A stretch of DNA of 58,514 nt, filler included, from Sluysia triapertura (taxonomy: Eukaryota): assembly GCA_046118255.1 (NCBI GenBank). It is 4 parts of 4 records of this genome, joined end to end, with 100 filler letters (N's around TTAATTAATTAA, not from the genome) between each part and the next. Parts side by side here need not be neighbours in the genome. Positions count along the whole stretch, not along the records: positions 1 to 13,625 come from JBJNIA010028611.1; positions 13,726 to 28,947 come from JBJNIA010234451.1; positions 29,048 to 45,546 come from JBJNIA010202707.1; positions 45,647 to 58,514 come from JBJNIA010066180.1. One strand, 5' to 3'. Position 1 is the first letter of the stretch. Every line of letters begins with the position of its first letter. Shown in pieces: positions 1-58,514 of the stretch. The notes below the pieces were generated by a model. It did no database searches. It saw only the letters and a list, made by a program, of their open reading frames with translations, and was not told the DNA's origin. Made by a program: the position numbers and the translations under genes.

Positions 1-639
1 TGTCTGTGAGTTGTTTACCTGACTTTGAAATAGCACTAGTTCGTTCTAGAAAAACAGTTACTTATTATTGTACCTTCGACATTGAAAAAGAAGAACTCGA
101 ACATACTCGAATCTCCATTAAATCCATTCAAAATAGAGGCGTTAATAATAATACATTAATTCACCAACAAGCCCTCACTACATCTTCGTACTTAATATTA
201 TCAATTCTCCACACCGAATCAAATTAAATTAGATCACGTCGACTCGAAAACAAATTAGGTCTCTTAGAACTTTAACTTGTTAATTATATAATGTGTATCT
301 TATTCGTTACTATCTATACTGTTCTGAATTAATAATAAATAGCTTATAATTTTTACTTTACAGAATACAATAACGTGCAATTTTCCGTCTGATATATTAT
401 AATTATTTGGTCAATAAATAATAGTTTATGGTATTCAATTTTATAATGTTATTCATTTTAATAATTATATAGTACAATATGCACAAGTTATAAAACACTT
501 TGTACTTTAAAAATTATACAATATAATATATAAATTATTTCGCACGTAAATTTACTATAGTATGTAATGATATCATGTAATTTTAATAAATTATAAGTTC
601 AATATTTACAAATTGTACTGAATGTGATAATTACTTTTA

Positions 640-1140
640 GTCTGAATGTGTTAATAAATTTTTTATTATTATTTTTATTTAATCATAATTTAAAATAATT
701 TAGTCTATAATAATGCTTTTAAATTTTAATTTCATGTAACTTCTATCTACTATATACAATCTTTCATTTAGGTTAATTTTGATCGAAGATTGTGTTTTTA
801 AATTTTGATTATTTACTATTTCTATTTAATTTTCATTTAAGATGATTTTATTTTATATAACAGAATATTCTAAATCCCGTTTTAAAGATAATTTTGATCG
901 TATATTATGTTCTTAAAATTTAATTTCATATTATTTTTATTGAATCCTATTTGAAATTGAATTTATTAACTGAATAATAAGGTTTAAAGTTTATAAATTT
1001 TGATTTCATGTTGTCTTTATATAATCTCACTTTAAAATAATTACTTATACAATTTCGATTTAAAAATGATTGTTATTTGTGTTATTAAATTTTGAATTTA
1101 TATTATCTCTATATAATCTCAATTTTAATTAATTATTTTA
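640..1140. repeat. Degenerate AT-rich tandem repeat (~80-100 bp unit); also a dispersed repeat with a copy at ~25680-25900
   Basis: The motif aaatttt(g/a)atttcat...ataatctc(a/c)...aaa(a)t(a/g)att recurs several times. 1021-1110 aligns by eye with 25795-25880 (aatctcaatttaaaatgattacttatacaattttgatttaaaa). Confidence 0.55.
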
Positions 1141-2086
1141 TAGAAAAACATTATGATCTCGGGAATTAAATTTAAATTTCGAATGTTAATATTATTATTA
1201 GTAATTAATATTATTGAGCATTATGTTAATTTACAATAACATTAATAATACTAATAACAAGTATAATAATATTATTTAGTAGTGCCATTTTTCAGAGAGC
1301 ACAGCCTGATTAATACTAAAAGTAATATGGAAGTGGTGGCTCAACTCACTACTTATGATTTTATTACAGAATTAGTTCGAAATAAATTCTTAACTCATAA
1401 TTAGCAAAATTCAAAATAAAATTCACATCTTTATTAATCACTTAATAACCCTTCGTACAAAAATTACAATCAATCACAAATTTAATCAATAAAACGTTCC
1501 ATATGTAGTGTCACAGCTATACATCATTTTGTTGTTAAAACCTTTTCATCAATAAACATAGACCTAAGCACAAACACAATTCACTTCAAACGCATTTATG
1601 AACATTTCATCTATCTAATAACATCATCATATCTCGCCCAACTCACAAAATCCATACTACTAAACACGAAGGTTTCATTATTTATAAATTTATTATAGCC
1701 TTTAATTAATTATAATCATAATTGTAATTAATTAAAGCTTTTCTTGCTAATATCCCTTTCTTCGTCCTCCTTAGCAGCACCTCTAAAATTCTAATTTATT
1801 CTGTAAATTATATTTTAAGGAAACTGTAAGCTCTTTATGATTCTAATTATCGCAAATTGTTATCAGTAACATAAATATACATAAAGTATTCCTTACGTAG
1901 CAAGTTCTTTATTGATATTCTTTTATTACATCTTATTATAAAAGGTTTGAAGATTTACTCTATTCTTTATCACATAATGTTTAATAATTTCAAATTATTT
2001 ATTTATTATTGTATGTAGTTTTATTTCTTTAAGTTTATGATGACGATAAATTTATGTTTGTTTTAATATGACACTTTTTTGAAAAT

Positions 2087-2960
2087 ATGCCAAAATGTTT
2101 CGAAATTGTATTGAGCATTTGTGCTGTTAGTTATGGAAGTAAAAAATTATTAAAAATTAAAATTTTACCAGATGATGATCATTTATGGGACATGCAGGAC
2201 GCTGAAGTTTACGAACACGAATCTGAACTTAGTGTTATGGCAGATGTAGCGTCAGATATATTATCTGGTTCGATGCGTTACAAGTTAGTACTATTTCAAT
2301 ATCTAATACGCTGAGAAGTGTAAACTGGCAAGAACGTCATGCTGGATCAATGGCTATTTCATCATGTGTGAAGTTTTATTATGCGTCACAGAAAGTTTGC
2401 ATGATGAAAATGCCTGAACGCAAGCTTATGACGATGTAGCTTTTGTGTATCTCTTAGAAACCATTTCAAAAGATGTAAATCTGATTTATTTACTGAGAAC
2501 AGCAAATAAGTATTACCAAGTTCTTGAATTAAAATTTAGTGAATGGATGAATTATGGCTGTAAATTTGTATTCGAACAAATTGTAACTACAATAGAAGCT
2601 CCTGCTGTTACTATTAGCGTTCCATTTATGCCTTATTATGATCAATTTATGATCCTAATTAGAATATTGTCGCAACATTGTTGTACTGTGCATTTATCAC
2701 GTTTATATAAAAGTAAAACGATTGAATGTATTTCACTTATGGACCTTGCCGTGGGTCGAGATAAATTCTTAGTCGATGATAGAGATGTCATGATGTTTTT
2801 TTTCAAAAGTCAAATTGAAATAGATACTTAAATTGTTGATGCTGATTCAAAATGTGCCAAATTAAGTGCAGATGATCCATTTTCTAATTATATGATTTGT
2901 GTTTGGGCACTAATTTGTAAATTTACAGCTCGACCGCAATTTTTAAACCACTATTAAAAA
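2087..2960 (+). pseudogene. IPO5: Importin-5 (karyopherin beta-3) internal fragment, disrupted
   Basis: Translations LRSVNWQERHAGSMAISS, KFVFEQIVTTI..FMPYYDQFM, KTIECISLMDLAVGRDKFLVDDRDVM and DDPFSNYMICVWALICK match IPO5 (NPDWKYRHAGLMALS; KLVLEQVVTSI..FVPYYDLFM; GKTIECISLIGLAVGKEKF; DDPQISYMISAWARMCK). Frameshifts, stops and an internal deletion are present, with a probable ~50-nt intron ending ttttaccag at 2171. Confidence 0.9.
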
Positions 2961-3286
2961 CTGTTACGTCAATTCCTCAAGTTCTAGTTTCGAAAATACG
3001 TACTACAAAAACTTGTCCCTGTTCTTGATATACCAGAACCAATCCAGATCATGTCCATGACACTACAAAATTTGAACTTCATGAAATATTTTTTTGATTT
3101 TTTGAGTGTCTTTATGGTTTTGAAATTGTTGTGAGTTCTATACATTTTGTCGTAAACTGTTTCTTTTTTTGGTTTTACAATTTTAATCGTTATTTTGAAG
3201 TTTTTAATAAAATCTATTCTAATAACAAATTTTTAGTAGATTTTTCCTTAAGTAACTTAATACATGACCTTAAGTCCTACTTTCTT

Positions 3287-3725
3287 TGTAATTATGCTCG
3301 TATTTCTACTTATCAGTATTAAATAAATTAGACGATTTTAGCGTAATAGTTGCGGCAGATGTCGATGTTGTCAGTGTTAAAATAGAAGAAATCACCTTTC
3401 CAAAACCAGTAGATGTTTTAATTTCTGAACCTATGGAGAATATGTTATTTAATGAATAAATGTTTGAAACATGTGAATATGCTAAAATCTTTAGAAAAAT
3501 TATGTGAACAAAATGTTATAATGTATCCGGCGATTGCTAGTATTTACGTACCTCGATTTCCTGATAAAATTTTAAGAAAATCAAATCTTTGATATTAACA
3601 GCCATGTCACTGCATTAATTTCTCAAGTCTCTATGAAGGAGAAAATATACGTATCTTTTCTCAACCAAATGCAGATACGTCAGACATTTCAAACACATTG
3701 TTGTAGTGGTCAACACTCATAATTT
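3287..3725 (+). pseudogene. CARM1: CARM1/PRMT4 arginine methyltransferase catalytic-domain fragment, disrupted
   Basis: [46 protein letters not shown] and KSNL*Y*QPCHCINFSSL..IFSQPNADTSD match CARM1 ([75 protein letters not shown]). In-frame stops are present, with a probable ~32-nt gt..ag intron near 3300-3331. Confidence 0.88.
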
Positions 3726-3959
3726 AAAATTATTCAAGTTTTTTTTCTGATCAATATGTACAAACCAAATTCCACTAAAATTCAAATTTTAAAATAATCA
3801 CACTCTTCATTTTCGAACTAAACCAACATAAACATCATAAAACAACATTCGATATTTACAACACCTTATCAACTCACACACATCAACAATTCAACTAATA
3901 TCTCAATCATCTATAGCACAATAAACTTCGACATTTTACCTTAAACAATTCATTATCTG

Positions 3960-4140
3960 ACTGTGAAGCAACAACGATAACCAATACATATTATACCTTA
4001 TTACCGTTGCTCCTTCACAGTTTATTAATTGGTTTTGTTCCTTTTTATGTCATTTTATCATTTTATATGTTACAGAAAGATAAGAAATCGAAAGAAAAAG
4101 ATCGTGTAGTTTTCTTTTGAACAAGAAATTTATGTTTTTC
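3960..4140 (+). repeat. Dispersed repeat containing a hairpin; inverted copy at ~12975-13150
   Basis: gaagcaacaacgataac...ttaccgttgctc and aagatcgtgta...caagaaatttatgt match the reverse complement of 12975-13150. Confidence 0.65.
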
Positions 4141-4286
4141 ATTTAATAACAATAATAATAATCACAACGTCATTTTTGTTATTATTAATATTGTTGTTAT
4201 TATTATTTTTATTGCTGTTATTATTATTCTTGTCGGTACCTAAAAAATTAAATAAAATAAATAAAAATTAATTAGTGTCGTTTAAA

Positions 4287-4450
4287 CCGGTTGCTGCCAT
4301 CACCAACGATGACAGCTTATATAAATTTTCATAAGGCTGTCAACGTTGATGACGGTCAGTAATCGGCCATCAACATTCAATACTTTCATATACACCACCA
4401 AATCAGATTAGTCACTGTTTGTCTCGCCTGTTACAAATCTGATTGGGTGG
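4287..4450. other. Two adjacent long imperfect hairpins (4287-4366 and 4395-4450)
   Basis: Arms ccggttgctgccatcaccaacgatgacagcttat / ataaggctgtcaacgttgatgacggtcagtaatcgg and ccaccaaatcagatt / aatctgattgggtgg. Confidence 0.7.
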
Positions 4451-4500
4451 ACTAAAAATAGACAAACAAAAAATTACAAATTATATTATATTAATTTATA

Positions 4501-5463
4501 GTGCAAATAAAATTAGTAACCAGACAATTTAGACGATTTAAAAAGTTCCAGAAAAAGATGGTTGATGATTTTACTACACCATATATTAATATCGATGTTG
4601 AATTGATGCCGTTTTCAACTAATGTCTCAACTGGAACTTTATGTTATTCTAATAATTATGTGATGATATTTCATACAGAACAAGAAGACAAAGAAATTTC
4701 TCTATTATCGCAAGCCATTTACAGAATAAAGATTATTAACCATTTCACGATTATGTCTAGAACTAAAGATTTTAAAATGTAAAATTTGTACAATTATTTG
4801 AAGAATATAACAATTTAATAATATTTCCAATGAAGACGATGTACAATGATAACATGGATGATTTATATCCATTTATATTCGGACTAATTTTCAAGATTAA
4901 TATAAAGTGTTGGAATCCATTTAAGTCAAATCATGAATTCTTAAAGTCTCTAATATCGAGAAAGTGGGCCCACCTTCCAAAATCGTTATGTTTTGATAAA
5001 TACAATTATGGTAAATATGTTATGATTACACTTTATGTTAGTTATGAAGATAGTTATATATCATTCAGAATGCATGTAAATAATCATTTTTTATTTTTAG
5101 CATATTATCATGAAAGAAATGGTTCTAGTTTAATATATTGTAGTCGATATTCAAATGTGACATTAAAAGTTAGTTCCGTTGATCCTACAATATGAATTGG
5201 CACATTTAAGAATAAAATTCACCTTAGTTAAAGTTCCAGTGGCAGGAGTTAATCCACCTAAGAATAATGATTCTGTATTCTATAAAGTACCTAATATACT
5301 GACAGATATAGAAAGAAACTTTCAGTACATGTCGGTAACTAATAAAGAAATAAACGAGGTTATAAACATTTTCTTTAAAAAATTTTCATATAATAGTAAT
5401 TCTATTAGCTTTGAATTTAATTTTTTATATAATTATTTTTTTATTATCCTAGGCAAATATTGA
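4501..5463 (+). pseudogene. Run of three abutting ORFs (93, 121, 94 aa), probably one broken intronless gene of unknown function
   Basis: Consecutive + strand ORFs with globular-looking composition; no family recognised. Confidence 0.3.
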
Positions 5464-6110
5464 AGCATCAAATGGCGGCGAATTGTGGATATCGTCTATC
5501 ATCATTGATTATAATTAGTGGACTTAATCAAAACTTAAAAATTAATTCTGTTGTTGATTTTATCTTTTTGATAATACACTTTAGATGTATCTTTTTAATT
5601 TTGTTTTACGTAAATTCTGTAGTTACTACTGTTAGAACTAATTATTTTACAACAAACAACGTCAAACATAGATTTAAAATATATTTTATCTTAAATAACT
5701 TGGAAAGATATCATGGAACTTGCAAGATCATTAAAGATCTAGTTGTAATAAAAATAAAAAAAATAATTAGTACATTCATTCACCAAATGTTGAATTTCAG
5801 AATAAACAACTATCTGAGAAATTCTCCATGCTTATTCATAATCTGTAAGACGTTGCTTTGTCCACTCTTTCTTAATAAGAATACGCTCTCAAATCCAATT
5901 CATATCTTAAAAGTAAATACTAAATTGATGAATTTAGTTTTAAAAATCACATCAAATCACTACTCAAAACATTTTTCATCAAAAACAAATCCTTTAACCT
6001 CTATAATCTTATTGCAATCTGCGTTATCGGATTGTGAAAAAGCCAGTAGTTCATGAATTCTAATTCTTTGCTAGATTTCTTTATGACACACTCTATGCAT
6101 ACGATGATGA

Positions 6111-6237
6111 TGTTAGAACCCGGGACCTCCAGCTGCGCAGTTCGATGCTTTACCACTGAGCTATCAGCCCCGTCTAACAGTTTTATTTTAATACAGTCAA
6201 TATAACATCAGGGCACTTTAGGCCTTTTACCCCAACA
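6111..6237 (-). mobile_element. tRNA-bearing TGT...ACA element, copy 1 (internal deletion of the 3' tRNA half), TSD ATGA
   Basis: atga|tgttagaacccggg...gagctatcagccccgtctaaca...ggccttttaccccaaca|atga. Confidence 0.9.
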
Positions 6238-6422
6238 ATGATGTAAAAATATGCATCTGCTTTAGTATTTTAAGAGTAAATAATTTAAATGTTACTTTTG
6301 TAGTTTTAAAATTTAAATTTAAGTAAAAATTTAATAGAATCAAGTTTACATTATGTTTGCTATTATAGAAAATAAATTTAGCCGAATTCACATTGAACAA
6401 TTTAAAATTTCCGTTTGCAAAT

Positions 6423-6563
6423 TGTTGGGTTAAAAGGCCTAAAGTGTCATTTGGTAAAATTGAATATAATAAAATAAAATTGTTAGACATGGCTGATAGC
6501 TCAGTGGTATCAGCGATAGTCCCGGGTTCGATCCCCGGTCAGTCCATTTTACGAAGTCTAACA
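6423..6563 (+). mobile_element. tRNA-bearing TGT...ACA element, copy 2 (anticodon arm deleted), TSD AAAT
   Basis: aaat|tgttgggttaaaaggcctaaagtg...tgttagac..gctgatagctcagtgg...ggttcgatcccc...ttttacgaagtctaaca|aaat. Confidence 0.9.
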
Positions 6564-6849
6564 AAATGAAGAAAAAATAGAATAAGATTTATTCAGGTTA
6601 CATTGAGATATAATGATTAGTATTACAACTTATAAAAAGTTTATATTCTTTTAAGATAAGGTCTGTTTCTGGACACGCCAGCAGCACAGTAAGTTCACGA
6701 TTTCTTAAATAAAAATAATTAAAATCAAATAATTGCACATAAATTAAATTAAATCAATTTTGATATAAAATTGTTTGTAGGTACAACATGTTCTTTTGTT
6801 CGTATCATATTGATTCCATTTGATTCTTCAAATCTTAATGTTTTATGGA

Positions 6850-7811
6850 GTATATTTATCCGATCCATGGTAGTATTTGCAACTTTTACCAAAATTCCGG
6901 CATATTCCTAACTCATATTCTAGGAAACACACTGCGCTAAACGATGATGTGTAACGAAATTTGAATTCAAACTAATAAATGTTGGTGTAGTCACTTCTTT
7001 TATTTGCTTATTTGAATGGATAATTGCATTAAATTTATTCTTTTGTTTGCCTTTATTTAACAAATCTTGTTGATGTTTGAAAGTTAGGATTTCTTTGAGC
7101 AGCATAGTTACTCTTTCGAATTTAATTTGTAAGTAAACGACTTCAGTAACAAATTCGATTTTGGTCACATTACTTGCTGACTGAGAAAATGAGATAATTA
7201 CATCATCGTTTGTCGTTACATCATATAAATTAAAGCGAATACTTCTTCTAACAATTATGGGTTGGAAATTAAACTTCGGATCTAACTTATTTTTACTACA
7301 TAATGATTTAAATAACTGTCCAACATAAGAGATATTACTTATGGTAAATCTCCTCACAACACGGCAGACTCTAAATGTGATAATGTAAACTTTAGGTTCA
7401 CTTCATGTTCCTCTAAAGGTTTCTGCATAGACAAAAATATAACATTCAAAAGTTTGTTTATCGTTTCATTACAAATATTCTTAATAAAAGTATACGTATG
7501 ATTAATCATAACGGATCCACATTCAATTCGTTTTACTAAAATTGCATTAATTGCCAAATCCGATTGCACCGAAATTAAGATCATTGGTGACAAATTTTGA
7601 TGATGATAATAAATGTTTCAACTTTATTTGTGTTGATGAAGTTAATCCAGAACGGCTGTATCGCGAGTTTCTTTTTAATTTTTTGAACGATTTGAAAGCG
7701 AACAGTATTATTTCTAAAATAAGAACTTATAAATTTCAATTTTACAGTACAAAATAATTTCTGACATAACAAATAAATCCTTTTAAAAAGTTCAATTTTA
7801 TTAATCTGCAA
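6850..7811 (-). pseudogene. Frameshifted ORF chain ending in a CCCH-type zinc finger
   Basis: Overlapping minus ORFs 7811-7581, 7593-7354 and 7357-6920 continue after a frameshift as AVCFLEYELGICRNFGKSCKYYHGSDK (C-x8-C-x6-C-x3-H) at ~6935-6860. Confidence 0.5.
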
Positions 7812-9469
7812 AAAAACATTTTAATAAATAAATTATATTTATTGGATAATTATATTTAATTAAAAAAATACGTTTCCATATGGATGATTTTGTATCCACT
7901 GAGGTGTAGAATGGTTAAATTTTCCACTATTTATATTATTATATTATTTATTACTATTATATTAAAATAATAATGTATCACTATCATAATAGCAATAATG
8001 ATAATAATTCTTTTACAAACATTTCATATAATGAAAAGTTGATGTATAAATTCCTCACATATTGTTATCCATTGTTATAAAAATCATTAAGTACTACTAT
8101 TGACTCACCAAATAATACAATAATTGCTTTGTTATAAATTTATTTCAATTATATACTTTAGTATTGAAATAATAGAATCAATTTTAAACCAAAATGTGAT
8201 AAATTTATTATTATTGTTATTATTACTATTATGAAAACCACTTAAAAGTTAATGAATTTATAATGTCACAATATTTCTATTTTTTGAATGTATAAATGTC
8301 TTTATCATATTTCAATTTGTTCTGTCAACTTAACTATTTTCCAAATATTTTTGTCAAACATAAAAGCATTGTATTGTTTAATTTAATCCATTCTACAATC
8401 TACATGTCATATTTATCAATGACATTTTTATTATACCACTGGAAACGCACAGATTATTTCATTTGGAATATAATAAATCATTTTTGTGAATTAGTAAATA
8501 AAGGACGATTTTTATTGAAAGTTAAGTCTACAATCTATAAATAATAATAATCAAATAATTGATCTTGATTTATCAGCTATATTAATCCGAAAAATAAATT
8601 AGTTTCAATTGTTTCAATTAATTATTTGGAATACAGTTCAAATGGGACAACCCAAAGAAAATGTAATATGATTTCAGCCGAATTTCAATATTCTTTGGAG
8701 ATATTATTACTACTACAAGTTAGTTGTGTGATGGTCGAGTTATATTATTGTGATTAATTTTAATATTAAAAATTATAAATTTAATATTAAGAAAAATGGA
8801 CTTAAGGTCCTTATAGTTATAACGATTATGTAATTTAAAATCATCAAAGAAATTATTACTATTATTGAACTTCATATTACAAATTAAAATTTTAAAATTA
8901 CTTAAGAAATAATAACAAATGACAAGATTATATTCGATATTAACACTAAAAAGATCGTATTTGCAATGAGTATTAAAGTCTTTAACGTGATCATGCATCT
9001 CTGTCAACTCAAGTTCTGTAGAATCATAACGAACAAAAATTATAATAACCAACAGATAAGGATAAATACAACTTTATTTATTGTAAAATGAATAAATATA
9101 AAAATAAAACATAAATTGATCTTTGTATTATTTATTTATTGAAGTAAATAATCAAGTGTGTAGTCTTAATATTTTGTCAATTTCAAGATGTGTTGTGATA
9201 TAAAATATTTAAATTATATATTTTCTAGCTATACAAAATTTTAGTTTAGTAGAGCGATATCGGCGGATTGGAGTGATATAACGTGATAACTTATCATGAT
9301 CTAAATATGTTATATTCGAGTTAAGTTAAGAAATATTAATGTAATATGATTAAGGTGTGTTATATTTTAGGTGTTGTTATGTGTGCAAGATGTGGCGAGG
9401 GTCTACAGTGTATTGAATATTTGTGATTGCGTTTGTTAAAAGTTCGTGAGTGAGTTGAACACTACACAT

Positions 9470-10240
9470 TGATTTTTTGTTTTTCGCACCCAGTTTTCTT
9501 TTGGAAAATTTTAAACTTCTTATTCTCAAACAAACCACTCTATAAAGATTTCAAACTTATTTCTAGATTCTTCTCTTTCATAGCAATCATCTCATATTCA
9601 ATTCATGGTATTTGCATCATTATAAGTGTAAAAAGTTTAACATTGCATAATTAAGAATTAATTAATATCAGTTAAACCTTAACTTCATCTAAATGTCTTT
9701 TCAAAAAAAAACATAAACATTCAAACGTTATTCACAAGAAACTTACTTTTTCTTAAGTTAATTAAGATTTTAATATATTTTTATACTTAATCTCATTAAT
9801 GTTTATACGTTTTATTAAGGTTTTAAAGTTAATACGGCATTCAGGTAGCTATAGATTCCCTTTTATATTTCTTCACATTAAACTTTATTATTTTGAACAA
9901 TGACTTTATTTCTCAAATATTTTAAAGATTTTAAGTATCTATAAGGTTACTCAAAGATCCAAAAAGCTTATCAAGGTTTCAAGAATACTTAAAGATTCAT
10001 AAAGTCTCAACTAATCTCTAATGTCTTCAAAGGTTTTCCAAGTCCATTTCAAGTTTCCATAAAGCCTCAAACCTTTACACAGATCTTTCGAACTACAAGG
10101 TATTCTTTAGCTGTTAACATTATTATAGATGTTTTGATTTTCATGATTCTTATTCCAAAAATGTTCAATCCATCACAGTGTATCAGTTCTTCCTTCACTC
10201 GTTTCCTGATCCGCAGTTTGGCAATCCAAACATTTGCAAA
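9470..10240 (-). repeat. Long dispersed repeat family (decayed multi-exon gene-like), copy A
   Basis: Co-linear with 24040-24860, e.g. ttctagattct..catagcaatcatctcatattcaattca and caaggtattctt...ttttcatgattcttatt. Confidence 0.85.
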
Positions 10241-12321
10241 ATATTTAAATTAAAATAAAAACTCTCTATAAAATTGATTAATTCAATTAAAAATTGTTCG
10301 ATTTAATGATAATAGGTAAGATATTTGTTGATGAGAGAATAAATACTTCAACGTTTCAACTGAAGCATAATGTTGAAATTCATCAGCATTACTAACGTTG
10401 AAATGTTACAAAATACATCGACAGATATAACGTAAAACTATATATTTTAATCAATTTTTTATATTGTTAAGTTAAATTTATACATATTATAATATTCATC
10501 TACAATAAAAGTATATATCAAATTAGTGCTCACTAAAATACCGATTCAGGCAAGTTATTGAAATCGACATACAACGTATTGTATTAAAAGTTATTGTGGA
10601 AAAGAAGTTTAGTATTTAATTGATTTTATGTTTACTTTAAGTTGCTATATTATTCAACATTAAGCATAACTGGAATAATTATGTTAAATTTTGATTTTAT
10701 TATATTAAGAAGATAAGATTATTGTTTGTCATAAATCCCTTTATTTTTGGGTAATTGCTGGAAGATTACCAATTGGAAGTCGACAGAAATTGTTGCCAAA
10801 AATTGATTAATAAAATTTGTAGGCTTATAATCGACTCAAAAGAATAAGTAATTATGTAGGATAATACCAATTTCCTCCGCAACAATATTTTACTGTAAAG
10901 ACTATCGTATTTTTGATAAAAAATAGAGTCATAAGTAGCAGAAAAAACGTTCAAAGTGGAACTTCGTTTTCTATGGGGAAGCAGCTTCAACTCTTGTGGT
11001 AAACATCCTGACTAAAGATTTATCTTTAGAAATTGATCAAACTTTGTTTTTGAGTAATATTTTTGTTATTTTGGGTAGTTAACCCGCGTTTTTGCATATT
11101 TATTTTCTTAACACACGGTATTGACTTTTTATGTTGTTTCATCCATGGATATTTAGTATTGTATTTCGTTAAACTGATAATGTAAATAAATTGATTTATA
11201 TTAAATTATAATTGATAATTTGTGTTTATTTTGCGATTATTAAGAGTAAATAATAATTTGTATTTGTTTATTAATTTGTATCTGATTATTAAAAATATAC
11301 AGATATTTCAGACTAATTTAATTATATTATTGAGTCATTGATAGTAATTTAAAATAGTAAAATAAATACGATAGATCCAAAGAAATTATCACAGATGTAA
11401 TCAAAATTGGCTCCAAAAACTATCCATTTCATACAATCAAATTATGGAAAATGCATTTCGACAAGAGGATTGACTAATGACACTGACCATATTGATTTGT
11501 TGGGATATTATATTAAAATACCAAAAATATTATTATTAACAATAATATCAATTCCTAAAAAAATTTTTATTACAATGATAAGTCTTTTCCAATAATCAAA
11601 TAAAGTCGACAGTCAGTAATATTATTATTAATAGTCAATAATAAAGTCAACAACAACAACGCTGTTATATATTTTAAGCAATCTACAAAATAATAATTAC
11701 CTGAAAAATGAAATTTTTAGCAACTACAAAAACAAATTAAAATCCATAATAATGTTCAGATTTTATTTTAACAACCTAACAATTATGATTTTAATTTTAT
11801 TGGGTTCGCCTATAATTTAAGATTTATTTCCAGCGGAAGACTTAATTATAGGTTATTGGAAATTTATACGAAAAGTATTCCTTATTCTTTTTCTGTTAAT
11901 GATGGAGGGTCCTTCTTTAATATACCTTTTGTTTCTAAGATTTTTTATTTATTTCAACAAAATAATACAAGAAAATACTGATACACGAGGTATCCTACGA
12001 AATTTTATTCAATACAAATAGGGGTAACAAAATTATATGTATAGAAACTTTTTTAAATAAAGCGTAATATATAAAAGATGTCTAATAGTAATAATAATAA
12101 CAATTCAAAAAACTACTTAGGATATTCTCCTAAAGTTTATTATACAATAAATTTTATGATGAGTTTGACTCAAGTGTAATACTTGAGTATAAAATAAAAT
12201 AAGTTTAAGTAAAAGTTTAATACAATTTTATTTTTGTATAATCCTAATATAAATAGCTTACTAGTTTTATGTGTTGATACAACAAATTTTCTCTTTATAG
12301 AAATTAAGTCCTTCTTCGAGA

Positions 12322-12545
12322 GTAATAGTTTCTGTTCCAAATAATAGCTTCTATTCCAAATAATAGTTCTGTTCCCAAATAATAACTTCTGCTTTCAAAT
12401 AATGGTTTCTGTTCCCAAATAATGGTTCAATCCAATTGTAACTCTTGATCCAACGATTTCAATCCAATCAATAGTCTCGGTCCAATAATCTCGATCCAAT
12501 AATTTCGATCCAATAATTTCAACCCAAAGTAAACAGTCCAAATAG
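12322..12545. repeat. Minisatellite array: ~19-20 bp unit (taatagtttctgttccaaa) x~6 followed by a ~14 bp unit (tccaataatttcga)
   Basis: Directly visible tandem units. Confidence 0.85.
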
Positions 12546-12974
12546 AATCAATCCGTTCCGTGCAAACTGGTCCAAAAGATTTTTAAAGAGAATTTGTTTT
12601 TTAAATTTATGTGTGTTTTGTAACGAACTTTCAGCTATTTATATATTTTTTGAATGTTGATAATTTTAAAAGATTAAAAAAGGTTTTTGATTTTTAAAAT
12701 TAATAATTAAATTTTTAGTAGCATATTAAAAGATTACATTTTCTTTAATACATAAATTTTTATCTATTAATTAATTTCTTTAAATGATTTATAAAACTTA
12801 TAATCTTAAAAATTTTTTTAAACTATTCTGATTAATTTAATCTATAAATTTTCAAGTTCAGAATTAATTAAAATTTGCACTTGTTAATTATCGAATTTTT
12901 TAATACTAAATCTTTTAATATTTTTTAATAACACTAAATCTTTTATTATTTACATTATTAATAAAAAGAAAAAT

Positions 12975-13150
12975 AAAAAGCAATACATAAAGTTTCTTGA
13001 AAATAACTAATACACGATCTTGCCTTCTTCTAATCTTTATTTCTTCTTAAACTTAAAAGCAATACAATGAAATAAAAATTGCTTACATTGTATGAAAGAG
13101 CAACGATAACATGGTACACTATGCTCGAGTTATCGTTGCTGCTTCGTTGC
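12975..13150 (-). repeat. Inverted copy of the 3960-4140 repeat
   Basis: Contains the hairpin gagcaacgataac...gttatcgttgctgcttc and tacacgatctt. Confidence 0.65.
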
Positions 13151-13534
13151 ATAAAATTGAATTCTTTAAAGCTGTATTAGATTTTGCTAAACTTGTTGTA
13201 GAATTTTAACATGTTGAAATAAATTAAAATGTGTTTGAAACTAAATTTCTGATTAAAGATTGTTTTGAAAGAATTGGTAAATATAATTAATCTTTGAAGG
13301 TATGATACTTGATCTAGGTAGCAAAATGAATTAGAGAACGTTAGAATAAGGTATTAAATATTGATTGAAGTTTATAATTGAAAACAATGTTTAAGTATTG
13401 AAATATCGTGAAAAAAAGGCTTATTGAGAAGGTTGTAATTTAATGAATCTAAAAGGACAATTACAAAATAACTCTTGGTATATTTAAGATGTTATTGTAC
13501 AATGTTTTGTGTGGTTCATTTATTGATGTTTTTG

Positions 13535-13625
13535 TTGTTGTTGTACTGTGTTGTTGTTGTACTGTGTTGTTGTTGTACTGTGTTGTTGTTGTACTGTGTT
13601 GTTGTTGTACTGTGTTGTTGTTGTA
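13535..13625. repeat. 16-bp tandem repeat (ttgttgttgtactgtg)n, truncated by the gap
   Basis: About 5.7 perfect units. Confidence 0.95.
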
Positions 13626-13725
13626 NNNNNNNNNNNNNNNNNNNNNNNNNNNNNNNNNNNNNNNNNNNNTTAATTAATTAANNNNNNNNNNNNNNNNNNN
13701 NNNNNNNNNNNNNNNNNNNNNNNNN
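13626..13725. other. Artificial scaffold spacer (44N-TTAATTAATTAA-44N)
   Basis: An identical 100-nt structure occurs three times; the 12-mer has stops in all six frames. Confidence 0.95.
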
Positions 13726-13798
13726 GTAGAGCAGTCGGACTGCGCAGACGATGGTCCCGGGTTCGATCCCCGGTCAGTCCATTTTACGAAGTCTAACA
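13726..13798 (+). mobile_element. tRNA-bearing element, copy 3 (5' part lost at the scaffold edge)
   Basis: gtagagc...ctgcgca...ggtcccgggttcgatccccggtcagtccattttacgaagtctaaca. Confidence 0.88.
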
Positions 13799-14867
13799 TT
13801 TGTATTTAGTATGTTTTGTGGTTTGAAGCTGTTAGGTTGTTCAAATTATGCTTACAGTAAATTTCAATTTATTGTTTGTGTATGACAAATGTAATTTATT
13901 TAATCCGTTTTATCGGAGGAAATTCAAGTATAATTGAAAACATTAATGATTGAATCTTACTTTAATATTAACAAGGATCACATTTTACGAAATCCGAACC
14001 ACTACCTTCCTAAATTAACCACATGTATAATCAATTTTATTCAGAAACTATGCAATGTTTTCACGACTGTAAAACTCATAACCAAGTGTGATTTTCAACG
14101 TAAATATTCTGAATGTTATATATAAATTAATTTAGCATATATTTGTTATATGCTTATAGTTGGAGGTTTTGTCTTAACACTATGCAAATGTTGAATGAAG
14201 ATATAGAATGTTTATTGTTACATAATGAGTATAATCGAAATATTTGGATGTGAAGGTGATGCTGATAACGTGGAGTCAGTACAAGATGTATTAATTATTA
14301 CATAGTAAACGTTTTACAGATGCCATCAAGAATGCATATCTTATGAAATTATTGAATTCTAGTAGTGATATGCCTACGTTTTCTTCTTAAGACTAGATGA
14401 TCGCAAGCACTAGTCAAAGTAGCAGAAATTAGTTACCTTTAAGTCGTAAATCGTTTAGACTGACTTTTTACTTACAAAGATTTGAGGTATTATGAATTAT
14501 GATTGGGATTATGAATTTTGTAATCACGATGATAAAGACATGCAATTAATATTAGAGAGATTATCGCAAAACATGTGAATATTTAGTCATTTATAAACTA
14601 TGTAAATTTCAGAATGTGAACAGTTTAATTTTTAATAATTTTATGAAATTTGTACTTAGATTAAATTTTTCTTAACGGAAATATCACATATCAATATTAA
14701 ATGAACAAATGAAAAAATGCTTTATAATACAATAAACATACGCGTGTTTAAATGAATTGTTTTGTAGCACAAATTTAAAAATCTTAAAAAGCTTAATGAA
14801 TTGTTGTCACTAGTAATTGTACGATATTTTTAGATTTTGCGGCTTACTCGATGTTTTGATTTTTTGA

Positions 14868-15600
14868 ATGTGTACAAGCCTACTCAAACGTTACACAAAA
14901 ACTGTACCGGTTGAATTTATGAAAATAATACAGATTAATGAAAATGCTAGGGATTTATCGCAGCAAATGGAATTAGAAATGGCGTCTGTAAATGTTACGT
15001 TACGCATGAAGTATAAAAATCCTTGGGAAAGTCATTGTAAAGAATTGAATAATTTGAAAACTTCTGATAACTTAATTTCTGCTTATTGTAAACAACCGTT
15101 GGAATTTAAAATTCAAAAAAGAGAGCTTATTGATTGGCATGATTTAGCTAAATTTGAAATGTTAACAGAAGATCTTGATATTGAATATCAAGATGATGTG
15201 GATTGTATGGCTACTTGTGAAAACCAATGTTTATCGGAATCATTCATCAGGACTTTTAAAGATAAAGTGTGTTGGAGTTCAGTCTCAGTATATCGAATTT
15301 TATCAGAATCTCCTATTCGCGATTTTAAAGTTAAAGCAAATTGGCGCAAAGTTTGTCGATTTCAAAGATTACCCTGTGGTTTCATCACAGAATTTGTTGA
15401 TTACGTATATTGGTCAAATGTCTCTTATTATCAGTATCTCGGTGAAGAATTTATTGCGAAGTATAATGATAAAGTTGAATGGAGTTATGCTTGTGAAAAA
15501 CGAATTTTATCAGAAGATTTTGTTGAGCGATTGAAGGATCGCATTAACTGGGATAATAGTGCAAGAAGTCAAACAGTTTCACAAGATTTTATAATCAAAG
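14868..15600 (+). CDS. Tryptophan-repeat protein (~7 x 23-aa repeats LSE.FI..F.DKV.W..V...Q.), resembling the entomopoxvirus tryptophan-repeat family; ORF reads on to 16271
   Basis: CLSESFIRTFKDKVCWSSVSVYR / ILSESPIRDFKVKANWRKVCRFQ / RLPCGFITEFVDYVYWSNVSYYQ / YLGEEFIAKYNDKVEWSYACEKR / ILSEDFVERLKDRINWDNSARSQ show strict 23-aa W periodicity at ~15126-15597. Confidence 0.75.
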
Positions 15601-15689
15601 GTTATGTCGAACTTATAATCTATTTTAGGTTACGCCTTAACGAAGACAATGAAATCAACTCTAACATAAGATTGATTTATGCTGATAAT

Positions 15690-15900
15690 TTAAATTATAC
15701 CAATGAAGCGATGATCCGCAAAGCAGCCTATATTAATTATGTTGTTCTACTAAATATAATCAAAATTCTCATGGGGTGCCGAGATCTTGCTAATGGCAGA
15801 ATTGCACGAACAGCTGAAGCGTCATTGATCCAACCAGGCTTTCAAGAACATGCATCCAAGAGAAGAAGAACCGTTGTAAAACCTATTGATCCAGCGAGTA
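15690..15900 (+). mobile_element. Possible RTE-clade LINE ORF2 C-terminal remnant
   Basis: YTNEAMIRKA...NGRIARTAEASLIQPGFQEHASKRRR resembles the RTE pattern TNEE..RR...GHIAR......GKRRRGRP; weak. Confidence 0.3.
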
Positions 15901-15939
15901 TCATACTTGACACATATGAAACGACTCTTTTAGTATTGG

Positions 15940-16330
15940 GTTATTGTAATATTATCGTGATTTGTTTATGCAAAGGTGCTTGTTTATATAAAACTTTTTA
16001 TTTTAATAAGTTGATCCTAGATCCATTTAGATTTTGTATTAATAGAATGTTCAGATCTTTTTATTTTAAGTCTCATTTTAGAATTGTCAATTCAAAATAT
16101 CCACAGTGCCTTAAGCACATATTTCATAATGCTAAACCGACATGCACTAAAAAGAAATTTGTAATAAATGTAAAAGACTTATTCATTAAAATTTTTAAAT
16201 ATAAATGTAGTGAACTTAAGATCGGACCTACCCTTATACAAATAATAGCCAATTCAGTAACAATCTTTTAAACATTTTATTGCCAACTACCAGCTTGATC
16301 ACTATATAAATTATCATTTAAATATAATCT
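15940..16330 (-). mobile_element. Possible CR1/Jockey-like LINE fragment (post-endonuclease linker)
   Basis: Minus-strand MRLKIKRSEHSINTKSKWI*DQLIKIK resembles the K.PWIT..L linker motif; many stops. Confidence 0.3.
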
Positions 16331-16388
16331 CTTTACCTTCAATTCATTTAAATTCAAATTAAAAATTTTGTTTAACCAATATTTTTAA

Positions 16389-16545
16389 CCCTTAAACGTC
16401 CAAATATTTATTTTTCGAATTTAAAAAATTTAACTTGTTAAAGAAAAATCAGTGTAAATTTATGACTCATTCTATTGGTAAAGATATAGGGGTAACAAGA
16501 GTATCATGTTACACAGTGCATTAATGTACGGCGGATATTTAAGCA
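16389..16545. mobile_element. piggyBac-like MITE
   Basis: TTAA|cccttaaacgtcc ... ggatatttaagca|TTAA: degenerate 13-bp TIR with TTAA flanks. Confidence 0.55.
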
Positions 16546-17397
16546 TTAAATGATCATAAGAATATCTATGAAGACATACCTTTTGTGATGTAATTGAAGT
16601 TAAAATTTTTGTATTTTGAAAATGCGTTCTTAGTTAACAAGGTTTTTTTGCATATTCACTACTACTTCATGTTGATAATTTTCTGATAAAACTTTTAAAT
16701 ACTTTGAAAACAAGTACCACAAGATCGTTTAAGTGGATCATGTAATTCTGATTCTAATATTCTCAAATTATAAAACATTAGTTTCGAAAAACAAATACAA
16801 TAAATATAAGATAATTTTTAGACGATTGATAAACGTCAATTTTTCACCTTCAAGAATTAATTTTTATTTTTACAAAACCTTTAATAAAATAAAATAAAAG
16901 AAAAAATGACCTTAAACAATAAACACACATAAATCGTCGTAAAAATGAATTAAATTAAAAAAATATTAATAGTAACCATAATAATAAAAATAAATACTGA
17001 AATAATATTTGTAATAATAAATAAAATATTAATTTATTTACATTTTTAAGACAATGAATTTAAGTTAAATTTTGATGGATTTTTATTGAACGTCAATTGA
17101 ATTTAGTGACGTTGGCTCATCATTATGCTGCAATACATATCAGACATGGATAAGTCTTAATTGTTGATGAATTATGATAATTTTATAAAAACTATTTCTT
17201 TTTTTTAGATGCAATAAAAGTACTATAACTGAACTGTCAATTCCTCTGAAAAGCGTTATGTATAATACTGATCATTAGCGGTGAAATCTCTCACTGTACA
17301 GTCAAATAACAAAACCCTTATTTTTACAAAAAATATACAATTAATTATGAATAAGTAGGATCAATTATGAATGTAAATAAATTAAGGAAATCATTTA

Positions 17398-18516
17398 CCG
17401 TAAAAGTACCGTGTATAGGCCACACCATTGTATAAGTTGTACCTTATAAATTTTTTTAAAACTATCTTTTTCTGTAAGTAAGCCTCAGCTTATTCATGGA
17501 ACATAAATATTTGAATTTTTTTTAGCATCATTTAGATATGCATTTATATATAAGTTTAATGATTATCCTATTAAATCTTTATTTAAAAACTATGTTAAAC
17601 TTCACTTTACACCAGTGGTGTCAAACACGCAGCCCACAAGAGCTTGAGATGCGGGATTTGATTGAAATTTTAAATTAAACTATTTTTAAGCATTTGAATA
17701 TACCACCTACGGCATTTTGATTCATGTTGTCACTAAGTCGGTAACATCGATTAAGCAGATCGTACCGAAGATGCGATGGTTGTTTGACAGTTTCTCCGCA
17801 GTTGCAAATTGCAAGTATTACTTACCTAATTTATCAAAACTCATCAAATAATTGACCGTAAGTATTAATTAAATTAGAGAGCATTCAAATTGGAGTAAAA
17901 AATCAGATAAGTAATAATCAAAAAGGTAACAAAATACCTGAAAAATCATAGTGTCAGTATTTCAAAACACATACAATTAAATAAAATATTTGGAAAATTG
18001 GTTTAATCATAGATTTTTGTATAAAATCTTGATTAGGTGTTTTAGATTTAGATGCTGTTTAAATAGGAAAAATAATTTCTAGGAAAAGCTATAAGTAGCC
18101 TTATAATTACGTGAAAATTAAAACCTCTTATAGAAATTGGTATCTGGAGCACTATTACTAGATCTGACTTCCATATTAAGATTTTCTAAAAATCCTACAG
18201 ACTAGCCGTAACATGTAAGACTAAGGTGAACGTTTTAATTAATAAAAATTTTACATCAATATAACGATGAATTGTAGTTTGCGTATTATAGATGATATAT
18301 TTTATGTCGAGAAGACCTAAATCATAATAAAGTTAAAGACAGTTTGGAAGAGTTACTCAAACATTCATATTGCTCGAGTTTTGATGAAAATTTTAGTGGT
18401 TTTGAATAAATTATTATTTAAATTTTCTTTAAAAAAATTTAGTTCAAAACTCCATATAAAAGCCGCAATAAATATTTCTTAGATAAGCCGCAGCTTATGC
18501 ACGGGATATTGACAGG
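17398..18516. mobile_element. Tc2/pogo-type non-autonomous element with nested insertions
   Basis: Left end TA|ccgtaaaagtaccgtgtataggccacacc and right end gcagcttatgcacgggatattgacagg|TA form degenerate Tc2-like TIRs. Confidence 0.4.
17613..17670 (+). mobile_element. hAT (Charlie-like) left terminus
   Basis: ctttacac|cagtggtgtcaaacacgcagccc is a typical CAGTGG..AAAC..GCGGCCC end; the partner end was not confidently found. Confidence 0.45.
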
Positions 18517-18809
18517 TAGTATAAAATAAAATAAAAATAAAAATTAAATTTATAAAAGTAATTATTTGATAAGCATAAATATATGCAAAACTTAAAATTA
18601 ATTGAAATTCAAATTTTAAAATAAAAACATTTTATCAATAAATCTAAGATAAATGATTAAAGTAATATCCAGACCCTTTTAACGAAGATTATATTTTTTT
18701 AATTATGTTTTCATTTATACTTAAATTTAGAAGTTTGAAGAACGTTTTTTAAGCATAACATAGAAAATTACGATATAAAACTAAAATATAAGGTTTTACG
18801 ATAATTAAA

Positions 18810-19520
18810 AAAACAATGATATATTAATTTATATTGCGCTTTAATTAAATCATTCACCATACTATTTCTGAAACAGAAAAAACTTTGCCTTTTTCTTAAA
18901 TATTTCATAAATTAATAATTTCATAATTTCTGGTAGCTGGTAACGGTATATAACCTATCACCTAGCTTGTTATCACTGTGGATTTTATATAGATTATCAT
19001 GCCTCAATGAAATATTCATCTTGGTTTCCAATTTTTGTATTATTTCTAAAAGATATCCGGGACTTCTGTAATGTAAGCGTTTGTAAATTATTGTCATGAT
19101 TTTGAATTCTATTCTTGCTTTTATTGGCAACCAATGTAATTCTTTAAGGTAAGGTGTTATAATAAACAATAATGGACCAAGTATTGATCCTGAGGAAATG
19201 CATACTTTAAATATATCTCATTTGACTTCACACTATTCAATAAAACATATTTCATTCTTTCTTTTAAATATGATTCAAACCATTTTATTACATTTTTTTG
19301 GAGATCAAAAAGTAATATTTCATGGTCAAAAGTATCAAAAGCAGCAGACATGTTTAACAAAACCATCAAAACACATTTATTGTGGTTAAAACAATTTAAA
19401 ATATCATAATTTATTCTTAAAATAGCTGTTTACGTTGAGTGATAGGCCCTGTAGACCGTTTGATACATTGTAAGTTTTATATTATATTTTTTAATGATTA
19501 TTATCTAGTTATAATTACCA
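18810..19520 (-). mobile_element. L2-clade LINE, internally deleted 3' remnant (reverse transcriptase + C-terminus)
   Basis: YQTVYRAYHST.TAILR, VLLNMSAAFDTFDHEILL, IKWFESYLKER, FPQGSILGP and ITPYLKELHWLPIKARIEFKI, followed by a short AT-rich tail. Confidence 0.9.
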
Positions 19521-20294
19521 GTAGATAATTTATGTTCATTAATTTTTAATTTACTTTTGAATTACTTTAATATTTTTATATCTTTATTACTGATGTAGAT
19601 CTTATATTATTTAATTTCAAATTTAATACATGTTAATGTTAAATGTACACATAATGATCAAATTTACTTCAAAAGTTAGAATAATTAGCACTTATAAAAA
19701 ATATTCAGATTCTTAAATTATCCAATTGAAAGGACCGTTTAATTTGAATCGGAATATTAACAGTAAAAATGATAAAAAAGTGAATAAATAAAACAAGAAC
19801 ATCAAAGAAATATTTGTTATAGGTAATTGTTTCAGATGATGGTTTTGTTTATCAAGAAATTTATCAAAACCGAAGCAATAGTGGAATAAGAAAACATTAT
19901 ATTAAATTGGATTCCTAAAATAATCTAATTTTTGTAATCAAAAAAATAATTCTCTTATACAAATATAGCATTAATATTTGAAGAAGTAATTTATATAAAA
20001 TAGTAAANNNNNNNNNNNNNNNNNNNNNNNNNNNNNNNNNNNNNNNNNNNNNNNNNNNNNNNNNNNNNNNNNNNNNNNNNNNNNNNNNNNNNNNNNNNNN
20101 NNNNNNNNNNNNNNNNNNNNNNNNNNNNNNNNNNNNNNNNNNNNNNNNNNNNNNNNNNNNNNNNNNNNNNNNNNNNNNNNNNNNNNNNNNNNNNNNNNNN
20201 NNNNNNNNNNNNNNNNNNNNNNNNNNNNNNNNNNNNNNNNNNNNNNNNNNNNNNNNNNNNNNNNNNNNNNNNNNNNNNNNNNNNNNNNNNNNNN

Positions 20295-21002
20295 AAACAT
20301 TAATTTTAATCAAAAAACAAATAAACTTAATTAAAGCTACACAGTAATCTTAATAAAGAACAGTAAAATATTCTGGATTTCACATACTGCGCTTACGTGC
20401 AGCTATATCAAACGATGAGTTCAAAGTAGCTAGAAAGGTAGACTGACATGTTGAACTTGATTTAGAACGAGACAGTTCTGAACCTGTTGAAATCATTACT
20501 TCCACAAGTTTGATTACAGATCGGTAATGCATCGTTGGAATGGAAGCTTTGTTACACAGACTGATAACAGCATCTGACACAGCTCTGTATTTGTCTTTGT
20601 TTGAATCATTCTTTCTTTTTTTCATATACAAGAAATTCTGTGGAACTAGAAGATTTGTTGGCAGTACATTTTGAGGAAGTTTACTGGCATCGTCAAATAC
20701 AGAGTGCCGTGTTACCCTTCTTGTAGCCATTACGTTACAAAACATTCAACATATTGTTCTAAATAAATAACCTACAATCGAAATAAGCAAAAGGCATACA
20801 AATTAGAAGCAAAATATACATACAAAATCTTAAAATTAATAAAGTAATAATAGAATGCGTCAAGCTGAAAATGCTGGTTAATGCAATTTTTCAGATTTAA
20901 AAATACGGCACTTTCTGTAATACAAAAGCAATTTAAAATTTTGTCAAATAAATACGGAGTTCCGTAATGATATTCCAATATTTTCTCTTTTTCAAACCAC
21001 CC
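20295..21002 (-). mobile_element. DNA-transposon left end with N-terminal transposase-like ORF (20745-20380); superfamily uncertain (GGG terminus)
   Basis: The ORF has the LPT..V...F / V..L.NKASIPT / F...LNSSFDIA pattern I recall from Cc8K15.2-like invertebrate transposases. Terminus tta|GGGTGGTTTGAAAA; truncated by the N gap. Confidence 0.55.
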
Positions 21003-21948
21003 TAATTACTAATCAATAAATATTTATTTTTAATTAATTGTTATGAAAATAGAAATTTATTTTGTAACATACTTTGTGATAAAATTTAGATTATATTGAA
21101 ATCCAGACTTATTCAGTTTTGTTATAGAATTATGGTCGTTAATTTAAAAATATGAAAACGCAATAATATCCATAAGAAGCCCATAACTTTATCGTAATTT
21201 GCGTCGTAGGATTAAGGTTTTTAAGAATAGAATATATTTTTAATCACATATATCCTTGTAATCTACAATTAACAAATAAAATTTAATCGGCACACACTTT
21301 GTTACTTTGTTGGCACCAAACCGACACTCATTAGTCAAATCAAATTAGATTAATCCGATAAGTCTTGCCAAGTTCCTAATTTTCTAAAGGTGACTTATTT
21401 GACTAACTAACTGTACATTACGTGTTCCTTTATATATAATCGTCAGGTGTGCACATATGCACATTAAGATTGCAATAGATCGTCTAAGCTGTTTGAATAT
21501 CTATCTCTAGTTTATATCAACATGAAAATGAGATCAAAACGATATATCGAAATCATCGAAATGAATTCTGCCGCTTTTAATGATCATCCTGAGTTCAAAG
21601 CTTTGGAGAAACTGTGGGACTAAATGATACTGTAACTAGTTATATAATTTTTAATATATCACAATTCAATGGGTTCGAGTGAATAATAATGCGAACTCTT
21701 ATCGAGAACAGCTTGAACGATATCTGTAAGTTCATAATTAATTTTTTTATTTTATTTTATTTTACTTAAACAATTTTAATTTTAGGTATTTAAAAAAGTA
21801 TTTTGTGTCATTTTTTTCGTCGAGTGCTCTATGAATTGGTTAACAAGTAATAATGAAGTTAACAAGATAAATTTAAAATGTTTTTATTAATAAAGATAAA
21901 TGGAATAGAACCTTAAATGCAAATATGTTTTTTAATAAATCTTATTTT

Positions 21949-22081
21949 TGTTAGACTTCGAACCCGGGACCTCTTGCTGCGCAGTGCGATGCTGTACCAC
22001 TGAGCTATCAGCCCCGTGCAATAATTTCATTTTTATTATATTCTAGTATACTACATGAAACTTTAGGCCTGTATCCTTACA
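21949..22081 (-). mobile_element. tRNA-bearing element, copy 4 (subfamily B 5' end), TSD TTTT
   Basis: tttt|tgttagacttcgaacccggg...gagctatcagcccc...ctttaggcctgtatccttaca|tttt. Confidence 0.85.
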
Positions 22082-23109
22082 TTTTTAATGATTTATTGTC
22101 AATGCCGTCTAACAGCAATGAGATTGTAAACAACCTACTGTATATTGTAGTTTCATACTAAATTTTTTTGAAAAGCATAAACGAAAATAAATCTCAAAGA
22201 GAAATTTATTGTATAAAAATTACTAGACGATTATGAATACTAGATCGTAACAGCTACACAAATAATAAAAATGCTTATTGTTAATACACAAATTTAATAA
22301 TATTAAAAAAGTAAAGGGCAAGAAAAAAGTATATACAATATAAAAATACTGGAAAAATTCAAAATTCATCAAAACTATCTTTGGTATCAATGAAATAATG
22401 ACGGGGTGACATCTATATCAAGTGTTTTTTCCCAGAGCTAGTTTTATGGTCTTCATAGTGAATAACGGAGCATATTCTGGTTTGGTTAACTGAAGAAATG
22501 GAGTAATTTTTATGAGTGTTTGTATTGTTGATGCATTATGTTGATACCTTATGTTACATTGCATTCACTAGTGTGAGAGAGTAAGGAATAAAATTTAGGT
22601 CCAAAAATATCAAATAAGTATATTTTAACTGATATTGACGTTGCATTTAAATGTATCACTTTAAATTATATCTTGAAATTTGGTACTAACCATTGGATGG
22701 TTGTGATTATGATTTGAAGTATCCACCAATTCATCTTTAATCATTTCATTTGAATTATCATTATTGCTTTTTTAAAAAGATACTATAATTATTACCAGGC
22801 ATTAATTACATTTTACAATTAAATTGCTCTCGATACTTTTCAATTCTACATCTTTAATTGAAAAATCCAAAACCTATATCATTTGCTTCATGTCCCAATA
22901 AAATATGAAGCATCAGTAACTTTGATTGAATTTTCATGGTTTAATTATTTTGCCGTAATTTGAATAATAATCTATATATTTTCGAAACACACATGTTTGA
23001 TTAGCTTTACTGCTTTGTGTATTTTACTAACTGTTATTTTTAGTTTTGGATTATCTCTTTGGATTATTATTAGTTTTGGATTATTTTGTTGAAGCTTTCC
23101 CGTTGCTTC

Positions 23110-24860
23110 TTTGAAATTATTAGAAACAATAAATCAATATCAGCTCAATTTACTTAAATATAATCTCAATAAATTCAGTACTCATCAGATGAAGTATCAA
23201 TTATCACCAATTTTCTTATTTCAACAACGAAATTTATTCAACCCAAATATTACGTTCTTCAATTAAAAATTAATAACAATAACTCAATAATATAATAATT
23301 ACAAAATCAAATACAAATTGCTATTATAAGTCTCCGCTTTAACAATAATATGAGTGAACAAACTAAAAATGATTAAATCTCAAAATTAACAATAATTTTA
23401 TAACAATATTAATCTGTAGAAAGAAACAAGAGGTGACGCAACAAAAAATCAAAATAACAATATCTAAAAAGTTATAAATAATAATAATGTCTAAATATTT
23501 TCGAATAATTTTTTCTAATTTAATAACTGAAAGTTAAATTATTCGTGCAGTGAGCCTCCCAAAACATCAATGCATAAATATAATAATAAAAATATACTAA
23601 TAATAACAAAAGTCAACTAAAGATTCCCCAAAAGTTATTTTTTATAATAATTAAAATTAAAAATTAAAAACCTTCCACAGTCATGGATTTTGATAATAAT
23701 TGTTTATTTCCTGATAGTGAAATTGTGTTGTAAAATTTTTAAGTTTTTCATTTTATACTTTATCAGCATCCAATCAATTCTGAATTTCACAATCAAACAC
23801 TCTTTCACACAAATAATCAAAACCTCTTTGAGAACTAGAACAACTTTGACAATTACATGGTACGGTGTGTCAGACATAATTAGGTACAAAATACAAAAAA
23901 ATGATTTATTACCAACCATCATTTTATTTTATACTACTCAATCTATTTTTATTTAAATTACTTATCACATTAAAATAATAATCAACAATATTGTTAACGT
24001 GCATAAAAATAATTAATTTAATTTCACTTTTTAGAATTTAATTGATTTTCTATTTCAACTTTTCTAATGAAAAATGTTTAAAGTTCTTATTCTCAAACAA
24101 GCTATTCTACAAGCATTCCAAACTCACTTCTAGATTCTCCTTTCCCATAGCAATCATCTCATATTCAATTCAATACATTCAACATTCCGTAATTAAGAAT
24201 TAATTAAAATTTGAACTCTGTCAAACCATACCTTCACCGAAAAGTCTTTTTAAAATACATACAGATTTTCAAATTTAACATAGCATTCTACATTCAAAAG
24301 TTATTCACAAGAAACCAAGAAACGTACTTTTCTCAATTAAGTTAATTAAGATTTTAATTAATTAATCTATTTTGAGACTTCATCCTATTTTTTATTTAAA
24401 GGTTTTATTAAGGTTTTATAAGGCATTCAGGAGGCCCTATATGTTTTCATCTTCACCTCTCTGATTCCTTTTTCATATTAATTAATACCATACTATATTT
24501 ATTCTTAATACCAATAACAATGATTTTATTTCTCAGATATTTTAACGATGTTAATTACTTTATAAGATTACTAAACAATTTCAAATGCTAATCAATGTTT
24601 CAAGAATATTTAAAGATTAATAAAGTCTCAGATGATTTCAAAGTTGAATAGTTCAAAGATACCAAAATCTCTCAAGGGCCCACTCAAACCTCAACAAAGT
24701 CTTAACACCTTACAGGTTTTTGGAACTCCAAGGTATTCTTAAGTTTTTAATATTATTATAGGTATTTTCATTTTCATGATTCTTATTACAATGCTTATAA
24801 TGTTCAATCATTCACTTTGTTTCTCACTCATCCACAGTTGGACATCTCAACATCTCTGCT
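23110..24860 (-). repeat. Long dispersed repeat family, copy B (longest, ~1.75 kb)
   Basis: 23110-23860 matches 53310-54270; 24040-24860 matches 9470-10240; 24700-24850 matches 54270-54450. Confidence 0.85.
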
Positions 24861-26530
24861 TTATAGCTAGTGAATAGTTATGCATGCTTTATGTGATTGG
24901 AACTTTAAAGTTTTGTCTAGGAAACGTAAATCAAGATTAGAGAGATTAAACTTCTTTTACTAATTTATTTTACAAATAATACCTATATTCTACATTAATA
25001 TATTAGATTAATATATTAATTATGAACTCCAACACTCGTCTGATTAATTCGAGATAGAAGTGCTTAATAACTAATTTATTCTTTAAAGTCGTACTTTGTT
25101 AAACTCCTTCATTGCCTTACAATATCTTGATTAATTCCGTGTCATTATACATTATCTTTAAGAGACCTTAGGAGACTTTATTTTAACTTATAATAATTCT
25201 AATCTCTTAAAATTTATTTATAAAACTTTAACTTTGTTTTACAACTCTCTTATCAATACCCCTCTTAATATTACTCGAAGAAACGAAATAAAACTATAAA
25301 AAATTTATTTCGAATAAAATAATCAAAATAGTACAGTTTTAATAATATAATACAATCCAATTAAGATAGTTATCTTTATTTATCTATCTTAAATATTTAT
25401 TTATCTATCTTACCTTTATTTAGTTAAATTAACAAAATTTTATTTAGAATTTTATAATTATTATTCAGACTAATAATAAATCAAATCTTACTCAATGTTT
25501 TCACCAAATTGTTTCAGTTATTCTTCAAAGTTTAATTCAAATTCCACTTGGACAGACTCGATACGACATTAGACAAATATTTAAATGAATATGACTGGAA
25601 TAGTTATAAATTCGTAAACTTGATATAATGCTACGTAATTTATTGTTTTTTCTTCGATTATTTCGTTCTATTTATACTATTTGATTAAGATAATTTTATC
25701 AGATATTATGCTCTTAAAATTTGATTTCCTATTAATTCCTATATTAAAATGATTTTATTAATGTAATATTAAGATTTGTTGTTTATAATATTAATCTCTA
25801 CAATCTCAATTTAAAATGATTACTTATACAATTTTGATTTAAAATAGTTATTTGTTAATAAATTTTGAATTTATATTACGTCGATTATCTCAATATAAAA
25901 ACAATATCTCATGTAATAATACTTACTTTATAAAATTATATTATAATTATTTTATACATAATAATTATACTTATATAATAATAATAATATGTGTAATTAT
26001 TATTATGCAATAGATTTTCTACTAGAGTTGTGTAATTTTAAATTTTGTGAAGTATTTAAGAATCCGGTATTTAAATCAAGTTATTTATTTGTGTTTATTT
26101 ACTTGCTTAATGTTATTGAATGTGATTGACATGTTAATCCTGATTATGAAAACCCAAGATCTGTAGATGATCGAGATGTTAATTTATTTCTTTAAATGAT
26201 TTAAATCTTGCAGACTTTCTCCATTGTTAAACAATGATACCACATTTTGAGCGGTATGTAAATTTACAGCATCGTCATATATCTTTGTGGTTTCAGTTGA
26301 TTTGAAGTGTAGTTCCAATAATTTGGTATAAGCACGTATTATTATAAATTGAATAAAATTATAAATTTTCGAATTTAACAATAAAAAGAATATCTAAACA
26401 ATTTTCTTTATCTTAGCATCAGAATTTATATTTATTTTCTACTTAAGTCATGAGATAATAAGTTTCAAACATATATCTTCAAGGAAACATAAATACTTAT
26501 GACAGGTTAATAATAATTATATCATAATTA

Positions 26531-26687
26531 TGTTAGACTTCGTAAAATGGACTGACCGGGGATCGAACCTGGGACCATCTTCTGCACAGTCGATGCTCTA
26601 CCATTGAGCTATCAGCCCCGTCTAACAATTTCATTTTTATTAAATTCAATTTTACCAAATGGCACTTTTAGGCCTTTTACCCCAACA
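26531..26687 (-). mobile_element. tRNA-bearing element, copy 5 (full length; no exact TSD)
   Basis: Complete consensus from tgttagacttcgtaaaatggactgacc to ggccttttaccccaaca; flanks atta/taat. Confidence 0.9.
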
Positions 26688-28015
26688 TAATAATGTGTAA
26701 TAATAATATAAATGTATAAAAATGAATTTCATCAGCATAATAATAACATAAACAGTATTGAATTTACATTACCACATAAATTTTGATCGATATATTATTT
26801 TGTTTTAATTGTTTATAAATTTTTATTGTAATTGTTTTATTTTATATTATTTTATAAAATTTAATATTAATTATTATAATAAAATTTTTAATTTGTATAA
26901 ATTAAATTAAATTTAAACTTAAATCATTAAATTAATAAGATCTTAAATATATCTTAAAAGGTAAATTAATTTTAAACGAATTTAATCAAATTTGAATAAT
27001 TATAAAGAAGCAATATGGCTACCAAAATTTCAGTATATTGGTACTTAAGTACTTAAAGTATAAATTAATTATCAGTAATTACCTTACTTTGATAATAATA
27101 ATTATTCATCCCAAAATTAAGTTTTTGAATATCAAATCAATAACGTAATTTTGATTATTTTATTTGTGTGTAATTAAAAACGTAACTTTGGTTATTTTAT
27201 TTGTGAATAATTAACTTTATATCTATTAATTTATCGGAATTTATTGGAAATTATATGAATTAATACTATTGATTAATTTTTGTGATTAAATTCGTTTTCA
27301 AATTTGTTTTATTTTGGAATTACAATAATAATGTAAGAATTTTTAATTTTAATTTTATTTTATAAGAATTTTATTTTATTAAAATTTAAAAAATTTTATT
27401 AAACTAATTTTACTAAAAATTTAAAATTTTTGTTTTAGTCTGACAAAAACTTTTCTAAAATCTTTTTATTCAAAACAAGATTTGTGTAGATGAAAAAAGG
27501 TCTTGCATAAACCAGAAGTATTCTTTTGGATCAAACTCAAAGGACAGTTTTATATAACATTTTATTTAGTAACGTTTGTTCGATTATTTATAAGTTTTCG
27601 ATATTTATTATTATATCATTTGTAAAATAAACTCAAAATCTCACATATTTAAAATTTGGATCTTTAAAGATCCGAGGAAAAATCTTTAATAAATTTAAAT
27701 CAGCATAATTAACAAATAAAAGTTAATTAAAGCAACATTTTATTTTATTATTATTAACATTTGTATAAATTTTTTCACTTTTGTATTCAATAAAGAAATA
27801 TTCGGATTATTATCTTTTTTAACTTAAATAGTTGTAAAATCTATTAAAATCTCATTAATTATTGCTTTCAAAAATCTAGAATTTAATTCTATAAAGTAAA
27901 TTTTCATTTATCGATTCCATATAAGGGAATCATTCGTAAAATATATAAATAAATTCAAATTATTTAGCACCTCAAATTAAAATTACTAAAATATCCACTT
28001 TCAGGCAATAGACAT

Positions 28016-28174
28016 TGTTAGACTTCGTAAAATGGACTGACCGGGGATCGAACCCGGGACCATTGAATGCGCAGTCGATGCTCTACCACTGAGCTATCAG
28101 CCCCATCTAGCAATTTCATTTTTATTAAATTCAGTTTTACCAAATGGCCCTTTTTTAAGCCTTTTACCCCAACA
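28016..28174 (-). mobile_element. tRNA-bearing element, copy 6 (full length), TSD ACAT
   Basis: acat|tgttagacttcg...ccttttaccccaaca|acat. Confidence 0.92.
28033..28103 (-). tRNA. tRNA-like Pol III unit inside the element (pseudo-tRNA; tRNA-Cys-like body, loop CTGCGCA)
   Basis: GGGCTGA TA GCTC AGTGGTA GAGC ATCGACTGCGCATTCAAT GGTC CCGGG TTCGATC CCCGG TCAGTCC A TTTT: acceptor, D and T stems pair, A and B boxes are intact and a T4 terminator follows; the anticodon arm is irregular. Confidence 0.6.
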
Positions 28175-28435
28175 ACATCATTAAAAACCTAATTTTTTTC
28201 ACTTATCTTAAAGAAATCCAACGGCTGGCCCCAACAGGTAAGTCTAGTACGTTGGTGGACTCACACACTGAACTTCTTTTATTCTACTTTTCACAATTTT
28301 TTAAATATATGTTAATACAAACTATTAGTATATATAAATCTATTTTATTTTGATTAATATTTATTGATTAATTTTTAAAACTAATAAAGGAATTATTATT
28401 TTGATTTAAATATAAAGTAAGTATTTGATTAAAAT

Positions 28436-28558
28436 TGTTAGACTTCATAACATGGATTGACCGGGGATCGAACCCGGTATCCCTCGCTGCGCAGTTCGAT
28501 GCTCTACCTTCTGAGCTATCAATTATACTACATAGCACTTTAGGCCTTTATCCAAACA
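28436..28558 (-). mobile_element. tRNA-bearing element, copy 7 (subfamily B, internal deletion), TSD AAAT
   Basis: aaat|tgttagacttcataacatgg...gcactttaggcctttatccaaaca|aaat. Confidence 0.88.
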
Positions 28559-28947
28559 AAATAATTATTTAATATAATTTAATTAAAATAATTATAAAGA
28601 TTATAAATGCAAAATATATTTTTTATTTTTTGTCTGAGTTTAGACCTTTCTTAGGTTGCCATCATAATGACACCTTAAAAATATATAAAACTATTTAAAA
28701 TTACAAAAGAAGTATTTAAAATCATAGAAAATGTTTTAAAATCATTTATTAATACTTAAAATTACTTTAAAAGCAATTATTTTTCCTAAAAAAGAAAATA
28801 AAATTTCTAAGAAAGAAATAGAATATTCTAGAACATTCCATCGATTTCACTGGATGATGACTAGTATGTATGTAAATAAAATTAATAATGTTAATAATGT
28901 ATAAAATTAAACTTTGTAAATAAAATAAATTTTTAAATGGTATGAAT

Positions 28948-29047
28948 NNNNNNNNNNNNNNNNNNNNNNNNNNNNNNNNNNNNNNNNNNNNTTAATTAAT
29001 TAANNNNNNNNNNNNNNNNNNNNNNNNNNNNNNNNNNNNNNNNNNNN
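28948..29047. other. Artificial scaffold spacer
   Basis: 44N-TTAATTAATTAA-44N. Confidence 0.95.
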
Positions 29048-29118
29048 TGGTAACGCAATTTTATTTCACTTTCATGACTATTTATCGATTTTGCTAATAA
29101 CTAATTGTTGTACAAAAT

Positions 29119-30214
29119 ATGTTTTATGTTAAAGTTATTAATGCTAGAGATGATCAGAATAAAGTTAATTATGTTAATTATGTAAACTTTCAAGCATATG
29201 AAGATGAAGATCAGTATAACTTGTTTAACAATAGTAAAGATGATAATGTTCCAGTTACAAATGCTCAAGATGATCAGAATAAAGTTGATGATGTTAAATA
29301 TGTAATTGTAAGGATAAGTAAAACCTGACTGATAATAGTAAAGATGATAATGTTTCAGTTATAAATGCTAAAGATAAATATAACCTGATTGACAACGCTA
29401 AAGAAGACAATGTTCTAATTATTAATGTTAAAGTTGATCAGAAGAAAATTAATGGTGATAACTTCGAAAACTTTCGAGCATATAATTTTGAAGATCAGCA
29501 TAACGCGATTAGTAATAGTAGAAATGACGATTTCCAAAATAACAATGTCAAACATGACAGTGGCGAAGTCAGTTATGTCGAAGTCGAATATTACGAAGCT
29601 AACAATGATAACAAAGATAACAGTGTTGGAGATGATGTTACACAAACTAAGAAGAAGAAAGATATCAATGATCAAGTTCACAACAATAAAAAACATGATG
29701 ATTCCTTTTACTGCTACGAAGATAACATCCATAAACTCGAACATTACAAAGTTAATCTTTTCAATTTTTATAATATTTGTCTTTAGGAATTTTATGATTA
29801 TAAATTAATTGGTTTTATTTTCTTGATGATCATAATAATATTTATAGTAGTAATAAAAATAAATCTAAGGCTCATGAAATGTATAACAATAGTAATGATG
29901 ATTTTCGTTCACTTAATGATTATAAACGTGATGACTCTAGACTTAAAGATAATGAGCATGAGTATTACATGTTCAATAAACAAAAAATTACTCGTATAGC
30001 TGCCTTGTGTCCAGCTTCTACAGACAACAAAGGTGTTTGTTTAAGGGATGGAATGCTCTGTCATTACGCTCATTCTGTTAAAGAATTAACGATCACCAAA
30101 GAAGATGAAGCAACTTACAATAGACACTCACAAAGAATTTCAGAATTACTGAAAAGTATTACAGTATTACCACTTCATCTCGCAATATTTCAATGGACAA
30201 TAACATCAAGGTAA
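29119..30214 (+). pseudogene. D/N-rich repetitive ORF ending in an Unkempt-type CCCH zinc finger (few stops)
   Basis: Internal repeats (KDDNV.V.NA.DDQNKV) lead into CPASTDNKGVCLRDGMLCHYAHSVKEL (C-x9-C-x6-C-x3-H), resembling an Unkempt finger CIHETDARGHCVKNGLHCAFAHGPHDL. An inverted paralog lies at 39660-40330. Confidence 0.6.
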
Positions 30215-30881
30215 ATAGTTTTAACTTTGATATCTTTAATGTTATCTATTATTTTTATTATCATTTTTTTATAGTGAGTGACACAACAAAAAAAATGATC
30301 ATACATGGGAGTGAAGTAGTAAAATTAAAATTTTTCATAAATAAAATTTTATGTTGTTATTCTCAATCTTTTTCTAGAAAGAACATGACAAACACTTTAG
30401 AATTAAGAATTTCAAATCAAATAAATTTAATAAAAGCTAATCATATAATTTATAAAGTTAAATACCAATTAAATTTAAATTTTAAAAACAATTATAACTT
30501 AAAAATCATAATCATCATTAACTTTTCACAACAAAAATGGTGTCAGGAGTTCAAAAGAACCCTACATCCACAACAAATATTACAAAAATCTAGTAGTCAG
30601 GAATGTTGGGTTAATTTTGTAACTATGTAAATTTTAAATTTCGACAAAGAACAAGGAAGAATAACTCGTGTTAAGTAAAATATATTATAACAAAAAATTA
30701 TTACTACAATAAAATTATAAGGGAGATGTTATAATAATTATACAAAAGTTACTATTATACGTTATGCACTAATTTTTATTCGAAAGTATTTTAAAAATAT
30801 ATTTCATCAACCCTCTAAATGGTCGAAGGCAAATATAATAATTGTTTTTGAGTGGATTTTTCGCCAAGTAAATGTTGCTTA

Positions 30882-31015
30882 TGTTGGGGTAAAAAGGCCT
30901 AAAGTGCCATTTGGTAAAATTGACAATAATAAAATAAAACTGTTAGAAGGGACTGATAGCTCAGTGGTAGAGCATCGAACGGCGCAGCTAGAGGTCCATT
31001 TTATGAAGTCTAACA
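30882..31015 (+). mobile_element. tRNA-bearing element, copy 8 (T-arm deleted), TSD CTTA
   Basis: ctta|tgttggggtaaaaaggcctaaagtgcc...ttttatgaagtctaaca|ctta. Confidence 0.9.
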
Positions 31016-31799
31016 CTTATCTTACAATGAAATTGACTAACGTTACTATTTATTTTCAAGATTTTGTATTGTTTGAGCTGTTGAAGGTAACGTGAGAATT
31101 GCTGTTTATTATTATCACCAAAAGTTTAATTTCTTTGTTGTATATTATGACTTGTAAATTGACCTTGTGGCAGAAATATTGCAAAGAAATTTTTGTTGTC
31201 TTTATGCACTGTTTATTTTTTGAAGGTTAGTTTATAGTTGTATTTAAACAAAATTAATTTGTATTTTAAACAAAAATTAAATTAAATAGTTTACTCTCAA
31301 TAGTTTTAAATTTTTAAATTAAAATTATATTATTATTATAAAAACATAAAAATAAAATACTTACATTAGAATTAAAACGTCCAACAATATTAATCACATT
31401 AAAATATTCAATAATGTTCAAAATATTAATCAGATTACAATGTTCAGAAATATTGATTTTATTTTAAAATGTTATTTATAAAATTACACAAAATCATTGA
31501 TTGTATAAAAATCAAATACAATAATAAAACCATAATATTCAATGTCTCTTTATTGATGTATAGGTTTTAATAATTACAAATTCTAAATCAAGTAAAAGCG
31601 TTATTTCTCTATGTAATATAAAACTGCTGAAGTTTGCTTTTGTTACAGTAAATTTATTGACTTTACTGTAACTTGAAGATATTTTCAAAAAAGTAAGCTT
31701 TATGTCATCTTTATTTTGACATCAAGATTTTATTATTACGTTGTCATCACACAACTCTTAAATTCTTACAAAACGTAAAAATAGAGCTAATTTTCCTAG

Positions 31800-33093
31800 A
31801 AAAGTAAATAAATTTTCGAAAAAAGAATTTTCTAGAATTCTATGAGTTGATACCCATATATCTGAAGCTAAATCATAAATCATAAAGGCAGTTTACAAGT
31901 TGGAAATAACAATTTCTAGATTTTTACAGTGTGTTGAGGGCGAAAAATTACTTAACTCGAATACATTAATTGTATTTTTATTTTTTTTGAAACTTTTAAT
32001 AACAAAATTACAAACATTAATCAAAAACAAGTTATTTAATTTTAATTTTAAAATTACAAAAGAAATAGGCTTAAGGTCTGTAACAATTAACAAATTTAAA
32101 ACAATAACGAAGTATGGTCTTATACTGAAGTTGAAACATAGCAAATAAAGAAAAAGTATAAACACAATTATTAATAACCCTAGCAGTACTACAATCGACA
32201 TTCCTGCTTTTATTTCTGCATGATGATATAAAATATATGATAAAATAGATATTTTGTTTTCATGCTGATATCGTTAAAAAATGATTTAAACAAGTTAAAA
32301 TTTGAAAATGCTAATTCGCGATCATTAACAATTTTCTTAATAAGTTTTTCAGATACAATGTTCTTATCTACGAAACTATATACATAAACTAGTTTTGTAC
32401 ATTTTGTCAAATATCCTCTTATTATACATTCATATCGGCGAATAAAAGATTGAGTAATTATTAAATCGCCTTCCCTTACTGCTTGTGAAACATCAAAAGG
32501 GTTATAAGCAATTAATTTTTTAACAAATATCAAAGGCACATCTAAATTTTTCGTAATATCGTCTATATTTACAGACCACTTTTCTTCAAGCACATTGTTT
32601 ATTTGTAATGGCATCAATCTAAGATATGAAGAGTAAATTAAAATATTATTTATTAATTGTAAAATATTATCATGAATCAACATACTACTGACACATGATT
32701 CAGCAATCTTTAAATCAACTTCTGAAGTATTAGATAACACAAGTAACGAAACTTTATAGAAAATATTATTCATTAATTGTAAAATATCATAAATATCATA
32801 TTACTAGCACATGATTCAATAATCTTTAAGTCAACTTCTAAAGTATTAGATAACACGAGTAATGAAACTTTGTGATTTTGGGGTTCTATCTCTTCATAAA
32901 TTTCTTTTTCTAATTCATCAGGAGTTAAAACACCTTTACCATCTAATATATATGACAACTTTAACTTGTTACCACATATCAAAAGTTTTATTGTATCAAT
33001 ACAATTTTTTTCGCTTAATTTATTAATTGATGAGACTTCTTGCACTCTCTTAAAATCAGAGGCTAATATCTTAATTTCATCCAAAGTTTTCAT
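31800..33093 (-). pseudogene. UFL1: UFL1 (E3 UFM1-protein ligase 1) N-terminal part, disrupted, with an internal ~120-bp tandem duplication
   Basis: MKTLDEIKILASDFKRVQ..KLSEKNCID..LDGKGVLTPDELEKEI and IITQSFIRRYECIIRG match UFL1 (WEEIRRLAADFQRAQ..RLSERNCIE..LDGKEYITPAQISKEM; IFTEAFVARHKARIRG). The duplication is 32641-32758 / 32761-32872, with a probable ~54-nt intron near 32180-32126. Confidence 0.9.
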
Positions 33094-33226
33094 TTGAAGC
33101 TTTTAAACATCTTTTAAAAAAAATCAATATTGCCATCGTTTTATTAATTATATTTAATTAAATTCATTTTTGGTATTACTTAATAATGTATTTGAGAATG
33201 TGATCTGTAGTTAAATTTTTACCAAC

Positions 33227-34410
33227 TCATAAACGATGGCGGAAAAATAATGTCTGAATAAGTAAAAGTATAAAATCTTCTGATCTCTGCAAAATTGCTC
33301 TTTTATCCGATATTTCAATTTCAAGTTCACACAAATAATCATTAAGATCAAACTTATTAATGCATTTTACTAAAAATTCACTAGGACTTAAGCAACAAGC
33401 CATTTGCTGCAATAATTCTACGTTGCGACTAGACATTTCCATTCCAATATATACAGATTTCATTTGCTGAACCAAAATAGAAGGTATTGTTCCATTTTTA
33501 TTCCACATTTTCCCAACAACTTGACTAGCAAAAACTACTACTTGAAGAGCTTCATCGCATAAAAATGTATATGCACTTCGCTTAATTTATCTCGATAAAT
33601 TTTCTTGGTCAATAAAGATGTCATAAATCGATGTAACGGTTTAATAACACTAATATATACATTAGGCCAATTATTATATATCACAGTTCCTGTTTCTTGA
33701 AAGACAATTTCATCCTTTTTTAAATATTGAATATTCAAGTTAACAATTCGCTCGTAAAATATCTTAGACATTATATCAAATGTCTGCAACAAGTGTAATA
33801 ATATCAACTAAATGATATGAAATTTCAATTCCACTCTTCCAAGGTGAATCATGTTCAATATTCTGTGTCAATTCTCGTTTCATTGTATTAGTATTCTGTA
33901 TTAATGACAATGTATGACAAAATAAAGCATAAAATTCCAGAAAATTTTCGATAAATTGTTGTGAAATAGGTTTTGGTGAAAAATTTATAGCTGGTTCGTC
34001 ATTTTCTCCTATACCGGTAATATAGATGAGAATACTTCGTAGAATATACTTGATATCATAAATGACACGTAATTTTTGATTAAATGGATCGAATATATCA
34101 TCACGTTTATCATACTAAAGTATATTGGGATACTTTGGCAATGGTTTACTTTTTTCTTTTATGAAGTAGTGCAGTATAGTCATCAAATTTGTTAAGATAT
34201 TCTTTCTTTCTACTAAATGATACGCTAAACTGATATCAGTAAGTTAGCACGTATTTGAAATCATCGCATCTTCAGTATTATGATCATCTTCTATATATTG
34301 TTGCAAAAGATTTTTATAATTATCTAGAAGCAGATATGAAAATTCTTTCTTGAAGTATATTTCTTTAAACACAACATTAACAATAAACGCATTACACACT
34401 GATCTTGAAA
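33227..34410 (-). pseudogene. UBR1: UBR1/UBR2 N-end-rule E3 ligase internal fragment, disrupted
   Basis: KKEFSYLLLDNYKNLLQQYIEDDH, LAYHLVERKNIL, YDIKYIL, MKRELTQNIEHDSPW, ISVIKPLHRF and VFASQVVGKMWNKNG..MSSRNVELLQ match UBR1/2 ([76 protein letters not shown]). Frameshifts and stops are present. Confidence 0.88.
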
Positions 34411-34992
34411 CTTTTATCGCATAATTTTATCTGGTTCTAAATCATCTAATTTTATACTCCAAAAACCATATTCAACATTAATAGCATTTTTACCGTCAAT
34501 ATTTCACTGCCAATTAGATTAAATTTCTAATACAAATTTGATATTACATCAACTCAGAAGATGGAGAGTTAGTTCAAAGTGCTGTAGTACCATGTAAGAT
34601 TTGTCTTCTAGATTCAATTTGATTCAATATGGTCTATTTTAATCAAGAAATAAATTTTCGTCTTTATAATGATGAAAGTATGAACAAAAATTTTCAAATT
34701 TGTAAATTGTGGTTGTGTTTGTTGTTGTGCTGGTAGAGGTAGAAGAGAATTAATGATAATTAAAAAATGATAAATGATTTTGAACAAATATATTTATCTA
34801 TTACAACATTTAATTGTTATTTTCTTTGTTCAGATCTGGTGAAGAATCAGTTGTTGCATCTGAGGAGTCATTCAAACCGTTTATGTTGTTTTGATTGGCA
34901 GACAACTGTTGCTTAATTATGATTATTGATTATATTTCGATTATATCTAGTAGTTACAGTAATTTCCTTGAGATGAATAGTGTGAATCGAGA

Positions 34993-35377
34993 TCAAATAT
35001 ATTGTGTAGTAGTAAAAAAAGAAAGATTGATAATAAGGATAAAAGAAATAATAATAATGATAACAATAACGTGGTTATTATGTTTATTAATACTGAATTG
35101 TTGATGTTGAAATTTATTATGAAAATTATTATAAAAGTTATTACTTGATAATCATATTATATAACAATAATGACTATAATTATTATATATTTTAATACGA
35201 TCTGAATTGTAATAATAATCGCGGTAGTTCATGATAATTAGGTGCGATGATCATGTTTGTCTTTTGAATGAGTTTAGTAGTCTGTGTATATGTGAAGTGT
35301 TTTTATGTGATGAAACGTGATGAATTTTGTGTGATGAATTCCCTACAATAATAATATAAAATAATTAGTAATTCCCC
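34993..35377 (-). repeat. ~400-bp leader repeat, copy 1 (upstream of the UBR/UFL1 cassette)
   Basis: The reverse complement aligns along its length with 43434-43840. Confidence 0.9.
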
Positions 35378-36388
35378 AAAAAAACAAAATAGAAATACTT
35401 TTTCTGACAATGGTATGATTATATAAAAATGATATAAATATCTGAAATTAATCTCACCTTCTTACTTGTTCATAACACATGTGGATGCTAGAAAGTCAAG
35501 TACGTCATTCGTCTAGATGTTATTCTGCACAAACGTTAGAAAAACAATGAAGGACAACCGTTATGATTAATATTTTCCAGTTAGAACGATTTCAAATTGC
35601 AAAGATTGGAAGTAAAATGCTACATCATTCCGTTCTGTCACTTAATGACATGGCTAAAATTCTTTATTAAACAATCTCTAAATTATGATTATATGACAAG
35701 CGCTTGGAAATATATTGAACAATTTCAAAAAACCATTCATTAAGCTAATAGAAAATAAGCAAGTATTCAGTTGTCATCACAATAATTCCATAACACTTTA
35801 AAAAAGAAAAAATAATCTTAGAATAATAAAATAATATCTAGAGAAACTTTTCTGTCCCTTCATTTGTCAAGTATAAAAAGGTACTAGGTTCATTTGTCAA
35901 TTCATAATTCATAGTCACTAACAAAATTCATTATAGCATAATTTTTATCGAGCAACTCAGCTTGTAAAATTATTAAGAATTAAATCTTTTCTCTCATTAA
36001 GTTACGCTCATAACGAAATCATGAAATACCGTGTAAAATCTTTTTGTAAATCTTTTGAAAACTCCGATTTACTAAAAGGAATATTTGTAAATAAAAATCA
36101 TTACAAAGAAGGAATTAAGGTCTTGGTGATTTTATATTTTAAAATAACATTTTATTGTCCACATTTACCATGCATTTTCATTGACTTGTAGTTGTTATTT
36201 TTATGGATATTACTTACCATATTTGTAACCTTGTTTTTAAATTTTTAATTACTATATTACATTTGCTATTTTTGCTAAGATAAAATTAAATATAATATTT
36301 TTGAAATATGATTTCTTCAAATATAGACATTTGAAGGATAAATAAACTTTATTACACGTTACATAAATTAACTTGTTTTTTGAATTTT

Positions 36389-36473
36389 ATAGCTACTGAC
36401 ACCCAAGCGATAAGTTCAACGCCGTGGATTGTAGCTGAAACCATTGATTTCTCATTTTGTCTATATATAGAGA
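36389..36473 (-). mobile_element. Possible short non-autonomous Helitron remnant
   Basis: Minus strand begins tctctatatata and ends in a GC-richer hairpin-like ccacggcg...cgcttggg followed by gtagcta. Confidence 0.3.
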
Positions 36474-36529
36474 AAAATACTTACTGTAAATACGGTCTGT
36501 TACTGTCTGTAAATAACATATGAATTGTA

Positions 36530-36770
36530 CAAATTGTAAATATTAAAAAATGTTTTATTAAATATTAAAAAAGTTTTATTAATTGAAATAAAATTTTGTA
36601 AATATTAAAAAGTTTTATTAATTGAAAAAATTTATAAATCATTAAATTTTGTAAATTAAAACTTTAGAAAATAACCTTTGTAATGTAAATATTTAGATGT
36701 AAATTAAAATTAAAACTAAAACTTTAGAAAGTAACCTTTGTATTCTGTTAATGTAAATATTTAGAAAATT
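36530..36770. repeat. Local tandem duplications
   Basis: Repeated aaatattaaaaa(a)gttttattaattgaaa and aaaactttagaaa(a/g)taacctttg..taatgtaaatatttaga. Confidence 0.7.
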
Positions 36771-39659
36771 AATCGCATGATTTCAATTATTAGTCAAAAT
36801 CATTATTTTCATTTGAATAAGTTTACTTATGTCAGTCATGGAACAAAGTGTAAAAAGAATTGTCAAATGAATAGTAACGAGAATAATAAAGCTCATAGTG
36901 AAAATTTTTGAAACGAGTGACGTAAACTAGTTTGGAGAATTTATCAATAATATGCAATTTCGGAATTTACGATTCAGATCGTTATATATATAGTTTCGAG
37001 AAAAACCCTCCAAAGCTTACTCAGATATAAATTCATTTTTGGAAATCAAGAAGACATCTTTTTGACAACAATACTCGGATAATTTATCTATCGGCGATTT
37101 TTACAAATTATAAGTACGCTTATTCATAATAAGTGTTTGACATAAATCCGTTGCTTTAAAATACTACTCAAAATCCATTAAATTTATAACCGAAGAATTA
37201 ATCCTGGGTCAAACACAGCATTAAAATTTTATTGAAATTATTTATTTATTATAATTGGTTTTTCTTATCTTTATTATTTGTATATTGAACTGGATTTTAT
37301 GTAATTATTTGTTAATAAGACTTATTGACTTATTTTTGTATAAAGAAAAATTGTAGTATAAAACGATAATTTACTAAAATTAAATTGGAGAATTTACTAG
37401 AGTCGAGTCAGAAAATATAAAAATCATATTACATAGAAAGGATTAATAAGTTATTATAAAAAGCATAGGTAATCCTCATCAGTAAAGAATAGTTAGAAAT
37501 TAGTGACCCTCTTTTTCGTTAGACTTTCACGTTGATTGAAACCTGTGAACACGTGTTACACAGGCGGACCCATTTTTTAAGCAAATTTCATAATTGTTCC
37601 AAATAAGAAAGCTAACAAATATATTATACTATTAATGTTACTTACTTATAAAATGATAGTGATTACTTTCAAAAATGATAACGTGAATATAAAAGCAATC
37701 AATTATAAAAAGTAAGATATAAAAATTATCAATATTATTGAATAATAATATTTTCTAAAATTTATTTTATTTCCGTAATTTAAAGTTTACTCAGTTTATT
37801 ATTTTTTATAAATTAAAACTAAATTTTTTAAATAACTAATGAGTATATACTTAAAATTGAAAATCCGTGCAAATTCTGTTATCTTTATGAAATTAAATCG
37901 TGTAAAGTTTTGATAGACTTGTTATAAACTTTGTTATATCAAATTAAGTCAAGTAAAATTTTTCTTCGTCACTGAATGAAATTCGTTAATAGTCTTGTAG
38001 ATCTACACAAAATTGTTATAACTTTATTTATGAAAAATTGTTTGTGATGCATAATAATATATAAGGCAAATAAATTCTCACATAGTATAAACTTGTGCCA
38101 AGAGTGAGGACCAGCAGCATAAATTAAAATAAAATTAAAGTATTAGAAGTTTAAGTAAGTGAGAATATTATAAAATTAAAGCTATAACCCTTTAAAATAA
38201 AAGTAGCCTAGTATTACTAAGTTTTGATTATTTTAAGTTTTGACATAAATAAGTTTATAAGTGACTAATGCATTGGAATCTTTGAGATTTCGGCCCTTAA
38301 GTGTGTAAGTCCGGTGTCGTAGATGTCAGTGTCGAAATTGCAAAAACTGGCCGTTAAAGAAAATGTCTTTAGACAAATTTTTTGATTATTGTTCTGCTAA
38401 TTATAGCAAGATTCCTTTTGAGAAGTTTAAATCTGGTCTAAAAAGATCTTGTAAAATAAATTTAATGCGATTACATTAAACAATTTAGTGGTTATTGAAT
38501 TTTATCAATTTTCTAATTATGTAAATTAGCAATTAGCGAAAACATTATCTTAAGTTCGTCGTAAACACTTAGAATTGCAAATTTTAACAAAACAATAATA
38601 AATTAAGTGCACAAAATAAATTAAATCAAAACTAAACTAAATTAACGAAGTAAACTGATACGTGGCTGATACAAATTTATACACAAATATAATCGAATAT
38701 GTAGATTTAGTTATTACAAAATTAGATTTATCCTTATAAATAAATATCGTAAATATTTCAAACAAGGTATGAATTGATATCATAAAAATGGTAAAAATTA
38801 TAATACAGGTATGAAATTTTATATATTATTACGTAATAATAATATTCCTTGATTTCTTTAGATCAGCAATAAACACTGCACTACTTTAGTATAATTTTAT
38901 TATTTTTATAAAACAAATATAATAAGTTAAGAATTTAAAATTAACTAACGATTAGCCAAAAAATATGGTTATGAAATTTAAAATCAACAGTTCAATTTAT
39001 TCTTGCGAAATCGTCGTTATAACAAGCAATACAACTTGAACAAATAAATTTAACAGATTATTATTTGAATAAATAAATTAAACAAAACTGCAACCAACAA
39101 CTGATTTATAAAAATTTTTATGTGAGTTGTTTGTTAAAAACATCGCAATTTTTAATAATTTTTATTTTATTGAACTTATTTTAATTTTATTAATGCATTA
39201 TTGATATGATAATATATTTTTAAGTATAATACATATATCAAATAATTGAAATAATAGTTTTTGATACTAATAATTGAAATTTCAGTTTTTTAATAATTAT
39301 TTCAATTTTTTTCACAATAATAATAATTTTATTTATCAACTAATATTATATTACTTTGTATAAACATATTATTACTTTTAAAAATATAATTTTTATATTA
39401 AACATAATTTTTAGACTTTAATATATTTTACGTGATTACATTTTACTACATTTTATTTTAATATTTACATATTTTATTTTATTATTTACATGATAGACAA
39501 AACTAACGATAACAACTATTCTTTCCGAATAATATAATGAAATATAAATCAGTAAATCAAAAAACTGGATCATGAAACAATTCAAAATGATGTTGTTCAA
39601 TTAGCTAATCTTTTGAAATGTAATAAAATGATTTGTAACAATTAATATCAAATGTAACC

Positions 39660-40330
39660 AGTTGAAAATAACTTAATAATAACTTGTTCACTGTTGTGAA
39701 AGGTTGATGATGATTATGATTGATGGATTATTGTTATTTTTAAAATTTAAATTTAAATTATTTTTGACTTTATAAAATTTAAAATTAACTTTTATTAAAA
39801 ATTCTTCATTAAAATTTTTTAGTTTCGAAGTAATTATCGTATCCTCGCCATACAGAAATTGAAAACAAAAACGTAAAGATTTATTTTTTAAAAATTTAAT
39901 TTTGATATTTGACTGCAATGTATGATACTTCTTGACGTTCCTCTTATAAATGAAAAATAATAATAATGATTGTTAACACACAATGAATAGAAGTAAATAT
40001 TATTTACCTTAACGTTGTCGTCTAATAAATTATTGCCGCCTGAAATGCTGGAAACAATTGTAATAATAATAATTGAATAATAATTCAGCAACTCTGTAAT
40101 TCGTTGCGAGTGTAAGTGGAAAGTTGTATGATTTTCTTTGCTGCTCTTTAACTCGTGAACAGAATGAGTGTAGCTGCAGTACAATCCATGCAATAAGCAG
40201 ATGCCAATATTATCAGTAAGAGTTGGACACATAGCAGCTGTATGAGTTAGTTTTCGTCTATTTAACATGCAATAATCGTGCTTCATTATCTCTACGTCGA
40301 GAGTCATTACAAAAATACTCGTTGCCATTG
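39660..40330 (-). pseudogene. Second copy of the Unkempt-type CCCH ORF and its downstream region
   Basis: DYCMLNRRKLTHTAAMCPTLTDNIGICLLHGLYCSYTHSVHELK..HSQRITELL versus EYYMFNKQKITRIAALCPASTDNKGVC..HSQRISELL; downstream YKVK..LNLNFKNN.N..IIIIIN.SQQ is shared. Confidence 0.75.
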
Positions 40331-42515
40331 ACGTATAGAAGTATGTTTAGAAGGTGATTTTACAATGTTGAGAATGTGGTTTAAATCGAATTGTTAAGAT
40401 TGAAAAATAAAATATTTTAGGTGAATTTTTTGATGTAACTTAATAGTTTTGAATGTAATGTGGTTTAGATGTTATGGGATTATGTGCTTAGTTGATTTAA
40501 ACGGATGAAGATGTTTTTAATGGATGTAAAAGAGATAAATATTGGAATGTTCAAATGTTTAAGAGTATGGTTTTATGTACAATGTTTTGATTTAGTTTAA
40601 TGTTGTTTCTATTGATTTTTGAATGTGATTTGTAGAGAATGATTATTAGGGAAATAAGTTGTTTACTTAACTTTGGCTTTATATGAATGCAAGGGTTCTT
40701 TCCTAAATAGAACCTACTTACAAAAGATTATCGTCTGGAGCTGAGTTCGGCTAATAAGACGGTTTACGTCACTAATTGACGACGGTCTAATGAGACTTAT
40801 AACGTAGCGAATTTAACAATGAAACACCTAACAAGATTTTTATGTTAGTTTATATTTCAAAAGACTGATAGCAATACAAGAAACAATTTAATTTCAGTTC
40901 GTAAATTGAGACAGCCTTTTTACAGTCTGTCAAATAAAAAATATTTTTTAAAGTTGAATCAGCCTTCTTACGGTCTGATTATAATCAATGGTTGATTTTA
41001 ATTTAGAGGATAAGGCGTAAATGAAACACTTATATTATATACAATTCCACACAAGTATACAAACAAGAAGAATATAAAACAATTATAATAGCGATAATAT
41101 TTTAAGTCTTAAGGACTTTTCCTTAGACTGTTTGATTTTAAGAATAAGATTAAGTGAGCCTTTTTAAGGTATGACAAATAAGAAAATATTTTAAGTCAAA
41201 GTTTAATGATCCTATTAATTAAAATTAGGATATGTTAAAACTTATTTATAAAAAAATTACTTTTGCATGGATAATAGGTTTTTTGGTTTCTAGAAAATTC
41301 ACTCCTAAAATTTAGAATCCTTCTTCTGTCATTTTACGCTGAAAATGATTAATATTTATATTAAATTTACCTCCCTCCATCTTGGATTTTAATATTTATT
41401 TACTTCAATAAAACAATTAATTTTTTTTCTAATACTTTCTTATTGAAAATAATGCTAAGTAATTTTTTTTAGTAATGATTTTATTAAAAATTTTACTAAA
41501 TATAATTATTAAAAAAATAAAAATTTTGTAATATATAATATTAATAACTAATTTATGAAACAAAATAAAATAGATAAATTTTAGTTAAATATAAATAAAA
41601 CAAATAAACAAATGAAATACTAAATTATCATTTTTGTTAAATATCAATTTCATTTTTATTCAATCACATAAATATCAATTTCAGTCGTCAATTCCAATCA
41701 CTTGTTGATCACTTGATGAATTGTCACTTGATGAATTGTTCCCACCCAACATGACTAATTTGTGCGTGATACTAATTATGAATAATTTATTACTTTTGAA
41801 GTTTTACTTGATAATAAGAAGAATAATAGTACTTTTAATAATTATTTCTAATATTTTAATTATATAATAATTTAATAATAATAATAAGAGTAATTATAAT
41901 ATTTCATTTAATAGCTATTTTCATTTAGTTACAAAATTACAAAAATAACTACAAAATTAAATTACAATATTTACATAATATTAAAAATTACACATAAAAT
42001 TAAAATGCATATTTACAATACGTAAAATCTAATTTATTTTAAATAAAATTTATTTGTTAATAAAAAATATTTTTTAATTTTTCGAAGAAAATTATTTTTG
42101 TGAACTATATTTAATTTGTTTTGAGAAATATTTTATTGTGATTTTTTAATCTTACTTACGTCACAACATTACTGATTTCAATATAAAACGTTATAATTTT
42201 GAATTAAAAAATATTATATATTACTCTAATATTGTAGATTACTGTAATAATGTACATTGAGACTTTTCCGATTTTGTAATTTTTGAATTTGAATACTAAA
42301 GACAGTGAAAAAACTACATCATTTTTAATTTTATTCGAATATTGTAATATTATGACATTATTATTTTTGCTTGTAAATGAGCTGTTATTACTTTTATAAT
42401 ACTTTTACTAATAAAGTATTAAAGAATTTTATCCCACACAGAAATATTTACCTTTTTTGATATAAGATCATTTTAGATCTTATATAATTTTCTAAAAAAA
42501 CTAATCTCGCTAACT

Positions 42516-42550
42516 AGCGGATCCGAATCGACACGACTTTGTTATTTGCT
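42516..42550 (-). mobile_element. Possible Helitron 3' end
   Basis: actagcggatccgaatcgacacgactttgt: minus-strand GC-richer tract ending CTAG|T. Confidence 0.35.
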
Positions 42551-43433
42551 TTAATTACCTCCAGAAAGCTTGTATTATTATCTTTGACATTTCTATATTT
42601 TCTAAATTATTAAAATTTTATAAATTAAAATATTACATTAAAAATATTAAAAATTTATAATTAAATTTAGTTCGTATAAAATTAATTAGAGGCTTATATA
42701 TTATTACATTTAAACATAGAAACCACAAATAATTTATAAAACATAATCCTTCGTTTTTCTTGCATAAAATTTAATTAACTAGTACACTCTATATCGTTCG
42801 TAATTTCATTCAATAGCAAGCACTCATTAAATTTTTACATTCATTATCATTTATTAACAGAATAGATAACATAAAAAGCCAAATAAATTTATTTTAATGT
42901 ATAAATATCATTTCATACTACATATTGATTATTTGTCTATTGATTATTGATTATTGATTATTTGTCATAATATTAGTAATTATATGATAACAATAAACTG
43001 TAATTAAATTATAACTGAAAATACATTAATACAGACACACATTAGTACACACACAGAATTTGAATTCTAAATTATTACATCTTAAATTATGAGTTGTAAT
43101 CAAATTTGAATGATGTTTGAGATTGAATTAAATTATTGTCGTATTACTATTATGAATAAAATGATTGGAATAAATTATTGTCTGAATAAATAAACATGTA
43201 ATTAAATTATATGAAATAATAATATTGTATGATTAATAAACTGTATATTAAAACACTAATACATGAATAATAGCTATAAATTGCAAGAACATAATGTCTA
43301 TACATTGCAATAAATTTTATGTTCTACCTTGTGTAAAAGTTTAATTATAATATGACAAAAATGTTATAAGAATATGTTGCAATATCTTTATTTAATATGT
43401 TATAATATGTTAAAATTTCTTGATTATAATATG

Positions 43434-43840
43434 TGGGAGTTGTAATATTTATTTTATTTTGTGTAGGGAAATCATCACATAAAATTCATCACATTTCATC
43501 ACATAAAAACACTCCACATGTACACGAACTATTAAACAAACTACTAAACTCATTTAAAAATAAACACTACCATCACATCTAACTATCATGAACTATCGTT
43601 ATTATTATTACGATTCATATCATATTAAAATATTTGTAAAAATTATAGTCATTATTGTTATATAATAAATATCGAATATTAACTTTTATAATATTTTTCA
43701 TAATAAAATTTCATAATAAATTCCAACAATTCTGTATTAATAACATAATAATAACATAATTGTTATCATTATTTCTTTTATCCTTATTATCAATCTATCT
43801 CTCTGTTGTTTTAATTTTTTTTTATACAACACAATATTTG
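43434..43840 (+). repeat. ~400-bp leader repeat, copy 2 (upstream of the ELAV/unc-13/RYK cassette)
   Basis: gtagggaaatcatcacataaaattcatcacatttcatcacataaaaacact... to tccttattatcaatct..acacaatatttg; inverted match to 34993-35377. Confidence 0.9.
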
Positions 43841-43883
43841 TTGATGGCAAATAAAATCTATTAATCACCAGATGCTAAAGAAA

Positions 43884-43968
43884 GTATCACTAGCTAGATC
43901 AAGTTCTGAACCTATTAAAGGTGTTAATCTTTATATTTGTGGTTTACCTAAAAATTGACTCTAAAGAA
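43884..43968 (+). pseudogene. elav: ELAV/Hu RRM1-RRM2 linker fragment
   Basis: VSLARSSSEPIKGVNLYICGLPKN matches ELAV-family VS(Y/F)ARPSSE.IKGANLY.SGLPK. Confidence 0.85.
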
Positions 43969-43970
43969 TG

Positions 43971-44069
43971 ATGGTTTGAGCCATTTGTAACACAATGGCT
44001 AAATGAAAACGATGAAGTCACTATGGATATCTGTGGAATGTATATGAAGGTGATAGATCCGATGGGTTT
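43971..44069 (+). pseudogene. unc-13: unc-13 MUN-domain exon-sized fragment (1-nt deletion)
   Basis: WFEPFVTQWLNENDEVTMD/LWNVYEGDRSDGF matches Munc13 [33 protein letters not shown]. Confidence 0.88.
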
Positions 44070-44226
44070 CCGATGTCAATTGAACTGGCTCACTATAAAG
44101 CAAATGAAGAATTAAAATACTTTCAAAAAAATGCTTAATGAACAAAAAAGAAAAAGAAAAACTGATAAATAATATAATTGAAGAACAACAAGCACTTTAT
44201 CAAAAACATCTTGAAAACGTCAAGAA

Positions 44227-45530
44227 ATGTCAGAAATTAAATCATTAAATCATTCTAAAATATTGGATTTAAATATTGGTTATGTTATTTTGCTGATTTG
44301 TATTTCTGCATTTATTGTTTTAGTTACAATTTCTACTGTTACTTTTATAGTGAAAGTTAATCATAATCGAAATTTGAAAAATCGAATACATGAACAATCG
44401 AAGTCTAACAGTAGTATATTTTCGAAATCCAATTCAAAATTAAAAGAATTAAAAAGTGTATCTTTGCTAAAAATGAAATCAACTCCAAAGTCTTCAAGTT
44501 CTTCATTAATAATGGGAATATATAAAATTCAAAGTCAAAAGTTCGCTTTATTTACCTTGTAATACAACGAATAATCAAATTCAATTATTTCAAAATTTTA
44601 ACACAAATCATTGTAGCGACAACAATAATGTTGATAATCATAAAGAAAATCATCAACGAATTTGGCATCATAAACGAACTCGACGTAAACACATTCGTAA
44701 AATAAGGCAACATGATTATTCGAGATATGATAGATTATTTCGGAATACTAAACAACGACATGGTACTAAGTCTATATTAGATCCGTTAATTGATAGAGAA
44801 AATTTTGATCAGAATGAAGATTTCCATGTTTCTGTTGGGCGACAAAATGGAAATAATAATGATCGTGATGATATTGATAGTTATATTACTATAAGTAGTA
44901 AAGATACTCATCAAACTGGAGCAACACGCCTCTAGTTCACAGACGTTTCAAAGATCCTTCAACAGTAATCAATGAAATTCAGATTCGCAGAAGTGATATT
45001 ACTCTCAGAAACATTATAGTCGAAGGTACATTTTGCCAAATGTATGAAGGTACAATGATAATGAAATCGGGAAGAAGACAGAAAATGCAAAATGTACTTA
45101 TAAAAACATTATCAGACAATTCAAATGAAGATCAAGTTAAAGTATTACTTCGAGATGGAGTATTAATGGCAGCTTTACGTCATCGTTATTTATGTCGTTT
45201 GTTAAAAGCAGCTCCGTCAGTTTACTTCAAATCACAATTAATACAACCTCCATAGCAGAATTTCTCATCAAACCGTGTAACAATTATAATCAAAATTTAC
45301 CAAGCTTCAATTAACATTCTAGTGGATGTTTGAATTTAACCTTAACCTTATGCAATTTAAATACAAAGAAATTACAAATTTAAAACAATATCTACGACAA
45401 GCTTCTACTAATTATGGTTTCAACAATAACTTGACTATCGCGCATCCAACACAGCTTTTTAGTAGAGAACTGATCAAAACAGCTATTACTAGTCCAAATT
45501 ACCAATAACGATTACAAATAATGTTTTCTA
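44227..45530 (+). pseudogene. RYK: RYK/Derailed receptor pseudokinase fragment (TM helix + start of kinase domain), disrupted and truncated at the scaffold end
   Basis: TM segment IGYVILLICISAFIVLVTISTVTFIV; EIQIRRSDITLRNIIVEGTFCQMYEG, VLIKTLSDNSNEDQVKVLLRDG..LRHRYL and NLKQYLRQ match RYK (IAISRERITLKDVLQEGTFGRIFHG; FVKTVKDQASEIQVTMML..LHHRNL; NLKLFLRQ). Confidence 0.82.
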
Positions 45531-45546
45531 ATTATTTTATTGTCTG

Positions 45547-45646
45547 NNNNNNNNNNNNNNNNNNNNNNNNNNNNNNNNNNNNNNNNNNNNTTAATTAATT
45601 AANNNNNNNNNNNNNNNNNNNNNNNNNNNNNNNNNNNNNNNNNNNN
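45547..45646. other. Artificial scaffold spacer
   Basis: 44N-TTAATTAATTAA-44N. Confidence 0.95.
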
Positions 45647-45756
<110 letters not shown>

Positions 45757-47105
45757 TAGCACTGCTTGCCCTGCACTATTTTTTTCACTTTTGGTAGCTA
45801 GTTGATTTAGACTTCGTGTATGTGTGTTATTTATTAATGATTATGAACAAGATTTTAGAGATAAATATTCGATTTTGTTGTAACCTTTTTGATAAATGAA
45901 ACAAATGCATATCTTGTTTATAAACATTATAATTCAAATTAGATAAAGATTTATAGTAATCTAAAATATATTTAAAGGTTGACATTTTGTCAGTGTTTTT
46001 ACAGTAATTGTGTACCGTTCCCTGAAAATCGAAAATACATTAATATTTCACTCTATCACTATTTAACTATAACAAAAATATTTACTGACATATCAGACTC
46101 GATTATTTTGTTTAAAAATTTAATATTCTTTAAAAAACAATCGTTAAATTATAAATATATGGTGCGAGATTTCGAAAATTAATTTATTATGTCTTCACAG
46201 TTGACACAGATTTTCCGTTTAAGTAATTTTTTACAATACTTTATAATGACAAGAACATTATCTTCAATCGATAATGATCGACATCGTTGATTTATTTGTA
46301 AATAAAGCAATTATTTTAAAGTATTTTTAAATTATAAATTAATGTTTTAGTTTGCATTTATTTTCCACAAGGTCCATCAAAAAGTTTATTATTATATAAT
46401 ATAAAAAATAATCAATTAATCATTATTCATAAGATTCAATTTTCAGATAATTAATATCAAATTTTATTATCGATAATTTAGAATTTTATTTGTCAAACAG
46501 AATTCTTATTTCAAAATTATGATTATATATGGCATGCTTTTGTTAGCAATATGTACTATCAACATTTTTCTCTCTCTGTTCAGTTACAGAAAAAGAATTA
46601 AATTTAACTCTACATAATTTAAATTATTTTTATTTAGTTTATAAATTGTACAGCCAAGAATATTCATATTTATTTTGATTATACTAGATAAAATCGATTA
46701 AATAATCGAATATGATTAATACAATTTTTTAAATGAAACAGCAGATATATCTTTGTAATAAAACATATTTATAGGTCACCATAAAGTACAAAATATAAAA
46801 TTTGAAATATTTAAATCGGTTTGAAGCGATTACATGACTCATTTGTGTTGTGTAAGTACTAATTTTTAATTTTTAATTTAAAATTTAATTTTTAATTTTA
46901 ATGAATACAGAGAACGGAGACTTTGACGTGATAAAACTAACCTCCACAATGATAAATAAAAATTGTCCATCGTATCATAATATTGAATTAAAAAAAATAA
47001 AACTGTAGAACCAGAAAAAATTTATAAGTTTGTGCAGCTTAATCAAATTATAAAAAAAACCTAAAATGTAATTCGAATAATTATGATTTTTAAAATAAAA
47101 TATTA

Positions 47106-47106
47106 C

Positions 47107-47152
<46 letters not shown>
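47106..47152. repeat. (AAT)n microsatellite
   Basis: Directly visible. Confidence 0.95.
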
Positions 47153-47155
<3 letters not shown>

Positions 47156-47446
47156 TTTAAATAATTTTATCTAGCAAAAATTACTTGTCTATGTATATTA
47201 ATAAAATTATGAAGGTCATTTTATATATATTTAAAACAAAACCGATAAAATTATTTTATTATTTATCAAAAAAAACAATTTCATCATTTTCATTCAAAAC
47301 ATTTTTATAATATAATATATTTGAACAGAATAATATATTAAATTTTAACAGCTAAAGTGATATAAAATTCATACATCCATATTAGCAATAAAAGCAACAG
47401 TTGTGTCTGTTTACACACAATTTTGGAGTATATTTTGTTTCTATAG

Positions 47447-47574
47447 GGATGAGGATAATGATTTACGATCGAAATTGCGCTCAAAATTGACATCAGAATC
47501 AGATGATTTCCTTGGTCAAACTGTAATCGAAGTTCGGACTTTGTCCGGTGAAATGGACGTTTGGTATAATTTGG
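47447..47574 (+). CDS. unc-13: unc-13 C2B exon, variant B (128 nt)
   Basis: ctatag|[44 protein letters not shown]|gtaagg. Confidence 0.96.
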
Positions 47575-48227
47575 GTAAGGTTCCTTATAAATAAACAATT
47601 TGCTGAGCTATTTTGAGTTATAGTTGAATATTAATTAATCCAATGTTTATAAATATATTTGTCTAATTAGCAGATTCCGTTTTTATTAATGATTAAATTA
47701 TTAAATTATTAAACAATTTTTGTCATTGGATCAATTAATAATTGGATTTGTTGACTATACTAAATTTAATTCATAATTGTTATTTGATCACTAATTTAAT
47801 TTGATTTAACTAAAAACATCAATAATTATTGCATGAATATTTTATTTATTGCATGAATATATGAATGAACAGTCAATTTTATATAAAAAGTATTAATTAT
47901 CATTATGTGTTAGTGTTAGATAATTTGTGTTTTTTGTGAAAGTTGTTTGTGAAGATATTAATGCTTTTTTGTACGTTCTTAATCATTTTAAATATGTCAA
48001 TACAATTTCTGCAGTCAGGAAACAGAGGTAAAAGTGTAATGAATTTGAACAAAAATTTTAATAATTTTAATTTTCAAATAAGAAAAAAATTTACCATCAT
48101 CAAACATTCAACTTCAAACGAAACATTATTACTGTATATTGCATGGTGAATAACTGTATAAATCGAATAATTTATAATTTACTACCTTAATTCTGCTTTA
48201 ATCTTATAAAACTGTTACAAATATTCT

Positions 48228-48262
48228 GATGCCCATTGCATCCAACGAGGGTTTAATTTTAG
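48228..48262 (+). mobile_element. Possible Helitron 3' end
   Basis: gcccattgcatccaacgagggtttaattttagt resembles a GC hairpin followed ~10 nt later by a degenerate CTAG|T. Confidence 0.35.
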
Positions 48263-48299
48263 TTATTTTCTATTTCAAGTAATTGTAGTCGATTTTACT

Positions 48300-48618
48300 A
48301 TTAATAATAATATATTAATTTATAATGCGCTCACATATACTGCTTAAGTACTCAGAAGAGCTTAAGTTATATTTCTGAAACAGAGAGAACTTTGCCTTTT
48401 TCTTAAATATTTCATAATCTTCCAGTAATTTGACATTCTCTGGTTATCACTGTGGATTCCGTCTGAATGAAATATTCATCGTGCTTTCCAATTTTTTATC
48501 ATTTCTAAAAGGTATTCAGGACTTCCGTAATGTAAGCATTTGTAAATTATTGTCATGATTTTGAATTCTATTGTTGTTTTTATTGGCAACCAGTGTAATT
48601 CCTTAAGATAAGGTATAG
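48300..48618 (-). mobile_element. L2 LINE 3' end, second copy (in an unc-13 intron)
   Basis: Near-identical to 18860-19155 (PYLKELHWLPIK..IEFKIMTIIYK). Confidence 0.88.
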
Positions 48619-48759
48619 TATAAAAACGGTTAGGACAAGGAAATTAATAATTAGAGCTTATTATTAATAATAAGTAGTATATTTTTGTAAAAATTTTAGA
48701 GTTATTTATTAATTAATTTAAATAAATTAAGAAACGTTTTACAAAATACGTTTAGATTG

Positions 48760-49520
48760 AAGAGATTGAAGTAGTATTTTCAGAACGATAAAGAGTACTA
48801 TTGAAATATAGAATTCATTAATAAAACACAGAACAATGTTTTAATAAATAATAATGTTTGATTGAATAATGGGATAAGAAGGATAGTGTATAAAATTAAG
48901 TATGCTTTTAATTTTCCATTCATTGGAAAAGTACAATGATGTAGTTAAATCGAAATTTGTAAGTTTCATTTCTGTTTCGTAAAAATGACTAATATCATTT
49001 GAAGTACGAAGTAAACGGTATTGTTCTTTATTTTTAAAATATACTCATGAAAATATATTCATAATTCATTTTTTAATATTACATGGTCTCTGTAGATGTT
49101 GTTGGAGGATTCCAGGGCTAGTTTCGTACACTCCTTTATCAGTGATTTGATTTCGCTCACAGGGAATCCAAGTTTGCGATCACTCTATGATCCTAAGGCT
49201 CCAACAACGACGCTTCATCTGAGATTGCAGCTTGTCCAGGAGATCCGTGTATTTTTCAATGTTTATAGTCATTTTCTCAGTATTTTGTTATGTCTCACAG
49301 TTCTGGAAATACCCACTGTCTAACAATTTTATTTTAGTACAGTCAATTATATTACTTGGAAATTTAAGCTTGTATCCCAACAGATTTATTTCAATCACAA
49401 AGCCGAATAATGATAATTGGGAAGAATTTATTTCAAATTCTATCCTAAATTTAAGTCCCATTGAGACTAAAATTATTATTTTCATTTCGAATATCAAAAT
49501 TTTAATGTTAGTAAGAATGT
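48760..49520 (-). mobile_element. Possible Penelope-like element RT C-terminal remnant, interrupted by the 49100-49325 insert
   Basis: GLKFRIEFEINSSQLSLFGFVIEI resembles the PLE motif LKFT.E.E....L.FLD..I; QYRLLRTSNDISHFYETEMKL resembles the downstream R..R..S....F motif. Confidence 0.35.
49100..49325 (+). mobile_element. 226-bp insert with TGTTGG...GTCTAACA ends (same termini as the tRNA element) but no tRNA
   Basis: atgt|tgttggagg ... actgtctaaca|attt (4-bp TSD with one mismatch); GC content higher than the flanks. Confidence 0.5.
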
Positions 49521-50064
49521 GATTTGCCCTAAATATATCAAAAAAATAATAAGCAAATAACATTAAAATGATCAAGACTCACTACATAAAGATTGTTAAA
49601 GATTCTTCGTAATACCACCGAATTTGTCTTTTATATTTGTAATTCCACTAAATCAGCACTAAGATGTCTAACTAAATTTAATCAGAACTTAAATAAAGCA
49701 GGATAACTTATTAACACTATTTATACTTATTAACACTGTGTATACCTATTTCGACCAAAAAGTGTGTCTATTTAGATCTGTAGGATGATCTGAAGGAAAA
49801 TTATACCGCTAAATAAAATGGACAAAACATGAATTGAGAAAAAAATGGCTAAACACTTAGAAAATAATGACATTATGACCTTTTTTAATGATCAGATTTT
49901 TCGATGCAATCATCGTCTTGGAAGCCGTGATGCTGATAAATCGGCGTAAGAATAATGATGAAATTTTGTATACAACTTTGCTGTTAAATGTATATAATGT
50001 ATATAATTCTTTATTAAGAACTAAATTTATTATCAGATTAAGACAAACGACGTGGTTTTCTTTC

Positions 50065-50216
50065 TGTTTGGATATAGGCCTAAAGTGACATAAAATAATG
50101 TTAGTTTAATTAACTATATTAAAACAAAATTGTTAGACAGGGCTGATAGCTCAGTGGTCAGAGCAAGTGAGAGGTGCTGGGTTCGATTCCCGATCAGTTC
50201 ATTTTGTGAACCCACA
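50065..50216 (+). mobile_element. tRNA-bearing element, copy 9 (diverged, subfamily B), TSD TTTC/TATC
   Basis: tgtttggatataggcctaaagtg...tgttagacagggctgatagctcagtgg...gggttcgattcccgatcagttcattttgtgaacccaca. Confidence 0.8.
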
Positions 50217-52221
50217 TATCGAATACCCTTCTGATTTGCAAGATGTTTGAGGTCAAACATAATTGAATTTAGTGAGATATAATAGAATGATATTTAAGGT
50301 GTAGAAAGATATGAACAAAGAAAAACTGTATATGGAAAATGTTTAAGCCTGATGATGACATAGAGCATAATATTGTTTAATACGAAAGTTATTGTTGAAT
50401 GGCTTGAAGCTATAGTGCTTTAATGCAATATAAGGTGTGAAGCAGAAAATGTACAAAGAAGTACTCAATAATCTTGGAACGTGTGTAATTACAAAGTGAT
50501 TTTAATTGAAATAAATAATAATTAGATATTTTCTTATTTATTTTATGAATTATGGAGTGTTTGTATAGTGTCGAAATAACAAACTTATGCATTATGTATT
50601 GAGCCACCACTTATTATTCGTATTAGTTAATGTTTGTACGATGAAACATAGTTATACAAAATGTTTGTTAAAATTAGAAATGAATAAATGATGTCTGGAC
50701 AATGTAAAACTAAGTGTATACTTTATAGCTTACATAAACATTAAATAAATTAAAAAATTTCGACATTATTAAAGCAAATTAGCTAATCATTTTTCAATTA
50801 TAAAAACTTACATTATGAATGAACTTCCTCGTATCATATTGCTTGAACAAATTACGGTTAGTTACTGCATTATTTACAGTATTAGTTGCACCATTCTGTG
50901 ATTATAATTAATAATTGATTATACGATTTATAATTAATCGTGTAATAATATTATAATTAATTTGATTTAGTTTTGTAATATTTGATAATATAAATAGAGT
51001 CATCTACCAAATAATCAATCACAAAATCAACAAAATCATCGTTTACCTTACATTAATAAACATTGTATTGTTATTAGCAGGTAAATGATTAATCAAAAAA
51101 ATGTGCTATAAGATTCGAAATAAATTTATTATAAATAAATAAAATTATCTACTTTCTTTACAAAATAGTATTTATTTTAATTTAACTCGTGATTTCTATA
51201 TTTAGAAACGATTAAAATATGTTTAACTATTTTATTGACTTTTCATTTACATTGCATTTTTGTTTATTGTTTATTGTTATGTATTATTTATTTAATATTT
51301 TTATGGTATTAATATTTAATTAATTATTAATCCACCTGATTAATAAATATGCGTGTTTTTTGACTAACAAGTACTTATTAAGAGGACAAATCGATAATTC
51401 ATCATCAGTCTGAATAAATAATAATCTGAAGATGCCAGTGAATTTAGTATTATGTTAGAGTAATACATTTTTCATGTAATTGATCACAAAAAGACTTATG
51501 TTCTTATGTTTCTACGAAATGCTGATGATGATAAACTTATCATCTTTATTATCGACTATTTTGCTCTTATTTAATTACTTGATCTAAAATTGATGGCCAA
51601 ATTATTAGACTAGAGGGAAAATATGATTTTTTTCTTTGGTTTTCTCAGTATTTACTACTCTGGCTTTGAAACTTCCCAAACTCTGGGAGATTGTCAAAGG
51701 AACGGAACTTACTGAAACCCTAGTAAAAGTTTGGTAATACTATGACGAGATCAAAGATTCCTCCGTGGCATGCCTTTAAGTATAAGCAAATTATTGGATA
51801 ACAAAGGAAGGTAAACAAAGTACTGATAAAACAGTTTTTACATATTTTATTTGTAGTACATGAATAAAATTTCTGTATGTTTTGGATCTCAGTATTTTTA
51901 TCTATTATTTTACTTTCACCAGAATTTTTTGAAAAAAGTAGTTATTTTCCAACCTTTTTACATTTTCCGTGACAATGTTTTTATACACTTGATTAATAGT
52001 TTCGTAGTATCCTTGAAAAAAGTTGAATTTTATCACAAAAATGGTCTTTAGTCTTACAATTTGGCCACCATTGTATATATTATATTAATTATATAATATA
52101 TTTCTTATAAAAATAATACTGAACTAGTTATATCAACTAGTTATTTTATTATGTAAATATATTGCATGATATTCTAAAGTCGCGTATCTTGGCAACTGCA
52201 TTTATTAAATTGATATATTAT

Positions 52222-52223
52222 TA

Positions 52224-52279
<56 letters not shown>
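52222..52279. repeat. (TTA)n microsatellite
   Basis: Directly visible. Confidence 0.95.
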
Positions 52280-52281
<2 letters not shown>

Positions 52282-52559
52282 TTTAATTTGACTTCTGTAT
52301 AAATCAATAATAGAAAAACTTAACAATCAAGCTGAATTAATTAATAATATTTAATCGGGAAACTCAGTAATGTTCTTCATCAGAAAAAATAAGGTTACTC
52401 GTCTTCATAAGAAAAACGATGCATAAAATATCCGAAAATATGGCTACTGCTTGTCTAAATAATCATGAAAGCACCATGTTACAAGGAAACTAAAGAAGAA
52501 TTTGCTAATCTTTGATTATTTTTATTTTTAGCTAAGTAAAATATTAGTTTATTTCATAT

Positions 52560-52877
52560 GTTCCCGCCGTTATAAGAAACTATTTGTTCTACAAAGACTC
52601 TGATGTTTAGCGAAGTGTTACATGCCCCTAGAACCGTCAAATCGACAAAAAAATCTCATTTTCGACACCTCCTTTTATCGAGGTCAAAAAACAAGTGAAG
52701 ATATTTGTGCCATGTGTGGAGAGATTCATTTGCGAGGTTCAAACACGGCGTTCCTCGGTCCGGAAGACCAATCGAGATGGACGAGGACCTTTTGAATTGG
52801 GCGAAAAGATAAATTGAGATTTTGCGACAATTTCTTTGACTTCTTTTTGAAAATAAATGCTTAAAAACGGCGGGAAC
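52560..52877. mobile_element. MITE (~318 bp) with TIRs, in an unc-13 intron
   Basis: gttcccgccgttataagaaactatt ... aataaatgcttaaaaacggcgggaac: 12-bp perfect TIR extending imperfectly to ~30 bp. Confidence 0.8.
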
Positions 52878-53048
52878 TTATTCAACAACCCAATAGTATA
52901 ATTATTTAATAATAATAACTTCACATTTTAAATTGTATCTATTTCTCTCTATAAACATTACATCAACTTTTTGGTGTTAGTTTTTATTTAAAAATTGTTT
53001 ATCTGTTGTTGTTGTTTGTTTTATTATATTCACTATTCATTAGTTTAG

Positions 53049-53198
<150 letters not shown>

Positions 53199-53309
53199 TA
53201 AATAATATTTATTTATAAACCATTAAAAAAGAAAGAATTATGTATAGTAATTAATTTAATTTACATGCTTAATTTATTTATTGTAATTGTTGCGTCTTTA
53301 TACTTAACA

Positions 53310-54460
53310 ATAATAACAAATCAATATCAGATAATTTACTTAATAAAATCTCAATAATTTCGTTAATCATTAAATCCAATATAAAATTATCAACAATTTT
53401 CTTATTTTGATGATAATATCTATTCAATCCAAAGATTAAGTTCTTAAATCAAATTAATAACAATAACTCAATAGTTTGATGATTAAAAAAATCAAATACA
53501 AATTATTATTATAAATCTAAAAATGACTAAAATGACAAGTTTAACAATATTAAGAACACAACAATCTATCTAAAGAAACCAGGAGTGACGCAAGTAACAC
53601 TAAAAATATCAATATCTAGATAGTTTAAAATAATGATAATGCTTAAATATTTTCAGATAATCATAACCTAACTTAATAACGGTTTAATATTATAAAATAA
53701 TTTAGGCAGGGATCCACCCAAAAATTAAATTTCCTATAAAAAGGTAAAATAAAAATGATGTATTTAAAATATTTCAAAGTAATATTATTTTATCTGATTA
53801 GCAAAAAGTTATAAAAATTTGGGCAGGGATCCTCCCAAAAATCAAATTTATCAATATCTAAAATAGTTAAAATTAAAATAATAATTAAATATATAGCTGA
53901 AAATATTTCAAAATAATACTAATCCCCCCAATAAATATCATTTTTATTTATCAATAACTTAAAAACTATTATAATTTATTATTATTATAAAAATTACTAT
54001 TATAAGGTTAGCTAAATATTTCTCCCAGAGAAAATTATTTAATAACAAAAGATTTACCAAAATCATTGATCTTCATAACATTTTTCCGTTAGCTGACTGT
54101 GTGATTATGCGATTGTGATCTGCGATTGTGATCTGAAATTGTTAAAATTTTCATTTTACTCTCATCATCCAATCATTCGTAAGTCTCACAACCAACCACT
54201 CTATCATACAAATCATCAAAACCTTTTTGAGAATCAGACCCACAATAACAACTTTGATAATTACATGGTATTAACACCTTATATAGGTCTTTGGAATTCC
54301 AAAGTATTCTTCAGCTCTCAAGGCAACTATAATTATTTTCATCTTTATCATTCCTACTCCAACAATACTTTATTTTGTATTGATTCTTCATATATTTGTA
54401 ATTTCATGTGTCTCCCATTTATTTTCTGTTCTACTGTTGGGCAATCCCAACATAATAATT
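53310..54460 (-). repeat. Long dispersed repeat family, copy C (in an unc-13 intron), with internal ~120-bp tandem units
   Basis: Matches 23110-23860 and 24700-24850; the unit ggcagggatcc(a/t)cccaaaaat is repeated at ~53705 and ~53822. Confidence 0.8.
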
Positions 54461-55608
54461 TATTAAAAGTTTGTTTTGTATCTTTAGCAAATTTGTGAAT
54501 AAAATGTAATGTTCAAATGAACTTCAAAAACAATTATAATTATCAATCTATATTCCGCTTTATTCAATATTTCAATAATATTTTTCATTGATATTATACT
54601 GTAACCAATCAATTCTTAGAATTTATTCTATAATTAATTTCAAATATATGACTCATTTCTTTCGATAGTTACAATTATATAAGTTATTTTAATGTATGAA
54701 TTAGTATAATACATATTATTATTATTTAATTTTCACCTATAATTTTGATTTGGTCATACTTTTATTTATTTAAACACACATTTTCTTTTTTTCTAATTAC
54801 GTCTGGAAACCTAAAATCATGCAAAATTTATTAAGAAATATTGAGAAAGAAAACCAAAACCAAGGTAAAACTGGTTTTTCAATGATTTTATTATTAAGTA
54901 CTAATCGTATTATATTCTAATATTTTCGAGCAATATTTTGCTCCTAGATTCATTTTCCCATTGAAATTCGATGATATTCTTTCCACAACTATCGAAAAAT
55001 CGAAGAAATAGTCGTGTACTGAGTATTGTACACTTATTTCTTTCTATTTTTAGTTTCAGTTAAAATTAAAATTAACTATTTAATTATTAAGAAATATTAA
55101 AATTTATTAAACAATTTTCTAAATATAAATTTTTCTTAATTTATTATATATTACAACAAAGGTTCAATATGTTATCAATGATAGATAACAAGGAGAAAAA
55201 TTACCACACAGAAAATTGTGCACAGTGATTTATGTATAACATTATTTTAATTATTAAATATTTGATTAATTAATTAATCAATTATTTATTTTAAATAAGG
55301 TAGTAATATTCTCTCAGTAGCGCCATAATTTCAATCTTTGTTATACTCAGTTACTAATAGAGCAATATTAATAAATTTCATTTAAAACTTTATTTTTATT
55401 GGATTAAAAGAGTACATACATATTAATAATTAAAATGAGTAATTCATCATGTGTGTATTTTTTACATGATCAAATTTCAATGAATATATATTATTGTATG
55501 TTAATTTTTATATGGGCACTTTTCAGTGTGTATTTCTGGAGTAGTTATGCCTACACAATATTACCAATAAAATATGAATTAAAGATTTAAGCTATAATTT
55601 AATTTCAG

Positions 55609-55683
55609 AATATATTTCATTTTTTGTGTGAAAAATATATTTCGGAATCTAAAAGCGAAGTTAAAATTCCAATAACAAAAGGA
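55609..55683 (+). CDS. unc-13: unc-13 exon (75 nt)
   Basis: aatttcag|NIFHFLCEKYISESKSEVKIPITKG|gttagt matches Munc13 NLFHF....VVKIPDAKG; phase 0 joins the previous exon. Confidence 0.85.
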
Positions 55684-55829
55684 GTTAGTTATAATAATTA
55701 CTATTATTATCATTATTATTACGAAATATCAAAGAAAATGTATGACCAATTTCTCTAAATGATATTACTTGGCTGTATTAAAAATGAGTGTAATGTAATA
55801 TTTCTAAATTCATTATTTAGAAGTATTTC

Positions 55830-56200
55830 AAGCATGTCCAACGAAACTGATAAAGATATGTTCTCATTCATTTCATCAACTTCTTCATTAACAGAGTCAT
55901 CTTTTGTGGTGTCTTACCATATTATGTCTAGTGTTCCTTCCATGGTGTTTGAAATTGTATATTTCTTAAAAGACCTTGCAACGATTTCTTTATCGAGTTC
56001 TTTCCATTTTTCAAAGAGTTCCACTTTCTTCGAAGGCATCCTTCATTCAATTTCTTATACTGTTGAAATATTGAAGGCTTTCTTTCTGGAATAACTGCCA
56101 GGTCTGTCCTTTAATACTTTCTTGTTTGTGGATGTTTCCTTCCATCTGTTCATCCAATCATTCATTATCTTATCATCAAACCTATCTTTTTAGTGTACTA
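55830..56200 (-). mobile_element. pogo/Tc2-family transposase C-terminal remnant
   Basis: WKELDKEIVARSFKKYTISNTMEGTLDIIW followed by an acidic tail matches pogo-type W..I..E.I.KSFKKCGISNALDGSEDD..W. Confidence 0.75.
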
Positions 56201-56494
56201 GATCCTTTAGTTGTAAACATTTCTCATTTGAGACAACTCGTATCCATGTTTTTAACGAAGTTAAATCGTGCACTTCAGAATCTTTATCAAATTGTTTTTT
56301 GAACTTATGGCAAGCGAGACGCGTATAAAAAGCTCCGAGATCAAGTGAAAGCAGTTTTAGACCGACGATATTAATTATATTAATAATATTATATTTTTGT
56401 AATTTATTTAATGTCAAAATTATATCAATTATACTGTATTTTGCAATTTTTGAATTTTGCCATTTTCATTTCATAGACCTCCAATTTTTTTCGC

Positions 56495-56540
56495 CCACGT
56501 AGACCACGTGCAGATTTTCATCGACCCCTGGAAATCACTG
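56495..56540 (-). mobile_element. hAT-like terminus
   Basis: cccctggaaatcactg|gtgtaaag (CAGTG end with the same ctttacac flank as at 17613). Confidence 0.35.
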
Positions 56541-56994
56541 GTGTAAAGACCTGAAGATTGCATTATTATGTTTGAATTACCAAATTTTATTTTTATTAAT
56601 AATTGAAACAACCTGTACTATTATTATTATTATTGTTATTATTATTATTATCATTATTATTATTACTATTATGAAAGTTTTAAAACATTTATAAATAATT
56701 GATTATTTTTTTATGGTTTTTGTTTTTCTGATGCTTAATAAAGCAATCTTTATTCATTTTCTTTTCATTTGTATCATCTTTTGAATAATAAACAAAATTG
56801 GAATTTCTTACAATGATAAATAATAAATAATCGATTTTGGTCTTTTGTTTTTTGTTTTGTTTTACTTCTTTTCATCGTTTATTTTTGTTGCATCAAAAAA
56901 TAATAAAATATTTTAATAAATGTTGTCTTAAAATGTAATAAGTTTGAATTTGTCATAAGTTTTGTCCACAGCTACTTTAATTTTTTGTAATATA

Positions 56995-57315
56995 TTAGGT
57001 TAGTGCATAAATTAGTGCGGTTTTATTTGTTGCAAAGAAAACACACCAACTTATTGTTTTAACTGAATTATTTATTTAAATCATTTTAGACTAACTTTCA
57101 TTTTCATTAGCTTCATTAAAATGAAGTTTTTTCTATTTTAATTATTCATCTTTCTGGTCTCACATTTGAAAACGAAGAAGCAATAACAACGTTGGAAAGA
57201 AGTGATCGATTGTGGCGGAGAATATCTCACCGATTAGATATTTGTTTTTTCTAATGATTTAATAAATTCATTTTGTTATCTGGAATTTATTGCATGTTAT
57301 TCACGAACCCATTAA
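56995..57315 (+). mobile_element. mariner-family deleted element
   Basis: TA|ttaggttagtgcataaattagtgcggtttt resembles Hsmar1/MADE1-type ITRs; QRWKEVIDCGGEYLTD* (57187-57237) is a mariner transposase C-terminus. Confidence 0.7.
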
Positions 57316-58514
57316 AAACATACTGAGTTGACGTTTTGAAACTTTTTTATTGTAATTTTATGAATATCCTGCACAATTTAACATCGTTTTCTATTCATAA
57401 AACGTGAATTTTTAATTATTATTTTCAATTTTAATTTTGCGTTAGTTTTGATTGGTAGCAATGTCATTTACCCAGAAAAACATTTAAACACATTATCATC
57501 AACAACATTCACAGGAAGTTGTTTTATTTGCTATAAATATTCTGTCACACACGAAGAAAAATAAAAAGCTAAAATCATGTCTAGTATGTGTATGGTTAAT
57601 GCAACAATTATGTTTGTCTTTTACATTCAAAGAAGAATATGTGCTTTTAAATATGCAATTTATTTTGTGTACGTAATTAACATTTTGTTCTATATTTTTC
57701 TCATATTAAATTAGAAGATCTTACATACATATAAAATAGAAGTTCTTCGATCATTCGAAATATTAAGCACTATTTCAGAAATAGTTTCGTACATTTGCCA
57801 TTGGAACAATCAAAATGAAGAAGTTCTAATTCTTCGACCAAGTTTTTCCAATATTTAACTTTGTTAACAAATCTCTTATCAATTTTCAACTATTATCTTT
57901 TTGTTCGTATTGATCACTAATTTCATTCGGTCTGTCGGCGTTGTCTTCATTAGAAGTCAAAGAAAATAGGGCTACCTATTGTTGAATATTTCTTTTCTCT
58001 ATAATCAACTTCATTCTTATTATCGCTAATCTTCCTTAACGAAATTATATTTCCTTAAGATACAAGACTAATACTAATNNNNNNNNNNNNNNNNNNNNNN
58101 NNNNNNNNNNNNNNNNNNNNNNNNNNNNNNNNNNNNNNNNNNNNNNNNNNNNNNNNNNNNNNNNNNNNNNNNNNNNNNNNNNNNNNNNNNNNNNNNNNNN
58201 NNNNNNNNNNNAATCATGAATAAAATATAATGTTTAGTTTATATTTTATTAATAATAAATGCCATAAATCGCAAATGATTCATTAATAAAAATTAAAAAA
58301 TTTAATAATAATAATAATTAATAAATTAATAACTGTAAGACAAATGTTTATTACAGCTCTATTATTTTTATACATTATTAATAATAATTATTATAAAAAT
58401 AATATTATAATGTCTTATTGTTTACATCTACTTGATTCATTTTATATGTGCGTAATTCTTAAGAGGTTTCTATATGTTTTCTGATTCTAATATTAGTACT
58501 TTGATTGGACAATT

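Follow-up and report, generated by a model that had tools for sequence, protein, structure and literature searches.

Probable solo LTRs of a Helenus-type miniature retrotransposon among dispersed tRNA-bearing repeats of Sluysia triapertura

What kind of mobile element carries a tRNA-like unit together with integrase-type ends? The question is raised by a short repeat dispersed through the window (the whole 58.5-kb stretch of Sluysia triapertura DNA analyzed here), in which the original prediction had counted nine copies and proposed either a tRNA analogue of the Cassandra LTR or a Ginger-type MITE. All nine are present where it had placed them, and BLASTN of these nine against the window recovered a tenth, degraded copy absent from that prediction, for a density of about one copy per 6 kb (TSD, target-site duplication):

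6111..6237, minus strand: LTR-like copy with a 29-bp deletion in its 3' half; TSD ATGA on the plus strand, within a CAT run
6423..6563, plus strand: LTR-like copy with part of the anticodon arm deleted; TSD AAAT
13726..13798, plus strand: 3' half of a copy, the 5' part missing at an assembly gap; TSD not evaluable
21949..22081, minus strand: LTR-like copy with the second type of 5' end and a 23-bp deletion; TSD TTTT on the plus strand, in an A run
26531..26687, minus strand: full-length 157-bp copy without TSD, used as reference for the sub-parts
28016..28174, minus strand: full-length 159-bp copy; TSD ACAT on the plus strand (28012-28015 and 28175-28178); empty site in two contigs of run X1
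28436..28558, minus strand: copy with the second type of 5' end and a 33-bp deletion; TSD AAAT on the plus strand
30882..31015, plus strand: copy lacking the B box, with a 23-bp deletion; TSD CTTA
49286..49382, minus strand: degraded copy; 5' arm and inner 8-mer recognizable (49316-49382), tRNA part mostly lost; 3' end tentative and no exact TSD
50065..50216, plus strand: near-full copy, the most diverged, with a variant 3' end; TSD with one mismatch

Both ends are visible in eight copies, that at 13726 being truncated by the assembly gap. The undeleted copies (26531 and 28016) measure 157-159 bp, the unit length being 157 bp, and internal deletions of 10-33 bp occur in six of the nine. One 212-bp contig of public run X1 spans the copy at 28436 and both of its flanks without differences, so this copy is a real single unit in that run. 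Exact pattern scans of metagenome contigs and of viral contigs gave no match to the repeat.

The ends of the repeat are fixed. All eight copies with both ends visible start with TGT and finish with ACA, the terminal sequences of the element being TGTTGG and CTAACA; the consensus ends first proposed need a small correction for 21949, which starts TGTAAGG, and for 50065, which ends CCCACA. Perfect terminal repeats reach only 3-4 bp, as LTRs have them, with 5-6 of 10 positions matching. The earlier TSD tally was reproduced: six of the eight copies are flanked by exact 4-bp duplications (ATGA, AAAT, TTTT, ACAT, AAAT, CTTA), 50065 shows one mismatch and 26531 none, and exact duplications of 5-10 bp were found at none of the eight. 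Given a null rate of 0.011 per site for the window (at most 0.026 locally), the probability of six or more exact duplications by chance is below 1e-8, and it is still 6e-6 when the two low-complexity sites (the CAT run at 6111 and the A run at 21949) are left out and four of six remain. The copy at 28016 also has an empty site: in two Logan contigs of run X1, 28011 is followed directly by 28175, skipping 163 bases, which equal the 159-bp copy plus one ACAT, with four letters that fit either side.

These observations bear directly on whether the copies are simply SINEs derived from a tRNA, or tRNA pseudogenes, with flanks that look duplicated by chance. Such a reading would account for a head resembling a tRNA, its A and B boxes and the T run behind it, and the flanks are indeed AT-rich; however, none of the eight copies begins at the tRNA, roughly 60-70 bp lying upstream of it in each (33 bp at 28436, where part is deleted). 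Their 3' end is likewise fixed and tailless (an A tail in 0/8). Exact duplications occur at a length of 4 bp and at no length from 5 to 10 bp, and the empty site also gives exactly 4 bp. The TSD statistics and the empty site refute the SINE reading for these copies, and we consider it very improbable. On this point the ends, the TSD statistics and the empty site support the original prediction, which had rejected a SINE in favor of integrase-type ends and a TSD fixed at 4 bp, and the two patterns it had named as telling against itself, genome-wide TSDs of variable or chance-level length and a majority of copies starting at the tRNA with A tails, are not what the window holds.

The internal anatomy can be read from the reference copy, listed here from its 5' end:

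26628..26687, minus strand: 5' arm, the putative U3; 60 bp, AT-rich, its sense strand free of TTTT
26620..26627, minus strand: inner 8-mer TGTTAGAC, identical to the reverse complement of the element's final 8 bases
26548..26618, minus strand: tRNA-like unit, the putative R region and Pol III promoter; A box at about 26611-26601, B box at about 26569-26559
26544..26547, minus strand: TTTT directly after the tRNA-like unit, a presumed Pol III terminator
26531..26543, minus strand: 13-bp tail ending in ACA, the putative U5 with a presumed integrase attachment site

That the inner 8-mer is the reverse complement of the 3' end had escaped the original prediction. TTTT is absent from the sense strand of the 5' arm in all nine copies, a weak sign since the copies are related and 38% of random 69-mers also lack it. 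An ACG direct repeat brackets the tRNA and T run, perhaps a vestige of the SINE-into-LTR origin that Kojima proposed (2024; PMC10886601); the window yielded no version of the inner unit that lacks the tRNA.

The resemblance of the unit to a tRNA is genuine. Three of the nine copies score at or above the Rfam tRNA gathering score, with a fourth narrowly under it; ARAGORN calls a tRNA in two of the nine, one with an unreadable anticodon; and the Helenus box motifs TRGCY, YGG and GGTTC are found in the repeat. The acceptor, D and T stems are intact across copies and the anticodon arm is degenerate: a strict search of the extracted segment in the seven copies with an anticodon arm found no perfect 3-bp stem around a 7-nt loop. 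When conservation was measured as alignment columns in which a variant is common to at least two copies, the arms holding the A and B boxes had none in 40 columns, the anticodon arm 5 in 16 (Fisher p=0.001) and the 5' arm 10 in 39 (p=0.0004). Because variants are shared in the anticodon and 5' arms and not in the box arms, the masters appear to have retained the promoter while the decoding arm drifted, and this conservation of the promoter boxes speaks for propagation by way of a Pol III transcript.

The same conservation weighs on the possibility that the repeat is a single-unit, MITE-like DNA transposon, mobilized by a DDE transposase akin to integrases, for which very short ends suffice, and carrying the tRNA-like unit as captured cargo. 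Several features suit this idea: the fully visible copies are all single units (8/8) at a density of 10 in 58.5 kb, the six internal deletions leave both ends intact (P ~0.12 under random placement), microhomology at the six deletion junctions totals 12 bases (P=0.009) and is of a sort that gap repair can yield, and both Ginger and IS481EU elements also have TGT...ACA ends and 4-bp TSDs. Yet captured cargo would not hold its A and B boxes free of shared variants beside drifting arms, and microhomology deletions are also produced in reverse transcription or later repair. The known families fit poorly as well. Terminal repeats of 3-4 bp compare with about 40-270 bp in Ginger1, which prefers CCGG/CCGT, and about 50-180 bp in Ginger2/Tdd (52 bp in a non-autonomous form), which prefers RTATAY (Bao, Kapitonov, and Jurka, 2010; PMC2836005); none of six targets here is CCGG or CCGT and none of six has the TATA core of RTATAY, and the description of Ginger1 and Ginger2 does not mention a tRNA (PMC2836005). 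IS481EU is reported from parabasalids only, and GingerRoot TSDs are 6 bp. With terminal repeats too short and no target that fits, the Ginger-MITE half of the original prediction fails, and we regard a DNA transposon as unlikely.

The other half, a tRNA analogue of the Cassandra LTR, fits in layout, size and TSD, although the novelty it implied does not stand, since Helenus, described in 2024, already covers this class (PMC10886601). Helenus, or TRIMp3, comprises miniature LTR retrotransposons (TRIMs) with a tRNA-like unit inside their LTRs (Kojima, 2024; PMC10886601). Recorded from six animal phyla, the animal families have 4-bp TSDs, LTRs of 104-323 bp and frequent solo LTRs; some families are known as solo LTRs only, and eight animal rows of Table S1 lack a determined internal part (PMC10886601). 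A RYK-like kinase match in the window (E=4.5e-8) indicates that the host is an animal, to which the 4-bp TSD of animal Helenus applies; a homologue search with a UFL1 fragment gave no match and no closer placement. We judge it likely that the repeats are solo LTRs of a Helenus-type TRIM, a candidate for Pol III transcription. The Helenus consensus set (Data S1, PMC10886601) gave no match to three diagnostic motifs in an exact-motif search, in which line breaks may hide matches, and the remaining motifs gave only single unrelated matches or generic tRNA-box matches. Without a motif match to a listed consensus, the kinship with Helenus is one of design and not of sequence, and the repeat is probably a new family of an already described kind, as far as comparison by exact motifs alone can tell. 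In the literature, no description of a tRNA-bearing element with 4-bp TSDs was found beyond Kojima (2024) and the work citing it.

A Helenus-type element should also exist in a two-LTR form, which we looked for in several ways. No PBS-like start lies behind the 3' end in any of the nine copies, no purine tract precedes the 5' end in the eight with a visible flank, and none of the eight fully flanked copies in the window is a two-LTR copy with PBS and PPT; three PBS-like and two PPT-like motifs occur elsewhere in the window, none touching a copy. The paired copies under one TSD around a PBS/PPT region, which the original prediction had suggested seeking, do not occur among neighboring copies: those at 28436 and 28016 are 83% alike and have separate TSDs, and as LTR pairs both 28016+26531 and 28436+28016 were rejected, the outer flanks not matching exactly and 28016 having its own TSD and empty site. 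The window has 129 reading frames of at least 58 aa, and Pfam searches of 128 of them gave neither an integrase nor a reverse transcriptase. Among the 15 of 647 joints listed for run X1, whose depths are not copy numbers, a single junction leads from a 3' end to a 5' start, in four contigs (summed depth 64.5, spacer length not given), and none does so at high depth; other joints into element ends (26888, 25453, 28418) were set aside for their AT-rich, flank-like letters. Another repeat, at about 23.7-24.8 kb of the window, dominates the joints of this run. None of the six loose contig ends listed (of about 2996) falls at an element end. Finding no full element among eight loci has a probability of at least 0.1 given the solo share of seven of ten animal Helenus families (Table S3), and of at most 0.013 for the other three.

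It is conceivable that no such form is needed. A single LTR-like unit transcribed by Pol III could become an integrase substrate without a PBS/PPT part, for example via head-to-tail units; the unit would then have shed that part and spread as a Pol III-driven, integrase-inserted, SINE-like tRNA-bearing LTR at SINE-like density, with the inner 8-mer and tandem or circular templates rebuilding both ends. The observed units are all single, the promoter conservation still suggests an RNA step, pairing between the inner 8-mer and the 3' end could close off the tRNA fold (45 of 51 cells are paired, and copy 26531 folds in this way), and run X1 holds, beside the four contigs above, one that joins a 3' end to the inner unit, again with no spacer length given. 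On the other hand, a single unit transcribed by Pol III would yield RNA lacking the 60-bp 5' arm, and one would have to assume a template in tandem or circular form; the junctions are near single-copy depth, and neighboring insertions give the same; the closing stem shows no compensatory change, and the inner unit folds no better than shuffles (z -0.8, two copies). Families known only as solo LTRs are, moreover, already classed as Helenus (PMC10886601). We hold this scenario to be improbable.

For the preferred reading, solo LTRs of a Helenus-type element, the following course may be proposed. In a master element with two LTRs, Pol III would initiate at the tRNA-like A and B boxes of the 5' LTR, occasionally read through the first TTTT into a short internal stretch containing PBS and PPT, and continue through the T4-free 5' arm of the second LTR as far as the second TTTT. 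Reverse transcriptase and integrase would come in trans from an autonomous Ty3/gypsy helper, which in Helenus shares the PBS, and the integrase would insert the cDNA via its TGT and ACA ends, yielding the 4-bp duplication. Recombination between the LTRs could then leave one LTR between the original duplications.

If the repeat is indeed Helenus-type, the known families gain one of unusual density, from a fast-evolving animal whose DNA is AT-rich (about 25% GC). Counts of tRNA genes are inflated by copies of this sort, two of which ARAGORN calls in the window, and the copies are also mislabelled as SINEs. Pol III transcription of Helenus was left untested in its description (PMC10886601), and a high-copy family offers a practical place to test it; a larger result would follow only if the full genome held no two-LTR copy at all.

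Set among known systems, the repeat resembles tRNA-derived SINEs (SINE2) in its tRNA-derived Pol III promoter and in being short, abundant, non-coding and interspersed, but differs in extending 60-70 bp upstream of the tRNA and in having TGT/ACA ends, a fixed 4-bp TSD and no tail. With Ginger1 and Ginger2/Tdd it shares TGT...ACA ends, the 4-bp TSD and integrase-type chemistry, whereas their long TIRs and target preferences are absent. Cassandra and Ajax, TRIMs with a 5S rRNA-derived promoter in the LTR, are alike in placing a Pol III promoter inside the LTR of a non-coding miniature element; theirs is of 5S type and the one here of tRNA type (A and B boxes), and the Ajax TSD is 5 bp (PMC10886601). 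From animal Helenus the repeat differs in having no observed two-LTR copy, PBS or PPT in the window, in its high density (about one per 6 kb of the window) and possibly in the 8-mer that directly precedes the tRNA unit and repeats the 3' end in inverted form. The closest likeness is nonetheless to animal Helenus (for example Helenus-2_TeGr, Helenus-4_CVi, Helenus-1_LAn and ULTR-1_NVi), which, on comparison by eye, matches the repeat in LTR size, TGT...ACA ends and 4-bp TSD, in very short terminal repeats and solo copies, and in conserved A and B boxes with a degenerate anticodon arm, followed by a T run and a short tail.

The tRNA-carrying element in the window is probably a new family of Helenus-type TRIM, known here from single LTR-like copies; we file it there because it shows each Helenus trait on which the window allows a decision. 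All nine copies listed in the original prediction were found at their positions, and a tenth, degraded copy absent from that list lies at 49286-49382 (minus strand). The nine are 76-96% alike, with at least two types of 5' end; copy 13726 is truncated by the gap at 13626-13725. The full-length reference copy is built as follows:

26531-26687: 60-bp AT-rich 5' arm, inner 8-mer, 71-nt tRNA-like unit, TTTT and 13-bp tail

Each of the eight copies with both ends visible starts with TGT and ends with ACA. Exact 4-bp flanking duplications accompany six of these eight and exact duplications of 5-10 bp none, so the predicted fixed 4-bp target site duplication (TSD) holds against both chance and variable length (null rate 0.011-0.026 per site, P < 1e-8; 4/6 and P=6e-6 with two low-complexity sites left out). 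Internal deletions of 10-33 bp affect 6/9 copies, with microhomology at their junctions above random placement (P=0.009); all of them spare both ends, a pattern that is not significant (P ~0.12). Two stray matches are probably due to chance: 12 bases of the 3' end at 44399-44410 (+), inside a receptor kinase frame, and a lone inner 8-mer at 22107-22114 (-), 33 bases upstream of copy 21949.

The tRNA-like unit of the reference copy scores 45 bits against Rfam, and across copies pairing is kept in 30/31 cells of the acceptor stem, 28/30 of the T stem and 26/28 of the D stem, with no compensatory changes in these three stems. Variation is greatest in the anticodon arm, at 63% pairwise identity; the acceptor/A-box part reaches 95% and the T arm 88%. 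Variants common to at least two copies occur in 0/40 columns of the A- and B-box arms, vs 5/16 in the anticodon arm (Fisher p=0.001) and 10/39 in the 5' arm (p=0.0004); the columns are not independent, and the anticodon arm is poorly aligned. We read this as selection acting on the promoter of master copies and hence as a sign of an RNA step. A tRNA-derived SINE would also carry such a unit; it is excluded for these copies, in agreement with the original prediction, and we give it next to no weight.

At the outer ends of the element only 3-4 bases are perfectly inverted. The reverse complement of the inner 8-mer recurs at the 3' end, with 8/8 bases matching in copies 6423 and 26531 and 7 in copy 30882. 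ACG stands on both sides of the tRNA and T run; were the tRNA and T run removed, the inner 8-mer and 3' end would form a stem of 8 bp closed by a three-base loop. The ACG bracket may mark the entry of a tRNA or SINE into an older end; no tRNA-less form of the unit occurs within the window. A search covering 128 of the 129 window frames of at least 58 aa gave no integrase, transposase or reverse transcriptase. TIRs are described as 40-270 bp long in Ginger1, which targets CCGG/CCGT, and as 50-180 bp long in Ginger2, which targets RTATAY (PMC2836005); GingerRoot is described with 6-bp TSDs and 100-150 bp TIRs (PMC6839031), and IS481EU is reported from parabasalids (PMC10045372). We consider a short-ended DNA MITE unlikely.

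What makes an element a TRIM, a pair of LTRs enclosing a PBS and PPT, is not found in the window: no PBS-like TGG follows within six bases of the 3' end (0/9 copies), no G-rich purine tract precedes the 5' end (0/8), and no neighbouring copies are paired under one TSD. A retroelement consisting of an LTR only seems to us rather improbable. The chance of finding no full element in eight loci is P 0.10-0.44 for seven animal Helenus families and at most 0.013 for three, from solo/full odds based on LTR and internal counts in 10 of the 11 animal rows of Table S3 in PMC10886601 (the remaining row has more internal parts than LTRs); those counts concern young copies, the window copies being old.

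Contigs of a public sequencing run (X1) were compared with the window. Two link 28011 to 28175, skipping 163 bases (the 159-bp copy 28016 plus one copy of its target), with four letters fitting either side. Because these empty-site contigs have a summed depth of 198, vs 9-21 for single-copy contigs, the flank appears to be itself repeated, with other copies lacking the insertion. Unique parts agree nearly letter for letter, and X1 may be the same material as the window; it is thus no independent population sample. One 212-bp contig covers copy 28436 and both flanks with zero differences, making this copy a true single unit rather than a collapsed pair. The junction from 3' end to 5' start occurs in four contigs (depth 64.5), which do not give the spacer length; it would be expected from a two-LTR copy and equally from neighbouring solos. 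Neither a high-depth 3'-to-5' junction among the joints listed (15 of 647) nor a loose end at an element end among those listed (6 of ~2996) was found. One contig (depth 81) joins 26631 to 28436, running from an element 3' end into the inner unit plus the four bases that precede it. This might reflect an insertion nested immediately ahead of the inner 8-mer, or else a tandem arrangement without the 5' arm.

The surrounding DNA is AT-rich and eukaryotic (GC ~0.20-0.30), with 100-base gaps at 13626-13725, 28948-29047 and 45547-45646, each with a central 12-base linker carrying stops in all frames. Its coding features are:

44215-45255, plus strand: RYK-like receptor tyrosine kinase, three consecutive frames ending before the gap at 45547
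32213-33102, minus strand: UFL1 gene (Pfam), two frames overlapping at profile positions 70-94
33227-34114, minus strand: pieces of a UBR1-like E3 ligase, immediately upstream of UFL1 (E=7e-4 for one piece tested)
29804-30214, plus strand, and 39888-40346, minus strand: two UNK-like CCCH zinc-finger frames inside a ~620-bp inverted duplication, 70% alike
14868-16271, plus strand: 467-aa frame with repeated tryptophan-containing units in its first half, no significant Pfam match

The kinase (top solved-structure match RYK, E=4.5e-8), UFL1 and UBR1-like pieces identify the host as an animal. The overlap of the UFL1 frames results from a tandem duplication of 116 bp (32640-32755 and 32760-32871, 86% alike), which reflects a genuine disruption or else an assembly error. 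Another repeat, very abundant, lies at 23100-24820 (summed X1 contig depth up to 5.7e5; no Pfam match) and recurs in diverged form at 9494-10184 and 53289-54362 (67-75% alike). A 350-bp non-coding pair in opposite orientation at 35020-35360 and 43448-43800 (81% alike) has no obvious TG/CA ends.

Helenus elements are described as TRIMs whose LTRs each contain a tRNA-like sequence and together enclose a PBS and PPT; they have conserved box motifs and a mostly non-functional tRNA body, and their TSDs are 4 bp in animals and 5 bp in fungi and a plant (Kojima 2024, PMC10886601). They are listed from six animal phyla, where their LTRs measure 104-323 bp and Gypsy elements are the inferred vehicle; solo LTRs are all that is known of some families, and in Table S1 eight animal rows lack a determined internal part (PMC10886601). 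An exact motif search of that paper's supplement gave no match to our element's diagnostic motifs in the Helenus consensus set. Within the literature searched, no description of such an element besides Helenus came up; a 2026 meeting report merely cites Helenus (PMC12859917). In sugar beet, TRIMs reach a solo-to-full ratio of up to 111 and many solos lack a TSD (PMC13570524), consistent with copy 26531, which has none. Compared by eye, the layout of animal Helenus LTRs is that of the element in the window.

What the first reader, a model, noticed from the sequence alone, without database searches (positions are those of the whole stretch)
31800..45546. Same ~400-bp leader, different cargo: cassettes of captured host-gene fragments
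Seen: a ~400-bp sequence occurs at 34993-35377 (minus) and 43434-43840 (plus). Downstream of the first lie unidentified pieces, then UBR1/2 (34410-33227) and UFL1 (33093-31800). Immediately downstream of the second lie ELAV, unc-13, a coiled-coil piece and RYK. All recognisable fragments are in the same orientation as their leader, abut with little spacer and carry stops or frameshifts. Established: serial, co-oriented capture of gene fragments is known for Helitrons and Pack-type DNA transposons. Inference: a transposon family here has a constant end and a variable cargo of host exons, acting as an exon-shuffling or small-RNA-producing system.
Basis: partly seen in the sequence, partly recalled or inferred. 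Interest (0 to 1): 0.85.

Follow-up and report, generated by a model that had tools for sequence, protein, structure and literature searches.

The report
Abundant repeat fused to gene fragments
Two diverged copies of a very abundant ~450-bp non-coding repeat each sit directly upstream of a string of intron-less, same-direction pieces of unrelated animal genes; one repeat-plus-pieces block is bracketed by a 10-base duplication, so the block probably inserted as one unit, a known kind of gene-fragment shuffling whose mechanism is unresolved here.

Summary
The ~400-bp leader occurs twice, at 35430-34967 (-) and 43384-43871 (+), with a core about 85% identical. The named gene pieces are real:
- UBR1/2 aa 364-734
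- UFL1 aa 1-256
- ELAV, about 32 aa
- unc-13, about 45 aa
- RYK from the transmembrane segment into the kinase domain

New here:
- The leader is one of the most abundant repeats in this large genome, with summed contig depth about 3x10^5 against 10-80 for flanking contigs.
- Neither leader copy has its own target-site duplication. Leader + UBR + UFL1 (35428-32233) is bracketed by TTTATATCAT at two boundaries defined beforehand (empirical P about 0.005).
- UBR is colinear with the protein over 1.1 kb, without introns.
- No Helitron ends or hairpin, no terminal inverted repeat, and no poly(A) in cassette A.
- The RYK part may be a resident gene. The only public run lacks the window's 2-nt frameshift, and a 58-nt GT-AG intron would give 326 open codons.

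Verdict: the idea of a repeat plus variable cargo is partly supported. The Helitron/Pack-type label is not. RNA-level joining by template switching fits best but is unproven. Other leader copies, parent genes and RNA could not be examined.

The parts
43384..43871 (+). Leader copy B. It is G-poor (6% G, 15% C) and non-coding. The best-conserved core is about 43432-43800, and similarity to copy A ends at about 43845.
   Evidence: BLAST and alignment against copy A. Summed contig depth is 188,769 / 337,449 / 46,520 in bins 43347-43946, against 40-120 in the flanking bins. No Rfam or tRNA match. No significant fold.
34967..35430 (-). Leader copy A, in the opposite orientation to B. Core is about 35375-35021.
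35429..35438 (-). Upstream copy of the candidate target-site duplication TTTATATCAT. It directly abuts the start of the A/B leader similarity.
   Evidence: The boundary at 35430 had been set independently. Two random 30-nt windows of this piece share a 10-mer or longer with P = 0.0046.
32223..32232 (-). Downstream copy of TTTATATCAT (13 of 14 nt if extended). It lies exactly where UFL1 homology ends.
   Evidence: The UFL1 end at 32228 had been set independently.
34427..34985 (-). About 560 nt between leader A and the UBR piece. Its origin is unidentified.
   Evidence: No Pfam hit for its open frames.
33230..34426 (-). UBR1/2 middle fragment, about aa 364-734 of about 1750. It is colinear with the protein without introns. 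It has in-frame TAA (34246-34244) and TAG (34117-34115), and two frame changes near 33800 and 33560, each at a T run.
   Evidence: PDB matches to UBR1 9wbw. Sequence read.
32228..33099 (-). UFL1 N-terminal fragment, aa 1-256 of about 780, starting at its own ATG (33093). A tandem duplication at 32640-32871 repeats aa 66-102. It was originally 120 bp and is now spaced 116 bp, so the frame is broken.
   Evidence: Pfam PF09743. tblastn with P0001 and P0032. Repeat. No UFL1 similarity elsewhere in the piece.
43845..43955 (+). ELAV/Hu fragment, from the end of RRM1 to the start of RRM2, about 32 aa. It begins within a few nt of the leader's end and stops at a TGA.
   Evidence: PDB 4ed5 HuR, E 1e-3, residues 74-98.
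43972..44110 (+). unc-13 MUN-domain fragment, about 45 aa, with one frameshift near 44026.
   Evidence: Munc13-1 match, 21 aa at E 2.4e-4. Pfam MUN positions 149-167. An X1 contig covers 43999-44203 with no gap.
44124..44170 (+). A-rich tract, the only one in either cassette. It may be a degenerate poly(A) tail closing a short unit of leader + ELAV + unc-13.
   Evidence: at least 22 A in 30 nt at 44140-44175. Read laying skipped 44136-44169 as a repeat.
44215..45546 (+). RYK-like receptor kinase from the transmembrane segment into the kinase domain, cut by the piece edge. A candidate 58-nt GT-AG intron lies at 44559-44616. The window carries 2 extra nt at 44924-44925 compared with the reads. 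Further frame changes lie near 45200 and 45280-45320.
   Evidence: RYK 6tua, E 4.5e-8. Pfam PF07714. The X1 contigs lack the 2 nt at full depth. The joined model gives 326 open codons.

Best explanation
The leader is a full-length member of a very abundant (order 10^3-10^4 copies), about 450-bp, non-coding, G-poor dispersed repeat. In both places its 3' end is joined to a string of intron-less, co-oriented pieces of unrelated host mRNAs. The whole block, not the repeat alone, was inserted into the genome.

I think the blocks are most likely chimeric retrocopies. In this model a reverse transcriptase copies one cellular RNA, jumps to further templates (UFL1 to UBR to unknown; or unc-13 to ELAV), and jumps last onto the abundant repeat RNA, which it copies to its 5' end. 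This is the way U6-L1 and other bi- or tripartite chimeric retrogenes are thought to form.

What is shown:
- the copy number of the leader
- the identity, colinearity and orientation of the fragments
- the abrupt leader/ELAV junction
- the 10-nt flanking repeat around cassette A

What is inferred:
- that the flanking repeat is a target-site duplication
- that the joining was at RNA level
- that the leader is transcribed

Cassette B has two readings. One is a short unit of leader + ELAV + unc-13 + A-rich tail (about 43386-44170) lying upstream of, or in an intron of, a resident RYK gene. The other is a longer unit that includes a 5'-truncated RYK copy.
For: - Leader depth is about 3x10^5, against 10-80 for single contigs beside it, with sharp low-copy flanks.
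- No direct repeat of 7 nt or more flanks either leader alone. TTTATATCAT flanks leader + UBR + UFL1 at two boundaries fixed earlier by BLAST and tblastn. The empirical chance is 0.0046.
- The ELAV piece starts within about 3 nt of the end of the A/B similarity, and no ELAV sequence lies upstream of the leader.
- UBR aa 364-734 occupies about 1.12 kb, so it has no introns. UFL1 aa 1-256 is likewise continuous and starts at the mRNA 5' end, as expected if the enzyme ran off one template before jumping.
- An A-rich tract follows the unc-13 piece.
- Open frames of 89-196 codons in 75% A+T DNA (chance 1e-4 to 1e-8) show the pieces are young copies of functional genes.
- Five of the seven recognisable gene pieces in the 16.5 kb lie downstream of a leader in its orientation.
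Against: - Only two cassettes could be seen, and other leader copies could not be fetched.
- Cassette A has no poly(A) before its 3' repeat. Cassette B has no flanking repeat of 9 nt or more around the short unit.
- About 560 nt between leader A and UBR are unexplained.
- The intron structure of the parent genes is unknown, so 'intron-less' may simply mirror intron-poor parents.
- A 10-mer match somewhere in the wider search windows is expected about 0.7 times (my estimate). Its weight rests on its position at the two boundaries.
- The leader matches no known small RNA, and its expression is unknown.
- The leader/ELAV and ELAV/unc-13 junctions are not covered by any of the 8 contig pieces the tool printed.
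Confidence: 0.4

Rival explanations
1. Chance adjacency. The leader is an ordinary SINE- or MITE-like repeat that landed independently next to unrelated pseudogene fragments in a repeat-rich, pseudogene-rich region. The RYK part is simply the local gene.
For: - With thousands of copies, two leaders in 16.5 kb and differing downstream sequence are unremarkable.
- Gene fragments also occur away from leaders. The Unkempt-like zinc-finger piece lies inside another repeat, in two copies.
- Treating the cassettes as two independent clusters, co-orientation and downstream position have a joint chance of only about 0.03-0.1 (my estimate).
- The RYK frame is open in the reads.
- About 560 nt separate leader A from UBR.
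Against: - Neither leader has its own flanking duplication, while leader plus cargo in A does.
- The leader/ELAV junction is abrupt, and ELAV does not continue upstream of the leader.
- The ELAV/unc-13 mosaic needs a joining process of some kind in any case.
Confidence: 0.3
2. DNA-level capture by a non-autonomous DNA transposon. Either a Helitron has a constant 5' end and bypasses its 3' end to take up downstream DNA, or a Pack-type (Mutator-like) element carries the cargo.
For: - Constant 5' module with variable, co-oriented cargo.
- Helitron 3'-end bypass is an established capture route (PMC4778049).
- A 10-bp duplication is the size Mutator-like elements make.
- A faint Mutator-transposase Pfam hit at 41641-41751, E 0.089. 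This is probably noise.
Against: - No perfect hairpin (stem of 7 or more) with 4 or more G/C was found in the whole piece.
- The unit ends read TTTT... and ...CATATA, not TC and CTRR.
- A flanking duplication is not a Helitron feature.
- There is no inverted leader copy at the cargo's far end.
- UBR and UFL1 pieces carry no introns over 1.1 and 0.9 kb.
Confidence: 0.15
3. Assembly artefact, or intact genes made to look broken. Either the mosaic junctions are mis-joins at a high-copy repeat, or the frameshifts are consensus errors of the assembly.
For: - The only public run holds 70% of the sampled words.
- It lacks the window's 2 nt at 44924 and differs at 7 further bases in 346 nt.
- Both UBR frameshifts sit in T runs.
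- No printed contig crosses the leader.
Against: - Contigs match exactly over 41710-43377 and 44404-44615.
- A contig covers 43999-44203 without gaps, which confirms the unc-13 frameshift and the unc-13 to A-rich junction.
- The in-frame TAA and TAG in UBR are substitutions, not indels.
- The truncation of UBR, UFL1, ELAV and unc-13 cannot be an indel error.
Confidence: 0.1

Closest known systems
Chimeric retrogenes formed by reverse-transcriptase template switching (U6-L1, U6-mRNA and tripartite chimeras in mammals; similar chimeras in fungi and rice).
   Same: An abundant small RNA copied in full forms the 5' module. It is joined at its 3' end to 5'-truncated, intron-less, co-oriented pieces of other RNAs, and the whole is flanked by one target-site duplication.
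   Different: The 5' module here is an unclassified 450-bp repeat with thousands of copies, not a known snRNA. Cassette A has no poly(A) tail. Up to three or four pieces are joined, some only about 100 nt long.
Helitron gene capture (maize, bats, silkworm; Helraiser 3'-end bypass, PMC4778049; PMC3789558)
   Same: A constant 5' terminal sequence, and serial, mostly co-oriented fragments of several host genes.
   Different: There are no TC/CTRR termini and no 3' hairpin. A flanking 10-nt duplication is present. The cargo lacks introns.
Pack-MULE and other Pack-type DNA transposons
   Same: Non-autonomous elements carrying host gene fragments. The 9-11 bp duplication size fits.
   Different: Terminal inverted repeats at both ends define these elements, and none are found here.
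SVA and L1 transduction and exon trapping in primates (from my own knowledge)
   Same: A non-coding composite retroelement that carries spliced host exons or flanking sequence to new sites.
   Different: Those events end in poly(A) and depend on L1. No LINE partner, splice-donor use or poly(A) is shown here.

Membership tests
Helitron | 5' TC and 3' CTRR termini, inserted between A and T | tested here: not met
   The cassette A unit starts TTTTATATAATC after the repeat copy and ends ...TTTTATCATATA. Leader B starts in ...GCAATATC/TTTATTTAAT. The boundaries rest on only two copies.
Helitron | Subterminal 3' hairpin | tested here: not met
   No perfect hairpin (stem of 7 or more, loop 2-8) with 4 or more G/C anywhere in 29048-45546. 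An A+T-only hairpin cannot be told from background.
Helitron | No target-site duplication | tested here: not met
   A 10-nt direct repeat flanks 35428-32233.
Helitron | An autonomous partner with a Rep/helicase protein sharing the termini | not testable with these tools
   The genome of this organism could not be searched.
Pack-MULE / Pack-type DNA transposon | Terminal inverted repeats at both ends of the cargo | tested here: not met
   The only inverted partner of leader A is leader B, 8 kb away and pointing away from it. Nothing leader-like lies at 32233-32600.
Pack-MULE / Pack-type DNA transposon | Target-site duplication of fixed length (9-11 bp for Mutator-like elements) | tested here: inconclusive
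   A 10-nt repeat in cassette A. Cassette B is cut by the piece edge.
Chimeric retrocopy by template switching | Intron-less, co-oriented pieces of different RNAs joined head to tail | tested here: met
   UBR aa 364-734 lies in about 1.12 kb and UFL1 aa 1-256 is continuous. ELAV and unc-13 are 16 nt apart. The intron structure of the parent genes is unknown.
Chimeric retrocopy by template switching | One target-site duplication around the whole chimera | tested here: inconclusive
   Present in A (P about 0.005 at pre-set boundaries). Not found for the short reading of B.
Chimeric retrocopy by template switching | 3' poly(A) tail | tested here: inconclusive
   None before the 3' repeat in A. 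An A-rich tract at 44124-44170 follows unc-13 in B.
Chimeric retrocopy by template switching | The 5' module is an abundant transcribed small RNA | not testable with these tools
   No RNA run was available. There is no Rfam match.
SINE (leader alone) | Pol III head (tRNA, 7SL or 5S derived) and a LINE-like or A-rich tail | tested here: not met
   No tRNA or Rfam match. The leader's 3' part is T-rich, not A-rich.
MITE (leader alone) | Terminal inverted repeats and a flanking duplication | tested here: not met
   No significant fold (z -0.68). The longest direct repeat flanking either leader alone is 6 nt.

The most novel reading that the evidence does not exclude
This animal harbours a large family of mobile units built on one constant, G-poor, about 450-bp 5' module. 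These units pick up spliced pieces of many host mRNAs and insert them with a 10-nt duplication, yet have neither poly(A) nor inverted repeats. That would be an RNA-mediated counterpart of Pack-type or Helitron exon shuffling, operating at a scale of thousands of copies and by a mechanism that fits no described class.
Probability: 0.15. Interest if true: 0.75.

Novelty: new variant of a known kind. Interest (0 to 1): 0.45.

Why it matters
Suppose the leader-plus-cargo blocks prove to be a family rather than two coincidences. They would then show large-scale copying and recombination of pieces of host mRNA by a non-coding repeat in an invertebrate. That is a source of chimeric genes, decoy transcripts or small-RNA substrates, known in detail mainly from plants (Pack-MULEs, Helitrons) and from rare mammalian chimeric retrogenes. 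The combination seen here is a constant 5' module, intron-less cargo, and a 10-nt duplication with neither inverted repeats nor poly(A). It fits no class cleanly, so it could point to an undescribed insertion route. If the blocks are coincidence, this is an ordinary repeat-rich, pseudogene-rich stretch.

Tried and rejected
- **Fetching other leader copies.** Exact 25-27-mers from the leader core found nothing in metagenome, prokaryote-genome or viral collections. The leader's open frame and the Unkempt-like frame found no proteins.
- **Finding parent genes or this organism's own proteins.** A search of 1.84 billion representatives with the UFL1 piece gave at best 31% identity, to P0001, a divergent UFL1 known only by a UniParc number. 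A search with P0001 found only one relative at 54%, and that relative is no closer to the window. Exact-product look-ups failed.
- **Other gene fragments.** Pfam scans of 20 further open frames between and outside the cassettes gave nothing credible. A weak Rod_C hit was not supported by the PDB search.
- **Sequence relation between the leader and the other high-copy, G-depleted repeat at 40347-40946.** None.
- **Variant genetic code for the in-frame TAA/TAG in UBR.** Rejected. TGA also interrupts the fragments, and the gene set is metazoan.
- **Tiny introns as an explanation for the UBR stops.** Rejected. The stop-containing stretches align residue for residue with human UBR1 as I recall its sequence; this was not a tool result.
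- **The 58-nt RYK intron.** It is only weakly supported, because 5 of the 11 GT..AG pairs in that area also restore the frame.


Full report
**Setting**

The piece 29048-45546 has no N and about 25% G+C. The genes recognised in it (ELAV, unc-13, RYK, UBR1/2, UFL1, Unkempt) place it in an animal.

The one public run that holds it, X1, has coded names. It consists of 6.25 million contigs totalling 735 Mb, so the genome is large and repeat-rich. The closest UFL1 proteins in 1.84 billion representatives are only 31-47% identical. So neither this organism's proteins nor those of close relatives are in the protein collections, and I could not name the organism.

**Checking the observation**

The repeat is real. 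43384-43871(+) aligns with 35430-34967(-) over 504 nt at 74.6%. The core (43432-43800 against 35375-35021) forms blocks of 82-95% identity.

- UFL1: Pfam E 1.6e-22 and 5.3e-18. tblastn with two relatives covers aa 1-102 and 66-256 at 33099-32228 and nothing else in the piece.
- UBR1/2: three colinear pieces match UBR1 aa 364-410, 493-548 and 645-734.
- ELAV: the end of RRM1 to the start of RRM2.
- unc-13: the MUN domain.
- RYK: the best kinase match.

All pieces point the same way as their leader.

**What the leader is**

I laid the X1 contigs at 80% or higher likeness on 39547-45546. Summed depths over the leader bins were 188,769, 337,449 and 46,520. The bins on either side gave 40-120, and individual exact contigs nearby gave 10-80. 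About 7,300 contigs were laid in total, and up to 109 contigs support single variant positions in the leader.

The leader is therefore a short dispersed repeat with thousands of copies and sharp, low-copy flanks. Further properties:
- It is non-coding.
- It is G-poor on the strand that points to the cargo (6% G, 15% C).
- It has no tRNA or Rfam match.
- It has no significant fold.
- It has no inverted termini.

I cannot classify it.

**Is the leader linked to the cargo?**

Three observations say yes.

1. Neither leader copy is flanked by a direct repeat longer than 6 nt. In cassette A, however, TTTATATCAT occurs at 35438-35429 and again at 32232-32223. The first site is immediately before the point where BLAST had already placed the start of the A/B similarity. 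The second is exactly where tblastn had already placed the end of UFL1 homology. In this piece, two random 30-nt windows share a 10-mer or longer with P = 0.0046. This delimits a 3.2-kb block: leader, about 560 unidentified nt, the UBR fragment, then the UFL1 fragment.

2. In cassette B the ELAV piece begins within a few nt of the end of the A/B similarity. Nothing ELAV-like lies upstream of the leader. So the leader did not simply insert into a longer ELAV fragment.

3. Five of the seven recognisable gene pieces in the 16.5 kb lie 3' of a leader and in its orientation. Pfam scans of 20 other open frames found nothing credible.

Against this, there are only two cassettes. A repeat with thousands of copies will often sit next to something. 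I could not retrieve any other copy.

**Nature of the cargo**

UBR aa 364-734 (1,110 nt of coding sequence) occupies about 1,120 nt, so there are no introns. The UFL1 piece is likewise continuous and starts at its own ATG.

The pieces are damaged but young:
- UBR has in-frame TAA and TAG and two frame changes at T runs.
- UFL1 has a tandem duplication that was originally 120 bp and in frame, and is now spaced 116 bp.
- unc-13 has one frameshift, which an X1 contig covering 43999-44203 without gaps confirms.

Open stretches of 89-196 codons have a chance of 1e-4 to 1e-8 in DNA of this composition.

The 'coiled-coil piece' is mostly the translation of an A-rich tract at 44124-44170, the only such tract in either cassette.

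**The RYK part differs from the rest**

X1 lacks 2 nt at 44924 at full depth. That places frames 44513-44932 and 44902-45252 in register. If a 58-nt GT-AG stretch (44559-44616) is also removed, 44215-45252 becomes one open frame of 326 codons. However, 5 of the 11 GT..AG pairs in that area would restore the frame equally well.

RYK may therefore be a resident or very recent gene copy. The mobile unit in B may be only leader + ELAV + unc-13 + A-rich tail. I only translated the joined RYK model to count stops.

**Mechanism**

Helitron features were tested and not met:
- The ends are not TC and CTRR.
- There is no G+C-containing hairpin in the whole piece.
- A flanking duplication is present, which Helitrons do not make.

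The Pack-type reading fails on the missing second inverted repeat, although a 10-bp duplication is the right size for Mutator-like elements.

Intron-less, co-oriented pieces, one of which reaches an mRNA 5' end, joined behind a full-length abundant repeat and enclosed by one duplication, fit chimeric retrocopies made by template switching best. The missing poly(A) in cassette A, the missing duplication around the short reading of B, and the unknown intron structure of the parent genes keep this at about 0.4.

Rivals:
- Chance adjacency: about 0.3.
- DNA-level capture: about 0.15.
- Artefact: about 0.1. The window differs from X1 by a 2-nt indel and a cluster of substitutions at 44804-44838, and no printed contig crosses the leader.

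**Verdict**

The idea of a constant end with variable cargo is partly supported. The Helitron/Pack-type label and the proposed small-RNA function are unsupported. This is a variant of a known phenomenon, gene-fragment mosaics attached to repeats. It becomes interesting only if a genome-wide survey shows that it is a family.

Noticed in passing
window 29915-30533 (+) and 39692-40323 (-): A second repeat family (639 nt, 69.5% identical). Each copy carries an open frame with a single Unkempt-like CCCH zinc finger (Pfam PF25427, E 5e-7 and 6e-5; the two are 53% identical over 66 aa). Summed contig depth over the second copy (39747-40346), the only one within the stretch laid, is 800-1,360, so this gene fragment is itself amplified many-fold in the genome.
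   Followed up: partly
window 40347-40946: Another high-copy repeat (summed depth 8,400-9,600). It is strongly G-depleted on the minus strand (3.7% G, 22% C over 40347-40700) and lies directly upstream, in sense, of the Unkempt-like fragment. This is the same compositional pattern as the leader, but there is no sequence similarity to it.
   Followed up: partly
window 30951-31000 (+): A stretch that looks like the 5' half of a tRNA (GGGACTGATAGCTCAGTGGTAGAGCATCGAACGGCGCAG) in a local G+C peak. ARAGORN and Rfam do not call it. It may be a tRNA-derived repeat head or a tRNA relic.
   Followed up: no
window 44804-44838, 44924, 44960-44963: The only run holding this sequence differs from the window in three places: six substitutions within 35 nt, a 2-nt deletion that restores the RYK frame, and two C-to-T changes. 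Neighbouring stretches are identical. This could be haplotype or strain divergence, a paralogue, or local consensus error in the assembly.
   Followed up: partly
window 29089-29473 (+): Tandem repeats of about 60 bp encode an acidic, Asp/Asn-rich peptide repeat in a 154-codon open frame (29322-29783), just upstream of the first Unkempt-like frame. There is no Pfam match.
   Followed up: no
window 32640-32871 (-): A tandem duplication inside the UFL1 coding sequence repeats aa 66-102. The two copies are 86% identical, and the spacing changes from 120 to 116 nt within the unit. So an in-frame 40-codon duplication was later hit by small deletions.
   Followed up: partly
window 41747-41946: Summed contig depth is about 40,600, over what is mostly (AAT)n-like low-complexity A+T sequence. 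This is probably simple-sequence cross-matching rather than a discrete element.
   Followed up: no
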